From a virus (taxonomy: Duplodnaviria; Heunggongvirae; Uroviricota; Caudoviricetes): a stretch of DNA of 53,576 nt. Below, in pieces: positions 1 to 53,576 of the stretch. The position numbers and the translations under genes are program-made. The notes under the pieces are model-generated. The model did no database searches. It saw nothing but the letters and a program-made list of their open reading frames with translations, and was not told the DNA's origin. The DNA lies in IMG/VR virus record IMGVR_UViG_3300028048_001599. One strand, given 5' to 3'. Every line of letters begins with the position of its first letter. Within the stretch, counting starts at the first letter, position 1.

Positions 1-1
1 T

Positions 2-214
2 AAGCTTGGTGAGGGTGGGTATCCTTATACATCAAAAGATGGAACGCCGTTTTCTTATTATAATGGATATAAAACTGAACAAAATGCTAGAACAGTAATA
101 GAAGTAATAAATAATCATTTTAAAAATGATTTCCCTACTCTAATTATAGAAAAATGGGAAATTTGGCTTGATAAAAATGAAAACATTAATACAAACCATA
201 TAATTATAGAATAG
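2..214 (+). CDS. Hypothetical protein, 5'-truncated by window edge
   Basis: Open frame from base 2 (KLGEGGYPY...NHIIIE) to TAG at 212-214; not in ORF track. Confidence 0.6.
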   Translation, partial: KLGEGGYPYTSKDGTPFSYYNGYKTEQNARTVIEVINNHFKNDFPTLIIEKWEIWLDKNENINTNHIIIE

Positions 215-263
215 GGTGATATTAAAATGATGGCAGAGAATTAAAATAAAAGGAGGCCTTAAT

Positions 264-1475
264 ATGATAGATTACACACCTAAATACTTAGTAATGGTAA
301 CAGCTGATAACCACAATAAGTATTATAAGATGACACCACAGGGTGATTCCTGGTTAGCCGAGTGGGGTAGAATAGGCGCAAAGGCACAGTCATCAGTTTA
401 TCCGAGGTCTAAATTTGAATCTAAGTACCGTGAAAAGGTAGCAAAGGGTTATGTAGACCAAACATCACTTGCTCAGGATTTGATACAGGTACAAATCAAG
501 CAAAACGATAATCAGAGGTATAAGGACATTGAGAATAGGGTCATCGCTGATATAGTAAATAGACTTCAGTTAATGGCAAAACAAGCTATTGATGCAAACT
601 ATACAATTCAGTCTAATGCTGTTACAAAGGCAATGATTGATGCGGCACAGTCGATTATTACTAACTTGATGCATATAGATGACCTGTATGCATTTAATCG
701 TGAACTTTTGAAATTGTTTAATACCATTCCACGAAAAATGAATAAGGTTTCTGACTTCATAGCAAATTCAAGGGAAGATTTCAAAGGTATTATAAAAAGA
801 GAGCAGGACTTGCTTGATGTAATGAGAGGTCAGGTTGTTCAGAATGTTGCTGTTGCTTCTCCGCAGGTGCAAACAGGTAATCAGACAATACTTGAAAAAC
901 TTGGTCTGGAGTTTGAACCTTGTACTCCTGATGATATTGCAACGATTAGGGCAACACTTGGTAATTGTAGAGCTAAACTCAAAAATGCTTGGAAGGTTAC
1001 CAATAAGAGGACACAGGCTCGATTTGATGCCTACTGTAAAGAAAATCGTGTCAGGGGTAAAAAGTTATTGTTCCACGGTTCAAGAAATGAGAACTGGTGG
1101 TCAATTATAAATACCGGATTAGTACTCAGACCTACAAATGCTGTAATCACTGGTAAAATGTTTGGATACGGTCTATATTTTGCACCATTGGCACAGAAGT
1201 CATTGGGATACACGTCACTTCAAGGTAGTTACTGGGCAGGTGGTCACTCATCAAGTGGTTTTATGGCACTTATGAATGTCGCTACTGGTACTGCTTATAA
1301 TGTTTATTCATTCGATAGTAAGTATTATAATTTTAATTATAATGCACTTCAAAAGGCACAGCAAGGTGCAAGTTGTTTACATGCACACGCTGGAAAAATG
1401 CTTCGTAACGATGAAATTGTAGTATACAAAGAGGAACAGTGTACTATCAAGTACCTAATAGAACTTACGAACTAA
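264..1475 (+). CDS. PARP-like ADP-ribosyltransferase (WGR + regulatory helical + catalytic domain)
   Basis: N-terminal NHNKYY...WGRIG (WGR); catalytic LLFHGS, GYGLYFA, NDEIVVY = H-Y-E triad; RBS AGGAGG. Confidence 0.9.
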   Translation: MIDYTPKYLVMVTADNHNKYYKMTPQGDSWLAEWGRIGAKAQSSVYPRSKFESKYREKVAKGYVDQTSLAQDLIQVQIKQNDNQRYKDIENRVIADIVNRLQLMAKQAIDANYTIQSNAVTKAMIDAAQSIITNLMHIDDLYAFNRELLKLFNTIPRKMNKVSDFIANSREDFKGIIKREQDLLDVMRGQVVQNVAVASPQVQTGNQTILEKLGLEFEPCTPDDIATIRATLGNCRAKLKNAWKVTNKRTQARFDAYCKENRVRGKKLLFHGSRNENWWSIINTGLVLRPTNAVITGKMFGYGLYFAPLAQKSLGYTSLQGSYWAGGHSSSGFMALMNVATGTAYNVYSFDSKYYNFNYNALQKAQQGASCLHAHAGKMLRNDEIVVYKEEQCTIKYLIELTN

Positions 1476-1509
1476 GATGGATACTTATAATAGTTAATGA
1501 GGTGATTAA

Positions 1510-2247
1510 GTGTTAAATGTAAACAATATTAAGGTAATGAATTTAGAGGGAGCACTCAGGGGTATGCGAAATCCGATGAATAGTTGGGATAAGAGCGACA
1601 GTCGTAAATGTCTTGACTACCCTGTTTCAGAATGCTACGCATGTAGTAAGCAGCACATGTGTATAGACGGTTACATTGTTGGTGCTGCTGACTTTGAGTT
1701 AGCAAGAAAACTATGCAAAGCTGGTTCTGACCATCGTAAATTTATGCGTCAAATTCTTGTAAGTATGGATATTACCGCTCCACTCTACTGGTGGAAGGAA
1801 TTTGACACATACAAGGTAGGTACTGTTGCTAACTCAACAAGTACAATGCATAAGATAACGTCAAAAGAGTTTGTACTTGAAGATTTTAGTTGTGACCACT
1901 TGGTATATGACTCAACAGTCGTTCTAAAAGGGGTAATTGACTCACTGAATAGGTGGCGTGACATCTACATAAATGGTGGACAGGCACAGGTCGATGAAAA
2001 TGACACAGCAGTTTATATCTTTGAACCTAAGGATGAAAATGTGTGGTGGCAATTAATTCAGTTGTTACCTTCTTCATACAATCAGACACGAACTGTATCA
2101 TTGAATTACGAGGTTTTATGTAATATCTACAATGCACGAAGATGTCATAAATTGACAGAATGGCGTAAACTATGTAAAACAATTGAGGATTTGCCATTGT
2201 CCGAACTAATAACTAATAAATTTGAATATATTGACGGGGGAGAATAA
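1510..2247 (+). CDS. thyX: ThyX/Thy1-like flavin-dependent thymidylate synthase homologue, degenerate motif
   Basis: GSDHRKFMRQI..DITAPLYWWKEFDTYKVGTVANSTSTMHK pattern of phage Thy1-like proteins; canonical RHR absent. Confidence 0.65.
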   Translation: MLNVNNIKVMNLEGALRGMRNPMNSWDKSDSRKCLDYPVSECYACSKQHMCIDGYIVGAADFELARKLCKAGSDHRKFMRQILVSMDITAPLYWWKEFDTYKVGTVANSTSTMHKITSKEFVLEDFSCDHLVYDSTVVLKGVIDSLNRWRDIYINGGQAQVDENDTAVYIFEPKDENVWWQLIQLLPSSYNQTRTVSLNYEVLCNIYNARRCHKLTEWRKLCKTIEDLPLSELITNKFEYIDGGE

Positions 2248-2248
2248 T

Positions 2249-3328
2249 ATGAATAAATTAAGCTATGATGAAATACTTGGTGATATTTTGAACTTTGATA
2301 CTGGACATGAAAATATATGTGAACGTATACATGATAAGATATTCTTTCCGACTTCATGGGAAGTTGACGAGGATATGTTAATTGATACCGATATTAAAAC
2401 AATGGAACAAGTACAGAAGGCTGTAAACGAGGTCGTCTTAACAATATTTTTCAGGGAACTTTTGATAAATGTAACAGGTTTTTCAGTTAAGGATGCATCG
2501 GTTACTGCAAGAAAATTGGTATCGTCAATAAAGAATAGGGGTATTATAACTCAAGCAAACCAAATTTTATACGCTTATTCCAACATTAGCGATTTTTCTT
2601 ATATATTGAACAATTCGTTATATTTGGATTCTTCACTTGAAAATGTACTAAATCACACATATGATATAGTAAAAGACATGAAAATGAATTATTCAGGTAT
2701 TACAGCCGAAGTAATTCAGGAAGCTTGTGATGAATGTACAGAAATTCCTGAAAACCCAGACATTATTTCTGTCAATCTTCTCTATTACAATATTCGCATG
2801 GTATTTGTAGAGTTGGTTAATGCTGTGTTCCAGGTACTTCGGGTTTCTTATCGTAAAAAACCCATTTGTCAGATAGAGTATAAGATTGAGAATATACTTG
2901 CAGAGTTTGGTTTAACAAGATATAAAGATATTATTATCGACAAGGATTTTTATGAGAAGAACCTTGATAATATAAATCAGTGTAACCTTGATGATGCTTG
3001 GTGTGCTGATATTACCATAGATAATATTTCAGCATTGCTTGACTGTGTTATTCTTAAAAGTAACTTCCCGACCGCATATTCTATGGTACAGTTTGGATTA
3101 GATTACGAGTTTGCATATGAATACTGTCATATAGAAGACGGTAGAAAAAGAGATTCCGCAGGTTTCATATATGCAATAGTGGACACTATTGAGGATTGTA
3201 TGCTTACTAATAGGTCTTGTTTACCTTTTTCATCTGAAAATTTAGTAAGTCCCCCAGATAGAGTACCATTGGAAGAGATGGGTATATTTGGTTTTGATGA
3301 AGACATCGCCAAATGTGATGATAAGTAA
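2249..3328 (+). CDS. Hypothetical protein
   Basis: Long ORF; start moved to ATG 2249 after GGGGGAG RBS. Confidence 0.75.
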   Translation: MNKLSYDEILGDILNFDTGHENICERIHDKIFFPTSWEVDEDMLIDTDIKTMEQVQKAVNEVVLTIFFRELLINVTGFSVKDASVTARKLVSSIKNRGIITQANQILYAYSNISDFSYILNNSLYLDSSLENVLNHTYDIVKDMKMNYSGITAEVIQEACDECTEIPENPDIISVNLLYYNIRMVFVELVNAVFQVLRVSYRKKPICQIEYKIENILAEFGLTRYKDIIIDKDFYEKNLDNINQCNLDDAWCADITIDNISALLDCVILKSNFPTAYSMVQFGLDYEFAYEYCHIEDGRKRDSAGFIYAIVDTIEDCMLTNRSCLPFSSENLVSPPDRVPLEEMGIFGFDEDIAKCDDK

Positions 3329-3420
3329 TAAAAATAAGGTGTCAATACAATAATTTTGATACTTTATTATAGTATGAAATAGTAGGTTATCCTATAATAA
3401 AATAGATTGGCGATGGTATT

Positions 3421-3684
3421 ATGACAACTTTTAATTCAGCGGAACTGTGTAGGAATGGTCGTATCACAATGATTGTTGCAACGTCATCGAGTCCAATAGG
3501 GGGTACTCCAGAGGACGACATCAAAACAGCTTATGCAATATTCAGTGAGTTTGACAATGAGAAGCCAGACATCAAAGAAAATGTATTAACTCAAATGTTC
3601 GACCTTTTAACATTTAAAGTTTCGGGTAACAAGGTTTTCATAATGTATCAAATGAAGAAAGATGATGATACAAATGAAGTTTAG
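3421..3684 (+). CDS. Hypothetical protein
   Basis: 87-aa ORF in gene order, overlapping next gene. Confidence 0.65.
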   Translation: MTTFNSAELCRNGRITMIVATSSSPIGGTPEDDIKTAYAIFSEFDNEKPDIKENVLTQMFDLLTFKVSGNKVFIMYQMKKDDDTNEV

Positions 3685-4066
3685 TGCGGACAAAGCATAC
3701 GAATATCAATCATTGTACGGTAAACAGATGTTGTATTTCAGTATGGGTATCTACAATCACGATAAATCATTAGCACTCATGGCATCCACATTCAATGACC
3801 TATATCAGCTTGACGAGCCTTATGGTTATATCACTGTATGTCTTGGATGTGAACACAAACGTGGAAGGGCTTTTGTAGATATAAATAATTTACCAGGTAT
3901 TGATAAGGTTCTTGAGCATTATGGTATAGCAAAACCAACAGGGGTAAAGAAGGCATCTGGATTTGTTGTATATCCCGAATATACATTTTCCGAAACATTT
4001 TTAAGAACAATATCACCCGATGTTTATAAGGAATACTTGAATGTAAATCATTGGACTATAAAATGA
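3662..4066 (+). CDS. DUF4313-like protein
   Basis: GYITVCLG..AFVDINN..GIAKPTG..SGFVVYPEYTF resembles DUF4313 from memory; start may be 3674. Confidence 0.6.
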   Translation: MMIQMKFSADKAYEYQSLYGKQMLYFSMGIYNHDKSLALMASTFNDLYQLDEPYGYITVCLGCEHKRGRAFVDINNLPGIDKVLEHYGIAKPTGVKKASGFVVYPEYTFSETFLRTISPDVYKEYLNVNHWTIK

Positions 4067-4101
4067 CAAAAATGTAGATTCATATGAACCTACATTTTTG
4101 T
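4066..4101. terminator. Bidirectional intrinsic terminator between convergent genes
   Basis: ACAAAAATGTAG / CTACATTTTTGT 12-bp inverted repeat. Confidence 0.75.
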
Positions 4102-4130
4102 TGTTGAATATTTTCTATTGTTTGTAACAA

Positions 4131-4805
4131 TTAGAGTGTATCGAAGTATTCAGTAAAATCTTCATACATTCTGTAAAAGTCTTTTATACCAAAGTAGGTA
4201 TTGATTGCATAAAGTGTAGCACTATGTTCATGAGATGCAAGTACAATTGATGGAAATTCATCTTTGTTACATACTCCGATTTCGTTCATATACTCGTGTG
4301 TATTCTGTATTTCAATATTGTCACAAGACAGTGATGGAAACCAATGATTTATCAGTGATACATTGTGTACGTCACTTGTGTTGTAGTCAAGAATAGGGGT
4401 AGTACTTACGGTAGATGGGTTGCAATGATATCTGAAAGTTAGTGGTGAGGTAAATTCAGGTATTGACTTGAATATTTCAAGAATTGTCGTCGATTTAGCA
4501 CTCTGGTCACTTTTCCAATAATCTTTCGTACTGTCAGTCATCGGAAGTTCATCACAGTGTTCTTTTATATACTCACATACTTTAATGTAGAGGTTGATAA
4601 ATATAAGACTTTTTCCACTGTATACTTCCAACATTACGTTTCCATTGTCGTACACAAGTTCAAAGAATTGTTTATCATTTTCCAGTTTGGTGACGGTGTT
4701 TGTACTTACAATTGTCTTGACAATATCGAGGTTATTACACTCGGATTCATCAAATGTTTTAAGTACTTTGACTTCGGGTTTAAAGGTTTTGATAATGATT
4801 GACAT
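4131..4805 (-). CDS. Hypothetical protein (only substantial minus-strand gene)
   Basis: The track labels it +, but the translation matches the reverse complement (ends EYFDTL-TAA at 4131); minus-strand AAGGAGG RBS before ATG at 4805. Confidence 0.85.
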   Translation of the reverse strand: MSIIIKTFKPEVKVLKTFDESECNNLDIVKTIVSTNTVTKLENDKQFFELVYDNGNVMLEVYSGKSLIFINLYIKVCEYIKEHCDELPMTDSTKDYWKSDQSAKSTTILEIFKSIPEFTSPLTFRYHCNPSTVSTTPILDYNTSDVHNVSLINHWFPSLSCDNIEIQNTHEYMNEIGVCNKDEFPSIVLASHEHSATLYAINTYFGIKDFYRMYEDFTEYFDTL

Positions 4806-4837
4806 ATGGATTGCCTCCTTAAATTTAGTATATATTA

Positions 4838-4866
4838 AGTATATCAAAATACAGGGAATTTGTCAA
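4838..4866 (-). promoter_or_regulatory. SigA-type promoter for the minus-strand gene
   Basis: Minus strand TTGACA-17 bp-TATACT with extended -10 TG. Confidence 0.8.
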
Positions 4867-4908
4867 TAGAAATTTTAAGAAATTATTGAAAAAAATTGTA
4901 ACATAGTA

Positions 4909-4937
4909 TTGACAAAATAAGAATTTTATGTTATAAT
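4909..4937 (+). promoter_or_regulatory. SigA-type early promoter (divergent partner)
   Basis: TTGACA-17 bp-TATAAT with TG extension. Confidence 0.85.
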
Positions 4938-5003
4938 AGATATAAATAATTTATAGGGTACGACCGTCTTGTTAATGGTTGTTCTGAAATGGAGGTATTA
5001 TAA

Positions 5004-5219
5004 ATGTTTAGTTATCAGGAAATAGACTTGATGTTAAGAAGTTGTGAATTCACTTGTCCATGTTCAGGTACAAACAACAGTGGTGAAACACTGGTATTTG
5101 AAAGGGGTAGGGACACTGAGGGTGAATGGATTGAAGTACAGACATTTCAGCGTAAGAACTGGATTCGCAAGAACAGGTTTTATAAGTCAGGTGTAATCAC
5201 TGAGGAGTTTGAAAGATAG
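5004..5219 (+). CDS. Hypothetical protein
   Basis: GGAGG RBS, directly after promoter. Confidence 0.75.
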   Translation: MFSYQEIDLMLRSCEFTCPCSGTNNSGETLVFERGRDTEGEWIEVQTFQRKNWIRKNRFYKSGVITEEFER

Positions 5220-5299
5220 TTACGTAAAAATTTGAGAAGTCATCTTACAAATTGTTAGATGACATTTTAACAAGTCAGGTAACATATTTAAGGAATAGT

Positions 5300-5328
5300 T
5301 TGACTATACTGATAATTCGTGGTACGAT
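5300..5328 (+). promoter_or_regulatory. Probable SigA-type promoter
   Basis: TTGACT-17 bp-TACGAT with TG extension. Confidence 0.55.
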
Positions 5329-5364
5329 TACTATTTCAATAATTACAGATAAGGAGAACAAGTT

Positions 5365-5784
5365 ATGTATTCGTACAGTATAAATGGGGTAAAGCACTTT
5401 GTCAAATTTAATGTGACACATTATGCTGCTGACAGTTCATTATATATAAGTTACTCCAAAATAAATGATGGTGGTTCTTATTCAGAGCCTGTTGACTTAA
5501 CATTTTGGACTATACATGCAAGTATTCTTGAACCGCTCGAATTAAATCATGTGTTAATTGATAAGGAATCACACTCACATTTGGTAACAGCACTTGAAAA
5601 AAGTGGGGCAATCTATGCAACAGGAAGGAAAATAATTGACCGTTTTGATTATTTTCTGACACTGTATGAGTATGTATTTGTTGGTTCTTTTCTAACGGTT
5701 CAGGATAGTAGTGGTTATATGTCATACCTACGAAAATATGTTCAGACTCAAAAAGTGATACAATCATTGGAGGGCGTGAAATGA
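5365..5784 (+). CDS. Hypothetical protein, possibly divergent DUF4313-like paralogue
   Basis: AAGGAG RBS; loose similarity to 3662..4066. Confidence 0.65.
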   Translation: MYSYSINGVKHFVKFNVTHYAADSSLYISYSKINDGGSYSEPVDLTFWTIHASILEPLELNHVLIDKESHSHLVTALEKSGAIYATGRKIIDRFDYFLTLYEYVFVGSFLTVQDSSGYMSYLRKYVQTQKVIQSLEGVK

Positions 5785-6251
5785 GTTACACAGTCGATAT
5801 GTCAGGTCACATCACTTTTTCTGAAAATACCAATATGGAGTCGGTGTGTGAAACAATATTTAACTCATACAGTGTAGGTTTTTACCATGATGAAACCATC
5901 TATGGTAAATATTATATAGATATCGACAGTGAATGTATTACATACAGAGGTGATGCATTTCGTACCTTATTAATGACTTTATGTTCAAATTATAGCATTG
6001 AACATGGTATAATAGAGGTTGCCGACAGTGAGAAATCATGGTTGTTTGAATACAGTAAGTCAAATAACACTTGGGTTGTAAAAATAATGCGGAAGGTAAA
6101 ATCAGGGGTACTAATGCGAAATGGTACATCACAGTGTTGTGGCAATTGTGGTTTTATCTTAAATGATAGCGTCAATTATTGTTCAAACTGTGGTTCGGTA
6201 ATAAAACTGACTGACGCTGAGATAGACTTAATAAATCGTGAATCACTGTGA
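5781..6251 (+). CDS. Hypothetical protein with C-terminal zinc ribbon
   Basis: CGNCG...CSNCG. Confidence 0.7.
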   Translation: MSYTVDMSGHITFSENTNMESVCETIFNSYSVGFYHDETIYGKYYIDIDSECITYRGDAFRTLLMTLCSNYSIEHGIIEVADSEKSWLFEYSKSNNTWVVKIMRKVKSGVLMRNGTSQCCGNCGFILNDSVNYCSNCGSVIKLTDAEIDLINRESL

Positions 6252-6317
6252 ATGACTAACGTATTATTTAGTCTGTTGTTGATGGCGAAGGAACTGTTAT
6301 AATAAGGAGGACACAAA

Positions 6318-6899
6318 ATGGTGGTAAAAAACATGAATAACATGGGGGTATCTTCAGGTATTGTTGCTGACATTGATTTAATAGATATGCTAAAAGGCGG
6401 ATTAGTTCAAAACATAAGTTGGTCAACACTTTATCAGAATAATCAAATACAGCCTGCAAGTTTGGATGTACGTCTTGGAAACACATTTGCCATCGTTGAG
6501 GACTCTCATAATAACATAATTACAATGACGAATGAAATCAAGTATACAACAATTACGACAGACAAGTATATTCTGATGCCAGGTCAGTTTGTTCTTGCAA
6601 CCACGATGGAATACTTCAAACTTCCTAACAATATCACAGCATTTGTAGAGGGTCGTTCGTCACTTGGAAGAATGGGGTTATTCATACAAAATGCAGGATG
6701 GGTCGACCCTGGATTTGAGGGGGAGATCACTCTTGAACTTTTTAATGCTAACCGTTGTGCTATTGAGTTACAGGCAGGTCGTAGAGTAGGACAGATGGTA
6801 TTTGCAACAATGACAAACACACCTTGCAGTGCATACAATGGTAAATATCAAGGACAGAGTGGAGCGACAGGTTCACAGGTATACAAGGATAAAGATTGA
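6318..6899 (+). CDS. dcd: dCTP deaminase
   Basis: [46 protein letters not shown]. Confidence 0.92.
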
Positions 6900-7009
6900 G
6901 GTGATTATACTGTAGATTGATAGATAAGACAACTTTTAGAAGTAATAATACATCAGGAAGAGATGTATATAATTGCAATAGCATAAAAAAGCTTTAAGGG
7001 GGTAATAAC

Positions 7010-7855
7010 ATGTCTGTAAGAGTATATACAGATATAGTTGAGTGTTACATCGAAAACAATAAATATGGATCACTTGGTTGGATTCCTGTAGCACCATTAC
7101 CAAATATAGACTTCGGTTCAAAAGTAACAATGGTAGCATTGAAGTACTTTGATTACATGAATAATGAAGTCATATCAGGGGGTACTGAGGAACTCAGTAT
7201 GGAACGTATAAAATCCAAAAATCTTACAAGTTATGCATTTATAGTATATAGTGATAGATTTGAGGTTGGTCGTATAAGTTTCATATGTGCTAAGCGAGAT
7301 TATGACGTAGTTTTAAATATGTTTAAACGTCAGTATATGCGCTATCCTAACGTAAGTTTCAAGGGCATTGTTTGTGAATCAGTATACACAAGCATGAATG
7401 ATAGTATCAATTTAGCTATTAGAAACAGTTGTAGTAGTTCACGTAAGGTAAGAATATACACTGAGGTTGCAGAATATTATGTAGAGAACAAGTCAAGACG
7501 TTCACATGGTTGGATAGCTCCACATAATATAAATGCTCTAAGACCGGGGGATGAAATCACTGCACTCTCATTGACTTATCGTGAGTTTGTAGATAATAAT
7601 ATGGTATCTGTTGGTGAAGAAGACCTGACTGTGGATGTTCTTAAAACTTCAAACATTATAAAATACATATATTCAGTATGTGACGGTGATAGAGAAATTG
7701 ACCGTATAAGTTTTGTATGTCACAAGGAAGACTTTGGTGCTGCATTGAAGATGTATAAAGCACCTTATCAAAAGTATATGAGTGTTACATTTCGACCGTT
7801 GCGTAAAACAAACATAGCAAGGCATCTTGGTAAAACTCTTGCAAGTATAGAATAG
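7010..7855 (+). CDS. Hypothetical protein made of two tandem ~140-aa homologous domains
   Basis: VRVYTDIVECYIEN...GRISFIC vs VRIYTEVAEYYVEN...DRISFVC. Confidence 0.75.
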   Translation: MSVRVYTDIVECYIENNKYGSLGWIPVAPLPNIDFGSKVTMVALKYFDYMNNEVISGGTEELSMERIKSKNLTSYAFIVYSDRFEVGRISFICAKRDYDVVLNMFKRQYMRYPNVSFKGIVCESVYTSMNDSINLAIRNSCSSSRKVRIYTEVAEYYVENKSRRSHGWIAPHNINALRPGDEITALSLTYREFVDNNMVSVGEEDLTVDVLKTSNIIKYIYSVCDGDREIDRISFVCHKEDFGAALKMYKAPYQKYMSVTFRPLRKTNIARHLGKTLASIE

Positions 7856-7868
7856 GGGTAAAGCTAAC

Positions 7869-8450
7869 ATGGAATTTTACAATGAATTTACATTTACATT
7901 CAAATCAAAAGAAGAATCGGAGAAAGCTATTGATATTATAAAGACAGCAATAGAAAATAGTCCGAAGTATGACTTTGACAAATCTTATGCACAGGACTTC
8001 AGGAAGGATATGGTAGACAATCTTTATCTCTACAATCAGGAAATGGAGTTCTACTTGGAAATAAACATTTACAATGTTATTCTAAGTCGTAAGTGTTACT
8101 TGACAGCAAGTGACGCACTTGAGTTTTTCACTGACCTGTTGAAAAATATAGGCGATACAGTAGGTGATTACAAATTCTCAGTATCAAATAATGACACATA
8201 TGAGGATTCGTATATCGAAGCACAGAAAGAAAATGGGGTACTTACAATTGACACTGTATCCTACCCTGAGGGGTACTGTGATTCTGCTGAATGTGAGGAA
8301 TGTTCTTTTGAAGTCACTGACAGGGCTGAATGGGACGGTTCACCTGTTGCAATATGTCCTGTGTGTGGAACTGAGATAAACCTCAAAGAAATATTTGAAG
8401 TCGAGGAGAAAAATACTCACTTGAAGATTGTTTTAAATGACATGAAATGA
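7869..8450 (+). CDS. Hypothetical protein with zinc ribbon
   Basis: CEECS...CPVCG near C-terminus. Confidence 0.7.
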   Translation: MEFYNEFTFTFKSKEESEKAIDIIKTAIENSPKYDFDKSYAQDFRKDMVDNLYLYNQEMEFYLEINIYNVILSRKCYLTASDALEFFTDLLKNIGDTVGDYKFSVSNNDTYEDSYIEAQKENGVLTIDTVSYPEGYCDSAECEECSFEVTDRAEWDGSPVAICPVCGTEINLKEIFEVEEKNTHLKIVLNDMK

Positions 8451-8459
8451 GATGATGTA

Positions 8460-9263
8460 ATGAGCATATACGTTGTAAAACATAATGGTGACTTCATAGT
8501 CACCGATTCTGCAATGCGAGTTGACGGTGAGAAGTTAATATACCGAAGTGATAGAGAACTATATTCAATGGAGTTTTCATTGAATCCATATGCTGAGGTT
8601 TACACACCAGGTAATGGTCAAAAAGTTGCTGAATATTTCAAGAAAGGTAATGATACGTTAATTATACAGTATCAAAATAGCGGCGACTTTCGACAGTTGC
8701 TAAATAACAGGAATAGGGGTAAATATTTTTCCGAGCACTTATTTTCTGATTGGACTTGTGTAGAATTTGGTATATCTGCAAGCAAATTTTCTGACTTAAT
8801 GGATATATGTCTTAACCACAATCAGTCAGTGCTCTTAGATATGATAACTTACAATAGAGGTGTTATTCACTTCGAGCGTTATTATAATGGTTCACTGTTT
8901 TGTGTAGCAACCGTAGATATAATCAGGGGTTGGGTTGTTGAAATAAGGACTTTTGATATTTCTGCTGACGATATAAGCGAGGTTTATAAGTTTTTTGGTA
9001 GTTGTAAACACACTGGAAACGTTCATTCAGTTGTATTTCTCAATGGTAACCGTATCATATTTGATAACAAAGCAGAAATGCTTGATATGACACATAAATG
9101 GTATTTTTACGAATGTATTAAAGGATCAAATAGGGGTAGGCTATTTAATGACATCAACAATATCCCTAAAGGTACATCATTGAAAAAGTATAAGTTACAT
9201 CGTGATTACAACCGTTATTATGTCGAGCCTACATGTGATATAGTAACAACCCTCAATTCTTAA
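8460..9263 (+). CDS. Hypothetical protein
   Basis: 267-aa ORF in operon context. Confidence 0.7.
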   Translation: MSIYVVKHNGDFIVTDSAMRVDGEKLIYRSDRELYSMEFSLNPYAEVYTPGNGQKVAEYFKKGNDTLIIQYQNSGDFRQLLNNRNRGKYFSEHLFSDWTCVEFGISASKFSDLMDICLNHNQSVLLDMITYNRGVIHFERYYNGSLFCVATVDIIRGWVVEIRTFDISADDISEVYKFFGSCKHTGNVHSVVFLNGNRIIFDNKAEMLDMTHKWYFYECIKGSNRGRLFNDINNIPKGTSLKKYKLHRDYNRYYVEPTCDIVTTLNS

Positions 9264-9341
9264 AATGGGTATTACTTATATAAATGATAGACGCAATAGT
9301 TCATGGTTTTTCTCCAATGACAGTTTATAGATATAATGGTT

Positions 9342-9398
9342 GTGATATAATATACTTACAATAAAGGAGTGATATAATATGCTTACAATAAAGGAGTG
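9342..9398 (+). repeat. 27-bp tandem duplication containing extended -10 and RBS
   Basis: GTGATATAATAT(A/G)CTTACAATAAAGGA x2, one mismatch. Confidence 0.9.
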
Positions 9399-9789
9399 GC
9401 TTAATGGTTCAAGACGAGATGCACAATTCAGGGATAGGTTATACAACTTTTGTAGGTTGTACGAGGTTTTAGACAATGATGCACGTGCTTCGGAGTTAGT
9501 TAATAACGTAGCACTTGTATACGCCTTATGCGGTTATGATGTACGGGGTAAAAATCTTAGTTATGTCAGAAGAATGTACGGTAATGTAGCAAGAAAAATG
9601 ACCGAACCATTGGACTTGAATAAAATTAAAACATTTTCGTTTCTTAGGAGATACTGCGAACTTTCTGACGACTTGTATAATACAGCTGTTCTTTCTAAGT
9701 ACGACGCATTAATGGATGCTACATATTTTCTTTCAAGCACGGAGCGTTTGGATTTAGCAGTACGCTTAATCAAAGTTGAATGTTCCTAA
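9379..9789 (+). CDS. Hypothetical protein
   Basis: AAGGAG RBS from the upstream repeat copy. Confidence 0.7.
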   Translation: MLTIKEWLNGSRRDAQFRDRLYNFCRLYEVLDNDARASELVNNVALVYALCGYDVRGKNLSYVRRMYGNVARKMTEPLDLNKIKTFSFLRRYCELSDDLYNTAVLSKYDALMDATYFLSSTERLDLAVRLIKVECS

Positions 9790-9793
9790 TATT

Positions 9794-9840
9794 AAGCGCC
9801 TGAAATTTGTTAAGTAACAGAATTTCGGGTGCTTACTTTA
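9794..9840 (+). terminator. Probable intrinsic terminator
   Basis: AAGCGCCTGAAATT / AATTTCGGGTGCTT stem with G-U pairs, T-rich tail. Confidence 0.65.
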
Positions 9841-9895
9841 TTTCCTACTAAATGATTAATAATAAGAAAATCTAAATTAGGAGAATGATATTAAA

Positions 9896-10945
9896 ATGAA
9901 AGTAAGGCTTATTGAGTTATTCAGTGGTATAGGTGCACAGGCTAAAGCACTTGAAAACCTTGGTGTTGATTTTGAGCATTATCGAAGTGTGGAGATTGAC
10001 GAAAAACCTGTGAAAGCATATAATATACTCCATGGTACTAACTTCAAACCCCAGTCAATAACCGACATCTCAGGGTCAGAATTAGGGGTAGAAAATCTTG
10101 ACGAGTATCTTTATATAATGACATATTCATTCCCGTGTCAGGACTTGTCAGTAGCAGGTCAGAAACGAGGTATGTCTGAGGGTTCGGGTACTCGTTCGTC
10201 TTTACTGTGGGAAGTTCAAAGGTTACTTGAAGAAATGGATGAGGACAAACGTCCACAGGTGTTATTGATGGAAAATGTCACAGCTGTTCACAATAAACTA
10301 AACTATAATGATTTTATGAAATGGCATGGCATCCTTGAGGATTTAGGCTACACATCATATTGGTTTGATATGAACGCATATGACTATGGGGTACCTCAAT
10401 CAAGACCGAGGTGCTTTATGGTTTCTTTTGCATCACCTCAGTGTATGTTCTTTGAACCACCTGAACCTATTAAACTCAAGAAAACATGGCGTGAAATTAT
10501 AGATGTGTCTATTGACAGTTCATTATCACCGCTTCTTATAGAGCGGTATAAAAACATATTGCCTGATTTGAATTTGCCACAAGGTTTATCACTTATATCA
10601 GCGTCATACAATCCAACGGTGTGTGATAAATATGTTTATTGTATAACAACAAGAGTTGATAGAATTGAACGTCTGTTTGAGAAAGCAGGTGGACTTGTAG
10701 TAAATCGTGATGGTGACGATTATTCTGTAAGGTACGTTGCTGCAAAGGAAGCACTAATGTTTATGGGTTTTGGGGTAGATGATTATGACAAACTCAAGGA
10801 TACATTTTCAGAAGCACAGATATACAAGTTTGCAGGTAATTCAATAGTTGTAAATGTCCTGATGTTCATATTCAAGGCTATATTTGACCATCTTGACTTA
10901 AACGATGGTATTGAAATAAAGTACACATGGCGAGGTGATAATTAA
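9896..10945 (+). CDS. C5-cytosine DNA methyltransferase (orphan)
   Basis: ELFSGIGA (I), FPCQDLS (IV), MENV (VI), QSRPR (VIII), AGNSIVV (X). Confidence 0.93.
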   Translation: MKVRLIELFSGIGAQAKALENLGVDFEHYRSVEIDEKPVKAYNILHGTNFKPQSITDISGSELGVENLDEYLYIMTYSFPCQDLSVAGQKRGMSEGSGTRSSLLWEVQRLLEEMDEDKRPQVLLMENVTAVHNKLNYNDFMKWHGILEDLGYTSYWFDMNAYDYGVPQSRPRCFMVSFASPQCMFFEPPEPIKLKKTWREIIDVSIDSSLSPLLIERYKNILPDLNLPQGLSLISASYNPTVCDKYVYCITTRVDRIERLFEKAGGLVVNRDGDDYSVRYVAAKEALMFMGFGVDDYDKLKDTFSEAQIYKFAGNSIVVNVLMFIFKAIFDHLDLNDGIEIKYTWRGDN

Positions 10946-11682
10946 TGAATTTATATAATGATGACTGTATGAATATTCTTCCGACACTCAAAGATAATTC
11001 TGTTGACCTTGTAGTAATCGATCCACCTTATGATATCCCAAATATCACACCAGGTAGTAACTCAAAACTGTCAAAGTCGTTAGAACGTAGTCTAAAACAG
11101 CTTGACGAGTCTGACATAGTTGGTGGTTATGATATTCAAGCGGTGAACAAGGAATTGGTACGAATAATGCGGGGTATCAACATCTACATATGGTGTAACA
11201 AAAAGCAGATACCTGAATATATTGATTTTTACGTCAACAAGCTCGATTGTAAGTTTGAAATTCTTTGTTGGCACAAGACAAATGCAATGCCTACATTCAA
11301 TGGTAAATATCTTACCGATACTGAGTATTGTCTGTATTTTCATAAAGAGGGGTATGGAGCACAGCCGTCCTGTTATGATGACGCTCAGACTTATTTTCTT
11401 GCTCCTATAAATGCTAATGATAAAAAGTATTATAAGCACCCAACAATAAAGCCACTTGCAATTATAGAACGTTTAATACGTAATTCATCTCAGGTTGGTG
11501 ACACAGTTCTTGATTGTTTCATGGGTTCAGGAACAACAGGGGTTGCCTGTAAAGACCTTGAACGTGAGTTTATAGGTATTGAGATATCTAAACAGTGGTT
11601 TGATATAGCTTATGATCGAATAACACTTGGTTCTGCCACTGTCGACACATCAGAAATGCTCGACTTTTCTGATTTAGAATAG
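10945..11682 (+). CDS. Beta-class amino (N6A/N4C) DNA methyltransferase
   Basis: IDPPY, HPTIKP, DCFMGSGTTG. Confidence 0.92.
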   Translation: MNLYNDDCMNILPTLKDNSVDLVVIDPPYDIPNITPGSNSKLSKSLERSLKQLDESDIVGGYDIQAVNKELVRIMRGINIYIWCNKKQIPEYIDFYVNKLDCKFEILCWHKTNAMPTFNGKYLTDTEYCLYFHKEGYGAQPSCYDDAQTYFLAPINANDKKYYKHPTIKPLAIIERLIRNSSQVGDTVLDCFMGSGTTGVACKDLEREFIGIEISKQWFDIAYDRITLGSATVDTSEMLDFSDLE

Positions 11683-11692
11683 GAGTGATTTT

Positions 11693-12076
11693 ATGACAGT
11701 AGTTTCCAATGATATATGTAAAATAAAGGCTCAATCAGTGTTTGAAACATTCAATGACTTGTTGGTTGTTATGTTTAATTTTGATGCAGTAGATGATACA
11801 GTAGTTCATCAAATAGCAACATATTATGGCTCTCCTGTATTACCTGATGTTTTGGCTCAATCAACAAACGGTAGATGGTCAGCATTTTATAGTTTACTTT
11901 GTAACATTGATGCCGATATCACTGAGCAAAACAATATGAAAGACATTATTGAGACATTTGAGGAAACCGACCCCACAGACTTGGTTACAATCAATATGTA
12001 TCTGATAAAATATTACCACTTTTACATATTATATGACGATGGTCGAGCAATGGTTTTAAAGAAATGTTCCAAATAG
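11693..12076 (+). CDS. Hypothetical protein
   Basis: AGGAG RBS, operonic. Confidence 0.7.
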   Translation: MTVVSNDICKIKAQSVFETFNDLLVVMFNFDAVDDTVVHQIATYYGSPVLPDVLAQSTNGRWSAFYSLLCNIDADITEQNNMKDIIETFEETDPTDLVTINMYLIKYYHFYILYDDGRAMVLKKCSK

Positions 12077-12085
12077 AGGTGCTAA

Positions 12086-12928
12086 ATGGATATACAAGAA
12101 TATACTTATAATAATACGGTAATATACAACGGTGATTGCTTTGACGTAATGAAACAGTTCGATACAGGGGTAGTTGATATTATACTTACATCACCACCCT
12201 ACAATACAAATAAGCATGCTGGTAAGAACACTGTAATTAAAGATTTAACCGATAAAAATGGCTTAACATCAAATATTCGATACGATATGCACGTTGACAA
12301 TATGACAAATGACGAATATTGTGACTTCACACGTAAGTTATTCATAGAATTTGACAGGATTCTGAAGTCAAATGGTTGTATCTTATATAACTTGTCCTAT
12401 GGCGGTGAAAATTCAGAGTGTATGTTTCGTGCGGTAAATGAAGTAATAACCAAAACACCGTTCACGATAGCCGATTCCATAGTATGGAAGAAGTTAAATG
12501 TCTTTCCAAATGCAACATCATCTAATAAATTGACACGTACTTGTGAGTTTATATTTGTATTTTGTAGAGAGTCGGAGTACCACACATTTCATTGTAATAA
12601 ACGTATAACAAGTTACCGTGATACCGGTCAGGCTTGTTATGAAAACATTCAGAGTTTGATTGAAGCAAAGAATAATGATGAAGTGTGTCCATATAATAAA
12701 GCTACATATTCAAGTGATTTATGCACAAAGCTTTTAAAGATATATGCACCTAAAGGAGCATTAGTATATGACCCGTTTATGGGTTCAGGCACTACGGCCG
12801 TAGCTTGTGAAAAAATGGAACTCATGAGTTGGGGTAGCGAAATATCGAAAAACCAATGCGAATGGGCTATCAACAGATTAAAAAGGCAGGAAACCATGTT
12901 AGAGTTTGACTTTAGTTCCTGTGAATGA
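12086..12928 (+). CDS. Beta-class amino DNA methyltransferase, probably N4-cytosine
   Basis: TSPPY, DPFMGSGTT. Confidence 0.9.
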   Translation: MDIQEYTYNNTVIYNGDCFDVMKQFDTGVVDIILTSPPYNTNKHAGKNTVIKDLTDKNGLTSNIRYDMHVDNMTNDEYCDFTRKLFIEFDRILKSNGCILYNLSYGGENSECMFRAVNEVITKTPFTIADSIVWKKLNVFPNATSSNKLTRTCEFIFVFCRESEYHTFHCNKRITSYRDTGQACYENIQSLIEAKNNDEVCPYNKATYSSDLCTKLLKIYAPKGALVYDPFMGSGTTAVACEKMELMSWGSEISKNQCEWAINRLKRQETMLEFDFSSCE

Positions 12929-12942
12929 AATGAGGGATTTGT

Positions 12943-13146
12943 ATGAATTTAACAACCATGGTAATTATAGGTATTGTAATACTTATAATTCTTTACATCG
13001 TATGGCAAATAGTAAAATGGAAATGGGGTAATACCGACAAAGAAATGGTTAAAGAAAAGGCAAAAGGTGGTATACTTGACATATTCACAAATATAAGTGA
13101 ATGGTTCAACGAACGTAGATATAAAGATGATGACAGAAAATTCTAA
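12943..13146 (+). CDS. Small membrane protein
   Basis: N-terminal hydrophobic stretch MVIIGIVILIILYIVW. Confidence 0.7.
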   Translation: MNLTTMVIIGIVILIILYIVWQIVKWKWGNTDKEMVKEKAKGGILDIFTNISEWFNERRYKDDDRKF

Positions 13147-13163
13147 ATCAAGGAAATGAGGTA

Positions 13164-13466
13164 ATGAGAATGGACACAATATATAATGTAGGGTACACAA
13201 ACGAAAACGGTGACACTCATATTTGTCTTAAAACAGCTGATTGTCTTGAGGCAGCACGTGAGGTTCTTAACTGGGACAATATCAATGGTTATGCTTACAT
13301 AAACAAAGTTGTAGCAGACACTGTTGTATATCAAATTTTTTGTGATAAACGTAAGGGAACAGTCAGAAAGTCACATGTAATAAATACATTTAACAATTCA
13401 GATATGGTTGCAATTGCAACATTGTTTGAGGCGGCATATAAAAGAGATAGAGATGGGGTAAAATAA
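13164..13466 (+). CDS. Hypothetical protein
   Basis: GAGG RBS, abuts next gene. Confidence 0.7.
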   Translation: MRMDTIYNVGYTNENGDTHICLKTADCLEAAREVLNWDNINGYAYINKVVADTVVYQIFCDKRKGTVRKSHVINTFNNSDMVAIATLFEAAYKRDRDGVK

Positions 13467-14504
13467 ATGGCAAGACCACACGATAAAACCGGTTTAAGAT
13501 ATGGTAGACTCCTTGTTCTTGAAAGATTACATGATGAAAATGGGACATTACTGTATAAATGTCAATGTGACTGTGGTAATGTGACTTACGTTAAAACAAA
13601 TTATTTGTGTGACAGTAATACTGTGAAATCTTGTGGTTGTGTTAAAAAAGAGCTTCTCACAAAGAGAAGGCAGGAAGCATTAGACAGGGTGTTAGGTAAG
13701 AAGTTCGGTAGATTAACAGTCTTGGAATTTCAAGACAAACCTGGTGCAAGAAAATTACACTTTTTATGTCAGTGTGACTGTGGTAAAAAGATAGTAACGA
13801 CTAACGATTCTTTACTAAGCCAGCATACTATATCTTGTGGTTGTTATCAAAGAGAAGTTGTCAGTAAGGTTAAAGAAATGATAGGTAAGAAGTTTGGTAG
13901 ACTTACGGTAATAAAACCTGTTGAAGAAAAAGCAAGTAACGGTAACTATAAATTCTTATGTCAGTGTGAGTGTGGTAATACAACCATAGTTACAGGGGGA
14001 CATTTACGCACTGGAACTACAATCTCATGTGGGTGTGCCATAGTTGTAGATAAGACTGACATAATAGGTAAAAAATTCGGTAGATTAACAGTACTTAGTC
14101 TTGACGAAGTTAACAAATACATAAGATATAAATGTAGATGTGACTGTGGCAATGAAATTGTAACATATCGTTATGCCTTAATTAATGGGGAATCACAGTC
14201 ATGTGGATGTAGACAACGTGAGGTTGCATCTAAAAACATAAACAACTATTTAGGTACTGTTTTAAAAGAAAAATCAAGATTAGATTTGATGAATACTAAA
14301 CTACATGTTAATAATACCTCAGGAAGACGAGGTGTCAGTTGGAATAATAATAACCAGATGTGGGAAGCCTACATAGGTGTTAAAGGAAAACGTATAAAAT
14401 TAGGTTACTTTACTGAATTTGATGATGCTGTAAAAGCAAGGGAACAGGCGGAGCATGATATGTGGGAGCCAACATTAAATAAGTATGGCAGAGAGTTGGA
14501 GTGA
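13467..14504 (+). CDS. AP2-domain protein with four CxCxCG...SCGC repeats (homing-endonuclease related, no visible HNH core)
   Basis: 4x G(K/L)(K/R)(F/Y)GRL.V...C.C.CG...SCGC; C-terminal NNTSGRRGVSW...W.AYIG..GKRIKLGYF. Confidence 0.8.
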   Translation: MARPHDKTGLRYGRLLVLERLHDENGTLLYKCQCDCGNVTYVKTNYLCDSNTVKSCGCVKKELLTKRRQEALDRVLGKKFGRLTVLEFQDKPGARKLHFLCQCDCGKKIVTTNDSLLSQHTISCGCYQREVVSKVKEMIGKKFGRLTVIKPVEEKASNGNYKFLCQCECGNTTIVTGGHLRTGTTISCGCAIVVDKTDIIGKKFGRLTVLSLDEVNKYIRYKCRCDCGNEIVTYRYALINGESQSCGCRQREVASKNINNYLGTVLKEKSRLDLMNTKLHVNNTSGRRGVSWNNNNQMWEAYIGVKGKRIKLGYFTEFDDAVKAREQAEHDMWEPTLNKYGRELE

Positions 14505-15304
14505 GCAACATGTATAAATTATACAATGACGACTGTTTAAAGGTAATGCCTACATTGGAGCCGCATAGTATCGACATGATTTTGTGTGACTTACCATATG
14601 GGGTATTAAGCAAATCGAATGAAGAAGCACAATGGGATAAACCATTACCCTTTGATGAATTATGGAAAAACTACAATAGATTAATAAAACCTAACGGTGT
14701 CATAGCTTTATTCGGTCAAGGTTTATTCTTTGCGGAGTTGATATTATCAAACAAGGACGATTTTCGTTATGACCTTGTATGGGATAAGCAACTTACAAGT
14801 GAGTTTCTCAATGCAAACAGGAAGCCAATGAGGGTTCACGAGCAAATAGCTATATTCTACAAAGGTAATCCTACATATAACCCGCAAATGACCAAAGGTA
14901 AACCTTTACATAGTAAAGGCACACGGTACAAATTAGGTGGTTCAAATTCAGCCTACGGTTCATACGGGGTAATTGAACAACAGCAAACAATAACAGATGA
15001 TGGTTACGCAGAAAAATATCCTACTTCACTGTTATCATTTCAAAAACCACATCCGTCAAAAGCTGTTCATACAACTCAAAAACCCACTGAACTTCTTGAT
15101 TGGTTGATTCGAACGTATACAAATGAGGGTGACTTGGTTCTTGACAACTGTATGGGTTCAGGTTCAACGGGGGTATCTGCTGTTCAATTAAACAGGGACT
15201 TTATAGGAATTGAGGCATCTGAGCGTTATTTTCCGATAGCAGAAAAAAGAATTGATGACGTGTCTGACGGTGCTGATTTACTTGACTTTAATGGTCTGGA
15301 ATAA
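14501..15304 (+). CDS. Beta-class amino DNA methyltransferase
   Basis: CDLPYG, HTTQKP, DNCMGSGSTG. Confidence 0.92.
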   Translation: MSNMYKLYNDDCLKVMPTLEPHSIDMILCDLPYGVLSKSNEEAQWDKPLPFDELWKNYNRLIKPNGVIALFGQGLFFAELILSNKDDFRYDLVWDKQLTSEFLNANRKPMRVHEQIAIFYKGNPTYNPQMTKGKPLHSKGTRYKLGGSNSAYGSYGVIEQQQTITDDGYAEKYPTSLLSFQKPHPSKAVHTTQKPTELLDWLIRTYTNEGDLVLDNCMGSGSTGVSAVQLNRDFIGIEASERYFPIAEKRIDDVSDGADLLDFNGLE

Positions 15305-15350
15305 TATATCAAAGGTACAAAATAAGAAATTGATACAGGGGGAATAAATA

Positions 15351-15668
15351 ATGAAACGAACAAAATCAATGTACTATTATCCAACAGAAGAAAGTTTTGA
15401 ATTGTATTTGTATACTGTAAACACTAGTGAAATATACAAAGAGTTTACACGACCGTTGATAGAACTTTTGCGTAAACGTTGTCAGCAGGGGGTATACGAT
15501 GAGCAAAAGGCAATTGACGCTTATTTCGCCATTGCAACAACAGCGGCAAAAATGTATAACCGTGAGTTTGCTTCTGAAGGTGTGGTGAACTTCTCAGTAC
15601 GTGATAGGTTTACTGTTGCTATTGAGATGGAAAAGAGATACTTAGAAAGTGTAATGAGTAATGATTAA
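15351..15668 (+). CDS. Hypothetical protein
   Basis: 105-aa ORF with G-rich RBS. Confidence 0.7.
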   Translation: MKRTKSMYYYPTEESFELYLYTVNTSEIYKEFTRPLIELLRKRCQQGVYDEQKAIDAYFAIATTAAKMYNREFASEGVVNFSVRDRFTVAIEMEKRYLESVMSND

Positions 15669-15689
15669 ATTTAAGTTGGGTGATATTTA

Positions 15690-15866
15690 ATGAATTTGAT
15701 CGTAAAATTACAAATAGATAAATTACATAAGTCAAAGAAATGTAACATGAAAAATATCTCAGACGTAAGTGCTAAAGCATCAGAGTTAAATCTTACGGCA
15801 CTTTTAACTTGGGTCTACAACCATCAGGAAGAATATTTACAGTATATAGAAAAGAAAAAGTATTAA
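15690..15866 (+). CDS. Small hypothetical protein (58 aa, below track cut-off)
   Basis: GGGTGA then ATG; MNLIVKLQ...EKKKY-TAA followed by terminator. Confidence 0.55.
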   Translation: MNLIVKLQIDKLHKSKKCNMKNISDVSAKASELNLTALLTWVYNHQEEYLQYIEKKKY

Positions 15867-15870
15867 GTTT

Positions 15871-15897
15871 AAGGAATGACAATGTCATTCCTTTTAC
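15871..15897 (+). terminator. Intrinsic terminator
   Basis: AAGGAATGAC-AAT-GTCATTCCTT then TT. Confidence 0.7.
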
Positions 15898-15943
15898 TAC
15901 TTAATAAGATACTTTAATGTTTAATAGTATAAATAAATGTTAG

Positions 15944-16723
15944 GTGGTGATTCTATTGTACGATTTATATAATGACGACTGTTTAAAAATAATGCCAACA
16001 CTGAAACCGCATAGTGTTGATATGATTTTATGCGATTTACCTTATGGTACAACAAATAACTCATGGGACACAGTAATACCTTTTGATGAACTGTGGACAC
16101 AATATAAAAGGTTAATAACCGACACAGGTTGTATTGCACTATTTGCTCAGGCTCCATTTGACAAGGTTCTTGCTTGTTCAAACCTTGAAATGTTTAAGTA
16201 CGAGTGGATTTGGCAAAAGACAATGGCAACAGGGTTTGCTAACAGTAAACATGCCCCTATGAAGGGTCACGAACAGATATTAATATTTAGTAAGGGGGTA
16301 GCTGCACCGTCATCAAGAGCTGACAGGTGCATGACATATAATCCTCAAATGACTGAGGGTTCTTTTTACAAAACTAAATCAAAACCTACATCATCAAACT
16401 ATAGTGTAAATAAGTCATTTGTATCTGAGAGTAGCGAAAGATATCCTGTTGACATCATTGAATTTCAGCACGACCGTCCATCGGTGCATCCTACTCAAAA
16501 ACCTGTTGCTCTGTGTGAGTATTTGATAAAAACCTACACTAATGAAGGTATGATAGTTCTTGACAATTGTATGGGTTCAGGTTCAACAGGGGTAGCATCC
16601 GTAAGGTTAAATAGGGACTTTATAGGGATAGAAAAAGAAAAGAAGTATTTTGACATTGCAAAGAAAAGAATACAGGACGTAGAAAATGGTGCTGACTTGT
16701 TAGATTTCAATGCTTGTTATTAA
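15944..16723 (+). CDS. Beta-class amino DNA methyltransferase, paralogue of 14501..15304
   Basis: CDLPYG, HPTQKP, DNCMGSGSTG; 5' DNA visibly similar to the paralogue. Confidence 0.92.
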   Translation: MVILLYDLYNDDCLKIMPTLKPHSVDMILCDLPYGTTNNSWDTVIPFDELWTQYKRLITDTGCIALFAQAPFDKVLACSNLEMFKYEWIWQKTMATGFANSKHAPMKGHEQILIFSKGVAAPSSRADRCMTYNPQMTEGSFYKTKSKPTSSNYSVNKSFVSESSERYPVDIIEFQHDRPSVHPTQKPVALCEYLIKTYTNEGMIVLDNCMGSGSTGVASVRLNRDFIGIEKEKKYFDIAKKRIQDVENGADLLDFNACY

Positions 16724-16733
16724 TGATTGAAAG

Positions 16734-17474
16734 GTGGTTCTTAAAATGAACGATAATAATGAACAGGAAAAGCAGAAGAAACGTGATAAACGATTGGTAG
16801 TTTATTCTTCAATAGCGATAGTTATAGGGTTACTTTCAATATGTGTAAACATAGGTTCACGTTTATCTGATAACAATAAAGAAAAAGTAGCAGGGGTAGT
16901 CGATTCATCTGTCACCACAGAAAATTCCAAAGATACCTCGACTTATAAGTTACATAATTCTTACTCAGCGGCACGTGACATAAATACAGTTTTAACATAT
17001 GATAATCTTGTAAGGTATTGCAAGGATAATAACCTTATTGATAAAAATGACCCTAACGAGGAGGTATTTCCAAAGAACGCTGTATTGGTATCACTTGAGG
17101 CTTTTCTAAAGTACATGTATAAAGATATTGAAACAAATGAGGACTATTCATACATATTCAAGGTAATTGATAACAGAGAGTTGGGGTATACGGACTACGA
17201 GGTGTTTAGCGTAGAAAAACTTGCTAATGACGGTAAGAACTTTACATATGTAAAGCGTAGCACATCGGTAATAGAAATTCTTACAAATAATATGAATGTT
17301 GCATCTGAATTATCTGAACCAGAAACAAGTTGGGTGGTTGATGACACTGATGAGAGTGAAGTTGATAACGATAGTGAAGGTATAGATGACCCTGAATTGT
17401 CGGTTGAGGACTTGAGTATACCTGATAGTTCTACTAAGTCATCCGAGGTTGTTTCTGAAGAAACCTCAGAGTAA
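16734..17474 (+). CDS. Membrane-anchored protein with acidic Ser-rich tail
   Basis: One TM (LVVYSSIAIVIGLLSICVNI); D/E/S-rich C-terminus. Confidence 0.7.
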   Translation: MVLKMNDNNEQEKQKKRDKRLVVYSSIAIVIGLLSICVNIGSRLSDNNKEKVAGVVDSSVTTENSKDTSTYKLHNSYSAARDINTVLTYDNLVRYCKDNNLIDKNDPNEEVFPKNAVLVSLEAFLKYMYKDIETNEDYSYIFKVIDNRELGYTDYEVFSVEKLANDGKNFTYVKRSTSVIEILTNNMNVASELSEPETSWVVDDTDESEVDNDSEGIDDPELSVEDLSIPDSSTKSSEVVSEETSE

Positions 17475-17486
17475 GGCGGTGATATA

Positions 17487-17711
17487 ATGGAGTTTGGAAT
17501 GGTCAAATACGATAATTCGACATACACGGTATTCCAAGAGCCTCACTTGGATAAAAAGACTGGTAAAATTCAGGCAGTAGTTGCAGACAGTAGAAATAAA
17601 CCACACATTGCATATTTTACTGATATTGCTTCGTTAGAGGTTTATTCAGTAATTCCGATAAAAGGTTTTGATGATATAAACGATGTAATCACATTCTTCC
17701 ACATTAAGTGA
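17487..17711 (+). CDS. Hypothetical protein
   Basis: AAGGCGGTGA RBS, followed by terminator. Confidence 0.65.
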   Translation: MEFGMVKYDNSTYTVFQEPHLDKKTGKIQAVVADSRNKPHIAYFTDIASLEVYSVIPIKGFDDINDVITFFHIK

Positions 17712-17737
17712 GGTTAAACACCTCACTTAAATTTTTT
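17704..17737 (+). terminator. Intrinsic terminator
   Basis: TTAAGTGAGG / CCTCACTTAA stem, ATTTTTT tail. Confidence 0.75.
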
Positions 17738-17748
17738 ATAACAAGGTA

Positions 17749-17777
17749 TTGACATTTTCTGACAAATTTGTTATAAT
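17749..17777 (+). promoter_or_regulatory. SigA-type promoter upstream of tnpB leader
   Basis: TTGACA-17 bp-TATAAT, TG extension. Confidence 0.85.
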
Positions 17778-17838
17778 AAAATAAGTCGATAGTGTCGGTC
17801 TTTAATATTCTTAAAAAGAAATAATGATTTTAAGTGGT

Positions 17839-17921
17839 CTGTAAGGCTTTCTGAGGGCTTAAAAATCAAGGGTAGGTCGGTGGATGTTTATGTATAAAAA
17901 GTCGCTCAGAGGGCTTTACAG
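17839..17921 (+). ncRNA. Candidate structured RNA or ssDNA hairpin in tnpB leader
   Basis: 17-bp stem CTGTAAGGCTTTCTGAG / CTCAGAGGGCTTTACAG, no mismatches, 3 G-U wobbles. Confidence 0.45.
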
Positions 17922-17959
17922 GCGAAAACAGAGGTAGTATAGTTCAGTATAATATTAAA

Positions 17960-19353
17960 AAATATTAAAATCAATATAAATTTTATAATAAATTTTGTTT
18001 AAAATAAAGGATGATAACGCATGATTGTAACAAGGGTAGAAAAACATATCTTAAAACAGAATAATGAATATTACTCTTTGATAGATGATTTTTGTTTAAA
18101 GGCTAAAAATCTATATAACCATGCTAATTATATTATCAGACAAGAGTTTTGTTCATCAAATAAATGGATAAGATATTCAGATTTAGATTCTATTCTTAAA
18201 AAGGATAAAGATTATCCAGATTATGCAAATATGCCAACAGCGCAATCAGCACAGCAGATACTTCGTCTTTTAGATAAAAATTGGGTTTCATTTTTTAAAT
18301 CAATCAAAGATTGGTCTAAACATAAAGATAAATATTTAGGTAGACCAAAACTTCCTAAATACAAGTCTAAAAATGGTAGAGAAATACTAATATTGACAAA
18401 TCAAAATGTTAAACTTAAAGGTGACATACTTCATTTTCCAAAGACATTTAATAAATTTACTATAGAACCACAATTTATCAATAGAAGTGATTTTGTTTCG
18501 TTTCAGCAAGTGAGATTCTTACCGAGGAATAAACATATAGTAATAGAGATAGTTTATAATATTGAAGTTCCTGATTTAGTAAATGATAATGGTAGATATT
18601 TAAGTATTGATATAGGGGTAGATAACTTATCAACCATAACAAATAACTTTAATGAAGCACCAGTTATTGTAAATGGTAAAGGTCTAAAGTCTATGAATCA
18701 ATACTATAATAAATTATTAGCACATTATAAATCAATAACAAAAACGTTAAATAAACAAGACTATTCAAACAGACAAAACAAATTTACTATTAAGAGAAAT
18801 GCTAAAATAACTGATTACTTACATAAAACAAGTCGATTTATTGTAAATTATGCAAAACAACATTCAGTTTCAGTTATTGTTATAGGGTATAATAAAGAAT
18901 GGAAACAGAATAGTACTTTAAGTAAAAAGGTAAATCAACATTTTGTTCAGATTCCTTTCAATATTCTAATACAACAGATACAGTATAAAGCTGAAGAGTT
19001 TGGTATTAAAGTTATTTTAGTAGAAGAGAGTTACACATCAGGAACATCATTTTTAGATAATGAATTACCTGCAAAAGAAAATTACAACAAGAGTCGAAGA
19101 AAGCATAGGGGTATATTCAAATCTAATAATGGTACATTGATAAATGCTGATGTAAATGGTGCATTTCAAATTTTAAAGAAGGTATTTCCAAATGCGTATG
19201 CAAATGGGGTAGAGGTTGTAGTGTTTCAGCCAATCAAAGTAAACTGCGGTTGATTGATAAAGTTTTTATTAAAATTTTTTAACAGTTGTTAATAGTTTTT
19301 ATTAAAAACAAAACATTAAGATTTTGGTAATGGTTCAAGTGGTAATGATTCAA
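17960..19353 (+). mobile_element. Solo-tnpB (IS1341-like) element, ends uncertain
   Basis: tnpB with AT-rich palindromic flanks (TTAACAGTTGTTAA); candidate right end TTCAA at 19349-19353; left end not resolved. Confidence 0.4.
18021..19253 (+). CDS. tnpB: TnpB RNA-guided endonuclease (IS200/IS605-type, no adjacent tnpA)
   Basis: AKNLYNHANYIIRQ; RuvC SIDIGVDNL, VEESYTS, NADVNGA (D-E-D intact); no Cys zinc finger. Confidence 0.92.
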   Translation: MIVTRVEKHILKQNNEYYSLIDDFCLKAKNLYNHANYIIRQEFCSSNKWIRYSDLDSILKKDKDYPDYANMPTAQSAQQILRLLDKNWVSFFKSIKDWSKHKDKYLGRPKLPKYKSKNGREILILTNQNVKLKGDILHFPKTFNKFTIEPQFINRSDFVSFQQVRFLPRNKHIVIEIVYNIEVPDLVNDNGRYLSIDIGVDNLSTITNNFNEAPVIVNGKGLKSMNQYYNKLLAHYKSITKTLNKQDYSNRQNKFTIKRNAKITDYLHKTSRFIVNYAKQHSVSVIVIGYNKEWKQNSTLSKKVNQHFVQIPFNILIQQIQYKAEEFGIKVILVEESYTSGTSFLDNELPAKENYNKSRRKHRGIFKSNNGTLINADVNGAFQILKKVFPNAYANGVEVVVFQPIKVNCG

Positions 19354-19354
19354 G
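19325..19354 (+). repeat. 15-bp tandem duplication
   Basis: TGGTAATGGTTCAAG TGGTAATGATTCAAG. Confidence 0.8.
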
Positions 19355-19450
19355 GTCGGTGGAATTTGGTAAATTATTCCAATTTTTGATTAGTACTTGA
19401 ATAAATACCAAAATTTTAATATGTAAGTCAAATTTCGAGGACGTGAAAAT

Positions 19451-20413
19451 ATGATTAAACCAATAGGTATTTCTAAGTATTCTCACTACACAATATCGGA
19501 AGATGGTGTAGTAATGAAAGGGGGTAGGACTTTAAAAAGTTATAAGGATACATATAAAGATGTTATGCTTATATGTTTGAGAAGCTCAATAACGAATAGA
19601 CCATCTCCTTGTAGACTTGGTTATATTGTCGCAAAGACATTTATTGATAATCCTAATAATTATAAATATGTAATGCACAAGGATGGGAATTTTCGGAACA
19701 ATTCAGCGAGTAATCTTGAATGGACAAATATATCACCGCAGTGTAATAAAGAAAAGAATATAGCAAAAACTCCTGTAACTGTAACAAATTTGAGAACACT
19801 TGAGGTACTTGATTTTTCAAGTGTCTATGTTGGTGCTAAATACTTATGTAGGTCATATAGTATCAAGGAACGTTCGATGTACGGTCACTTAAATAATAGA
19901 TTGTTGAAAAATAAGTACTGGGTGTATAAAGATTACCTCATAACATATAAGGGGGTAACTCCTGACGTTCCTGATGACTTTAATTTAATCAATTATAAAC
20001 TGGAAAATGAGGTATTAACTGAAAATATCACAAGGTCAATACTTCGTCGTTTTGTATTGAATGGTAAAATTAATTTTATAACCGTTTGTGGTGTTAGATA
20101 TTACTCAGTAAAAGAACTGACTGCTTTTTTCAATTCTGACTGTTATAAAAAATATTTCGGTATTAGTGATATTCCAATATATAATGGTAGCAGAATAAAA
20201 GACACGATGAAGCCTGTGGTTCTTACAAACATAATAACGAATAAATCTTATTCTTTTTCGTCACTAACAGCAGCTTCGGAATACTTGATAAACATATATA
20301 ATACAGCAAAGATTGAAACAATACAGCAATCTTTAAGTAGAGCACTTAGGCTAAACAAACCAAAATACAAAGGATTTTATATTAACAAACAGGAAGTGAA
20401 AAATAATGGTTGA
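19451..20413 (+). CDS. HNH homing-endonuclease-like protein with NUMOD/IENR-type repeats
   Basis: VMHKDGNFRNNSASNLEW; repeated PVTVTN/PVVLTN..FSS helical modules. Confidence 0.75.
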   Translation: MIKPIGISKYSHYTISEDGVVMKGGRTLKSYKDTYKDVMLICLRSSITNRPSPCRLGYIVAKTFIDNPNNYKYVMHKDGNFRNNSASNLEWTNISPQCNKEKNIAKTPVTVTNLRTLEVLDFSSVYVGAKYLCRSYSIKERSMYGHLNNRLLKNKYWVYKDYLITYKGVTPDVPDDFNLINYKLENEVLTENITRSILRRFVLNGKINFITVCGVRYYSVKELTAFFNSDCYKKYFGISDIPIYNGSRIKDTMKPVVLTNIITNKSYSFSSLTAASEYLINIYNTAKIETIQQSLSRALRLNKPKYKGFYINKQEVKNNG

Positions 20414-21803
20414 AATTGTATCTGTACCTATTAAGGGTTGCGAAAATTACAAGATTTCCTCAGATGGAAAGGTATTCAATAAGTTAGGCAAAGAGTTAAA
20501 ACAGGAGTTGAACCCAGATGGAAGTTTGAACATCTGTATTACAAAGAATATAGACGGTGTTCGTATTCAAACTCATTTATCTGTGGCTCGTCTTGTTGCT
20601 TTAGCTTTTCTACCTATGGATAAAGAATACCGTTTCGTAAGACATAAGGACGGTAACAAGAAAAATAATAACGTAAATAATATTGAATGGGTTACTGACA
20701 AACGTAAACAGGAAAACCCCAATCAGTCGAGGGCATCTGAAGTTCTTGTAATGAACATGTATACGGGTGAAACTCAGAGGTTAGTAAGTATTACAGCATT
20801 TGCTCGTTTTATGGCAATGAAGTATCCTGAAAAGACAGAGACTCAGCACTTGCGTTCAATAAATCATTATTTGTCATTCAAACCGAGATTTGTTATTTAC
20901 TATGAATATAAGTTAAACGTGACAGTAATAAAATTAACCGATGAGGAAATATCTTACAACTTTAATGATTATATAGGTACAGATGAAGCTATAAAGATAT
21001 TGGGGGTATCGAGACCTCATTTTAAGAATATTGTTTTACGTTATAATATTCGGTCATTTTCTCAGAAGTCAACATTTTGGTATCATAAAGATGACCTTAA
21101 AAAAGCTGCTCAGGATATTTTTGTTTTGAATAATTACATTTATTATAAATCGGATTATAACTTTAATATAATACCGGAAAATTCAGAAAAGAAATACGGT
21201 GCAAAGTCTGTTATGCTAAACAATAGAATGACTGGTGATGTAATATTTTTTAATTCACTAACTGATTGTGCAACGTACATATGTGCGGTATCAGAAAAAC
21301 TTGATACGGACAAACTTACTGTAGAGCATATGTTGCAGAGTTTAAGTAAAAAGTTATCACAGGGTAATCATAGTTACAAGTTCTTTGAAATCAGCTTCAC
21401 ATCTGATAGTGTAGTGAAGAAGGCAAATAAGGCAAATAAGACAAATAAGGTAGAAACAGTAAATAAAGCATCTTACAAACCTAATTCTGCTGATTATGTC
21501 CTTATGTCAACAATTGACAGTACAGACAAACAAAAAGAAAACCTTAAGAAAGCTATATTAGGAAACATTAATGTATTTCCGTTTCCTAATGAAATCAAGG
21601 TATCAGACGTGTACTCATTACCTGCTGTAGCTGAAATTTTAAAACTTCCGTATAGTACAGTGTCAGCGATGTCAAGATTTGGGGTATTTCCTACTTACAT
21701 AAAAGACAGAAGTGCTAAAATTCGTTATATTAAATATAACGATTTAATTAATTTCTTAAAAAATGTAAGGAAAAACAGAGGGGAAGTATTAGAAATTACA
21801 TAA
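20406..21803 (+). CDS. NUMOD4-HNH protein with two excisionase-like HTH modules
   Basis: IKGCENYKISSDGKV; VRHKDGNKKNNNVNNIEW; IGTDEAIKILGVSR and YSLPAVAEILKLPYSTV. Confidence 0.75.
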   Translation: MVEIVSVPIKGCENYKISSDGKVFNKLGKELKQELNPDGSLNICITKNIDGVRIQTHLSVARLVALAFLPMDKEYRFVRHKDGNKKNNNVNNIEWVTDKRKQENPNQSRASEVLVMNMYTGETQRLVSITAFARFMAMKYPEKTETQHLRSINHYLSFKPRFVIYYEYKLNVTVIKLTDEEISYNFNDYIGTDEAIKILGVSRPHFKNIVLRYNIRSFSQKSTFWYHKDDLKKAAQDIFVLNNYIYYKSDYNFNIIPENSEKKYGAKSVMLNNRMTGDVIFFNSLTDCATYICAVSEKLDTDKLTVEHMLQSLSKKLSQGNHSYKFFEISFTSDSVVKKANKANKTNKVETVNKASYKPNSADYVLMSTIDSTDKQKENLKKAILGNINVFPFPNEIKVSDVYSLPAVAEILKLPYSTVSAMSRFGVFPTYIKDRSAKIRYIKYNDLINFLKNVRKNRGEVLEIT

Positions 21804-21875
21804 TTTAACAATTCAAGTATATACTTAATTACGGTTTCTGGTATGAAATAAAAATAAAAAATTTATCACCTGTTA

Positions 21876-21904
21876 TTGACAATTTCGGACAAATATGTTA
21901 TAAT
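21876..21904 (+). promoter_or_regulatory. SigA-type promoter
   Basis: TTGACA-17 bp-TATAAT, TG extension. Confidence 0.85.
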
Positions 21905-21942
21905 ATTAGTAGTTAGAAATCAAGTCAGAAAGGATGGTAAAT

Positions 21943-22680
21943 ATGAAGACTTTTTCAATTAGTGAATTATCGATGTCAGTTAACGGTGAATTTGGTGACT
22001 TGTTGTATATAATAGGTATAGGTTCGAGTTCCAACAAATATGTATGGCACTTAGCTAATGACGGGGTATCAGACTTCAAGGCAGTATATCCGGTTTTTGG
22101 TAGAGATGCTAATAACTTTGTGATTCTTAGGCTTTACAAATGTATTGACATGACAATAGGTTACTCCTATCAGACACGATTTCTTGGTCAAGTGACAGTA
22201 GAACGGGGTTCAGCACAGCTATCAATCATGGACGACATTAAATCTTGTAACGACCTTATCGAACTGTACAAAGAAATCAACTCAAGCACCAAAAAGGATA
22301 AGTCGTGGTTGGAGTCATCAAGGAACAGGGACATGTCAGACGTTATTGACACTCTTGAATATTGGGACAAAAGTAAGTCACTGCTCAGTGTAACTTATGG
22401 TGAAGATGAGGACTGTATGGAGCTTGACCCAAATACAGCGAATGTAAGTATCGTAACACGTGAACTTACTCAGTGGTTGAAAAGAAAAGAGGGGTACGAC
22501 TTCCGAATAGTAAATACTTTGAAGAATCCGTATGATGACGGTCGTGATATTGAAAACTCAAAGATACGACTTTATAAGGATATGTATACTAAAGAGTACG
22601 TATATGAAATTTGTATTGATTACGATATATCACCTATTATGTTAGGTATCTTGGATTTAATCAAGACTTTGAGTGAGTAA
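21943..22680 (+). CDS. Hypothetical protein
   Basis: AGAAAGGA RBS; bounded by promoter and terminator. Confidence 0.75.
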   Translation: MKTFSISELSMSVNGEFGDLLYIIGIGSSSNKYVWHLANDGVSDFKAVYPVFGRDANNFVILRLYKCIDMTIGYSYQTRFLGQVTVERGSAQLSIMDDIKSCNDLIELYKEINSSTKKDKSWLESSRNRDMSDVIDTLEYWDKSKSLLSVTYGEDEDCMELDPNTANVSIVTRELTQWLKRKEGYDFRIVNTLKNPYDDGRDIENSKIRLYKDMYTKEYVYEICIDYDISPIMLGILDLIKTLSE

Positions 22681-22685
22681 TAATT

Positions 22686-22718
22686 AAAAATGTGGTGTAA
22701 AGGCACACCGCATTTTTT
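22686..22718 (+). terminator. Intrinsic terminator
   Basis: AAAAATGTGGTGT / ACACCGCATTTTT. Confidence 0.75.
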
Positions 22719-22781
22719 GTAATACTTAATAATGCACCAAAAGTTTAAAATACAGAAATGAAAAAGAAAGGCGGTCATATT

Positions 22782-23669
22782 ATGGCTATTAAAGACATGG
22801 ATGTAGGTACATCATTTAAAGGTAAAGCTCTTTGCACAAAAGCGGAAATTATCGCTTGTAGCAACGGAAAGAACGCACTCTTTATGGAGATGCAAACAAG
22901 AGACGATAGTTTTACAGCTAAACAGTGGGATGTTGGTTCTGGAACAACTGCTGATACATTCAGTGGTAAGGTTGTAAGCATTGACGGTATCGTAAATGTG
23001 TATAAGGGGGTAAACGAAATCAAGGCTTACACGGTCACAGCTACATCTGACGATGCCGCACTTTATGTAAGAACACTTGACCTTGATAGTCTTGCGAGGG
23101 ACTTTATGGGTTTCCTCAAAACTCACATATCTAATGAGTACTATGAGGCACTCAAGATAATTTTCGGTTCAATTGATTTTGAGAAGTTTGTAAGGGGGTA
23201 CGCAGCTACAAGTCATCATGATAACGTAAGTGGTGGTCTTATTAACCACACACTGAAAATGCTAAACATTGCTGAAACTGTTCTCAAAAATCTACCTGAG
23301 CTTGAATTTATGAAGGATAACATTTACATGGGCATTGTTGTTCATGATATCGGTAAGATTGATTGTTACACTTCAACAGGGTCAGTTGATACTCTCAATT
23401 ATGTTGACCACAAGGCTCTTGGTATTGAGAAGATGGCTCAGCTTAAGTTACAGTTGCTCAAGCATATATCTGAGGATGACTATTATCAGCTTCTTGCTAT
23501 TATTCTTGGTCACCATGGTGAGTTTGGTGAATCTTGTCACACTGTTGCAACACAGATTATTCACTATATCGACATGCTTGATTCTCAGACCACAGGTCTT
23601 GTTCAGCTTATGAAACAGGTAAATTATAGTGGTGATATTAAGTTTGATGGAAGATACTTACATATCTGA
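22782..23669 (+). CDS. YhaM/Cbf1-like OB-fold + HD-domain 3'-5' nuclease
   Basis: N-terminal OB pattern (AKQWD...GIVNVYKG), AATSHHD..GGLINHT, VHDIGK, ILGHHG, IHYIDMLD. Confidence 0.85.
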   Translation: MAIKDMDVGTSFKGKALCTKAEIIACSNGKNALFMEMQTRDDSFTAKQWDVGSGTTADTFSGKVVSIDGIVNVYKGVNEIKAYTVTATSDDAALYVRTLDLDSLARDFMGFLKTHISNEYYEALKIIFGSIDFEKFVRGYAATSHHDNVSGGLINHTLKMLNIAETVLKNLPELEFMKDNIYMGIVVHDIGKIDCYTSTGSVDTLNYVDHKALGIEKMAQLKLQLLKHISEDDYYQLLAIILGHHGEFGESCHTVATQIIHYIDMLDSQTTGLVQLMKQVNYSGDIKFDGRYLHI

Positions 23670-23695
23670 TTTGTTTAAAAAGAGGGAATGTAAAA

Positions 23696-26600
23696 ATGGA
23701 TACACGATTTGTAGATTTGATAACTACATCTTCTATGATGAATCAATACACAATTCCAGATACCACCTACCTGCTTCATCTTGAGGAGCAGGTAGATGAT
23801 GCTATAATTGGACGTGAAATAGCCCCCGAATGTGGGGTATATAAAGCGAGATTGTATCTTGGAAAATTTGACAAAGCAAAATTGAGAAGCAACGTAAGTA
23901 ATGATTCTTTTCGTACTTCAATAGATAAGATGGACGTTTATCATTATCTTTACGGTTCAATTTTTATTATACTTAGAAATGATGATGTGCGTATGGCACG
24001 TGAAAACTGGTTATTTGAGGCTCATGGTAGGCTGAGTAGGATTGGAAATAATAAGTGTATTTTCTATCTCACAAAATGGCATAATACAAGTACAAAGGAA
24101 AAACCCTCTTGGACTCCTGGAGGGGTAGTTTCTCACCCACCTGAATCATTCAAACCATTGAATGATGAAATCAAGAAAACCATTGAAACTCAAATACTTC
24201 AACAACCTAAAAGACCGGCAATACTTCAGGAAGTGGGTGTAGAAATTCAGAATCCGAGGATGATGCATGTAATCACTGCACCTGAATATGTACCTGAGCC
24301 ACTTGGTGAATTGGGGGTATCTAAAGCGAACGAAAGAGTACGAAATATTGTACCACCTGCATCTGATATGCCACCCAATATAGAACGAGGGAATGTAGGT
24401 AAACAGTGGCGTGAAGAACTTGTTAAGAAGGAATCAACCGATGTTAATCGTTCTGAAATATTATATGTGCGGCATGAACTTATAGAAAAGGCAAATGACA
24501 TTGAAGAGAGACAGAGTCAAATAGTGGATTACATTACTGAAAAATGTATTGTACAGAGTTTTGATGATACTCTAATCGAGAAACTGTACCTCAATATAGG
24601 TACACGAATAAGCGAGTACTGGGGTAAGCAACCTGAAGTTGGTGTAGGTTTCACTGGTAAAGCTTTATTCAAGGAGGCTTTATCGAAAGCAGTTGAAACA
24701 GACGATGATGCTAAAAGGGTATCTCGGTTATTTGACATGTACGGGTATTCTCCTGACATTGTTGAAATCTGGATGCATAATTCTATGGATGATGTTGACG
24801 GTAATCCGGTTCTTCAGTTATTGACTAAATATCGTACAAATATACTATATAAGATTTACGAAACAGTGCTTCAGTTAAATTGTGACCTTGAAAAAGTAGA
24901 CAATTGTTGTAGGGGGTATGGTTACTCTGTTTTTGAAATGATGACTGTATCACCTTATCGAATAGGTATAGCTGCATCTATATCAGTTAAAGACCTTGAC
25001 AAGTTGGCTATGGTTTCAAGATTATTTGATAAACCTGAACAGTTATCAGACCGTAGTGTAGCGTATTATCACGAGTATTTGACCGATGAAAACCTCATGG
25101 AGGGGTCTACGATAATGGCTGAACAGCAGGCACGTATAAAAGTAAGGGCAGGTTACCATTTGTCTAAGGCTGAATATACGAGGTTAATGCAGACAAACGC
25201 TCAGAGGGGTATTTACTTCGATTATAATTTAACTGTAAATATGCGTTGTTATTTTGGGTTATACGACATGGATATGTCGCTTCCGTTGTCAGGTTGGAAG
25301 GAAAGCTACAAGGATTGTTATTTACAGTCTGTAAATGCCTTTGATACATATATCCAGAGGGGTATCGGTGTTAAGGTTGTTTTAGATAAACCTTATATAA
25401 TTGATTTTAACTTGTTCAAAAAAGAGATTTACATATATGAAAAATTAAATCGAATGTCTGCACCAATACCGTCAATAGAAGATATAGATGTGTATATAGA
25501 CAGGTTTGAGCTATCACAGGGTTCAAATTTCAAGTTGGAGGAACGTCAGCGTCAGGCAATAAAGCAATGTTTCATTTCCAACAACGCAATAAATGTAATC
25601 ACAGGAGGGGCTGGTTCAGGTAAAACCACATTGATAAAAGCCATCGTATATGTATATACTACAGCCCTGGGGTATTCGATTGATGTTACCGATGAAAACA
25701 ATAATCCTGACATTGTTTTTGTAGCACCAACAGGTAAAGCCGCAAACCGTATATATGAAAGCACAGGTTTTCCTGCAAGAACTATACATTCAAGGTTTAA
25801 GATTGGTCTTACTGATGTTGATTCGTATGATACTCAATTCAAGGTTTTGTTTTGCGATGAATGTTCAATGATTAACCTTGACGTGATGTATCAGATGCTA
25901 AAGAAAGTTCCTGACGATGCACGTATAGTATTCAGTGGTGACATTAACCAGTTAGTACCTATAGGTTTCGGTCAGTGTTTTGCGGACATAATCAATTTTG
26001 CACCTGTAACAACTCTTAATGTAATGAAAAGAGCTGAAGGTACGTCGCTTATAGCGAAAAACGCAAAACGACTTGTATCGGGGTATGAAGCACTTTCAGT
26101 AGGTAATGATTTCAGGATTTCAAACGTTGCCAACTTTAAAAATGCTATATCTGAAACGATAACTTCTCTTACATCTAAGGGTGCAGATATTGACGATATT
26201 CAGGTTATCAGTCCTGTAGCAACAGATAAGTACGACTGGGGTACTTCAAAAATGAATGTATTTCTTCAGGATTTACTTAATCATGATGTCCCTATCACTC
26301 ATAAAATTCATCAACGTAGGTACAAGGATTGTTATGACACATTTCAAGTAGGCGACCGTGTAATTCAGACGAAGAACAATGCTGAGATTATCCAGTACAT
26401 AGTAACGGACAATCAATATGTTGAAGTAGGTCAAGGGGTATTGAATGGTGATATTGGAAAAATCAGGAAAATTTTAACATCTGAAGAAATGTATAAGGTA
26501 ACTGGGGATGACTATTTGTTAAAACAGTGTGAGGACCCTAATACAATATTTGTTGATGTTGAATATACAGTAGCCGGTAGTTCTTATTCAATAATTTATA

Positions 26601-26929
26601 CTACAAAAACAACGAATCCAGACGGTAGACCTACATACAATGGTTATGAAACATCAGGTGGGAATGTATCTCAGATACAGTTGGGGTACGCCATCACAGT
26701 TCATAAAATGCAGGGTTCTCAGTCAAAACATATAATACTTTTGTGGTATCCTATGAGAAGGAAGGATTTTCTTAGTCGTAACATGTTATATACAGCAATC
26801 ACAAGGGCAGAGAAAGATGTTACCATATTTGGTGATGATTTTGCGATTGAGAGTGCAAGGCATATCGTAAGTAATGATGCGAGAACTACATATTTGAAAC
26901 TGTACTTTAAGCATTCAATTGATACATGA
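23696..26929 (+). CDS. recD2: RecD2-like SF1B helicase with long N-terminal extension
   Basis: TGGAGSGKT, APTGKAA, DECSM, GDINQL, GYAITVHKMQGSQ, MLYTAITRA. Confidence 0.9.
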   Translation: MDTRFVDLITTSSMMNQYTIPDTTYLLHLEEQVDDAIIGREIAPECGVYKARLYLGKFDKAKLRSNVSNDSFRTSIDKMDVYHYLYGSIFIILRNDDVRMARENWLFEAHGRLSRIGNNKCIFYLTKWHNTSTKEKPSWTPGGVVSHPPESFKPLNDEIKKTIETQILQQPKRPAILQEVGVEIQNPRMMHVITAPEYVPEPLGELGVSKANERVRNIVPPASDMPPNIERGNVGKQWREELVKKESTDVNRSEILYVRHELIEKANDIEERQSQIVDYITEKCIVQSFDDTLIEKLYLNIGTRISEYWGKQPEVGVGFTGKALFKEALSKAVETDDDAKRVSRLFDMYGYSPDIVEIWMHNSMDDVDGNPVLQLLTKYRTNILYKIYETVLQLNCDLEKVDNCCRGYGYSVFEMMTVSPYRIGIAASISVKDLDKLAMVSRLFDKPEQLSDRSVAYYHEYLTDENLMEGSTIMAEQQARIKVRAGYHLSKAEYTRLMQTNAQRGIYFDYNLTVNMRCYFGLYDMDMSLPLSGWKESYKDCYLQSVNAFDTYIQRGIGVKVVLDKPYIIDFNLFKKEIYIYEKLNRMSAPIPSIEDIDVYIDRFELSQGSNFKLEERQRQAIKQCFISNNAINVITGGAGSGKTTLIKAIVYVYTTALGYSIDVTDENNNPDIVFVAPTGKAANRIYESTGFPARTIHSRFKIGLTDVDSYDTQFKVLFCDECSMINLDVMYQMLKKVPDDARIVFSGDINQLVPIGFGQCFADIINFAPVTTLNVMKRAEGTSLIAKNAKRLVSGYEALSVGNDFRISNVANFKNAISETITSLTSKGADIDDIQVISPVATDKYDWGTSKMNVFLQDLLNHDVPITHKIHQRRYKDCYDTFQVGDRVIQTKNNAEIIQYIVTDNQYVEVGQGVLNGDIGKIRKILTSEEMYKVTGDDYLLKQCEDPNTIFVDVEYTVAGSSYSIIYTTKTTNPDGRPTYNGYETSGGNVSQIQLGYAITVHKMQGSQSKHIILLWYPMRRKDFLSRNMLYTAITRAEKDVTIFGDDFAIESARHIVSNDARTTYLKLYFKHSIDT

Positions 26930-27088
26930 AAACGTACCTAAAGATTAATAGGTGTAATCAAAAAGTGTTATATTTTAGTTAATGCTTAATGTGGCTATTT
27001 ATTAAGTTTAGCGAAATATCGGTGTTAAATAGTATTAAATACTTGATTGATTATTCGTACATGAAAATGTACCAAAAGATTAGTAAGT
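26923..27088 (+). repeat. Two 31-bp imperfect direct repeats, 135 bp apart
   Basis: TACATGAAAACGTACCTAAAGATTAATAGGT (26923) vs TACATGAAAATGTACCAAAAGATTAGTAAGT (27058). Confidence 0.8.
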
Positions 27089-27197
27089 ATAAACGGAAAA
27101 AGTTTATCAGTCAAAGTAGGGGGTTTCCATTCCTGCACTCCTTACTTATGTAGAGTACAAGAAAGGTTTTCATTCATTTTTATTTTCTCTTTTGCAT

Positions 27198-27364
27198 GGG
27201 GTGGTACTCCAACCACCCCGCTCACATGAATATATCGCCTTTCATTTTTATAAACTGGTCGGGTGGTTGTTTCCACCCACCCGACCACTCGAATGAGTTT
27301 ATCATTATGTACTCAATCTGATTGAATACATAATGATGGATTCAAGTAACTTCCATTAGGTTAC
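27198..27364. ncRNA. Cluster of hairpins: candidate structured RNA or ssDNA signal
   Basis: 8-bp GC stem 27198-27219, 11-bp stem 27256-27287, ~16-bp stem 27301-27337, 5-bp stem 27346-27364. Confidence 0.45.
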
Positions 27365-27395
27365 AAAATCTATCAAACCTAAAGTTGGTGAAATT

Positions 27396-28205
27396 ATGAA
27401 CATGGTCGAAAGGTACAAAGAGATATGTAGAGTTCAGGATTTACTCACTGAATGGTTCGATAAAATAACTCCAGTTTTCAGCACAGACGATGTAATACTC
27501 GACTGTATGATTTTAAGGGGTTACGAATCTGAGGAAATGTATAACCGACTCAAAGATATCAAACTGTTCAAAATTGACGATATTGATTCAGCTAATCTAA
27601 TTCATTCTGTTAGTGAAGAAGATTACGAGTTGATGGGATTAAAAAAGAACGGTACATACCTTTTAAGTGGACGGTACTGTGTTCCAATTAGGACAATAGA
27701 TAACAAAGTCAGTGCTATTGTAGGTTACTTTCCCGACCAAAGAAAGTATGTAACGACACCAACGGTAGGGTTCAGTAAGAATACTTCTCTATTTGGGGTA
27801 GAACATTCTGAATATTTTGATGCTCCTTATGTGTGTTTGTGTGAGGGTATCTTTGATACCTTATCATTACAAGCTTACGGGTTTCCGGCACTCGGCAATC
27901 AGGGTTTAGGTTTATCTGTTTACAAATCCGAAATGCTAAAAAGGTATAAGAAGATTGTAGCAATACCTGACGGTGATAAAGCTGGGGCTACTGCAAATCC
28001 TTATAAAGCACATTCAACTGGTAGAAAGACAAATAGTTGGAATATTCCCTTTGACAATAGTGTATTCATTGACTTATCGGTTTTATATCAGTTGGGGGTA
28101 AAAGATGTCGATGACTACTTCAAGAGAGGGGTATCTGCTGAGCAAATCAAAGACTTGGACAACATCTTCAAGTCGAGTCGCTATATGTTTACTTTAAAAG
28201 AGTAA
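27396..28205 (+). CDS. DnaG-like primase catalytic/TOPRIM domain, no zinc-binding domain
   Basis: GRYCVPIR, LCEGIFDTLSL, IPDGDKAG, KDVDDY. Confidence 0.82.
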   Translation: MNMVERYKEICRVQDLLTEWFDKITPVFSTDDVILDCMILRGYESEEMYNRLKDIKLFKIDDIDSANLIHSVSEEDYELMGLKKNGTYLLSGRYCVPIRTIDNKVSAIVGYFPDQRKYVTTPTVGFSKNTSLFGVEHSEYFDAPYVCLCEGIFDTLSLQAYGFPALGNQGLGLSVYKSEMLKRYKKIVAIPDGDKAGATANPYKAHSTGRKTNSWNIPFDNSVFIDLSVLYQLGVKDVDDYFKRGVSAEQIKDLDNIFKSSRYMFTLKE

Positions 28206-28296
28206 AGATGTTAAGATGTTAAGACGCTAAGACGCTAAGACGCTAAGACGCTAAGACGCTAAGAAAAAACAAGACGCTAAAAATGCTAAAAATGCT
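28205..28296 (+). repeat. 8-bp tandem array (AAGACGCT family)
   Basis: AAGATGTT x2, AAGACGCT x5, gap, AAGACGCT, AAAAATGCT x2. Confidence 0.92.
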
Positions 28297-28321
28297 AACA
28301 AAGAAAGATGAGGTAAACGTT

Positions 28322-29383
28322 ATGTCAGTAAAGGTTAATATGGCAGAAGTACTTAAAATGAGACAGTCACAGGAAATTGATAAACCTTACGGTTCATCAG
28401 ACAGTAAGTTTCCGCTGTTCAAGACACCCGTAAACGAGCGTCTGCTTGTTTACATTCCGTCCCTGAATGTTATAGAGCATGAGGATGGTACATCAACAAA
28501 CGATGTTCTCGAAACTGCACTTCACAACTATAAGTTAGGTAAGAAATTTGGTACAATAACTTGTATTTCAGGTATCGACAATGATAGTCCTATCGCTGAA
28601 ATCCTTGGTTATAAAGACCACACTTGTCCTGCTTGTGACGCAGTAAACGAATGTTGGAATCTTGTAAATGCTAAGACCGAAGCAAAAGCAAAGGAACTGG
28701 GGGTAAACCCTGAGAATGACCCCGAAGAGGTTCTCAAGCCCTTCAGAAAGAAGTACATTCAGGATATGGTTATGACTCGTGCATCAAAGTACGTAACATT
28801 CCCGATTGTTGTTATTCCACATAAGGGTAACAGACTGACAGGGGAGTCGGAGTCAGGTATGTCTGCGTATTATGTTACAATGACAGAGCAGAGATACAGA
28901 GAAAAGGTTTGTGCATCACTTTCAACTCTGTTTAATAACCCTGGTCATATCGGTGGACGTTTCATGGTTTGGGATTTCACTTATGATTCAAATGGGGCAC
29001 AGCATAATGCGAGAGATTCAGCTAAGAACGCTAAGTTCAACATTATTATTGACCCCGCAGCACTTCAGGCTTTTGAACCCATCAGAGCTAAGGCTGAGGA
29101 GCTTGCTAAGGAGTTTACCAACATTAAGGCACTTGAGGTTCTTACAGCACTTGAGCCTGTTGAATACTCTAAGCTTAATTCTTCTGTAGACTCAGTTATG
29201 AAGGAAACAAGAAAGATTCTTGCTATGGTAAGTGAGGGTTCGGACATTGCCGCACTTCCGTCAGCACCTGAAAAGATTCTTGAAAGCTTTAGTGCAACAC
29301 CTCTGAGTGACGGTAATCTTGGGGTAACTGAGATTGCTTCTGCTGATGCTAATGCGACTGCAGGTGCTCACCGTTTCGATTGA
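28322..29383 (+). CDS. T4 gp32-like single-stranded DNA-binding protein (probable)
   Basis: C..HTCPAC zinc site, VTFPIVV strand, flexible tail ending RFD; position in replication module; start at ATG after GAGG. Confidence 0.6.
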   Translation: MSVKVNMAEVLKMRQSQEIDKPYGSSDSKFPLFKTPVNERLLVYIPSLNVIEHEDGTSTNDVLETALHNYKLGKKFGTITCISGIDNDSPIAEILGYKDHTCPACDAVNECWNLVNAKTEAKAKELGVNPENDPEEVLKPFRKKYIQDMVMTRASKYVTFPIVVIPHKGNRLTGESESGMSAYYVTMTEQRYREKVCASLSTLFNNPGHIGGRFMVWDFTYDSNGAQHNARDSAKNAKFNIIIDPAALQAFEPIRAKAEELAKEFTNIKALEVLTALEPVEYSKLNSSVDSVMKETRKILAMVSEGSDIAALPSAPEKILESFSATPLSDGNLGVTEIASADANATAGAHRFD

Positions 29384-29416
29384 TAACAATAACTAAATAG
29401 CACTGACATGAACAAG

Positions 29417-29446
29417 ACCGCCTTGTATAGCACAAGGCGGTTTTTT
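29417..29446 (+). terminator. Intrinsic terminator
   Basis: ACCGCCTTG / CAAGGCGGT then T-run. Confidence 0.8.
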
Positions 29447-29496
29447 ATTACTTGTTCATTTACCATTTGATTATAGAATAGAAAGGTGGTGAAATT

Positions 29497-30924
29497 GTGA
29501 AGGAATATAAATTTATAGCACCGAGAGTAATTACTGAGTTTGATGATTTTGAGTTTTCTTTTTATACTTGGTCAAAGTTAAGACTTGATAACATGTTTAA
29601 TATTATTCCGCACTACAGCGATTTGTATGTAAATATATCGGATAAAGTAAAACAAGAATCACACTGGGATTTAAGTCCATGGCATAGTTTAACTTATAAA
29701 GACAAAGATGGGGTAAATCATGACATTGCTTTTGAGGTTGATTTAGACAATTTAATGAAACATAAAAGGCTTTTGAAATACACTGAGGGATTAATAAAAG
29801 CTGAAAAAGAAGAAAAGGCAAAAAATAAAGTAAAGAAACCTAAAATAAAGAAAGCGAAAGTCAAGAAGTCCAAGGTAGTACCTAAGAAATCGAAGGTAAT
29901 AAACACAAAGTCAGAAGTTGATACAACTATAACAGTTAGTGGGGATACCGTTAATGACATTACCGGGGTCACCGAGGTCACTGAGGTAATTGAGGTAATT
30001 GAGGACACCGACGAACAGCAGACAACCACAGCAACGGAAGTATCATCTGACGTTTCAAGTGATGTAGTCAAATTTGACGAGGTGATATTATACGAAGACC
30101 TCAAACCAAAAGTAGTAGACCCAATTATAGATATCTACCAAGTCTTAAAGAAGAGGGGTACATCGAAAAATAATGATATTATCACCAACAGACAAACAAT
30201 TAAACGTATAATGGGAATAGATATAGGTATGAAGAACATGGCTGCAATAACAAGTAACGTGTTCAAACCTGTTTTTATAAGTGGTATTCCATTATATAAA
30301 ATCTTAGATACTTATGCTGGTTGTTTTATAACACCTGGTTATGGTAGATTCTCATATAAGCACAGGAAATCATCTCAGAAAAGACATCTTGAAAGACGAA
30401 ATGATAAACTTAAAGACTACCTCATTTTGTGCGTTGACAAAATAATGGAACTTATAAGTCATAATAACATTGATTGTGTAGTAATAGGTTATCCTGCAAC
30501 ATGGGGTAACCACAAAAAGTTCAATATAAAAGGGGCTGAACAGATGACTCAACGTGTATTATGTCGTTTCAAAGATATGATAAAAAAGCGTTGTTCAAGA
30601 CATGATATTGATTGTGTAGAGATAGATGAAGCTTTCACATCAAAATGTAGTTTTCTTGATAATGAGCCCATAGGTAGACACAAAGAATATAGGGGTAGTA
30701 GAACGGATAGAGACACTTACATAACAAACTCAGGACATCAGATTAATGCCGATGTTAATGCAAGTCTGAACATTATAAAAAAGTATCTAAGTTCTATAGG
30801 AGAATGGGGTACTATTTACAGATATCAACTTATAGGTGCAGTGGCATTAAGTCGATATTGTAGTTTTAACACAGAGATAGGGGTGAATGACATTGTCCAA
30901 AGCAAAGATACAGCACAAGAATAA
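29497..30924 (+). CDS. Divergent TnpB-family RuvC nuclease with non-canonical N-terminus
   Basis: MGIDIGMKN, IDEAFTSKCSFLDNE, INADVNASLNI; N-half = unknown domain + Lys-rich + Thr/Glu/Val linker. Confidence 0.8.
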   Translation: MKEYKFIAPRVITEFDDFEFSFYTWSKLRLDNMFNIIPHYSDLYVNISDKVKQESHWDLSPWHSLTYKDKDGVNHDIAFEVDLDNLMKHKRLLKYTEGLIKAEKEEKAKNKVKKPKIKKAKVKKSKVVPKKSKVINTKSEVDTTITVSGDTVNDITGVTEVTEVIEVIEDTDEQQTTTATEVSSDVSSDVVKFDEVILYEDLKPKVVDPIIDIYQVLKKRGTSKNNDIITNRQTIKRIMGIDIGMKNMAAITSNVFKPVFISGIPLYKILDTYAGCFITPGYGRFSYKHRKSSQKRHLERRNDKLKDYLILCVDKIMELISHNNIDCVVIGYPATWGNHKKFNIKGAEQMTQRVLCRFKDMIKKRCSRHDIDCVEIDEAFTSKCSFLDNEPIGRHKEYRGSRTDRDTYITNSGHQINADVNASLNIIKKYLSSIGEWGTIYRYQLIGAVALSRYCSFNTEIGVNDIVQSKDTAQE

Positions 30925-31411
30925 TCAAAACAAGTCAGATAGTAAACCTAAGCAAAAGAGCGAGGGTGAGGTAGATGATGTTTTAGTAGGTTCTGGGGAA
31001 GAATTTTTAAGTCTTGCGGTAAACTTAATTACCTCTATAATGCTTGCTAAATCTGAATATGCAAGATATACCTCAGAACTTTCTTACTATGACCAGTTAA
31101 TTGAGGATTACCTACATGTTCTCGAATTAGAGAATCAAAACTGGTCTGAGCGTGCAAAAGTAGCAACTCAGTTAGCTTATGCACGTAAGCAAAGACGAAT
31201 CGTGAAAAACGAATTTGAGTTACTGCAGCCTATAGTTTCATTTGCAAACTCAGATAGTGGTAAAAAGTTTCTTGAATCCTTAAGGTCACTGTCAGGAAAT
31301 GTTAGAAACGTAGATAAAAGGCATAAGCAGTCAACATATAAATGTCGTGTACTACATTTAGATGAGGACGGTAAAATAAATCTCAAACCGCCAAAGAGGG
31401 AGGACAAATGA
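30887..31411 (+). CDS. Hypothetical helical protein
   Basis: Overlaps preceding gene by 38 bp; heptad-like middle. Confidence 0.7.
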   Translation: MTLSKAKIQHKNNQNKSDSKPKQKSEGEVDDVLVGSGEEFLSLAVNLITSIMLAKSEYARYTSELSYYDQLIEDYLHVLELENQNWSERAKVATQLAYARKQRRIVKNEFELLQPIVSFANSDSGKKFLESLRSLSGNVRNVDKRHKQSTYKCRVLHLDEDGKINLKPPKREDK

Positions 31412-31698
31412 ATAATAAGTTAGACGACTATGATATAGCATTTGAGCCGTATGAAAAAATGGGCTTTAAACCGTTAAACAGTAACAAGTTAAGGGGTTTG
31501 CTATTCGGGATTATAGGCTCTATTATGATTGCTTATATGTCAATCTTACTGAACATGGTAGTCTTAACAACACTACTATTAAGATGTGCCACAGTTTTAT
31601 TATTTTTAGGTATTCTTAGTTTATGTGCTGCAATCATATTCGGGGTACTTGGTGTTATTGAAGACAACCTAAAAAAGGACAAAAAGATTAGTAAGTGA
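31408..31698 (+). CDS. Small membrane protein (2 TM)
   Basis: Two hydrophobic stretches. Confidence 0.7.
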   Translation: MNNKLDDYDIAFEPYEKMGFKPLNSNKLRGLLFGIIGSIMIAYMSILLNMVVLTTLLLRCATVLLFLGILSLCAAIIFGVLGVIEDNLKKDKKISK

Positions 31699-31708
31699 GG
31701 TGATAAAA

Positions 31709-32938
31709 ATGATACAGTCAATTTATATTGAAAATTTTATGTCAATATCATCAGCTAATATACAGTTTGATGACAGCAATATCATATCATTGTGTGGCTA
31801 CAACGATAGTGGTAAATCTGCTGTTATAAGACTGATTGACATAATGTTTTACAATGCATACTCTACTGAACAGGTTCACTACATCAAGGATGGTGCTGAC
31901 TTCTTCAAGTGTATTATATCATTCAAGGATGGGGTAGAATACGAGCGTATTAAATATGCTACAGGTTCATCTGTTTTTGTACTGAGAAAAGACGGAAAAA
32001 CATTATTTGATAATCGTAAAGGTAATCAAATCATAAACACAGACGGTGTTCCAAAAGTAATCATGGATTATTTGGGGGTAATACGCGACGAATTTACTAA
32101 GGAGGAGTTGAACGTCCGGCGTTGTACTGATAGATTGTTCCTGATTGAAACAACGGGTGGTGACAACTATAAAATCCTTAACACAATTCTTCAGTCTGAT
32201 AGACTCGCTGAAACGTCAAATAGTCTGAATACAGATAAAAACAAACTACAGCAGGAGATTGTGGTAAGTTATAACAGATTATCAGCACTCAGGGACGAGC
32301 GTGACAGGGTTGTTGTAAGTTCAGGTGATTCAATAGATACATTTGAAAAAGACGTCACAACTCTTGAAGCTATAAACGAACGTTTCAAACTATTGAATAA
32401 AATAAATGACTATAACACATTAATCACAACGGTAAAGATACCTGATGAATTATCAATGATAGACGTTTTCAGGTATATGGAAATAGACAGAATAAAGGGG
32501 TACTCAGAAAAAGCCAAAATTGCGATATCACCTGAGGCTCCTACGATATCTGATGTTTTAATTGATAAATACTCTAAATTGAGTGAAATGACCGAAACAA
32601 GAAAACGGACGGATGTAGTAATACAGTCTGAAGTCGATGTTGTAGATATCGACAGGTATAATTCCATTGCAGACCTTATTTCAAAGCAGAGTACCACCAA
32701 GGTAGATATCCCAAAGGGGGTATCTGAAATTGATATCGACAGACTTAATAAAATAAGCAATCTATCAATCATAGCTTCACATTTCAATTCTTGTAATAAT
32801 ACATATGAAACCATAGTTACCGAGTGTGACAAAGCAACATCGGAGTTAAAGAGATTTGCGGACACGAATAATTTGACTATATGTTCAAATTGTGGTGCTG
32901 TTGTATCAAAGGATATAGGAGGACATGTTCATGTATAA
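31709..32938 (+). CDS. sbcC: SbcC/Rad50-like ATPase, N-terminal half
   Basis: IYIENFMS, Walker A GYNDSGKS, coiled coil, terminal CSNC hook. Confidence 0.82.
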   Translation: MIQSIYIENFMSISSANIQFDDSNIISLCGYNDSGKSAVIRLIDIMFYNAYSTEQVHYIKDGADFFKCIISFKDGVEYERIKYATGSSVFVLRKDGKTLFDNRKGNQIINTDGVPKVIMDYLGVIRDEFTKEELNVRRCTDRLFLIETTGGDNYKILNTILQSDRLAETSNSLNTDKNKLQQEIVVSYNRLSALRDERDRVVVSSGDSIDTFEKDVTTLEAINERFKLLNKINDYNTLITTVKIPDELSMIDVFRYMEIDRIKGYSEKAKIAISPEAPTISDVLIDKYSKLSEMTETRKRTDVVIQSEVDVVDIDRYNSIADLISKQSTTKVDIPKGVSEIDIDRLNKISNLSIIASHFNSCNNTYETIVTECDKATSELKRFADTNNLTICSNCGAVVSKDIGGHVHV

Positions 32939-33902
32939 AGCACTAATTATAGGTGACTTACATATTTCAGATGCATATGTGGGTTATCATAAGGACTACT
33001 GGGCTGAGTGTACAGAAATTCTTGGTAAAATCACTTCAATCATAGTCGATAAGGGGGTAACACATCTCATATTAACGGGTGACCTTGTTGGTTTGCGTGA
33101 GAAAAATTTCAAACAGCGTGCAAGCCTGATGTTGTTTATGATGGCACTCAAAAAATGGAATGAACTTACCGATTATAATGTTTACTCTCTTGTAGGTAAT
33201 CATGATATGAGCGGTCGAACAACTGATTTCGAGTTATTTGAGAGTCTTGGTCTTATAAAAACTACTCGAACACTTGGTAAAAGTTTCTTAGATATCAATG
33301 ATACACGTTTTCACATGATTAATTTCGGTGATGAGAATAACAAAATTGAATTGAAAACAGGAACAGATGCTACCAATATAGGAATAACTCATGCAGACAT
33401 TCAGGTTACAGGCAAAACAACATGGTGGTACCCTTCAAATGTAAGATTTGAATTAGCAACAATGGAACATTGGAAGGGTATCGAAATGATTATCGCAGGA
33501 CACATTCATAATCCGTCACCTAAAATGGTAACAACTGATATTGACGGTTCAAATGTAAACCTGTTTTATGTTGGGTGTCCAACAAGACCTCGTAAGAATG
33601 ATAATTGGGAAAAATGTTGGGGTACATTGTTTGAGATTGATGGTACAAACGTAAATTGTTCTATTCTTGAAATTCCGTTACCTGTTGATGTGTTCGTAGA
33701 AACAACGGAGGATATCGACACGGAGGAGCTTGAAACTGATGAGGTAACAAAGATTGAGGAACTTGCAGCAATTTTGAATACATTGTCTGAGTATAAACTT
33801 GACTCAGATGATGATATCGAGGGTCAGATAAAAAGGTTCTCAGGGGTAGACACAAAAGCTATGAACTTAGCTTTGGAATATTATAACCGTGCTAAATCTT
33901 AA
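32931..33902 (+). CDS. sbcD: SbcD/Mre11-like nuclease
   Basis: GDLH, GDL, GNHD, THA, GHIH metallophosphoesterase motifs. Confidence 0.88.
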   Translation: MYKALIIGDLHISDAYVGYHKDYWAECTEILGKITSIIVDKGVTHLILTGDLVGLREKNFKQRASLMLFMMALKKWNELTDYNVYSLVGNHDMSGRTTDFELFESLGLIKTTRTLGKSFLDINDTRFHMINFGDENNKIELKTGTDATNIGITHADIQVTGKTTWWYPSNVRFELATMEHWKGIEMIIAGHIHNPSPKMVTTDIDGSNVNLFYVGCPTRPRKNDNWEKCWGTLFEIDGTNVNCSILEIPLPVDVFVETTEDIDTEELETDEVTKIEELAAILNTLSEYKLDSDDDIEGQIKRFSGVDTKAMNLALEYYNRAKS

Positions 33903-33976
33903 ATACTTGCTTTAGCACCATAAGATTATATAATGTCAGCAAAAATGTTGAAAATATAAAAAGAGGGAGTAATCTA

Positions 33977-34687
33977 ATGGATATTATTTCAGAAGTAAAA
34001 GCACTTAATTCAAAGGCTGCGGAACTTAACGAAGCTCGTAAAAAGGCATTGTGGGAGAAGAACAGGGCTGAGGAAGAACTCAAGACTGCACTTGTTGAAT
34101 ACAACAAGAAGTATGGTACATCACTCACAGCTGATGACATCAGTTCAGAGTTTTCAAAGGTCGAGGCTGAAATCAAGGCACAGGCAGAGAAGGTTAAGGC
34201 TGAGATTGAAGCCATTGAAAACGGCGAAGAAATCGTAGACACTGGTGTTGAAAACGATGACACAGTAGGTACTCACAAAAACTCAGGGGTTTCTGAAAAC
34301 TCAGTAGCTTCTGGAAACACAGTAGCTTCTGGAAACACAGTAGCTTCTGGAAACACAGTAGCTTCTGGAAACACAGTAGCTTCTGAAAACACAGTAGCTT
34401 CTGGAAACACAGTAGCTTCTGAAAACACAGCGGCTTCGACAGGTACTTCATCAAAGGTTCGCAAGGTTGACGCAGCATATATTGCCGATGGTTCGTTTTT
34501 GTTTGATAACACAGAGGACTTCGCAAAGCAGATAGTAGGAGGGGTAGCAACCGAAGAAAAGTCAATTGACGAGATTCTTGCATCTGCTACTAAGGAGGAA
34601 CCTATTAAGGTAGAGGAAAAATCGAAGGAAGAGCCTAAGAAACCCATAACGACCATCGGTGGTTTTGATTTTTCAAAATATATTTAA
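33977..34687 (+). CDS. Coiled-coil protein with VASGNT repeats and acidic tail
   Basis: Helical N-terminus; 7x hexapeptide; ends FDFSKYI. Confidence 0.75.
   Translation: MDIISEVKALNSKAAELNEARKKALWEKNRAEEELKTALVEYNKKYGTSLTADDISSEFSKVEAEIKAQAEKVKAEIEAIENGEEIVDTGVENDDTVGTHKNSGVSENSVASGNTVASGNTVASGNTVASGNTVASENTVASGNTVASENTAASTGTSSKVRKVDAAYIADGSFLFDNTEDFAKQIVGGVATEEKSIDEILASATKEEPIKVEEKSKEEPKKPITTIGGFDFSKYI
34304..34429 (+). repeat. 18-bp coding tandem repeat x7
   Basis: GTAGCTTCTG(G/A)AAACACA. Confidence 0.95.
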
Positions 34688-34700
34688 GGGGTAGATAACA

Positions 34701-35903
34701 ATGAAGATAACAATGCCAATAGCAAATCTTAATAAAGCACTTGACTCATTCAAGGTAATCCTTAATGACGCACTGCTCGCTGATGACAAGCGTAATATTA
34801 TACTTTGGAAGAAGGAGGACGGTGTTAAACTTGTAGCAAAAAATGATATCATTGACTGTATCTGCGATATAGAAGCCACATCTGTAGTAGATGGTTCTGT
34901 AAATGAAATGCAGTCAATCAAGTATAAGGAATTACAGGGGGTACTTGATGGCTTTAAGTCACTGAGAGTGACTCAGGCTACTAACATTTCATTTGAGTTT
35001 CTTGAAAACTTCATAGCTGTTGAAGTTGAGGAGGAGCCAATTGATAAGGACAGTGATTATGCTGAAAAACTTTTCAGAACGAATAAGTATCAGCTTTCGA
35101 GGTCGAAACCTGTATCTGATGTTCAGCGTAATGAAATTCTTGCTGTATCTCTTTCAGATGAGGGTACTGTTGTAAATAAGGATGATATCATTCCTTATTT
35201 TGCATCGCTTCTTCCGACAGTAAAGGATATGCGAGAGGGTGTACCTACAAGATTTAATGTAGTAGGTGATTATATCTATACAACACCGATGTCTTTTGCG
35301 GCACTGATGTATAATACAGTACCTGAGTTTAAAGACTTTATTCTTACAAGTTCAGCTGCTAACTTTATGAAATCATTCTTTGAGCTTGAAGATAAAACAA
35401 ACATCAACATTGAAGCTATTAATGAAAATGCTAAGATTGTACGTCTGAGTAATTCAATGGCGATGGCTGTTGTAAAGACAATATCTACAAAGAAGGCTTT
35501 CAACGTAGCAAACTATATCGAATTACCCTCAACAGGGGTAGCCGTAGACAAGGGGTATTTTTGTGATGTTATCAAGCGTTTCACAAATAATGCTGAGGCT
35601 ATCAAGATTACTATAAAACCTGAGGAAATAACTCTTAAACAGTCAAGGGTCACAATGTCAGTTCCGGTATACACTGCAAGACTTGATGATAACTTCACTG
35701 AAATGACTTTCTCAGTTAATGCAAATGTTCTTTCAAACCTTGTATTCGCTCATGCAAACTTCAGTAATCTGCTGTTCATCTACTTTAAGAAGGTAGGTAA
35801 CAAGTGGGCAGTATCATTCACAGACGATAGTTTTGTAAATGATGCAGACGGTAACAAGAAACATGTATGGTGGACAGGTGCTAATTTCAAGGACAACAGA
35901 TAA
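34701..35903 (+). CDS. DnaN-like (beta) sliding clamp
   Basis: 400 aa; N-terminus MKITMPIANLNKAL..NIILWKKEDGVKLVAKND follows the beta-clamp pattern; replication context. Confidence 0.7.
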   Translation: MKITMPIANLNKALDSFKVILNDALLADDKRNIILWKKEDGVKLVAKNDIIDCICDIEATSVVDGSVNEMQSIKYKELQGVLDGFKSLRVTQATNISFEFLENFIAVEVEEEPIDKDSDYAEKLFRTNKYQLSRSKPVSDVQRNEILAVSLSDEGTVVNKDDIIPYFASLLPTVKDMREGVPTRFNVVGDYIYTTPMSFAALMYNTVPEFKDFILTSSAANFMKSFFELEDKTNINIEAINENAKIVRLSNSMAMAVVKTISTKKAFNVANYIELPSTGVAVDKGYFCDVIKRFTNNAEAIKITIKPEEITLKQSRVTMSVPVYTARLDDNFTEMTFSVNANVLSNLVFAHANFSNLLFIYFKKVGNKWAVSFTDDSFVNDADGNKKHVWWTGANFKDNR

Positions 35904-35923
35904 AAGTAAAATGGGGTAGAAAG

Positions 35924-36469
35924 ATGCTAAACACGATAGTAAAGTTGCACAATATAGAAGTGGGGGTATCGGACTTCAAGGTTAAAGTCATGGCGAAACA
36001 CTGTATAAGTGCTATACTGTTTGAGAGTAAATCAGTAATGTCTGATGAAATCTACAAGGCTGTAACTTCTGATGATATAATTCCTTATGATGGTACAATG
36101 TCATTATCTGAATTATCTCATTTATCCACTGAATACTTTATAGACGATGGTAACTATCGTTTAATAGTTGCATTGTACTATCGTATGGCTATCTTAACCT
36201 ATGAATATGTTTCAATTCTGCGTTCAATAAAAATACTCTATAATTCAGAAATGTCATTACCTATAAGGTTTGGCAAGCTTGAAAAGATAGAACAAAGAAT
36301 ACATGATTTAAGGCTTAAAGTTTCAAATGTAGAGGCTAATATAGACTTAGTAAAAGACATAGGTATTATATCATTCTACAGTGAATTTGAAGCTATAAAA
36401 AAGTTTGCTAATACGAAGTCATTCAAAGACATTGACTTTGTTGCAATAGATAATCAAGTGGTTTTATAA
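35924..36469 (+). CDS. Hypothetical protein
   Basis: 181-aa ORF in operon. Confidence 0.7.
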   Translation: MLNTIVKLHNIEVGVSDFKVKVMAKHCISAILFESKSVMSDEIYKAVTSDDIIPYDGTMSLSELSHLSTEYFIDDGNYRLIVALYYRMAILTYEYVSILRSIKILYNSEMSLPIRFGKLEKIEQRIHDLRLKVSNVEANIDLVKDIGIISFYSEFEAIKKFANTKSFKDIDFVAIDNQVVL

Positions 36470-36504
36470 GTGGTGTAGGTTATATAAGGGATAACCTCAG
36501 AAGA

Positions 36505-36527
36505 GGGGTAATGGGGTGCATTACCCC
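36505..36527. terminator. Hairpin (terminator or processing site)
   Basis: GGGGTAATG-GGGTG-CATTACCCC. Confidence 0.55.
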
Positions 36528-36546
36528 CTATTATTTATAGGTAGGA

Positions 36547-37272
36547 GTGAAATCAATGAACTATGATAGTTTAATTCTTAACTCAAAATTGAGACTAAGT
36601 GCTGAGCGTGAGAAAATAAGAATGGTCGATGACCTTACAGAGCGTATTATAGCACTTGAACAGTCTAATAAAGAACTCGATGAAAAGTTTGGTGTGTACT
36701 GTAGGGCAAGTTCTATTTTGGGTTCGGTAGCTGACAAGAATACTGAAACAAAGATAAACGCAATAACAGGGGTAATCAACAAAGCACTTGCACTTCTTTT
36801 CCCTGACGGTTCAAGAAAAATTGAATTAAAGCAAACAATGTACCGTAACATATACCCTCATTTTAATGTAACACTTACAGTAGAGGATGGTAAGACGAGA
36901 ACATTCAAACAGTCGGGTACAGGTTTGGCTCAGGTAGTATCATTTCTTTTTACAGCTTGTCTTATAGACGCAAGGGGTGGACGCAAGGTAATGGTAATGG
37001 ATGAGTTACTTAATGGTTTACATCCTGACGCAAAGGGTGTTGTTAAAGACCTAATGTTAGCACTGTCAGATAAGTTTCAATTCATCATCGTAGAATACGG
37101 TCTAAACATCGGTAAGCAGTATGAAGTAAAGAAAACAGGGGGTACTTCAACTGTTCTTCCTATTGATTATAAATATTATGATACGTCAAACGAACAAAAT
37201 GTAGGTGAACAGGCGTCAAATGAACAGGTGTTAAATGAACAGGTGTCAAATGAACAGGTGGTGACAGTGTGA
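36547..37272 (+). CDS. SbcC/Rad50-like ATPase, C-terminal half
   Basis: Coiled coil then signature-like QSGTG, Walker B VMVMDE, D-loop-like NGLHPD; NEQV repeats at tail. Confidence 0.8.
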   Translation: MKSMNYDSLILNSKLRLSAEREKIRMVDDLTERIIALEQSNKELDEKFGVYCRASSILGSVADKNTETKINAITGVINKALALLFPDGSRKIELKQTMYRNIYPHFNVTLTVEDGKTRTFKQSGTGLAQVVSFLFTACLIDARGGRKVMVMDELLNGLHPDAKGVVKDLMLALSDKFQFIIVEYGLNIGKQYEVKKTGGTSTVLPIDYKYYDTSNEQNVGEQASNEQVLNEQVSNEQVVTV

Positions 37273-37640
37273 AAACAGTAAAAGTATACCATAATAGTTC
37301 GGGATACAAAATTAAGGATAGTACCACAAAAGAACGACCACTTGTAACTATATCAGTGAATGAAAACGACCCTGTTTATATTTTCTGCTACAATGACATA
37401 GAAATACCTTTTCAGGATTTGGACGCATTGAAGGACAGAGCAACACAAGAAATTAGGCGATACTCTGTTTCAATAGTTGTTTTCAAACCCTCTGAAGGGG
37501 TATTTAAGGAAAGTGCAAGAATGTATATCAACAGGATAGGTGCTGACTGTATATCTTTTACAGACGATATTGACTCTAATATACTTGGTATTTATGAGTT
37601 CATCAGAAGTAAGAAAGGTTGTGACTCTGATGAAATGTAA
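37269..37640 (+). CDS. Hypothetical protein
   Basis: GTG start overlapping previous stop. Confidence 0.65.
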   Translation: MKTVKVYHNSSGYKIKDSTTKERPLVTISVNENDPVYIFCYNDIEIPFQDLDALKDRATQEIRRYSVSIVVFKPSEGVFKESARMYINRIGADCISFTDDIDSNILGIYEFIRSKKGCDSDEM

Positions 37641-38082
37641 AGTATACCAGGATAAAGAGACTGACGTTTGTTTCAAAGTTGTCAAAGACGGGGTAGAAGT
37701 CAGTAACAGTTTTGAATTATTAAAGGAAATTGATATAGACGAAACAAGACCTGTGTATGTTGTTGAACACCAATTAGGAAGTACAGTGGACAATATGTCA
37801 CTTGCAATCATAACTCAGGAATTTGACGATATTATAGATTATGTTTATAACACTTCAAATTCACTATTAACTTCAGTAGCAAGTTACAAAGTTGAGGTTC
37901 TGTCATGCATCTCAGGTTCATTTGACGAGGTAGCCTCGTTTGAGATATATCCTTTTATTTTAGCACCGTCTTATACATTAACATTTAGGGGTTGCACAAT
38001 ATCGAATTATGCACAGATTATAAACACCTATAACAAAGCTGTATGTATAGCTAACGCTATATCAAGGAACTTCAATGAATAA
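37630..38082 (+). CDS. Hypothetical protein
   Basis: Start moved to ATG 37630 after GAAAGG. Confidence 0.65.
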   Translation: MKCKVYQDKETDVCFKVVKDGVEVSNSFELLKEIDIDETRPVYVVEHQLGSTVDNMSLAIITQEFDDIIDYVYNTSNSLLTSVASYKVEVLSCISGSFDEVASFEIYPFILAPSYTLTFRGCTISNYAQIINTYNKAVCIANAISRNFNE

Positions 38083-38377
38083 ATTAAGGTTCATAGTACC
38101 GATAATATGTATTTTAATAATATTAACATTTGGTGTATTATTAATTGTAATAAACCAACAAAACATTCACAGGTGGTGGAAAACAACCACAGACTCAGCT
38201 TATGGGGTAGTACGTGAAGTCACAGTTGTAACATACAATGGTAACGAATTATGGCACTATGTTGGTAAAGTAGACATATATCAAAGTGGTAATGAAATCA
38301 TAATAGATGACGAACAAGGTTTACGTCATAGTTTCATCAATGTGTCGATTGTATCACATGAAGTGGAGGTAGACTAA
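38075..38377 (+). CDS. Membrane-anchored protein (DUF5052-like)
   Basis: N-terminal TM; REVTVVTYNGNELWHYVGKVDI..DDEQGLRH. Confidence 0.6.
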   Translation: MNKLRFIVPIICILIILTFGVLLIVINQQNIHRWWKTTTDSAYGVVREVTVVTYNGNELWHYVGKVDIYQSGNEIIIDDEQGLRHSFINVSIVSHEVEVD

Positions 38378-38925
38378 TGGAAGACGAAGACTTCATCATA
38401 TTTGATAGCGAGGAGGACAAAATGAACAATAGTAAGAATAAATGGACATCAGTAATTGTACCGATAACTTTAATTTTCATAGCACTATTTTTAGTTGCAA
38501 TTTTGATAGTTGTATGTAATGGTAAAGATAGATCAGAAATAGTGGGTAATACAAAGTCAATTGATGATATACCTTTAACATATCAGCAAATTCGGGTGTA
38601 TCGTGAAGCTGACACCCTATGGAAATATAAAGGTGACGCAGCAATAGTATCAGAAGGTAATTTAGTAATTGTTAAGGACTCAGCTGGACGTTATCATAGG
38701 TTTGCAAATGCTTACGTATCTGCTCATGAGCTGGATAGGAACTCATCATCGTTAGATGGTGCATATAATGAAGACACAAATAAATCTGATGTATCAGAGG
38801 AATCGCAGGTATCTTCAAATGCACCTGTGGAGTCCTCAAGTGTACCTGAAGAATCTTCAAAAACGGAAACTTCTCAGGTATCAACCACTTCTCAGGTATC
38901 AAGAACCGCTACAACGTCAAGATAA
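38377..38925 (+). CDS. Membrane-anchored paralogue of preceding gene with Ser/Glu/Thr tail
   Basis: TM; LWKYKGDAAI..KDSAGRYHRF aligns with 38075..38377. Confidence 0.65.
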   Translation: MEDEDFIIFDSEEDKMNNSKNKWTSVIVPITLIFIALFLVAILIVVCNGKDRSEIVGNTKSIDDIPLTYQQIRVYREADTLWKYKGDAAIVSEGNLVIVKDSAGRYHRFANAYVSAHELDRNSSSLDGAYNEDTNKSDVSEESQVSSNAPVESSSVPEESSKTETSQVSTTSQVSRTATTSR

Positions 38926-39034
38926 ATAATTTCCACAATTTGGATATTTTGTATAACTAAGGTATGCACATTGTGGGTTCTTTTTATAAATCAAACAATT
39001 TTCCAAATTTTACAAAAAAGTTTTAAACTTAGTG

Positions 39035-39063
39035 TTGACAGTTAAGGACATTTGTGTTATAAT
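39035..39063 (+). promoter_or_regulatory. SigA-type promoter
   Basis: TTGACA-17 bp-TATAAT, TG extension. Confidence 0.85.
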
Positions 39064-39101
39064 ATATTTGTAATCAAAAAAGCAAAGGAGAAATCAAAAG
39101 T

Positions 39102-40046
39102 ATGAAAGAACAAGTAGTAAACAATGTAATGTCTGTTGATGAATGTACGGACAAGGCTATGTCAATCCTTATGGGGTTTGACCTTGAGGAAAAGAAACGC
39201 AATAAAGGGGTAGCACCGAAGGCAATTGCAAGTATTGCTGCAATGGCTATTGCAACAACTATTCCGATGTCAGTTTCCGTTTCCGCTGTTGAACCTGAAA
39301 AAGACGATATAGTTGAACCGACAACCTCAGTCAAGAAGGTATTCACTACTTCAACTTCGGCATCCACTGTTACACAGGTATCTAATACGGTATATACCAC
39401 CGATTATCTGAGAGCACGTCTTGCTCCGTCACTTGATGGTGAAATCGTAAGGGTTTATGAACCAAATACAGCTGTAACAATGGAAGTTTACGACCCTGAA
39501 TGGTCACTTGTTAGTATTGGTAATAATCATTACTATATGGCTACGGAGTACCTTTCAGAAACAAAAGTCGATTATAAAGGGGTAGTTGATACTTCATCCG
39601 ATAGTGATAATGATGACGAAATGGCACCAGATTATCTGGATGATGGGGTAGATTTTGAGGACGATGCTGAAACAGACGGTTACACATCTTGGGACTCATA
39701 CACCAACGATACTTCATATGAAAATGATGAAGAGGAAACAGTGTATGTAGATAGTACTGACGCATTTGTTTCACCATCTGAACTCAGAAATATGGGTATT
39801 GTGTCTTATGGAGATTACCGCTATACATGGTATTCAGAACTCGCACTCCCTGGTGAAGGACTTGATATCCCTGGACGTCACGTTGATGAAAACGGGTATG
39901 TATGTGATGAAAATGGCTACATATGCCTTGCAAGTGACTCTTTGGATAAAGGCACAGTGATTTACACACCGCTTGGCAAGGACGGTAAAGTTTATGATTG
40001 TGGACCAGGTTCAGACGATATTCTTGATGTCTATGTATCTTGGTAA
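39102..40046 (+). CDS. Exported SH3b + 3D/DPBB-like cell-wall protein
   Basis: Signal-like segment ending VSA; LRARLAPSLDGEIV..WSLV..YMATEYL (SH3b); C-terminal KVYDCG..ILDVYVSW. Confidence 0.7.
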   Translation: MKEQVVNNVMSVDECTDKAMSILMGFDLEEKKRNKGVAPKAIASIAAMAIATTIPMSVSVSAVEPEKDDIVEPTTSVKKVFTTSTSASTVTQVSNTVYTTDYLRARLAPSLDGEIVRVYEPNTAVTMEVYDPEWSLVSIGNNHYYMATEYLSETKVDYKGVVDTSSDSDNDDEMAPDYLDDGVDFEDDAETDGYTSWDSYTNDTSYENDEEETVYVDSTDAFVSPSELRNMGIVSYGDYRYTWYSELALPGEGLDIPGRHVDENGYVCDENGYICLASDSLDKGTVIYTPLGKDGKVYDCGPGSDDILDVYVSW

Positions 40047-40064
40047 GAAAATGTAGGAAGTTGA

Positions 40065-40094
40065 AAGAGGGTGTACTTAAATGTATACCCTCTT
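40065..40094 (+). terminator. Intrinsic terminator
   Basis: AAGAGGGTGTAC / GTATACCCTCTT. Confidence 0.7.
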
Positions 40095-40147
40095 ATTGTA
40101 TTATAGGTGATTATTTCACAGTAATTTTTAAGAAATGAGGTAATTTT

Positions 40148-40684
40148 ATGAAAACAAGAGCATTTGTAGAAGCACTATCAACAGCTATTGGTAACGACCT
40201 TAGTGACTTCAAGGTACGAGTAAACAGAGGTGCAAAGGGGGTAGTTGATTCAGTAACAATAATGTTTCGTGAGAAGAACGATGAGAATGGTGAAAGCACC
40301 CTTGGTAGATACGCTTCTATGTGTAAACTTCTTGAACACTTGGGTTCTGTTATGACACGTTATTCTGAAAGCATTGAACTTACATCAAAACCAAACTTTA
40401 TGTCTGATTTTGCGAAATTCAACAAAGAAACGAGACTTGTTTTGGATGAGCTGCGTAAGACTTCAAAATTGTGGAATATTAAAGATACGGGCGGTTACAC
40501 ATATTTAAGTTATACCGTAAGCAGTGACTACAGGTTCATTGGTGGTTTCATGTCTGATGTTCATACAATTAAAGAATCCGAGTGGCGTAATTGGATATCA
40601 TCGGCAGATGCTAATAACATCATTAATTGTATGATAGACGATTATATTTCAAAAGTCGGTTCAAAAATGAAGAAGGTGGTATAA
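40148..40684 (+). CDS. Hypothetical protein
   Basis: GAGGT RBS. Confidence 0.7.
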   Translation: MKTRAFVEALSTAIGNDLSDFKVRVNRGAKGVVDSVTIMFREKNDENGESTLGRYASMCKLLEHLGSVMTRYSESIELTSKPNFMSDFAKFNKETRLVLDELRKTSKLWNIKDTGGYTYLSYTVSSDYRFIGGFMSDVHTIKESEWRNWISSADANNIINCMIDDYISKVGSKMKKVV

Positions 40685-40727
40685 TGGGGTAAATACTTTA
40701 TCTGTTTTAAAAATTACTTGTAAACGA

Positions 40728-41117
40728 GTGATTAAAGCACAAATTATGGCAGATTTACAACTTGGAAAGTTTGACTTTACAGCAATCAAAGGTTATTCTT
40801 ACCATATTTGTGAGTTTCTATCTTGTGACTTTTGTGTAGAGTTAGAAACTTGGGCTGAGAAAACTGCAAAATCGATGTATGGAAAATACATTAACTCAAA
40901 GCATAGTGAGATGATAGCTTATGATGTATATTCACAGGAAGCGAAGGAAATAGCATCAGCATTTATTGATAAGGACATTGTGTTATTTGGTACTTTAAAT
41001 GATGCTGCACACTATGAAATTATAACTTGTCAATATTTAGATTTGCTTGAAAGTTATTGGTTAAGAGTACGATTGAATTTATTTATACAAGACAAGCTTA
41101 AAAAGATACATCAATAA
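40728..41117 (+). CDS. Hypothetical protein
   Basis: 129-aa ORF before terminator. Confidence 0.65.
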   Translation: MIKAQIMADLQLGKFDFTAIKGYSYHICEFLSCDFCVELETWAEKTAKSMYGKYINSKHSEMIAYDVYSQEAKEIASAFIDKDIVLFGTLNDAAHYEIITCQYLDLLESYWLRVRLNLFIQDKLKKIHQ

Positions 41118-41127
41118 TATCAATTAT

Positions 41128-41163
41128 TTGGGACTATTATTCACATAGTAGCCCCAATTTTTT
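41128..41163 (+). terminator. Intrinsic terminator
   Basis: TTGGGACTATTAT / ATAGTAGCCCCAA then T-run. Confidence 0.65.
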
Positions 41164-41354
41164 ATTGATTTATTATTGAGGTGATAGTCAGGAATGGTTC
41201 TCTTTTGGCTGAGAATCGTCTGTAATCAATTTTTAGTAAAAAATCAAGTAAGTTAGTGTGGGGTAAAAAAATCGTTCACAGTGGCGCACAGCTCATTTCT
41301 CATTAATTGGTAGTTATTGGCAAATGAAAAATATCTGTCAGAAGTCAATTTTTG

Positions 41355-41383
41355 ATTGAGAAAATAACAACTTAAATCTATAA
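41355..41383 (+). promoter_or_regulatory. Probable SigA-type promoter
   Basis: TTGAGA-17 bp-TATAAT. Confidence 0.55.
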
Positions 41384-41427
41384 TTAAGTAGGGTATTGAA
41401 TCAAATCAAAATTGACGAGGTGATTAA

Positions 41428-41811
41428 ATGCGTACTCATATAAATAATAAAGTATATGATACTTCTACGGCAAAACAAATATTTCTTGTTGCTAATGAAT
41501 ATTCTAAGAATGATTTACGTTATCAGGAAATAGGTGTTTTTAAGAAACAAACTGGTGAATACTTTTTATATCAGTTTATGGCACAGAGAGGTATTATATC
41601 ACCCTTAAGTTATGCTAAGGCAAAAGAGTTTACAGGTATATACGGGTCAAATGAGGAATATAACAAAGAATTTGGGTTAGTCGTTGACACCACAACAGTT
41701 TCTTCAAGATTCGATTTACCTTTAGATGTAAAGAAAAAACTTGAGATATTAGCTTCAAATCGTGGTCAGTCAAGGACTCAGGTTCTTATTGATTTAATAA
41801 GGAGTGTGTAA
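41428..41811 (+). CDS. Ribbon-helix-helix DNA-binding protein
   Basis: C-terminal SRFDLPLDVKKKLEILASNRGQSRTQVLIDLI. Confidence 0.7.
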   Translation: MRTHINNKVYDTSTAKQIFLVANEYSKNDLRYQEIGVFKKQTGEYFLYQFMAQRGIISPLSYAKAKEFTGIYGSNEEYNKEFGLVVDTTTVSSRFDLPLDVKKKLEILASNRGQSRTQVLIDLIRSV

Positions 41812-41814
41812 TGA

Positions 41815-43815
41815 ATGGAAACAGCAAGTAGACATGACAAGTTAAAAGCAGCATTGTACCCCGGTAAGGATGCGAAGTCCCTGTTTAATTCAGTAGCAAG
41901 TGGTACTACAATATCGGGTTGGTCACCGCATAATCTTAGGCGTGTTGTAATAAGTGAAAACCATATTTTTATTCAGTGGTATATAACAAGTAAGGATACT
42001 CCAAACTTAATAGATTTAGTCAAAGTATACCCAGACATAAATCAACGTGACTTGGAAGCTGGTACTAGTGTACCATCATTACTTGATTTATTATTTAAGA
42101 AAAATTACGGTAGACAATTTTCAAATATAGAGGAAGTCATATTTTTAGACTATATAAACGAAGACTTATACCTAAAGGATATAGCTAATTTAAGTAGTAG
42201 ACAGTACGATTTTTCAGCATATTCGCATTTAACATACATATCTAAAATTAGTGGTGTTACACCAGAAGTAATGTACGCATTGATAAAAGGTGCGACATGG
42301 GGTAAAACAGTTACAGAGTGTATTGAAAACAAGTCATCAGTTCAAATATTGTATAATCCAAAAGGTCAATCAAAAACGCAGGTAAGAAACGCAATGACCT
42401 ATAATAGGGGGTATTATTCACTTGATGACAATTTAAAAGTTACTATAGATAAGTATGAAGCACAATTTGTCGCACAAACAGCACGGGAAAAGAAGGATAG
42501 TATCAGACTTTCATATAGTAAGCTTAGTGAGGTAATGCCAAAAGTTCCTGTAAATAAGGAAGATCCAAGGTGTGAATACACATGTTCATACAATTCTATG
42601 GTATTAGATATAATCTACTTAAAAAGGGCATTTGAATTTGTGAATTTTAAGTTGTCAATCACAAAACCATTATTGGAGGCTTGTTTATACTATAAAAATA
42701 AGTATAAGAATATACCTGAGGACTTATTACCAACTGAAAAATTAATTCGTAGTAAATCTTATAAAGGATTTGGGCGACCTATTACAGCTGACGATAACAC
42801 AAGTAAAGAGTTTGAGTTGTTAAAAAATCTAAAGGAACTTTGTGAACCATTACAGATATCTTTCGCAAATGTAATTGACAATAATTTGGAGTTATGTATC
42901 ACTTGCGTTTTAAATGTACTTCGTAGTATTTATTATTCACACATGATTGCATATTTTGGTGACAAGTTTCCGCCGGAATACTGGGTTTTTCACAGTATGA
43001 TATTCACAGAGTGTGATGTTAACTGTATTCGACAGTTAGGTAACAAATTTAGAAATGTAAATTTCTTTTTATTAAATAACGTAAGGAAAACGACATCAAA
43101 GGATTATCTAACAGTTTGTGCCATTGGTGAGGGTGGTCGGACATTACGTGTATATGAGATGTTCAAAGCCCTTAACGAAAGATTAGAAACAGAAGGGGTA
43201 GCTGAAGACATCGATGAAGAAGAAGATGAAGATGATACATGGGTTGATGAAGATGATGATACATGGGTTGATGATGACTCAGACGATGAGGATGACGACT
43301 CAGACGATGAGAATGATGAGGGCGATACATGGATTGATGATGACGATAACTCAGACGATGAGGACGTAGTTAATACTGATAACTCTCAATACTCAAGTTT
43401 GATTACCGCATTAAATCAAAAATACACCTTTATAGACTCATCAAAATTCAAGGATATAGTAATGGAACGTCTATCAATAAATGACATAGCGTCTATTTCG
43501 GAGGCGAACCAAAAAGAGTTTTACTCTGTATACATTACTTCATTCTTATATTTAGTATTATATGAACGTATAAATAGTGTTGTACGTGTAGCACGTCCTA
43601 TGGTTCAATTAATGATAGAGACGCAGGTTAATTCTCCTATATCTTACGATGATAGAGAGATTGAAATAATCAACAAGTACAAAAATTTAGGGGAAAATTG
43701 TAGCAGTTCTAATAGTTTTTCATTTGCACATAAAATATCTGTTGAAGAACAAAAAGCAAATAGGGACACATTAATTCCCCTACTTAAAAACATAGTAGAA
43801 AGGGTGGTGGGGTAA
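41815..43815 (+). CDS. Large hypothetical protein with ~60-aa acidic tract
   Basis: 666 aa; EEEDEDDTWVDEDDDTWVDDD... Confidence 0.75.
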   Translation: METASRHDKLKAALYPGKDAKSLFNSVASGTTISGWSPHNLRRVVISENHIFIQWYITSKDTPNLIDLVKVYPDINQRDLEAGTSVPSLLDLLFKKNYGRQFSNIEEVIFLDYINEDLYLKDIANLSSRQYDFSAYSHLTYISKISGVTPEVMYALIKGATWGKTVTECIENKSSVQILYNPKGQSKTQVRNAMTYNRGYYSLDDNLKVTIDKYEAQFVAQTAREKKDSIRLSYSKLSEVMPKVPVNKEDPRCEYTCSYNSMVLDIIYLKRAFEFVNFKLSITKPLLEACLYYKNKYKNIPEDLLPTEKLIRSKSYKGFGRPITADDNTSKEFELLKNLKELCEPLQISFANVIDNNLELCITCVLNVLRSIYYSHMIAYFGDKFPPEYWVFHSMIFTECDVNCIRQLGNKFRNVNFFLLNNVRKTTSKDYLTVCAIGEGGRTLRVYEMFKALNERLETEGVAEDIDEEEDEDDTWVDEDDDTWVDDDSDDEDDDSDDENDEGDTWIDDDDNSDDEDVVNTDNSQYSSLITALNQKYTFIDSSKFKDIVMERLSINDIASISEANQKEFYSVYITSFLYLVLYERINSVVRVARPMVQLMIETQVNSPISYDDREIEIINKYKNLGENCSSSNSFSFAHKISVEEQKANRDTLIPLLKNIVERVVG

Positions 43816-43816
43816 A

Positions 43817-46800
43817 ATGGCTCAAGAAGGCATGGTTTCAATAGTTCACGGTATTTTAGACTATGTTGTAGCACAACAGTCACGTGATGGTTCTACTGTA
43901 TATTCGGAGTTTGAAACTGAATTGAATACATTTATATACCCACAAGCTTCAAATATTCATTTATCATTTTTACAAGATTATAAACTTGCTTGTAATATCA
44001 TAGCTTTTGGTATATTGCGAATAGCACGTATGAATAAGAAGGAAAAATCAGATAGATTTAAGTCTGTACTTGATGTTCCTGCAGATGTCGAGCCTATTCT
44101 TAAAAAGATAATAGGTCTTGACTCGTTTACGCTTGATTATTGTTCAGCATTATTAGGTATAAAATTTAATATTGTTGACTTTGATGGTTCTTGTAAGCAA
44201 CAAGAGGTTGTATATGATAAACTTGCTGATATGTTTGGTACAATAGGTATGTTATTCAACTTTACACCTGAAAATGTATCGAAGGTATCGGTGCATAAAA
44301 CTGAGGTTGATTCTCTATTTGACCGTTTAAAACTTATAGTTGAACGAAATGAGTTATCTGCGCCATACGGTGTAATGTATTATAGGGATAATCAGGGGTA
44401 TTTTCTTAAACCAACAACATCTGAAAACTCTGAATTTTATCCGTTTAAATTAAATTATTTTGTAGATTATAAACGGGGTATAATCCCATCTACCGTGGTA
44501 GAAGAAAATAATATTTCTCAGTTATTTACAGATTATTTAACTACCTCAGAACCCGGAGAATTTATTTTCTACGATAGTAACTCAAGTTCAACTGTTAATT
44601 TACCTGATAACAACGGTAAAGTTAAGTTTTACCCTATATTTATAGCATCATTAATTTTCAGGCAGAAGATGCATTGTAAGCAAGTAGGTACATCTGGGGA
44701 TAAATCAGGTGCAATGTGGTATTTAGACCCAGAACGTATGAAGAAAGATGACTACATTGAGTGGTTGTCAAACTTCTTCTATAATCGTATGATGCCGGCT
44801 GTAATAGGGAGTATACCTGTTGAAAACTATTCATCTATATGGTTATCTGTTACAAAGTCGCTCACATCTTATGTATATCTTGAGGATTACAAAGGGGTAG
44901 CAAAAGTATCACTTATATTTAGTTTTGGTGAAAAGAGTAAGGATATAAGTATACGTTGTAAAGCTATATCTGACCAGATATTAGATATTAGTAACGGAGC
45001 CTTTGGTTCTTCACTGTTTCCAGGTAAAACATTGGAAAAGATTGATAGTAGGTTTTTAAGTCAATCGTCACAGGATTATTCGGGGTACATTATAGCCTTT
45101 ACTGCAGACAAAACTGCATATTATGCACTTACATCATTTGCATATAAGACCTATGCTCAAATGATGGAAAACAATAAGGAAATTTCACTTAAGAGTTTGT
45201 TTGTTGGTAAAACAAAAGATGACCAATTATTGAGTGTGGATTTATCGGGTAACACGACTCATTCAATGTATATCACCGCAGGTTCTCGTTCAGGTAAAGG
45301 TGTTTTAACCTTAAACTTATTAGCAGGTTTGATATATAGTGGCTGTCCACTTATATACCTTGATAATAAACCAGACATGGCAAGTATGCTATGGCAGATG
45401 GAACGTGAACTAAACAATGGAGTGGTTGATATAAATTCTGATGGTACAGCTAACCCAAATTATAAACGTATATTATCTATCGAATCACTTCGACCTACGA
45501 AAAAATTCCCAAAAGATGATAATAACGTTCTTGGTTTTAACTCTACTCGTGTTAAATTAGCATATCAACATGCACAAGCAAATTGTCCATCAGAATTTAA
45601 GACTTTATCTATTGGTGCAAAAGCGTTTATTTCATATGCTAAAGCTGTACAATTAGCTTTTGTTGTAGCACAGTCACCATCAACATTTGGTGTAAGTCAA
45701 GATTCTAAATTAGTTACAATAATGGACGAGTTAAATAATGCTACTGAAAGTTTGGATGCTTGGGTTGATACTTTTGGTTTATCTAAAGCATATAAGGATT
45801 TAAGGTACACACTTCCTGAAAAGTTAAAAGGTACTCCTGAAGGTAAATTTTTTGAGTTATTAAATGACCTCACATCAAGTTGGAATTTAGGTAGAAATGC
45901 ATGGTTTACTGATACAGGTGGTGCTTTATTCATAGAAATAGCACAAAAGTTAAGTGCAGGGGGTAACACCTCAGGTGGTGGTAAGACTGTAACTAAATCT
46001 TTTATGGCAAACATGATACAATGGGCACCTTATAAAATTTTTGGTAAGAACGGTAATATGAAAACTGGTGTTGATAAGGCTGATATGACCGCATTTACTA
46101 CCAATAATGAAGAGGGCAAACTTTTAGCATATAATGAGGTACAGGGTGCAGGTGGTTCTACGGATAAAGCAACTGGCGAGGAACTTACAGCATTAGATGG
46201 TTGTAGTCGTAGGTTTATATTTACGTCTGACAGTGGGTATAGAGTGTTCGCTCCTTTGTTCACACTGAATAGAAACGATTTACTTTTAGCAACTGAGAGT
46301 ATAGCGGAACAAACAATCAGTGGTAACCCTCCTGTAATAGATGATGCACTTATTCATAAAATAGCAACAAACCAGCGTTGGGCTAAGTCAAACGTTGGAC
46401 CTTTCCTTGATATTCAAGAGGGTAATCACAATGACCCAGAAACCGTTATAAAAGCGGAGATTGTTGAAAAACAGCAAGATGGCACATATACGTTAAATGA
46501 AAAAATTGGTTTTATGGGTCTGTTACGTATGCTACTAAATTATGACGATGCTAAAATTCTCAGTACATTGTCACGTGGTTACGATATTTGTTGGGAAATA
46601 TTAACTGCATCAGGAATTGCTCAGGAACATGGGTATACATTCGTTGAAGAATATCTATACGACCTTAGACCTGATACTATATACTCAAGCTCGGAAATTG
46701 TAGAACGCATGCAGAGTGGTTTACAGGCAGGTTCAGGTGCGTCAAGTTTTAACACAGGTGACTTCAATAATTCGGGGTATGACGAATATGCAAATCCGAC

Positions 46801-47935
46801 CCAAAATTCAGATATGTCAGAACCTGATTATGAAGATAATTCAGATGTCGAACCCATTCGTGGTACTTCGGAAACAACTTCAGCTCCATTACCAAACCCA
46901 TTTCAAACATCAGGTAATACATGGGGTACTCAGCAAAATTCAGACGAAACACTCGACCCTGAAGGTGACTGGGATAATAGTGAGTTTGATGACGGTTCAG
47001 AGGATAATTATGGAGGTCAAGAAACTACAGAGCAACCCATCAGTGGTTTCGGAGCACCCACAGGAACTCCGATGGGAACACCGATGGGAACACCGTTTGG
47101 AACTCCGATGGGTTCACCACAACCTGTCCCGCCGGCACCTGATTATTCAGGTATACCAACATATGATAAACCATTTGTACCTCTAGACCTTGAACTCGAC
47201 TTTGGAAAAGGGGTATATGGTGGTTATAATTCAGTTCGTCACTACAGTGAGGTATTAGTTGAATGTATTCGTGAAGCTATGGGTGACCTAAATAGAGTAA
47301 TTAAATTTGAGGTTCAGCAAGGTGGTCATATAGTTGTAAATGGGGTACATATAGCACCATCAATTCAACAAAGTCAGCTTGAAGCTTTACCTTTAGATAT
47401 ACGTGCTCGTGTATCACAGGGGATGTGGATAGATATATTTCATTTTGCGGACTTGTATAAATTTAAAAATCTGGCTTACCTTAGTGTAGATGACATTGAC
47501 TTAGCATATACGAAGTTGAGAACAGAGATTGGCAAACCTACATTCTTAAAGGTAAAAAATAAACTTGCAAGAAAGACGAGTCTTGAAATATTGATTATAG
47601 CCGGTCAGGTTATAGATGAAACACCTGAAAGTACTGAGCAACAAACAATTAACGAAAATTCACATAATTTCTCGTCAGCATGTAAAAATGGCTTTAGTAA
47701 AATAGCATCCGCAGGTTCTGCATTAGGACATGCTTGTGGTCGTATATACTCAAGTAAAGTTTGGCAATCACCTGTTGGTAGATTTGCAAAAGGTGCAGCA
47801 ACTGTAGCTGGTGTTGGTGTTGGTTTATCATTAATGGGTGGTATTCTCGGACTGTTGGGTGTGTGGGGTACTCTTAATTTGGCACTAGTCGGTGGTGGGG
47901 GTATCTACAACGCTATAAGAAAACGTAAAAAGTAA
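43817..47935 (+). CDS. VirD4/FtsK/HerA-superfamily ATPase with C-terminal membrane anchor
   Basis: Walker A TAGSRSGKG, strand-2 YLDNKPD, Walker B TIMDE, Arg finger GR, sensor Q (EIAQ); acidic/Pro linker; hydrophobic C-terminal hairpin then RKRKK. Confidence 0.72.
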   Translation: MAQEGMVSIVHGILDYVVAQQSRDGSTVYSEFETELNTFIYPQASNIHLSFLQDYKLACNIIAFGILRIARMNKKEKSDRFKSVLDVPADVEPILKKIIGLDSFTLDYCSALLGIKFNIVDFDGSCKQQEVVYDKLADMFGTIGMLFNFTPENVSKVSVHKTEVDSLFDRLKLIVERNELSAPYGVMYYRDNQGYFLKPTTSENSEFYPFKLNYFVDYKRGIIPSTVVEENNISQLFTDYLTTSEPGEFIFYDSNSSSTVNLPDNNGKVKFYPIFIASLIFRQKMHCKQVGTSGDKSGAMWYLDPERMKKDDYIEWLSNFFYNRMMPAVIGSIPVENYSSIWLSVTKSLTSYVYLEDYKGVAKVSLIFSFGEKSKDISIRCKAISDQILDISNGAFGSSLFPGKTLEKIDSRFLSQSSQDYSGYIIAFTADKTAYYALTSFAYKTYAQMMENNKEISLKSLFVGKTKDDQLLSVDLSGNTTHSMYITAGSRSGKGVLTLNLLAGLIYSGCPLIYLDNKPDMASMLWQMERELNNGVVDINSDGTANPNYKRILSIESLRPTKKFPKDDNNVLGFNSTRVKLAYQHAQANCPSEFKTLSIGAKAFISYAKAVQLAFVVAQSPSTFGVSQDSKLVTIMDELNNATESLDAWVDTFGLSKAYKDLRYTLPEKLKGTPEGKFFELLNDLTSSWNLGRNAWFTDTGGALFIEIAQKLSAGGNTSGGGKTVTKSFMANMIQWAPYKIFGKNGNMKTGVDKADMTAFTTNNEEGKLLAYNEVQGAGGSTDKATGEELTALDGCSRRFIFTSDSGYRVFAPLFTLNRNDLLLATESIAEQTISGNPPVIDDALIHKIATNQRWAKSNVGPFLDIQEGNHNDPETVIKAEIVEKQQDGTYTLNEKIGFMGLLRMLLNYDDAKILSTLSRGYDICWEILTASGIAQEHGYTFVEEYLYDLRPDTIYSSSEIVERMQSGLQAGSGASSFNTGDFNNSGYDEYANPTQNSDMSEPDYEDNSDVEPIRGTSETTSAPLPNPFQTSGNTWGTQQNSDETLDPEGDWDNSEFDDGSEDNYGGQETTEQPISGFGAPTGTPMGTPMGTPFGTPMGSPQPVPPAPDYSGIPTYDKPFVPLDLELDFGKGVYGGYNSVRHYSEVLVECIREAMGDLNRVIKFEVQQGGHIVVNGVHIAPSIQQSQLEALPLDIRARVSQGMWIDIFHFADLYKFKNLAYLSVDDIDLAYTKLRTEIGKPTFLKVKNKLARKTSLEILIIAGQVIDETPESTEQQTINENSHNFSSACKNGFSKIASAGSALGHACGRIYSSKVWQSPVGRFAKGAATVAGVGVGLSLMGGILGLLGVWGTLNLALVGGGGIYNAIRKRKK
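47063..47110 (+). repeat. 12-bp coding tandem repeat x4 (GTPM/GTPF)
   Basis: GGAAC(T/A)CCG(ATG/TTT). Confidence 0.85.
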
Positions 47936-47944
47936 ACAAATAAA

Positions 47945-47970
47945 TCACCAGTTGTCTTGGCAACTGGTGA
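47945..47970. terminator. Hairpin/terminator after ATPase gene
   Basis: TCACCAGTTG / CAACTGGTGA. Confidence 0.65.
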
Positions 47971-47991
47971 CACTAATTTTGGGGTGATAAC

Positions 47992-48804
47992 ATGAAATGT
48001 AAAATAATCGGTATAATAGAGTTAAATGATAATACCTTAGGGTATAAGATTTTAGACATGAACGGTAACTGTATAGACATCGATTTGGAAACTGCAAAGG
48101 CATACATAGCAAACGGAATAATAACAAATGCACTCTTAAGTAATGGTAATATACGTATATCAACCTTTGATACTTCAAAACTACCGAGGTTCACTCCTGA
48201 CGGTCGTGGAAGTTATGAAAATAGCATTGTTGTATTGTATGCACTTGAGTGTGGTTTGGTTCACATAGGGTTTAATATTTTATTACCTCTTGGTAATATT
48301 AAGACAATATCTATGGAATCTGCTGTAGATTTAAGAAAAAGAGGTATTTCGTTTTTAAATGCTGGGCTACATAATAATAAACTTGTAGCTACTCAGGGAA
48401 AATTCATAACAAAGCAAGTCGTTTATGAAAAAGTAAATGGGGTAATGACACCTAAGGTAATATCAAACGAGGAATACACTAATATACGTAAAGAAAGATT
48501 ATCATACGATGCTAAATTCAAGGTAACACCACAGGGAAAACTATTGTGGGTAGCTCCGGATATATTAAAATCAGAAAAAATCTCTATCCCTGACACTGTT
48601 AAGATAATTGACTCAGGTATATTAAACAAGGCACAATGTAAAGTTTTAGTAATACCTTCAACAGTTAGTCGAATTAGCTCAGATAGTAATACTTTTAATT
48701 TCAATAAACTCCGTAAGGTATATGCTCGTGAACATTGGAGTTATTTGTTTAGTTCCGATAATATAGAATTTATACCAGCTGAAACAGATGACCTTCCATG
48801 GTAA
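47992..48804 (+). CDS. Protein with two N-terminal repeats and BspA-type LRR fragment
   Basis: GYKILD..IDLETA..GIITNA vs GFNILL..ISMESA..GISFLNA; ISIPDTVKII..LVIPSTVSRI. Confidence 0.65.
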   Translation: MKCKIIGIIELNDNTLGYKILDMNGNCIDIDLETAKAYIANGIITNALLSNGNIRISTFDTSKLPRFTPDGRGSYENSIVVLYALECGLVHIGFNILLPLGNIKTISMESAVDLRKRGISFLNAGLHNNKLVATQGKFITKQVVYEKVNGVMTPKVISNEEYTNIRKERLSYDAKFKVTPQGKLLWVAPDILKSEKISIPDTVKIIDSGILNKAQCKVLVIPSTVSRISSDSNTFNFNKLRKVYAREHWSYLFSSDNIEFIPAETDDLPW

Positions 48805-48840
48805 TTTATGCACAAATTTAGGAATTTTTAATGTTTGCTA

Positions 48841-48869
48841 TTGACAAATTAGGACAAATGTGATATAAT
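48841..48869 (+). promoter_or_regulatory. SigA-type promoter
   Basis: TTGACA-17 bp-TATAAT, TG extension. Confidence 0.85.
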
Positions 48870-48928
48870 ATAATATGTAAAAAATGTTAAAATAAAACTT
48901 TAAAATGTACCAAATGTTTTAATAATAG

Positions 48929-49516
48929 GTGGTGATAAAGGTGCAAAAAATTCTTGAATTAGATGTAGACGGGGTACTTTTGGATGTGTATACTCCTGTT
49001 GAGTTGTACCTCAGTCTAAACGGTCAAAATTTTTCATTTGCAGAAAACATAAAAACATGGGGTATGTCTGAATGTGGACCTGTTGTATCAAAGGAATTGA
49101 AAAAATTGATTGTAGACCCAGAGTTAAGGGGTCGGGCAACATTTTATAATGGTGCTATTGATTTCTTGTATGAAATATACAAGTATTCAAAACAGAAAAA
49201 TATGCAATTAGTCCTCAATTCTCACGAGTTCCGTAGGGATACTGCAAAGGTCAAACAGCACATTATAGAAAATATGCTCAGTACATCAGGTTTTAGTGAT
49301 ATAAAATATAACATATCGTCAGGACTTAATAAAGAAATGCTGAATAGTTATATTTGTATTGACGATTCTATTCCTAATATCGAAACATCTAAGGCAAAAT
49401 ATCGTATCTTGTATGGTATGTTTCATAATACGCCATCTTATAATATTATACCTAAAGGTAGTGAACGAATAGAGGGGTATGACAACATTTTAAGGAGGGT
49501 GAGTGAGATTGAATAG
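48929..49516 (+). CDS. HAD-superfamily 5'(3')-deoxyribonucleotidase-like protein
   Basis: LDVDGVLLD (motif I), ICIDDS (motif IV). Confidence 0.75.
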   Translation: MVIKVQKILELDVDGVLLDVYTPVELYLSLNGQNFSFAENIKTWGMSECGPVVSKELKKLIVDPELRGRATFYNGAIDFLYEIYKYSKQKNMQLVLNSHEFRRDTAKVKQHIIENMLSTSGFSDIKYNISSGLNKEMLNSYICIDDSIPNIETSKAKYRILYGMFHNTPSYNIIPKGSERIEGYDNILRRVSEIE

Positions 49517-49742
49517 TATCGAGGCTCGTAGTATTTTAGGATTAGGGGGTACATTTAATGAAAGTGACTTAAAAAAGGCATATAGAAAGGCTGCTGCAAA
49601 AGCTCATCCCGATACTGGGGGTAGCTCAGAACAATTTAATTTGGTTAATACCGCTTATGAATTTCTGAAGGACGCAGGTTCTGGCGTATTCAAAATGCGG
49701 ATAACACATAAATCATTATTTAATATTCAAAGAAAGGTTTGA
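49503..49742 (+). CDS. Stand-alone J-domain protein
   Basis: ARSILGL..DLKKAYRKAAAKAHPDTGGS. Confidence 0.85.
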   Translation: MRLNSIEARSILGLGGTFNESDLKKAYRKAAAKAHPDTGGSSEQFNLVNTAYEFLKDAGSGVFKMRITHKSLFNIQRKV

Positions 49743-49747
49743 TTAAC

Positions 49748-50164
49748 ATGGCTAATAAGGAATTTGGTAAGTATACTTGGACATATCCGAGTAAGAACGT
49801 TAAGAATTTTAAGGGTGCTGTTCAGGAATACGATGCTACTGATGGTTCAAAGATTGCTATTGCATTTACTACTGATGGTGCTTATGTACTCAAGGACGAT
49901 CAGGGTTATTTTGGCACTCTTGATTATGCAGGTAGAGGGGGTATCTTCTCAAAGGGTATGGACACCATTACCGATTATAACGAAACAATTCAGCTTGGCT
50001 CTGTTTACATTTCGGAGGATGGTCAGTCTGTCGAGGGTGCCGACGTTTATGACGCCATTGACGACATGCCGCTCAAGGACATTGGGTACGTTAAGACTGA
50101 TGTTAAGAACCGTATGATTGCGTGTGGTGGTTTCGGTCTTTTTGATGTAACATCAATGAGATAA
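49748..50164 (+). CDS. Hypothetical protein
   Basis: GAAAGG RBS; terminator follows. Confidence 0.7.
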   Translation: MANKEFGKYTWTYPSKNVKNFKGAVQEYDATDGSKIAIAFTTDGAYVLKDDQGYFGTLDYAGRGGIFSKGMDTITDYNETIQLGSVYISEDGQSVEGADVYDAIDDMPLKDIGYVKTDVKNRMIACGGFGLFDVTSMR

Positions 50165-50175
50165 GAATAAACGTA

Positions 50176-50213
50176 TGGGCATACTGCTATACTTAAGGCA
50201 GTATGCCTATTTT
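50176..50213 (+). terminator. Intrinsic terminator
   Basis: GGCATACTGC / GCAGTATGCC then T-rich. Confidence 0.75.
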
Positions 50214-50243
50214 GTTATTAAATTACAGTTGGGGGTCTTTGAA

Positions 50244-50747
50244 ATGAATAAAACTGTCATAGTTATAAATGGACGTGGCGGATGTGGTAAAGACACATTA
50301 GTCGACGCAGTCAAAAAAGTGTATAAGGTAATGAACGTATCGTCTATCGACAAAATAAAGGAAATAGCAACATACTGTGGATGGAGTGGTACAAAGGACA
50401 CTGCCTCAAGAACATTTCTTGCAAGGCTAAAGCAACTTTGTATTGAGTACAATGATTTACCCCTGAATGATATTCTTGAAAAGTTTAAGACATTTCTTGA
50501 TAGTGATAATGACATTATGTTTGTGCATATACGTGAGGGCTCAGAGATTGATAAATTAAAGGCACATATTCCGACATTGAAAACGATATTAGTTCACCGT
50601 GACGAAACAGATAATGCACTTTATACAAATAATGCAGACCTTAATGTTGAGGATTACACCTATGATTACGTATTCAGTAACAATGGTGAAATTGAACATT
50701 GTCAATCTTTGTTTGTAAAATTAATAAAAGAGATAGTTGTATCTTAA
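50244..50747 (+). CDS. P-loop kinase, probably deoxynucleoside monophosphate kinase
   Basis: VINGRGGCGKDT, RTFLARL, HIREGSE..ADLNV; start moved to ATG 50244. Confidence 0.7.
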   Translation: MNKTVIVINGRGGCGKDTLVDAVKKVYKVMNVSSIDKIKEIATYCGWSGTKDTASRTFLARLKQLCIEYNDLPLNDILEKFKTFLDSDNDIMFVHIREGSEIDKLKAHIPTLKTILVHRDETDNALYTNNADLNVEDYTYDYVFSNNGEIEHCQSLFVKLIKEIVVS

Positions 50748-50764
50748 CAAAAGGTGGAATTTTT

Positions 50765-51406
50765 ATGTTATTTATACTCAAATGTATTGTAACAGCGGAG
50801 CAAAAGAGTACCGCTGATAATATGGTTGATAACTGGGTGAGTGCCTACCTATTATCTGAATTGCGTAGCAGGATTTCAAAAGGGTTCAAAATCAGTGAAG
50901 ATGACAAAACCATATTGAAGCAAATATTCAACTATGAGTTGGACGACCACCTGTTCTTTATCGCAAAAGGTGATTTAGGGGTAGAGGAACATGAGTTTAT
51001 TGTTGACAACCTTGAAAGTTGTATCAATACACGAGATGTTGTTAAATATAACGAATATACTCAGTTACCTATAATTGAAGAACTTCCACAGTTGCCTGAC
51101 ATTGTAAAATGTTTTAATACATTAACTGTGTTATACCATGAGGCTGAAAATCTTGGTGAGCATGTTGATGCTTTTAAGGAGTGGTATTCTGTTCATCATA
51201 TCGACATGTGTAATTATTTAAGTAATGGTTCATTTTGGGTTCGTGTTTTAGAAAATTTTGTGAATAACCACAGTAGTGGTGATTTTGATACTGGTTTTGC
51301 AAAGCATTTAATATCTGGTTTTAATTCTTATATTACAAGAGTTAAAGTAATATACAATTCTGAAGGTGTTTACGATAAGTATACGCATTGTGTAAATGTA
51401 GATTAA
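50765..51406 (+). CDS. Hypothetical protein
   Basis: AAAGGTGG RBS before ATG 50765. Confidence 0.7.
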   Translation: MLFILKCIVTAEQKSTADNMVDNWVSAYLLSELRSRISKGFKISEDDKTILKQIFNYELDDHLFFIAKGDLGVEEHEFIVDNLESCINTRDVVKYNEYTQLPIIEELPQLPDIVKCFNTLTVLYHEAENLGEHVDAFKEWYSVHHIDMCNYLSNGSFWVRVLENFVNNHSSGDFDTGFAKHLISGFNSYITRVKVIYNSEGVYDKYTHCVNVD

Positions 51407-51733
51407 GAGTAGACTTGAATTTTAATCAATTTATTTTTGGTACATAATAAAATATTTGTGAGGTTGTGGTGTAAATAAGCAAGGTTTAGAGTATTAAGGT
51501 CGAAAAAAGCATTAAAATCGGGGTACATTAGGAAAATGGTATTTTCAACAAGTCAGAAAAGTATTGCACAATTATAGATTATGCTATTGTAACATTTTTG
51601 ATACATTTTATCTCATAAATAATACATGAAAAATTGAAAATTTTGGTTGTGACCTTCGGAGTAAAATCTGGGGGTCTTTTTTTTTGTTACGTTTTAGATG
51701 GTTGTGTGTAGTCATTGATAAACAGTTGAGAGG

Positions 51734-52040
51734 TAATACGGAGTCGTTGTTTTTGGAAAATTAGTAATGGGGGTAGTACGAAGCTGGTGTTTTTGGTAAA
51801 TTGAATTAATGATATAATACGGAGTTTAGTTTTGGTAAATTATAGGTAGATTATATTATACGTGTATTATTTTTGGTAAACAATTGCTAAGTGAATTATT
51901 TCAGGTCTGATTTTTAGTAACTTATAGTTATATACAGCTTATGTGTTCAGTAGATTCAGCTTTTGGTAAATTAACAAGTGTTCATATTTTGGTAATATAT
52001 AAAAGTAATAGACACTGGATATATAATTTTTGGTAAACTT
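51734..52040 (+). repeat. Degenerate ~40-bp periodic array (TA(A/G)TACG ... TTTTGG(T/A)AAA)
   Basis: TTTTGG core at 51751, 51791, 51830, 51871, (51912), 51961, 51987, 52028. Confidence 0.8.
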
Positions 52041-52575
52041 AATCAAGTGTGAAAACATTATATTAAAAACTACGACAGTGATAAGAAAAACCATAGAAAA
52101 ATAGATAATTTATGGGGTTACATATTTAAAATTTAGCAAAGATCAAGTTTATATTTACATTATTGACCTGTATAATTGTTCTATTCATAAATTGTGAAAA
52201 TTGGGGTATTTCTGCTAAATACTTACAAAATTCAGGTACAATTTTTTGGTAAATAAGTACATGAGTGATTTTTGGTGGTCTGTAACAAATGGGGTAATTT
52301 TGACCTGTCATTTTTAATGACATTTTGGAAAAGGTTTAGTATGATTTCTAATAAAAAAGACTCATTTTCTAAATAGTTATTGATTGAATCCATAAAATAG
52401 TAGTTAGTTTCCAATAAAAAGGTGTATATGACCAAATAATAGGTGTTATGTTCTAAAAAGAGGTTTTATTTGACTAAATATAAAGACTATATTTCTAAAT
52501 GAAAAGACTTATTATCTAAAAAATTATTATATTAGACCAAAAAAGAAGTATAATAAACTAAAAAGATATAGATAA

Positions 52576-52651
52576 TTTCCAAAAGTTACTACAATAATCT
52601 AAAAGTTTTAAGTTGTTTTCCAAAAGTTACGTTGTTATTTTCCAAAAGTTA
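52576..52651 (-). repeat. 13-bp repeat x3, inverted relative to the TTTTGG(T/A)AA array
   Basis: TTTCCAAAAGTTA at 52576, 52617, 52639. Confidence 0.8.
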
Positions 52652-53389
52652 ATAACATATAAACCAAAACTAATACATGAGTTTAGTACATCAGTAAAAT
52701 TTTTGGTCTACATAAGCAAAAATTTATAGGTTACTTGATGCTCTCGTACCCCCGAATGTCTGAAAATGTCATATTAAGCAAAATTTTGGTCTACATTTTG
52801 GTAAAATTGTGAAAATTTAATGAGTACATTGGTTAAAAATTGTTATAACTTAGGGTTTTTACTTCATTTGGTAAGTTATACTCGTTTAATTTTAATCTTA
52901 TAATTGTTTCAATCAGGACTTTGTGTCGTTTGTTGATTTTGTTACATGTTAATATTTAGTTTACCCCTTGTTATTAATCAATTTTTAGCTTTTGTTCTTT
53001 TGTCTTATTTTGTTGTTTATTTATACTTGTTTTCTGTTATAGTTTTATAGTTTGGTTTAATTTTTTATTTAGTACATAAATTAAAATTTTTAAGCACTAA
53101 TTTTATCAATTTCATATCTTGAAGGTTGAGGGTTTGTTGTTGTTTAATTATTTGTAATTTTCATCTTTGTTTTATACTTCGGTGTACACTTCATAAAATT
53201 ATTGATAACTGTTCCACTTGATATGTTTAGCTCAGGAAAAAATAATCGTTTAATTTGGAAATTTATGTAATAACCTAAGTTATAAATTGTTAATGACATT
53301 TAGGTTTTATGTTAGTATATAATTAGTTTCTGAAGTAAAAAGAAAAATCGTAGTTGTTAATACAATAAACGGAGTAGTAAAATTGTTTA

Positions 53390-53576
53390 TCACTTTTAAG
53401 TCTTAAACGAGGTTAATTCTCTAATCACTTTTTAAATTTATAAATCACTTTTAAGTCTTAAACGAGGTTAATTCTCTAATCACTTTTAAGTCTTAAACGA
53501 GGTTAATTCTCTAATCACTTTTTAAATTTATAAATCACTTTTAAGTCTTAAACGAGGTTAATTCTCTAATCACTTT
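53390..53576 (+). repeat. Composite tandem repeat A-B-A-A-B-A running off the window end
   Basis: A = TCACTTTTAAGTCTTAAACGAGGTTAATTCTCTAA (35 bp), B = TCACTTTTTAAATTTATAAA (20 bp), all copies exact. Confidence 0.95.

Follow-up and report, generated by a model that had tools for sequence, protein, structure and literature searches.

Genes and features of the window

The window, by which we mean the whole stretch of 53,576 nucleotides that was analysed, has a GC content of 35% and carries a single sizeable gene on its minus strand (Table 1). Genes for five DNA methyltransferases and two HNH nucleases are present besides those tabulated; neither Pfam nor PHROG yields a match to the 1372-aa ATPase, and none of the ORFs scanned matched ThyX in Pfam. 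The host assignment is based only on tnpB similarity. Close relatives of the window, at the DNA or protein level, were found neither in the phage collection nor in IMG/VR, and two raw-read runs (X21 and X22) contained zero reads from this element.

The window ends in non-coding DNA, in which TTTTGGWAA repeats spaced about 40 bases apart (51751-52332) are interspersed with four copies of GGGGTA on the + strand. On their 3' side follows an AT-rich stretch that lacks + GGGGTA and contains three inverted repeats (52576-52651). Tandem repeats close the window, and all three assemblies break there.

Table 1. Features of the window and their coordinates
Feature	Position	Strand	Remarks
GGGGTA array, 124 exact words	364..52296	+	mean spacing 422, largest gap 1432
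Sole sizeable minus-strand gene	4131..4847	-	
IS605-type tnpB	18021..19253	+	carries 3 GGGGTA
RecD2/Dda-like SF1B helicase	23696..26929	+	600-aa N-terminal extension; adjoins primase
DnaG-type primase, 269 aa	27396..28205	+	candidate GGGGTA reader; Pfam Toprim_2; PHROG DNA primase; pXO16 ortholog WP_000389279.1
Core collinear with pXO16	28283..37272	+	366-aa protein, SbcC, SbcD, 400-aa protein, AAA_21-like ATPase
SbcC	31700-32938	+	
SbcD	32925-33902	+	
Reverse GGGGTA copy in intergenic hairpin	36522..36527	-	pairs with + copy at 36505; gap between ORF end 36469 and ORF start 36547
AAA_21-like ATPase	36547-37272	+	
1372-aa ATPase	43817..47935	+	conserved in G001, G002 and pXO16; candidate translocase in a rival reading
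Non-coding region	51407..53576	.	25% GC
Terminator	51651-51676		within the non-coding region
Two reverse GGGGTA copies (52747, 52962)	52747..52967	-	AT-rich non-coding end

GGGGTA in the window

Exact search over the whole window finds GGGGTA 124 times on the + strand, first at 364 and last at 52291, once per about 430 bases, and five times on the minus strand (36522, 41857, 50458, 52747 and 52962). An earlier sequence-only reading had counted about 120 against 5 and listed the same five minus positions. The word ranks first among all hexamers of the window; the zero-order expectation is 9.5, close to the 10 or so estimated in that reading, and dinucleotide shuffles give 15.6±4.1 with both strands pooled (maximum 26). 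It is a sharp word, as its 18 one-mismatch neighbours average 9.7 copies (maximum 29); the flanking bases carry no information, and TA follows 124 of about 164 runs of at least four G, so that most such runs do end in TA as had been noticed.

The word occurs in all three codon phases (59/34/17) and another 11 times between genes, at densities of 2.35/kb in coding and 2.0/kb in intergenic DNA. The claim that it lies in every phase and outside genes thus stands, and its enrichment survives a codon-preserving null: the 58 + genes contain 110 copies versus 23.9±4.0 after synonymous shuffling within each gene (maximum 36 in 500 shuffles), a 4.6-fold excess. Of 98 Gly-Val pairs, 59 are encoded as GGGGTA despite the minor share of GGG among Gly codons, and Gly-Val pairs are themselves over-represented. 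Moreover, the sites are spaced more evenly than by chance (coefficient of variation, CV, 0.64 versus 0.99±0.09 for random placement). The reverse complement TACCCC occurs twice in the same 58 genes, against 2.3±1.5 by synonymous shuffling, and the asymmetry is therefore an enrichment on one strand rather than avoidance on the other. A one-strand hexamer taken to be of the latter type, with one orientation avoided, is the EcoP15I site CAGCAG in phage T7 (0/36 by strand), whose genes likewise all lie on one strand. In the window and in pXO16, by contrast, the count of TACCCC matches expectation and that of GGGGTA exceeds it 4-5 fold, which argues against Type III restriction-site avoidance as the cause.

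The tnpB gene is a recent acquisition. GGGGTA is absent from nine bacterial homologs as well as from a sister copy, 88.8% identical, in a word-poor relative, and the three words in the window copy differ from the sister copy by single changes that are synonymous or conservative.

The word in relatives of the window

Polar GGGGTA is present in 16 further relatives, 11 loci of which alone total 695 copies on one strand and 6 on the other. In two IMG/VR records, one of them a 180-kb circle, the polarity never flips; the circular G001 has 246/6 GGGGTA and 526/54 GGGTA. Synonymous shuffling again leaves a large excess (44 versus 10 in L016, 69 versus 17 in L053), the spacing is even in every element (CV 0.61-0.83, P<0.001) at one site per 0.2-0.7 kb, and at aligned positions GGGGTA is retained 3-9 times more often than other hexamers, which bears out the conservation to be expected of a selected word. 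The edges of the word drift by lineage, from strict GGGGTA to DGGGTA(T) in G001 and G002 and (A)GGGGT in L093. The terminal TA does not vary within the window or among close relatives but is relaxed in L093, where an A follows only 40 of 79 GGGGT. In a subclade (L006, L007, L012) GGGGTA is rare or absent, being weak in L015, and neighbour-contrast and codon-shuffle scans of the word-poor L006, L007, L012 and L017 found no substitute sharp word.

The reversal of the word at the end of the window is local: + genes and + sites continue in L094 and L096, which rules out a genome-scale flip of polarity at 52.5 kb. A role of the reverse copies beside the AT-rich region as start sites for the leading strand would agree with the window and with L094; it was rejected because such copies are absent there in L096 and pXO16. 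The reverse copy at 52747 appears to be conserved in L094 (reverse copy at 18916). In G001 a region analogous to the non-coding, origin-like region of the window was not clearly found.

Kinship with pXO16

The 349-kb conjugative plasmid pXO16 of Bacillus thuringiensis carries the word 658 times on one strand and 5 times on the other, so that strand asymmetry holds genome-wide in both complete relatives, G001 and pXO16. Around neither of these circles was a flip of word, genes or GC skew detected. Copies of pXO16 are the only plasmids in PLSDB related to the primase and the 1372-aa ATPase of the window. Eight of 51 window proteins match pXO16, all of them collinear and on the same strand, in the shared order HD protein, Toprim primase, 366-aa protein, SbcC, SbcD, 400-aa protein, AAA ATPase and ATPase of about 1400 aa. 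Synonymous shuffling of pXO16 gives 110.5±8.9 GGGGTA versus 481 found, and 4.0 TACCCC versus 3; the density of GGGGTA is twice as high outside ORFs of at least 80 aa as in coding DNA (3.2/kb versus 1.6/kb). The examined genes all lie on the GGGGTA strand, and minus-strand ORFs called in a checked stretch are spurious, all 85 annotated genes there being on +. Taken together, these data establish that the element of the window is kin of pXO16 and uses the same code, and that GGGGTA is a selected, polar, DNA-level signal of the whole element family.

Conjugative transfer has been demonstrated for pXO16 itself, its transfer locus is reported to contain two ATPases and to lie inside the replication region, and no relaxase or oriT was found (PMC9673590, PMC6199540). 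The plasmid transfers single-stranded DNA, and other plasmids are mobilised by it on condition that their single-strand origin is intact and correctly oriented (PMC6199540). From this requirement we infer that priming of the incoming strand is limiting in the pXO16 system. Two rolling-circle plasmids mobilised by pXO16, pTX14-1 and pTX14-2, are not enriched in GGGGTA. The relatives carry a viral label in IMG/VR; Pfam Terminase_6N, Phage_capsid and Phage_portal have no match in G001, G002 or pXO16, which is weak negative evidence.

What reads the word?

That elements from hosts as distant as Bacillus and the Clostridia of the rumen use the same word suggests that they encode its reader themselves. 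GGGGTA occurs 436-524 times per 3.6-3.8 Mb in genomes of Oribacterium and other Lachnospiraceae and 760 times per 4.4 Mb in a Bacillus genome, which is about half the count of a reversed-word control. Owing to this lack of enrichment a host-read Chi or KOPS signal is unlikely and was rejected. In a wider sense, a Chi-like word might attenuate host AddAB/RecBCD or an element enzyme working with SbcCD and the RecD-like helicase, whereby DNA bearing the word would be spared or recombined and word-free host DNA degraded. The window indeed encodes SbcC, SbcD and such a helicase, and a short polar word whose density on the element strand is about 30-40 times that in candidate hosts could mark 'self'. 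Chi, too, is short, polar and over-represented and acts on a tracking enzyme. Known Chi words, however, are over-represented in their hosts, flip at origin and terminus and differ between genera, whereas GGGGTA never flips, is at least ten times denser and is identical in Bacillus and rumen elements. Moreover, no RecB/AddA-type nuclease was found in the window, and the RecD-like helicase is kept in word-poor relatives and undetected by tblastn in the word-bearing G001 and G002. This distribution disfavours RecD2, one of the readers considered in the sequence-only reading, and we regard a Chi-like function as rather improbable.

Could the word act at the level of RNA instead, in pausing, antitermination, RNase protection or R-loop formation? 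It always lies on the sense strand in genomes with essentially all genes pointing one way, and five window sites are located 3-15 bases ahead of start codons, where they could also serve in ribosome binding. In such genomes the orientation of the word is confounded with that of the genes; what separates the two is one minus-strand gene, the non-coding stretches and one RNA library. Within the minus-strand gene the word keeps to the + strand (one copy, at 4396) and is absent from the gene's own sense strand. The sites persist at full or higher density past the strong terminator and in non-coding DNA (the window at 51.7-52.3 kb; pXO16; L096, with 14 copies in 2.6 kb), whereas the RNA library covers genes up to 51,547 and not the stretch of 51.65-53.6 kb, which a DNA run does cover. 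Finally, GGGGTA shows no positional bias within genes (uniform, KS p 0.73-0.91). A transcription-linked signal thus seems very improbable.

Recognition by an enzyme that nicks or modifies one strand, much as phage T5 DNA is nicked on a single strand or asymmetric sites are hemi-methylated, would agree with the asymmetry of the word, its terminal A and the methyltransferases and HNH nucleases of the window. Such targets, though, need neither enrichment nor even spacing, and contigs assemble straight across GGGGTA sites. Word-poor relatives possess the methyltransferases and the word-bearing G001 and G002 lack them, which disfavours them as readers. We give this explanation hardly any credence.

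More serious is the possibility that the word guides or loads the FtsK/VirD4-like ATPase (1372-1440 aa) and sets its pumping direction in transfer. This ATPase recurs in G001, G002 and pXO16, where its position relative to the primase-SbcCD core is that seen in the window. The pXO16 transfer locus, with its two ATPases, is reported to lie within the replication region, and a pump working in a single direction would agree with a polarity that is uniform around a circle. The KOPS of FtsK, the SRS of SpoIIIE and the TRS/clt of Streptomyces TraB are likewise polar and orient or load a DNA pump. These known guide words, however, are 8-mers that occur about once per 4-12 kb, 10-50 times more sparsely than GGGGTA, and either converge on the terminus or are clustered at one locus. 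No convergence point is seen in G001 or pXO16, nor across the non-coding region of L094 and L096, and loading does not require even spacing of 0.2-0.7 kb. Furthermore, FtsK-type readers bind duplex DNA whereas pXO16 is reported to move single strands (PMC6199540). We therefore consider a translocase guide unlikely, if worth keeping in mind.

The explanation that accounts best for the data is that GGGGTA marks the start sites of the element's own DnaG-type primase, a prediction we advance tentatively, as possible rather than probable. The GGGGTA strand would be the one that becomes single-stranded whenever the element is copied, be it as the lagging-strand template of one-way replication in gene direction, as the strand sent by single-strand conjugation of the pXO16 type, or both; the kinship with pXO16, missed in the sequence-only reading, adds single-strand transfer as a reason for uniform polarity, and the absence of flips around the circles is as expected if copying runs in one direction or if it is always the same strand that is transferred. 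The trinucleotide recognised would be 5'-GTA-3', with a cryptic A and the first nucleotide set opposite T, and the primase would then copy the G run into the GC-rich primer pppACCCC. In a genome of 33-38% GC, chance would place GGGGTA only about every 2 kb on the coding strand and leave long gaps. Selection has therefore raised the density to one site per 0.2-0.7 kb and made the spacing more even.

Every word-bearing element found, pXO16 included, encodes a DnaG catalytic core. In the window this protein consists of the RNA-polymerase/Toprim core only; its model (pLDDT 93) matches the folds of the DnaG cores of B. subtilis, S. aureus and E. coli, of T7 gp4 and of T4 gp61, the best matches being B. 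subtilis and S. aureus. DnaG-type primases recognise a trinucleotide with a middle pyrimidine and a cryptic 3' base, such as GTC in T7, GTT in T4 and CTA/TTA in Firmicutes (PMC2532735). The 3' end of GGGGTA, G-T-A, meets this rule. The extended T7 site GGGTC offers a further parallel. It speaks against the explanation that known primases read 3 bases, or 5 in that extended site, rather than 6. Template specificity is normally given to such primases by a zinc-binding domain; a Cys/His cluster was found neither in the 269-aa primase nor in the neighbouring helicase or small upstream ORFs, and no zinc ribbon acting in trans was found beside the primase. Of the priming proposal in the sequence-only reading, then, the form of the site, the encoded core and the dense, even sites hold up, and the missing zinc-binding domain tells against it, as does the orthologous primase that the word-poor L006, L007 and L012 still possess.

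The closest parallel among characterised systems is T7 gp4 with its sites 5'-(G/T)(G/T)GTC-3' and primers pppACCC, pppACCA and pppACAC: both have a G-rich run, a GT and a cryptic 3' base, an element-encoded Toprim/DnaG-type primase and, as predicted for GGGGTA, short C-rich primers made on the lagging-strand template. T7 differs in that the cryptic base is not A, fewer bases are fixed (six in GGGGTA) and the primase has a zinc-binding domain; its sites are also not strand-polar (187/215, a 1.4-fold enrichment on +), a further point against priming at GGGGTA. The Firmicutes DnaG sites 5'-CTA-3' and 5'-TTA-3' share the xTA end, the middle T and the cryptic A, whereas the trinucleotide of GGGGTA starts with G, four G's are required, and no strand bias has been reported for the hosts (PMC2532735).

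A hint of the fork direction comes from IS605-type tnpB, of which three independent insertions are all sense on +. The active strand of this family inserts into the lagging-strand template (PMC5027513), so that + would be the lagging-strand template; the orientation could instead reflect selection against antisense insertions. Together with purine skew, the tnpB orientation thus provides only indirect hints, and the primase as reader, the fork direction and the transferred strand are put forward here by inference.

A bolder form of the priming hypothesis, which we consider conceivable although doubtful, is that GGGGTA constitutes a putative 'distributed single-strand origin' on the exported strand, read by the zinc-finger-less primase. 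The primase may have a specificity partner or be exported alongside the DNA. Hundreds of kilobases of incoming single strand would thereby become duplex within minutes, independently of the host and for the element's own DNA only, and vegetative replication would be constrained by the code to a single direction. Strand-specific conversion of an incoming or displaced single strand is also the task of the sso of rolling-circle plasmids and of the plasmid primases Sog and TraC, which prime the transferred strand in recipients. An sso, however, is a single folded locus of 150-300 bases used by host RNA polymerase, whereas the word is present in about 660 copies over the whole element.

Conclusions

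Polar words are familiar as signals in genomes, with Chi, KOPS and primase sites as examples. We know of no other polar word that ranks first among the hexamers of its genome, exceeds a strand ratio of 100:1, runs around a circle without a flip and is shared by rumen elements and a Bacillus plasmid. Searches of the accessible literature on the word, on strand-biased phage motifs, on hexanucleotide primase sites and on the pXO16 primase returned nothing relevant, and to that extent the earlier statement that no described element uses GGGGTA holds.

A large group of contigs from uncultivated 'huge phage' of the ruminant gut is hereby linked to pXO16, a plasmid studied for 35 years whose oriT, relaxase and most genes are unexplained. 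This link calls for caution, as some contigs called viral may be conjugative megaplasmids. Whatever the mechanism, GGGGTA is a simple diagnostic of the pXO16-like family, and because pXO16 is amenable to laboratory work, what was a signal of metagenomes alone becomes testable in a cultured system. If it does mark priming sites, the family would possess a primase that is specific for a hexamer and lacks a zinc domain, its one-direction genome architecture would be explained, and we would learn how very long transferred single strands become duplex. If it serves as a distributed origin, it would represent a new solution to complementary-strand synthesis in conjugation and the first handle on the transfer mechanism of pXO16.

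Results

Exact search of the window finds GGGGTA 124 times on + and five times on - (36522, 41857, 50458, 52747 and 52962), so that the roughly 120 versus five copies of the sequence-only reading, and its five reverse positions, are borne out; dinucleotide shuffling predicts 15.6±4.1 copies for both strands summed. GC content of the window is 35%, GC skew stays near +0.17 along its whole length, and almost every ORF is on +. GGGGTA is its commonest single hexamer, while the 18 one-mismatch neighbours average 9.7 copies (maximum 29); about three quarters of the runs of at least four G continue with TA, and the ten bases on each side of the word are uninformative. Spacing is more even than under random placement (CV 0.64 versus 0.99±0.09), the largest gap being 1432 as compared to a random median of 2169.

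The claim that protein coding does not explain the word likewise stands. Shuffling synonymous codons within each of the 58 + genes called in the window (500 shuffles) leaves 23.9±4.0 copies (maximum 36) of the 110 observed, and this null is conservative because the codon usage that it preserves is already inflated by GGGGTA. The reverse word occurs twice in these genes as compared to 2.3±1.5 after shuffling, and the strand asymmetry thus reflects positive enrichment on one strand and not avoidance on the other. Of the 98 Gly-Val pairs, 59 use GGG-GTA, even though GGG accounts for just 17% of Gly codons, and the dipeptide is itself in excess (98 versus 58.7 expected). All three codon phases are used (59/34/17), and intergenic DNA carries 2.0 sites per kb as compared to 2.35 in coding DNA.

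GGGGTA appears to act as a signal at the level of DNA rather than RNA. Its sites are distributed uniformly along the window genes (KS p = 0.73), the sole sizeable minus-strand gene (4131-4847) has its one site on +, its own sense strand being free of the word, and a strong terminator at 51651-51676 is followed by three more + sites in ORF-free DNA. At contig level, metatranscriptome contigs span the genes at 43.4-51.5 kb and none covers 51.65-53.6 kb, whereas the DNA run spans all. The counterpart 2.6-kb non-coding region of the related locus L096 has 14 + sites and 0 reverse, and in the Bacillus thuringiensis plasmid pXO16 density outside ORFs of at least 80 aa is twice that in coding DNA (3.24 versus 1.63 per kb). 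A transcription-linked or RNA-level signal, which the shared orientation of word and ORFs might suggest, is very unlikely in view of these sites.

Over its first 53.6 kb, a 323,685-base ENA contig is the window in reverse orientation at 100% identity; contigs of one Logan run and one JGI sample are likewise identical to the window. The 9.7 kb upstream carry the word 24/0 (copies on one strand/reverse copies, here and below). Metagenomes of bovine, sheep and goat gut, drawn from 17 studies, contain the element.

Features of the window and of related elements
Feature	Position	Remark
PARP-like protein; dCTP deaminase	window	
Methyltransferases	window	one C5, four N6/N4
Two HNH nucleases; two TnpB-type genes	window	
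RecD2/Dda-like helicase	window	
Helicase-primase gap	window 26930-27395	466 bases without credible ORF, GC-richer stretch inside; may hold an RNA or regulatory site
Toprim protein (primase)	window 27396-28205 (+)	269 aa, DnaG-type
SbcC; SbcD	window	
1372-aa ATPase	window 43817-47935 (+)	no family match
Non-coding region	window 51407-53576	last 2.2 kb, 25% GC
Tandem repeats of ~35-65 bases	window 53380-53576	ENA, Logan and DNA-run contigs all stop there
Large non-coding region	L094:17560-20465; L096:15217-17847; pXO16 219298-220986	as in the window, upstream of two small genes and a UvrD-type helicase
Stretch after Toprim gene	pXO16 (NZ_CP045024.1) 162395-166831	4.4 kb, 8 + GGGGTA, no listed gene, no ORF of at least 80 aa; relatives have no such unannotated stretch beside the primase; could be pseudogene, intron or RNA
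Family-A DNA polymerase	L092:1-296; L002:1-3138	intein and LAGLIDADG matches in some members
tRNA-like sequence	L034 (G001) 11400-11490	in AT-rich non-coding stretch; adjoins three or four TTTGGTGGCATT-like repeats and one reverse GGGGTA
Pilin-like LPXTG protein (SpaA, GramPos_pilinD1 domains), then sortase	L053:18722-20801	by domain content, would fit pXO16-type surface or aggregation functions

Relatives were collected with the Toprim protein as handle, which yielded 56 homologs and loci from assemblies, JGI metagenomes and IMG/VR. Eleven of the tabulated loci together carry the word 695/6 over 219 kb.

GGGGTA in loci related to the window
Locus	Primase identity to window	GGGGTA	Remark
L050	83%	46/0	14.9 kb
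L051	74%	89/0	20.7 kb
L052	60%	80/1	
L053	48%	75/1	
L091		55/0	
L092		62/0	
L093		40/0	
L094		66/2	
L096		108/0	
L010		25/0	
L011		21/0	
L016		49/2	GC 43-45%

In the 14.9-kb locus L050, GCAGACACTGA also recurs about 23 times, always on the same strand, and is probably a tandem or dispersed repeat within a gene. Two IMG/VR records were read whole. G001 (IMGVR_UViG_3300045988_154631; 179,785 bases) carries the word 246/6 and has 188 of 188 called genes on one strand; its ends overlap by 55 bases, which makes it a circular assembly, and its 'direct terminal repeat' is this assembly overlap. G002 (128,669 bases) carries the word 281/4, and word, genes and GC skew keep their polarity in every 10-kb bin of both records. 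The core of the word is looser in these two records, being GGGTA preceded by any base but C and often followed by T; GGGTA counts are 526/54 in G001, where it is the better-spaced word, and 505/35 in G002. In L093 the final A is optional. On the primase tree the word is found in all lineages of the clade of short, zinc-domain-free primases except one subclade, in which it is weak (L015) or nearly missing (L012, L006 and L007), and it is absent from outgroups with long primases.

In a search of 72,556 plasmids, only ten B. thuringiensis records of about 349.6 kb, namely pXO16 (pBTHD789-1, NC_018516) and its copies, match the Toprim protein (37% identity, E 5e-24) and the 1372-aa ATPase. Homologs of eight window proteins lie in pXO16 in collinear order and on a single strand. 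Searches of G001, G002 and pXO16 with the Pfam terminase, HK97 capsid and portal models match nothing, which as negative evidence is weak. Collinearity and these negatives together suggest that the element is pXO16-like rather than a phage. G001 and G002 are labelled complete virus or provirus by IMG/VR, yet they are collinear kin of a conjugative plasmid. Circular pXO16 (NZ_CP045024.1; 349,211 bases) carries GGGGTA 658/5, at 31-45 copies per 20-kb bin with a spacing CV of 0.71 and positive GC skew throughout; its coding DNA has 481 copies as compared to 110.5±8.9 after synonymous shuffle, and in a 49-kb stretch 85 of 85 annotated genes lie on the GGGGTA strand. The strand asymmetry is thus genome-wide and uniform in the complete relatives G001 and pXO16.

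At aligned orthologous positions, window sites are retained far above the general hexamer level in L050 (49% versus 15% of all hexamers identical), L051 (56% versus 10%), L052 (41% versus 8%) and L016 (22% versus 2.3%). Roughly one site in two is lineage-specific, and density is thus maintained with turnover. The sites are under both purifying and positive selection. The IS605-type tnpB gene of the window (27% GC) has three GGGGTA, whereas a sister copy, 88.8% identical and inserted elsewhere in the word-poor locus L017, has none; nine bacterial tnpB homologs (10.9 kb in all) have none either. Relative to the sister copy the three sites correspond to GGT>GGG and AGA>AGG, both synonymous, and to GGA-ATA>GGG-GTA (Ile to Val). 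The pair amounts to a natural experiment.

The window ends, in order, in TTTTGGWAA repeats, an AT-rich stretch with three inverted copies, two reverse GGGGTA and tandem repeats. The window and L094 each repeat TTTTGGWAA about ten times at intervals of some 40 bases, and both have the AT-rich core and inverted copies. L094, whose 1363-aa ATPase homolog is 89% identical, runs through this point and aligns up to 53563, and the window end therefore appears to be where assembly failed rather than where the DNA stops. Its counterpart region (84.6% identity) keeps the repeats and one reverse site and is followed, after a 1.6-kb gap in + sites, by + genes (226 aa, 401 aa, UvrD helicase) and + sites, so that the apparent flip of polarity at the window end is local. 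L094, L096 and pXO16 share the order DnaJ protein, non-coding gap, two genes, helicase. In the window and L094 the non-coding region coincides with a gap in + GGGGTA. This conserved region is a candidate origin of replication or transfer.

Discussion

What reads the word? The closest tnpB relatives (61-64% identity) are from Oribacterium and further Clostridia of the rumen. Five genomes from this group have one GGGGTA per roughly 16 kb and strand, about half of a reversed-word control, and a Bacillus genome is likewise at about half of this control. Enrichment in the host genome would be expected of a Chi or KOPS word that the host reads, and these readings are thus disfavoured. That Bacillus and rumen elements share the word, whose edges drift from lineage to lineage, suggests a reader encoded by the element itself. 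The occurrence of methyltransferases and the RecD-like helicase does not parallel that of the word, as both are present in word-poor relatives and have no tblastn match in G001 or G002; the G001 protein at the helicase position matches, marginally, the same PHROG family as that helicase. The Toprim protein is present in all word-bearing relatives, a correlation that is not independent since the protein was the search handle. Its model (pLDDT 93) superposes over its full length on the RNA-polymerase domain of DnaG from B. subtilis, S. aureus and E. coli (TM 0.65-0.68), with further matches to the primase portions of T7 gp4 and T4 gp61. The 56 homologs (alignment A1), of which WP_000389279.1 is the pXO16 member, are about 265 aa long and consist of the catalytic core alone, without zinc-binding and helicase-binding domains; no zinc-binding domain was found in the primase or nearby.

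Quite possibly, if still short of probably, GGGGTA sites are priming sites of this DnaG-type primase. The extended T7 primase site is GGGTC, which GGGGTA parallels as a G run followed by GTA. Ending in GTA, the word is also compatible with the rule for DnaG-type primases, whose sites are trinucleotides that have a pyrimidine in second position and end in a cryptic 3' base, as in GTC of T7, GTT of T4, GCA of SP6, CTG of E. coli and CTA/TTA of S. aureus and Geobacillus (PMC2532735). Priming at GGGGTA would yield pppACCCC. For polarity to be uniform around the circle, repeated priming must be needed on one strand only. Replication could run one way in gene direction, or a fixed single strand could be transferred and made double in the recipient. 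pXO16 is experimentally proven to be conjugative (PMC9673590, PMC6199540) and is reported to transfer single-stranded DNA (PMC6199540); the rolling-circle plasmids that it mobilises require an intact, correctly oriented single-strand origin (PMC6199540), which shows that conversion of the transferred strand is limiting.

By shuffle, chance supplies GGGGTA about once per 2 kb of coding strand in a genome of 33-38% GC, too rarely, which would explain the visible selection for density and even spacing. In T7 (NC_001604; 48% GC), by contrast, the degenerate pentamer (G/T)(G/T)GTC is frequent on both strands (187/215); it is enriched on the coding strand (166 versus 119±9 by synonymous shuffle, z ~5) and hardly so on the other (189 versus 172±9). 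CAGCAG counts in T7 are 0/36, in agreement with the known EcoP15I bias.

Three independent tnpB insertions lie sense-on-+, and the lagging-strand template is where the active strand of IS200/IS605 elements inserts (PMC5027513). To judge from how the TnpB guide RNA is made, the tnpB sense strand would be this active strand; selection against antisense insertions is an alternative cause of the orientation.

The priming reading is weakened by the missing zinc domain, the length of a hexamer and the word-poor subclade. GGGGTA could instead guide or load the conserved FtsK/VirD4-like ATPase, which in pXO16 is 1440 aa long. In pXO16 the transfer locus contains two ATPases and a wall hydrolase, transfer is done in about 4 minutes, relaxase and oriT are not known, and its 434 genes show very little relevant homology to database entries, none of them looking like a known T4SS component (PMC9673590). 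A word for the ATPase is nevertheless rather unlikely. A Chi-like self mark for a nuclease, for which the element has SbcC and SbcD, is unlikely, and for a mark read by the host the lack of enrichment in candidate hosts counts against it. As a nick or modification target, in an element with five methyltransferases, the word is highly improbable. Part of the probability falls to none of these readings.

The searchable literature, a scope outside which the two main pXO16 genome papers lie, makes no mention of GGGGTA in such a context or of a pXO16 primase, and to our knowledge the GGGGTA bias of the pXO16 family is newly described. Polar genomic words are a known kind of signal; unusual here are that the word is the commonest hexamer of the window, that its strand ratio exceeds 100:1 in pXO16 and that it does not flip. 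What is new is that one word spans a family that ties 'huge phage' contigs of the rumen to a conjugative plasmid available in culture.

Follow-up and report, generated by a model that had tools for sequence, protein, structure and literature searches.

Four DNA methyltransferases and one further protein encoded in the window (the whole 53,576-nucleotide stretch of phage DNA that was analysed) end in tails of one pattern, which raises the question of what these tails bind. The original prediction described five C-termini of the form [LF]-D-F-[SN]-x-x-x followed by the stop codon, and all five match this wording letter for letter (Table 1). Among the 60 non-nested open reading frames of the window (15,788 aa), [LF]DF[SN] occurs six times against 0.84 expected, and in five of these six the motif is followed by exactly three residues and the stop, for which chance predicts 0.003 cases; terminal QLxLF was found on none of the window proteins. 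The fixed spacing of three residues, also predicted, is found in each of the 14 distinct methyltransferase tails of the window and its relatives, but not throughout the family of the protein encoded at 33977 (the tip protein), whose tail is one residue longer in three relatives (FDFSKYYT or FDFSKYLN, compared with FDFSKYI in two). Over the tagged tails, the motif is more fully described as hydrophobic-[DN]-hydrophobic-[SNDA]-x-[LCY]-x.

Table 1. Tagged genes of the window and the neighbouring genes considered with them. Methyltransferases are referred to in the text by their start positions.
Coordinates	Strand	Length (aa)	Product	C-terminal end	Tag codons	Remark
9896..10945	+		C5 cytosine methyltransferase (PF00145)			untagged; negative case in the gene block of the tagged methyltransferases
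10945..11682	+	245	PF01555 DNA methyltransferase, DPPY	..EMLDFSDLE	11659-11679 (LDFSDLE)	
12086..12928	+	280	PF01555 DNA methyltransferase, SPPY, N4-cytosine-like	..LEFDFSSCE	12905-12925 (FDFSSCE)	
14501..15304	+	267	PF01555 DNA methyltransferase, DLPY	..DLLDFNGLE	15281-15301 (LDFNGLE)	
15944..16723	+	259	PF01555 DNA methyltransferase, DLPY	..DLLDFNACY	16700-16720 (LDFNACY)	
31700..33902	+		SbcC/Rad50-like (AAA_23) and SbcD/Mre11-like (Metallophos) genes			just 5' of the tip protein
33977..34687	+	236	tip protein	..GGFDFSKYI	34664-34684	
34701..35903	+	400	predicted divergent three-domain DnaN-fold sliding clamp			proposed tag receptor

The four tagged methyltransferases belong to the PF01555 N6/N4 family (E values of 1e-30 to 1e-33; 106-115 bits against a gathering cut-off of 26.7), and their PF01555 domains stop 18-22 residues short of the C-terminus, which puts the tag outside the catalytic fold; the tails are short and polar. 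Enzymes 14501 and 15944 are 52% identical, enzyme 10945 is about 30% identical to both of them, enzyme 12086 shares 20-26% identity with the other methyltransferases, and the tip protein shows no relationship to any of the four, so that enzyme 12086 and the tip protein are, as had been stated, not close paralogues of the other bearers. On a tree of 99 catalytic domains, from which the tails had been cut off beforehand, the distribution of the tag needs at least four changes, at least three of them forced by well-supported branches, and the sister groups of the tagged methyltransferases carry QxxLF or no tail. These sequence comparisons place the tag in three or more deep lineages of methyltransferases. 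The tag codons differ between genes (Ser is encoded by TCT, AGT and TCA) and the sequences 3' of them show no relationship, indicating that no copied DNA cassette lies behind the tag. The low pairwise identities, the tree and the differing codons agree with the convergence across methyltransferase lineages that had been proposed.

The tag is conserved beyond the window, being kept in the orthologues of related phages. In a related phage whose clamp is 71% identical, all five PF01555 enzymes are tagged, and the orthologous tails have drifted with the pattern kept (LDFSDLE to LNLAEYE, FDFSSCE to LNFDDCE). No tag was present on the C5 cytosine methyltransferase in the tagged gene block or on the gamma-class methyltransferase of the related phage, indicating that the tag is no general mark of the DNA-modifying enzymes of this phage, a point against the clamp reading proposed below.

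In homologues from other elements, the tail position of the tag is often occupied by the canonical bacterial beta-clamp motif QxxLF. Exact LF ends were found in 30 of 120 methyltransferase homologues (P 1e-45) and in 23 of 150 independent representatives (P 5e-30), mostly with Q three to six residues before the end. The bacterial beta-clamp-binding motif QL[SD]LF (Dalrymple motif) is carried by Pol II, Pol IV, MutS, Hda and other proteins. The window tag would resemble it as a peptide on a flexible end docking in the clamp cleft, and many homologues of the window enzymes end in QxxLF, but the tag itself has neither the Q nor the terminal LF. Methyltransferases were not found among the published clients of the bacterial motif, and a literature search of incomplete coverage turned up no bacterial or phage methyltransferase described with a clamp-binding tail, which leaves novelty unproven.

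A second comparison is offered by phage T4, in which gp43, gp55 and gp33 bind gp45, as is also stated in the annotation of the T4 record. The C-termini of these proteins in AF158101 are SLDFLFG (gp43), SLDFLYEAND (gp55) and TLDFLL (gp33), and the LDF core that had been attributed to T4 clamp ligands is present in all three. As in the window, a short peptide with an L-D-F core stands at the C-terminus of several otherwise unrelated phage proteins. When the window tags are set against the T4 consensus [ST]LDFL[FYL], the LDF or FDF core is common, whereas the following residues differ, being L-[FYL] in T4 and [SN]-x-[LCY]-x in the window. The order of T4 genes 47, 46, (45.2, rpbA) and 45 is also that of the window, where Mre11/Rad50-like genes are followed by a small protein and the clamp. 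The two systems differ in that T4 gp45 is of the two-domain type and the window clamp has the three-domain DnaN fold, in that the clients in the window would be methyltransferases, unlike gp43, gp55 and gp33, and in that the T4 polymerase is of family B and bears the peptide, whereas the polymerase of the related phage is of family A and lacks the tag.

The product of 34701..35903, whose gene is directly preceded by that of the tip protein as predicted, had been called a DnaN-like clamp, and at the fold level this is borne out by a structure model. In a Foldseek comparison, the AF2 model (pLDDT 82.6) matched PDB beta clamps of 350-380 residues over its full length (about 420 columns) with an E value of 1e-15 and TM scores of 0.60-0.72, and on this model the product is a full-length three-domain DnaN clamp fold in one chain. 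No sequence match was obtained in Pfam (PF00712, PF02767, PF02768), PHROG or PDB, including with a nine-sequence profile, and the only leads came from a language model. Homologues of the clamp were found in none of the INPHARED phages (DNA and protein), IMG/VR, GTDB genomes or JGI metagenomes; the nine that were found are all in ENA or Logan assemblies. A clamp fold without sequence similarity to bacterial beta makes a private binding motif plausible. A single complex prediction with the clamp dimer and residues 228-267 of enzyme 14501 returned a score of 0.00 with 'no answer' and counts neither way.

On balance, we lean towards the tag being a lineage-specific clamp-docking tail. The seven C-terminal residues would serve as a short docking motif at the end of a flexible linker of 11-15 residues, with the hydrophobic cleft of the very divergent DnaN-fold clamp encoded by the phage as the likeliest receptor. 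The small beta-class methyltransferases, probably acquired from at least three lineages, would stay attached to clamps that remain on phage DNA just after copying and would methylate this DNA soon after its synthesis. With the tag, the tip protein would deliver a different activity to the clamp, one that its conserved N-terminal helical domain would carry. The clamp as receptor, the tethering to the replisome and the co-replicative methylation are what we infer from the comparisons above.

The main rival is that the tag docks on a different shared partner, such as the beta clamp of an unusual host, a gp32-like SSB, a helicase or RNA polymerase, which we regard as rather unlikely. It is favoured by the polymerase, to which the tag had been predicted to extend: in the related phage, the family A polymerase (L012:3867-7538) ends in ..LNGVHSSS, and no tag-like motif was found in it, either terminal or internal. 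This failed prediction weakens the clamp reading but does not refute it, because family A C-termini are buried. The sequence ..YTDFSVSEY.. at the N-terminus of the same polymerase was given no weight, being a poor fit to the tag pattern and a single sequence. Other hub-like proteins of the phage also have conserved tips, among them the gp32-like SSB, which ends in HRF[GD], and the clamp contact is one that we infer. On the other hand, a different partner is hard to reconcile with the canonical clamp motif at the same tail position in homologous enzymes, with the agreement of the LDF core with T4 clamp ligands, or with the place of the tip-protein gene, which adjoins the clamp gene in five of five relatives, with FDFSKY unchanged though clamp identity drops to 46-48%.

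We consider it improbable that the tag serves for sorting or stability, for example as a degron or as a virion-packaging or compartment-import signal, and not as a replisome tether. Its C-terminal place and acidic-hydrophobic character would suit many such signals, and the phage is very large, with secretion-type ATPase genes in its relatives; however, the polymerase, the SSB, the window helicases and the C5 methyltransferase are all untagged, and the QxxLF tails of the homologues would be left unexplained.

We also give little credence to a role internal to the PF01555 enzymes, in dimerisation or autoinhibition, with the tag of the tip protein being coincidental. Beta-class methyltransferases often act as dimers, and among enzymes the tag is found on this class only, yet the closest external relatives of each tagged methyltransferase lineage are without it, and FDFSKY is invariant on the tip protein in five diverged relatives. 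The tip protein, the sole tag bearer that is not a methyltransferase, consists of a conserved helical region of about 95 aa at the N-terminus, a long hypervariable disordered linker (18-nt x 7.8 repeat at 34291-34430), and the invariant C-terminal FDFSKY, and it matched no Pfam or PHROG family.

Although enzymes 14501 and 15944 are paralogues with alignable tails, it is highly improbable that the tails are functionless and common by descent or recent recombination, given that enzymes 10945 and 12086 and the tip protein are distant or unrelated, that codons and flanks differ, that residues drift between orthologues while the pattern stays, and that the chance expectation is so low (0.003).

A broader reading of the clamp-docking tail is more tentative, and we place it a little short of an even prospect. 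A giant phage may have a private clamp code in which its DnaN-fold clamp reads a T4-like LDF peptide and not QxxLF, and methyltransferases from at least three lineages, whose relatives would be on the host clamp via QxxLF, may have been retooled to it. Replication-coupled methylation by clamp tails would then be common, though so far undescribed, among the beta-class methyltransferases of phages and prophages, as a prokaryotic counterpart of DNMT1-PCNA. In eukaryotes, maintenance methylation is mediated by a PIP box through which the methyltransferase DNMT1 is recruited to the clamp PCNA on newly replicated DNA (PMC9690074). The likeness is that of a DNA methyltransferase on a sliding clamp, which for the window enzymes is proposed only. 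The two systems have no homology: DNMT1 is a C5 enzyme whose PIP box is N-terminal and whose clamp is the trimeric PCNA, whereas the window encodes small amino-methyltransferases of the beta class that have their tails at the C-terminus, the clamp is phage-encoded and of DnaN fold, and the C5 enzyme is untagged.

If the tails dock on clamps, mobile elements would methylate their own DNA at the fork, new DNA copies would be exposed to restriction enzymes for a shorter time, and it would be explained how very small orphan methyltransferases reach all sites during fast replication. DNA methyltransferases would join the client list of bacterial-type clamps, the type of tail would be a simple sequence mark predicting which clamp an enzyme uses, and the phage would be a case of a peptide code shifting along with a diverged clamp. 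The tagged phage itself is uncultivated, but with QxxLF tails on hundreds of homologues the general idea could be tested in cultivated systems.

Two further candidates were rejected. For the 181-aa protein whose gene follows that of the clamp, a DIDFxAxD close to the C-terminus is present in three relatives and missing from two others, and the protein was dropped as a tag bearer. A conjugative element had been suggested by HerA/FtsK-like leads and by the T2SSE ATPase of a relative, but in view of the gp32-like SSB, the homing endonucleases and the polymerase with its intein this reading was set aside.

The original prediction placed a C-terminal [LF]-D-F-[SN]-x-x-x tag on four methyltransferases and on the product of the gene right before the clamp gene (here the tip protein), and reading the translated ends in the window, where every gene lies on the + strand and the G+C content is about 35%, bore out all five C-termini. 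The four enzymes, named below by gene start (10945, 12086, 14501 and 15944), have 18-22 residues between the end of the PF01555 domain (Pfam) and the stop, and the neighbouring C5 methyltransferase ends in ..KYTWRGDN, without the tag. Among the 60 non-nested ORFs of the window, [LF]DF[SN] was seen 6 times against 0.84 expected, and 5 of the 6 occurrences stood exactly three residues before the stop, against 0.003 expected. The tag is genuine, under selection and of convergent origin.

Tagged proteins of the window, the neighbouring C5 methyltransferase and the clamp
Coordinates	Strand	Product	Basis
9896-10945	+	C5 methyltransferase, PF00145	
10945-11682	+	PF01555 N6/N4 DNA methyltransferase	Pfam; PHROGs agree
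12086-12928	+	PF01555 N6/N4 DNA methyltransferase	Pfam; PHROGs agree
14501-15304	+	PF01555 N6/N4 DNA methyltransferase	Pfam; PHROGs agree
15944-16723	+	PF01555 N6/N4 DNA methyltransferase	Pfam; PHROGs agree
33977-34687	+	Tip protein: helical region, linker, FDFSKY end	
34701-35903	+	Divergent three-domain clamp, 400 aa	AlphaFold2 model and Foldseek

Pairwise identity was 52% between 14501 and 15944, about 30% between 10945 and these two, and 20-26% between 12086 and the other three, and the tip protein showed no kinship with any of them, in agreement with the view that 12086 and the tip protein are not close paralogues of the rest. Tail codons varied between genes (serine as TCT, AGT or TCA) and the 3' flanks of the tagged genes were mutually unrelated, so no copied DNA cassette lies behind the tags. 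When a tree was built from 99 PF01555 catalytic domains, each shortened by its final 22 residues, the tag fell in three or four deep lineages, in line with the proposed convergence; their sister groups had other tails or none, and the tag state needed at least 4 changes, at least 3 of them forced by well-supported branches. Judged from these sequences, phage lineage, not enzyme phylogeny, predicts the tag. Scattered between the methyltransferase and replication genes are two TnpB (OrfB_IS605/Cas12f-like) genes (18021-19253 and 29497-30924) and three homing endonuclease genes of HNH or NUMOD type (13467-14504, 19451-20413 and 20406-21803); one of the HNH genes overlaps the start of 14501.

In a 66-kb relative, whose clamp shows 71% identity, all five PF01555 genes end in the pattern (ILDLSTLE, GLNLAEYE, ELNFDDCE, LLDFNGLE and LLDFNDYV) and the C5 enzyme is again without it. 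Tails of the closest 12086 relatives in the databases (63-94% identity) read FDFSSCE, FDFSTCE, LNFDDCE, LDFSDYE and LNLDDLE; the closest relatives of 14501 have FDFSGLE and LNLDELI, and the nearest representative of 10945 has LDLSQYI. With the window tails, these give the fuller motif hydrophobic(-7)-[DN](-6)-hydrophobic(-5)-[SNDA](-4)-x-[LCY](-2)-x, the pattern being kept while single residues drift. In a 55-kb relative (L009), the tag was found on no protein besides the tip protein and, possibly, a UvrD-like helicase (L009:13939-16149, C-terminus RFLDIDDIVE), whose LDIDDIVE stands in the same register as the tip-protein end FDFSKYYT, making the helicase a possible further carrier and client.

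The 34701 product, predicted to be DnaN-like, found no match in Pfam, PHROGs or PDB sequences, and a nine-sequence profile did not change this; a language-model search points to viral beta-clamp-like clusters. Its AlphaFold2 model, resting on nine homologues (mean pLDDT 82.6), could be aligned from end to end with DnaN clamps of bacteria in Foldseek (E 1e-15 to 1e-14, TM 0.60-0.72, 10-15% identity), which supports the prediction. According to the model, this structural match without a sequence match makes the product, in fold, a clamp of three domains and puts its sequence well beyond the family.

The tip protein combines a conserved N-terminal helical region of about 95 residues, a disordered, hypervariable linker (in the window an 18-nt repeat encoding VASGNT) and an invariant end. 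Homologues lie upstream of the clamp gene in four related contigs (clamps 48-71% identical), directly adjoining it in three, and end in FDFSKYI, FDFSKYYT or FDFSKYLN. The tag position therefore varies by no more than one residue: a distance of exactly three residues from the stop held for the five window proteins and failed in the tip-protein homologues whose ends are one residue longer. The known T4 clamp ligands gp43, gp55 and gp33 end, in the T4 record, in SLDFLFG, SLDFLYEAND and TLDFLL, with the LDF core of the tag and other residues after it. The T4 gene order (47, 46, 45.2, rpbA, 45) is mirrored by window 31700-35903, with SbcC-like (Rad50-like), SbcD-like (Mre11-like), tip protein and clamp genes. 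The T4 protein in the corresponding position, RpbA, has ..AADFNR as its C-terminus. As a helical domain with a clamp-type tail, the tip protein could conceivably be a connector like gp33, which is speculation by analogy.

Among distant homologues of the methyltransferases, the canonical clamp-binding motif of bacteria is a very frequent C-terminus (QQLTLF, QQLKLF, RCQLF, ENQLF, QGRLFE). An exact LF end was found in 30 of 120 homologues of 14501 (probability by composition 1e-45) and in 23 of 150 independent 10945-family representatives (5e-30), most LF-ending homologues carrying a Q at a distance of 3-6 residues from the end. With such tails so common, the PF01555 C-terminus is widely used for apparent clamp docking; within the window, QLxLF ends no protein. 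Of 120 homologues of 12086 (P0131-P0250), 16 share a third kind of recurrent tail, (R)SxWLDELLGG(D), which resembles gp33 TLDFLL and is perhaps a further clamp-type tail suited to other hosts or elements.

We lean slightly towards the tag being a peptide specific to this lineage that would tie small methyltransferases and one adaptor-like protein to the divergent clamp encoded by the phage itself. The polymerase had been expected to bear the motif. In the 66-kb relative, the intein-containing family A DNA polymerase of 1,223 aa finishes in ..LNGVHSSS, and nothing like the tag was seen along its whole length. Because polymerases of family A keep their C-terminus inside the active site, this result weakens clamp docking without refuting it. 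The gamma-class methyltransferase of the same relative is also untagged, and the sole precedent found in the literature for methyltransferase-clamp docking is eukaryotic DNMT1-PCNA. The main rival, that the tag serves a different shared partner, is rather unlikely.

Downstream of the Toprim gene, 28283-29383 encodes a conserved 366-aa protein with an H-x-C-x2-C-x5-C zinc motif, a disordered tail and an invariant HRF[GD] end in five relatives. The six best PDB matches of its model were all T4 or RB69 gp32 SSB cores (E 1e-5 to 1e-2), and the probable identity is a gp32-like SSB that carries a separate docking tip of a different kind. In a relative, the replication gene block holds a further terminal hydrophobic peptide: a 223-aa protein encoded upstream of the polymerase operon (L015:6653-7324) has a tail rich in lysine with GGMDAF at its end.

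At 51406-53576, about 2.2 kb lacks tRNA genes and, on both strands, any ORF longer than 67 aa, and a similar 1.5-kb gap lies in the matching place of the 55-kb relative (L009:10426-11967). The window starts with a protein carrying WGR and PARP catalytic domains (264-1475; PF05406, PF00644; E 1e-23). A 1,372-aa protein without a family match (43817-47935) gave a weak HerA/FtsK/TrwB-like lead (score 0.88), and in a relative a T2SSE-type ATPase gene precedes genes for two membrane proteins and one partition-like protein (L011:11012-14448); both are unusual for a phage.

Follow-up and report, generated by a model that had tools for sequence, protein, structure and literature searches.

The window, by which we mean the whole 53,576-nt stretch of phage DNA analysed here, carries on its plus strand a Toprim-domain primase-like gene (27396..28205; PF13155 Toprim_2, PHROG DNA primase) followed by a conserved gene for an SSB-like protein of 366 aa (28283..29383), which has an invariant HTCPACD..ECW motif and a C-terminal HRF motif. 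The SSB-like protein has 47 relatives and returned no match in Pfam, PHROGs or PDB sequences; because it has no PDB relative, "SSB" is used here as a putative label. The two genes share high-depth RNA contigs, and the unit that they form is closed by an intrinsic terminator with a 13-bp stem and a T-run (29414..29444, plus strand). High-depth RNA contigs from four studies end at 29250-29418, which is weak evidence, and an equivalent hairpin is kept both in loci that carry the nuclease gene described below (L001, L002 and L005, among the carrier loci or contigs numbered L001-L003 and L005-L011) and in relatives that lack it (L012 and L015, among the non-carriers L012-L015). The terminator belongs to the upstream gene and not to the cassette that follows. 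It had been described as nested in a second stem; the terminator itself was found, and the outer 9-bp stem (29408-29416 / 29451-29459) is present in the window sequence but is not conserved in L001, and is therefore probably due to chance.

The TnpB-derived nuclease gene occupies positions 29497..30924 on the plus strand, opens with a GTG start codon behind AAAGGTGGTG and encodes 475 aa. The open reading frame is real, and its GTG-led N-terminus (VKEYK[FY]I.P) is kept in L001 and L002. Downstream on the same strand lie orf174 (30887..31411; phrog_2717), confined to the window, L001, L003 and L010 and overlapping the nuclease gene by 32-38 nt; a gene for a small membrane protein of 96 aa (31408..31698), in which a conserved cytosolic motif, DDYDxAFEPYEKMGFKP, precedes hydrophobic helices; and genes for an SbcC-like N-terminal ATPase half (31700-32938; PF13476 AAA_23) and an SbcD-like phosphoesterase (32925-33902; PF00149 Metallophos, PHROG exonuclease/SbcD). 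No terminator-like site was detected on the plus strand between 29445 and 34800, and the nuclease gene heads the unit holding SbcC and SbcD. Its predicted location between SSB and the N-terminal part of SbcC is correct as to the slot, but the SSB has no detectable family and two small genes precede the SbcC-like gene.

The C-terminal half of the protein (residues ~230-458) is a TnpB/Cas12f-type RuvC and TNB nuclease with an intact D-E-D triad. This module (residues 230-458; 30184..30870, plus strand) is supported by sequence profiles, AF2 modelling, Foldseek and VIA. The three RuvC acidic residues expected from the sequence are all present, namely D242 in GIDIG (codon 30220-30222), E378 in DEAFTS (codon 30628-30630) and D419 in NADVNA (codon 30751-30753), and they are invariant in an alignment of eight family members. 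Pfam PF07282 (Cas12f1-like_TNB) matches residues 357-426 with 36.8 bits (cutoff 26.3), phrog_506 matches at 1.5e-12, and NCBIfam NF040570 (guided_TnpB) matches at 5e-16 with 58.9 bits, below its whole-protein cutoff of 100 and only at profile positions 194-389 of 389. The TNB domain, which is zinc-finger-like and lies between RuvC-II and RuvC-III, is without CxxC zinc ligands, as is the consensus of the nearest canonical relatives. Alignment with the canonical TnpB encoded at 18021 (29% identity over residues 237-429) confirmed the SFLDNE segment that the two were thought to have in common. AF2 gave a mean pLDDT of at least 90 to most ten-residue blocks of residues 231-450, and the best structural matches, to Cas12f, TnpB and Fanzor, cover mainly residues ~234-436: Foldseek matched Fanzor2, Cas12f and TnpB with E-values down to 3e-8, and VIA matched Cas12f 8dzj (Z 15.9; 182 aligned residues, rmsd 3.0, model residues 236-434) and ISDra2 TnpB 8h1j (Z 12.3; model residues 235-436). 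PADLOC returned weak Cas12f RuvC matches and nothing else. The TnpB origin assigned to the gene is upheld by the profile matches and by phylogeny, in which the RuvC half nests inside the TnpB tree; the family is monophyletic (SH-aLRT 92), its branch is long, and the window's canonical TnpB is not its sister.

A RuvC fold with an intact triad, encoded at the head of a unit with SbcC and SbcD, would also be expected of a Holliday-junction resolvase or debranching enzyme acting as a partner that SSB and SbcCD cannot do without. A Pfam RuvX match (PF03652; residues 312-385), sub-threshold in all members (26.2 bits against a cutoff of 29.2 in this protein), points in the same direction. The structures argue otherwise, since the closest RuvC domains are those of Cas12f, TnpB and Fanzor, and the matches listed by Foldseek and VIA are all TnpB, Cas12 or Fanzor proteins, with no RuvC-resolvase relative among them.

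The N-terminal ~230 aa had been described as an unrecognised domain with a Lys-rich stretch and a Thr/Glu/Val linker, and this description was borne out, with no match to the region in Pfam, PHROGs, NCBIfam, PADLOC or PDB sequences. The region opens with a lineage-specific module (residues 1-112; 29497..29832, plus strand) under purifying selection, with dN of 0.16-0.30 and dS of 0.7-3.1 between the window and L001. The next part (29794..30183, plus strand) consists of a Lys-rich helix (residues ~100-135), an acidic low-complexity linker of Thr, Glu and Val, and a pre-RuvC segment that runs to residue 229; AF2 predicts a helix at residues 83-109, after which pLDDT stays under 50 over most of 114-217, and the linker region is the most divergent stretch among relatives. 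Profile comparison with the N-terminal halves of canonical TnpBs revealed no similarity, and neither did hhalign comparison of the N-module with the TnpB WED/REC region or with the N-module of the P0123 subfamily. The family comprises two subfamilies with orthologous RuvC halves and N-modules that bear no detectable resemblance to each other. No stand-alone homologue of the N-module was found by searching, and an ESM Atlas feature search returned only unnamed small proteins with scores at chance level. The loss of REC was judged from sequence only, and the N-terminal half may contain a degenerate WED, because AF2 could not fold this region (pLDDT 33-53 in the full model and 41 for the module folded alone). 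In a second look at the VIA results, with the N-terminal fold poorly modelled, several alignments paired the N-terminal WED strands of Cas12f with the model from residues 60-62 onwards, and the alignment of strands 62-80 to WED strands constitutes a weak structural hint.

Neither a tnpA gene nor a CRISPR array was found in the window, as anticipated, and terminal repeats were likewise absent. No flanking repeats, no hairpin ends beyond the terminator of the neighbouring gene and no IS ends were detected, and there is no transposon context, the position being fixed and syntenic in all carriers. The predicted lack of 3′ intergenic space for a right end or an omega-RNA holds in nine distinct loci (the window, L001, L002, L003, L005/6/7, L008, L009, L010 and L011), in which the nuclease gene and its successor share 8-50 nt or are separated by 4 nt. 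The 38-nt overlap proposed for the window stands if the next gene starts at ATG 30887; the equivalent codon is ATA in L003 and ACA in L001, where translation is called from a TTG two codons further on and the overlap is 32 nt. The protein is like canonical TnpB (ISDra2, 8h1j; window copy at 18021-19253) in its RuvC-I/II/III triad with inserted TNB, but differs from it in having no detectable WED/REC, omega-RNA space, transposon ends or tnpA, and adds a novel N-module, a disordered linker, a longer conserved C-terminal tail and a fixed single copy.

The WED and REC domains of TnpB hold the omega-RNA and the guide-target duplex, and TnpB omega-RNA scaffolds can lie inside coding sequence. The nuclease might still be RNA-guided, with a non-canonical guide or scaffold RNA encoded in coding sequence (its own 3′ end and the start of the next gene) or elsewhere, and with the novel N-module holding the RNA in place of WED/REC. 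We consider this unlikely. It draws on TnpB descent, on the retained TNB domain and on the possible WED strands at residues 62-80, and candidate RNA sources would be available in the hairpin-rich region 26930-27395 and in the omega-RNA of the resident IS (~19250-19400). It also draws on the low dS of the last ~70 codons between the window and L001 (0.15-0.18, against ~1 in the rest of the gene). As a signal of an embedded RNA this low dS was rejected, being equal to the flank background and absent from L005 versus L011, an independent pair without 3′ synonymous constraint; because the flanks are 90-97% identical it is read as mosaic recombination, which could hide constraint. The absence of non-coding space in all nine loci, the inconstant downstream gene (orf174 or the membrane-protein gene, depending on the locus) and the lack of WED/REC sequence similarity weigh further against RNA guidance, as does Rfam, which returned no match at the gathering threshold or at E-values up to 10. 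An omega-RNA overlapping 30887..31411, which the original prediction took to be absent, was not found by Rfam, synonymous constraint or RNA contigs, this being negative evidence. RNA contigs from four metatranscriptomes cover 30650-31400 at a depth of 4-7, a weak observation in which low depth is not evidence of absence, and contigs from standard RNA-seq are blind to small RNAs and transcript ends and give no ranking of genes. The RNA fold z-score of 30700-30960 was -0.09, but the 3′ end of canonical tnpB, used as a control, scored only -0.54, and the z-score therefore cannot discriminate. No guide RNA was thus found, on evidence that is wholly negative.

Orthologues of the nuclease (28-98% identity) occur at the same place in eight other distinct metagenomic contigs, and the slot between the SSB-like gene and SbcCD is occupied by a single copy in all nine distinct loci. 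All placeable carriers (the window, L001, L002, L005-7 and L011) group in a single clade of the SSB-like tree (support 99/96), and the nuclease family, present clade-wide, mirrors the two subclades of that tree. The synteny and dN/dS comparisons suggested alongside the original prediction both agree with it: the gene lies in the same slot in nine loci of one clade, with no patchy presence accompanied by IS ends, and dN/dS (0.166 for the window versus L001, 0.19 for L005 versus L011, with dS above 1) indicates purifying selection on both halves. Signs of pseudogene decay are likewise lacking in most carriers, the exception being an in-frame TAA stop in the linker of L010; all other reading frames are intact, down to 28% identity. 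That stop codon and the unrecognisable N-terminal half are what would suggest that the gene is all that remains of an old IS insertion, in decay or without catalytic relevance, an extremely improbable reading that is contradicted, and on these sequence comparisons nearly refuted, by the low dN/dS at high dS, the triad invariant in eight members and the intact frames. The comparisons show a single origin of the nuclease gene and its fixed position.

Within the 15-17 kb loci that were compared, the relatives L012-L015 have the same helicase-Toprim-SSB-like-SbcCD order, with the nuclease and membrane-protein genes missing from the slot, which is empty or filled by LRR genes or small ORFs. The membrane-protein gene lies downstream of the nuclease in every carrier locus reaching that far, and together the two genes look like a two-gene accessory cassette that was acquired once. 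This link between the membrane protein and the nuclease was not part of the original prediction; a complex prediction for the two proteins scored 0.00, which is evidence neither way. The proposal that the nuclease had been domesticated inside a replication/recombination operon thus holds as to immobilisation but not as to integration, since the modules of four relatives do without the gene. This accessory distribution argues against an indispensable resolvase, as does the fact that the nuclease evolves faster than every neighbour (43% amino acid identity between the window and L002, against 57-74% for the neighbours), and we regard such a role as very unlikely.

A variable slot between conserved genes, with cassette-less relatives sharing the same habitat, could also be the mark of a selfish homing cassette that cuts the DNA of cassette-less relatives in a co-infection, at the SSB-like|SbcC junction or in a conserved gene nearby, and is copied in by recombinational repair, as in free-standing phage homing endonucleases and in the ancestral role of TnpB. 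Other selfish elements are indeed present in the window at 18021-21803, namely a canonical TnpB gene together with two genes of HNH/NUMOD4 type, and the modular, long-linker architecture recalls that of I-TevI-type enzymes. In I-TevI a small GIY-YIG nuclease domain and a distinct recognition module are connected by a long flexible linker; the nuclease studied here shares this predicted modular logic and a location between conserved phage DNA-metabolism genes, but its nuclease fold is RuvC, and the likeness rests on predicted architecture. Presence that is clade-wide rather than patchy and that follows the two subclades of the SSB-like tree speaks against homing, and so does the divergence of the nuclease gene, which at 56-87% nucleotide identity exceeds that of its flanks (90-97%), the opposite of recent spread. 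Homing would also leave no obvious part for the co-inherited membrane protein, and we judge it to be decidedly unlikely.

Carrier phage DNA was detected in runs from 18 studies of cattle and sheep gut or related metagenomes, one of them possibly the source of the window, which makes the nuclease gene an ecologically common one. No INPHARED phage matched the locus in a Megablast search, tblastn matched only the RuvC halves of canonical TnpBs, and IMG/VR and JGI metagenomes, scanned with either the nuclease family or an alignment of the SSB-like protein, yielded no relatives of the lineage.

The closest precedents are the non-mobile, active TnpBs described by Altae-Tran et al. 2023 (PMC10691335), which are REC-less or RuvC-only and probably RNA-independent, and include a GATase-linked Sulfolobaceae TnpB (~280 aa, WED and RuvC) and a halobacterial RuvC-only TnpB (~220 aa). 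Like these, the phage nuclease is immobile, has an intact RuvC and has apparently lost REC, with little or no room for an omega-RNA. Those proteins are archaeal, chromosomal and simply shortened, whereas the phage gene has acquired N-modules of two types as well as a long, charged linker; it lies ahead of SbcCD and is accompanied by the gene for the small membrane protein. TldR repressors (PMC10705468), which are TnpB-like and nuclease-dead, and the dead TnpB/Cas12f proteins linked to sigma factors (PMC13472631) resemble it in being TnpBs domesticated outside a transposon and sometimes phage-encoded. TldR, however, has lost the catalytic residues and kept WED/REC together with a guide RNA that lies in a long 3′ UTR, whereas here the triad is intact and both the UTR and any recognisable RNA-binding half are missing.

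The interpretation that we favour, with about even confidence, is that of an RNA-independent accessory DNA endonuclease exapted from TnpB. A TnpB of the cysteine-less TNB clade would have been captured once, by an ancestor of a single clade of large rumen phages, in the variable slot between the terminator of the SSB-like gene and the SbcC/SbcD genes, and the membrane protein would have come along. The RuvC and TNB module would have been kept, and the WED and REC half replaced by a module of ~110 aa, a Lys-rich helix and an acidic disordered linker of ~100 aa. Because the RNA-holding half is replaced, DNA cutting most likely proceeds without a guide RNA. We infer that the N-module and the basic helix may recognise DNA or a partner while tethered by the linker to the nuclease, in an I-TevI-like arrangement, and that the nuclease may be produced in small amounts alongside SbcCD. 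It might then process ssDNA or branched DNA in recombination-dependent replication, or attack the foreign DNA of the host or of a competing phage, with the phage's own genome possibly protected by its three DNA methyltransferases. A bolder form of the same proposal, to which we give low credence, is that an RNA-guided nuclease reverted to protein-guided targeting through interchangeable N-modules on long linkers and, with the membrane protein, became a phage weapon against foreign DNA, acting in superinfection exclusion or in cleavage of competitor or host DNA while sparing its own methylated genome.

TnpB is the ancestor of Cas12, and to our knowledge the known domestications of TnpB, among them CRISPR effectors, TldR and the partners of sigma factors, almost all retain the guide RNA. 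If an RNA-independent endonuclease is indeed what the cassette encodes, it would represent the opposite path, from RNA-guided to protein-targeted, in which the active nuclease module is kept and the other half is rebuilt from protein, and it would illustrate, in a natural setting, the small size and the portability of the RuvC/TNB core. As carriers and cassette-less relatives both exist, the contribution of the cassette to fitness is directly testable.

The nuclease gene (29497-30924, plus strand) encodes 475 aa from a GTG start eight bases 3' of AAAGGTGGTG, a start that we consider right because the same N-terminus, VKEYK[FY]I.P, is kept in L001 (the locus of a 67%-identical relative) and L002. 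TnpB models match residues ~230-435. Pfam Cas12f1-like_TNB scores 36.8 bits against a cutoff of 26.3 and phrog_506 matches at 1.5e-12; the Pfam OrfB_IS605 match is sub-threshold, and that to NCBIfam guided_TnpB (5e-16) is limited to profile positions 194-389 and lies under its cutoff. The original prediction had reported all three RuvC acidic residues and an SFLDNE segment in common with the canonical TnpB of the window (18021-19253). Both are borne out: D242, E378 and D419 are in place, and residues 237-429 align with that TnpB at 29% identity, SFLDNE included. The structure comparison it proposed against TnpB and Cas12f recognises the catalytic half. AlphaFold2 (120-row alignment) yields a mean pLDDT of at least 90 in most ten-residue blocks of 231-450, and the best Foldseek PDB matches are mimivirus Fanzor2 and a number of structures of Cas12f and TnpB (E as low as 3e-8; ~200-220 columns). 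VIA aligns model residues 236-434 with Cas12f 8dzj (Z 15.9, 182 residues, rmsd 3.0) and 235-436 with chain 184-378 of ISDra2 TnpB 8h1j (Z 12.3). As modelled, the recognisable part of the protein is the catalytic half only.

The N-terminal ~230 aa, originally described as unrecognised, have no match in Pfam, PHROGs, NCBIfam, PADLOC or PDB sequences, and no similarity emerged in profile-profile comparisons with sets of 21 or 75 canonical TnpB N-halves. In the full AlphaFold2 model pLDDT is 33-53 at residues 1-90, a helix spans 83-109 and values are below 50 through most of 114-217; residues 1-120 folded alone with the four available homologues reach 41. Because some VIA alignments match the first WED strands of Cas12f with the model from residues 60-62 onwards, a weak hint within a low-confidence region, we leave WED loss unproven. 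The family comprises two subfamilies, between whose N-terminal modules no similarity was detected; common to both is a layout of ~100-aa module, Lys/Arg-rich stretch, linker and RuvC.

A search of 5.8 billion proteins returned three full-length relatives (P0002, P0003 and P0004, at 98%, 67% and 38% identity). An exhaustive profile search, in which the family scores 248 bits and up versus at most 162 for canonical TnpBs, added P0123, P0124 and P0125 (28-32% identity) and the short forms P0122 and P0126; a C-terminal extension to residue ~455-470 is common to the relatives thus added. In a tree of the RuvC half, eight family members form one clade (SH-aLRT 92; 99 with P0126); its branch is long and nested among the canonical TnpBs, and the window's own IS TnpB copy is not sister to the clade. 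The family's sister branch (SH-aLRT 99) is P0126, a RuvC/TNB-only protein of 229 aa that has the same C-terminal tail.

Synteny and dN/dS in relatives were also among the proposed checks. Every long-enough contig has the gene in the same slot and the same order: RecD-like helicase, Toprim, SSB-like (354-366 aa), terminator, nuclease, small gene(s), SbcC-like, SbcD-like. dN/dS is 0.166 between the window and L001 (dN 0.185, dS 1.12) and 0.19 between L005 and L011. Along the gene in the window/L001 pair, dN is 0.16-0.30 and dS 0.7-3.1 in the N-module, the linker has reached saturation, and the RuvC half has dN 0.05-0.10 at dS of about 1. The nuclease evolves faster than its neighbours, with 43% amino acid identity between the window and L002 versus 57-74% for helicase, Toprim, SSB-like, SbcC and SbcD. 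The L010 orthologue, on a 1.5-kb contig, has a single in-frame TAA in the acidic linker (L010 212-214), its frame being otherwise open into the RuvC half. Either the assembly is wrong here or the N-half has been split off or lost in this one lineage; decay of the gene is extremely improbable. That the nuclease is TnpB-derived, immobilised and intact in its active site is well supported.

As predicted, neither tnpA nor a CRISPR array was found in the window; terminal repeats around the gene are also absent. The proposed lack of intergenic space for an omega-RNA extends to nine distinct loci, where the next gene, of varying identity, either shares 8-50 nt with the nuclease gene or begins 4 nt past it. 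In the window, L001, L010 and L003 (a 98%-identical strain) orf174 (30887-31411; phrog_2717) lies between the nuclease and membrane-protein genes. Its overlap with the nuclease gene is real, but the 38 bp first given is in doubt: the ATG start (30887-30895) is ATA in L003 and ACA in L001, both of which use a TTG two codons downstream, and the true overlap may be 32 nt. Rfam gave no match, whether at the gathering cutoff or with E relaxed to 10. Between the window and L001, the nuclease gene and orf174 (29400-31300) form a hyper-divergent patch of 56-87% nucleotide identity, which points to mosaic allele exchange or fast cassette evolution. The last ~70 codons of the nuclease gene have a dS of 0.15-0.18 in this pair; the dip at first resembled the mark of an embedded RNA, but it was rejected as evidence, because the flanks of the patch are 90-97% identical and the 3' end is at that background. 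The independent pair L005 and L011 has no dS dip there. RNA folding z-scores do not discriminate, since the canonical tnpB control was unremarkable too. Nothing points positively to an omega-RNA, and all of this evidence is negative. Given the nine loci, Rfam and the L005/L011 dS, a hidden guide RNA directing the nuclease is unlikely.

Upstream of the gene lies a good intrinsic terminator (29414-29444), described earlier as nested in a second stem; that outer stem, of 9 bp, is present in the window, but the 67%-identical relative has not kept it. In each of four rumen metatranscriptomes, one per study, a single high-depth contig (43-660x) covers the Toprim and SSB-like genes, starting at 27229-27362 and stopping at 29250-29418 near the terminator; for the nuclease gene and SbcCD, RNA contig depth is 2-18x. 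These data, in which contigs are unable to show small RNAs, suggest that the Toprim/SSB-like unit is very strongly expressed and fit a separate, weakly expressed nuclease/SbcCD unit. The high-depth contigs begin inside a non-coding region upstream of the Toprim gene (26930-27400) with two copies of the motif TGTACC[AT]AAAGATTA..TA.GTGTAAAC and GC-rich hairpins; L001 has kept these features and L002 a part of them. In the gap between the Toprim gene and the SSB-like gene, a tandem repeat of TAAGACGC (x6.6; 28205-28264) is strain-variable in copy number, since RNA contigs of different studies differ there by 16- or 24-nt deletions.

The position first assigned to the nuclease gene, between SSB and SbcC-N, stands, with small gene(s) also in between, but no family was detected for the 'SSB' (28283-29383) in Pfam, PHROGs or PDB sequences. 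Conservation of this protein is high, at 53% identity where the nuclease has ~30%; its HTCPACD..ECW motif is invariant, and the HRF(D) tip at its C-terminus is conserved. Elsewhere in the window, Pfam confirms a PARP catalytic and WGR protein, one C5 cytosine methyltransferase and two N6/N4 methyltransferases (264-1475, 9896-10945, 14501-15304, 15944-16723); judging by these genes, the phage DNA is probably multiply methylated.

In a tree of the SSB-like protein built from 47 collected relatives, all carriers whose SSB-like gene could be placed (window, L001, L002, L005-7, L011) group in a single clade of 20 rows (support 99/96), to which the non-carrier L014 is sister. What lies between the SSB-like gene and SbcC varies among the four non-carriers: three LRR_5 genes in L014 (8522-10571), 200 nt in L015 (8066-8263), a terminator plus 470 nt of non-coding, G/T-rich DNA in L012 (9126-9593), and three small ORFs in the distant L013 (9206-10680). 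By tblastn, no trace of the nuclease was found within these 15-17 kb loci. The gene is therefore not indispensable to the recombination module, and an essential resolvase is very unlikely. Most simply, the gene entered a variable slot once and has been retained since. A TnpB domesticated inside the replication/recombination operon, as originally proposed, thus holds for descent and immobilisation but not for integral membership: the nuclease gene is an accessory cassette, not a built-in part of the recombination machinery. Its co-inherited partner is a small membrane-protein gene (31408-31698), which ends 1 nt from the SbcC-like gene and is absent from the four non-carriers. In every carrier locus reaching that far it follows the nuclease gene directly, apart from orf174 where that gene is present; its product has an N-terminal DDYDxAFEPYEKMGFKP motif, then one or two hydrophobic helices. 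That the cassette is a selfish element of the homing type is quite unlikely.

The mechanism we consider most likely, at about even chances, is RNA-independent cleavage: the RuvC/TNB module would cut DNA without RNA, and the new segments, N-terminal and basic, would direct it. Most exapted TnpBs catalogued by Altae-Tran et al. 2023 (PMC10691335) are nuclease-dead and keep the guide. The same study describes non-mobile active forms that are PrimPol-linked, GATase-linked (~280 aa, WED and RuvC only) or halobacterial (~220 aa, RuvC only), the latter two held to be probably RNA-independent and of unknown function. Neither PMC10691335 nor the TldR papers retrieved mention a phage SbcCD-linked case. 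By its sequence, the window nuclease is a variant of the same kind as the exapted, active, REC-less TnpB derivatives (PMC10691335).
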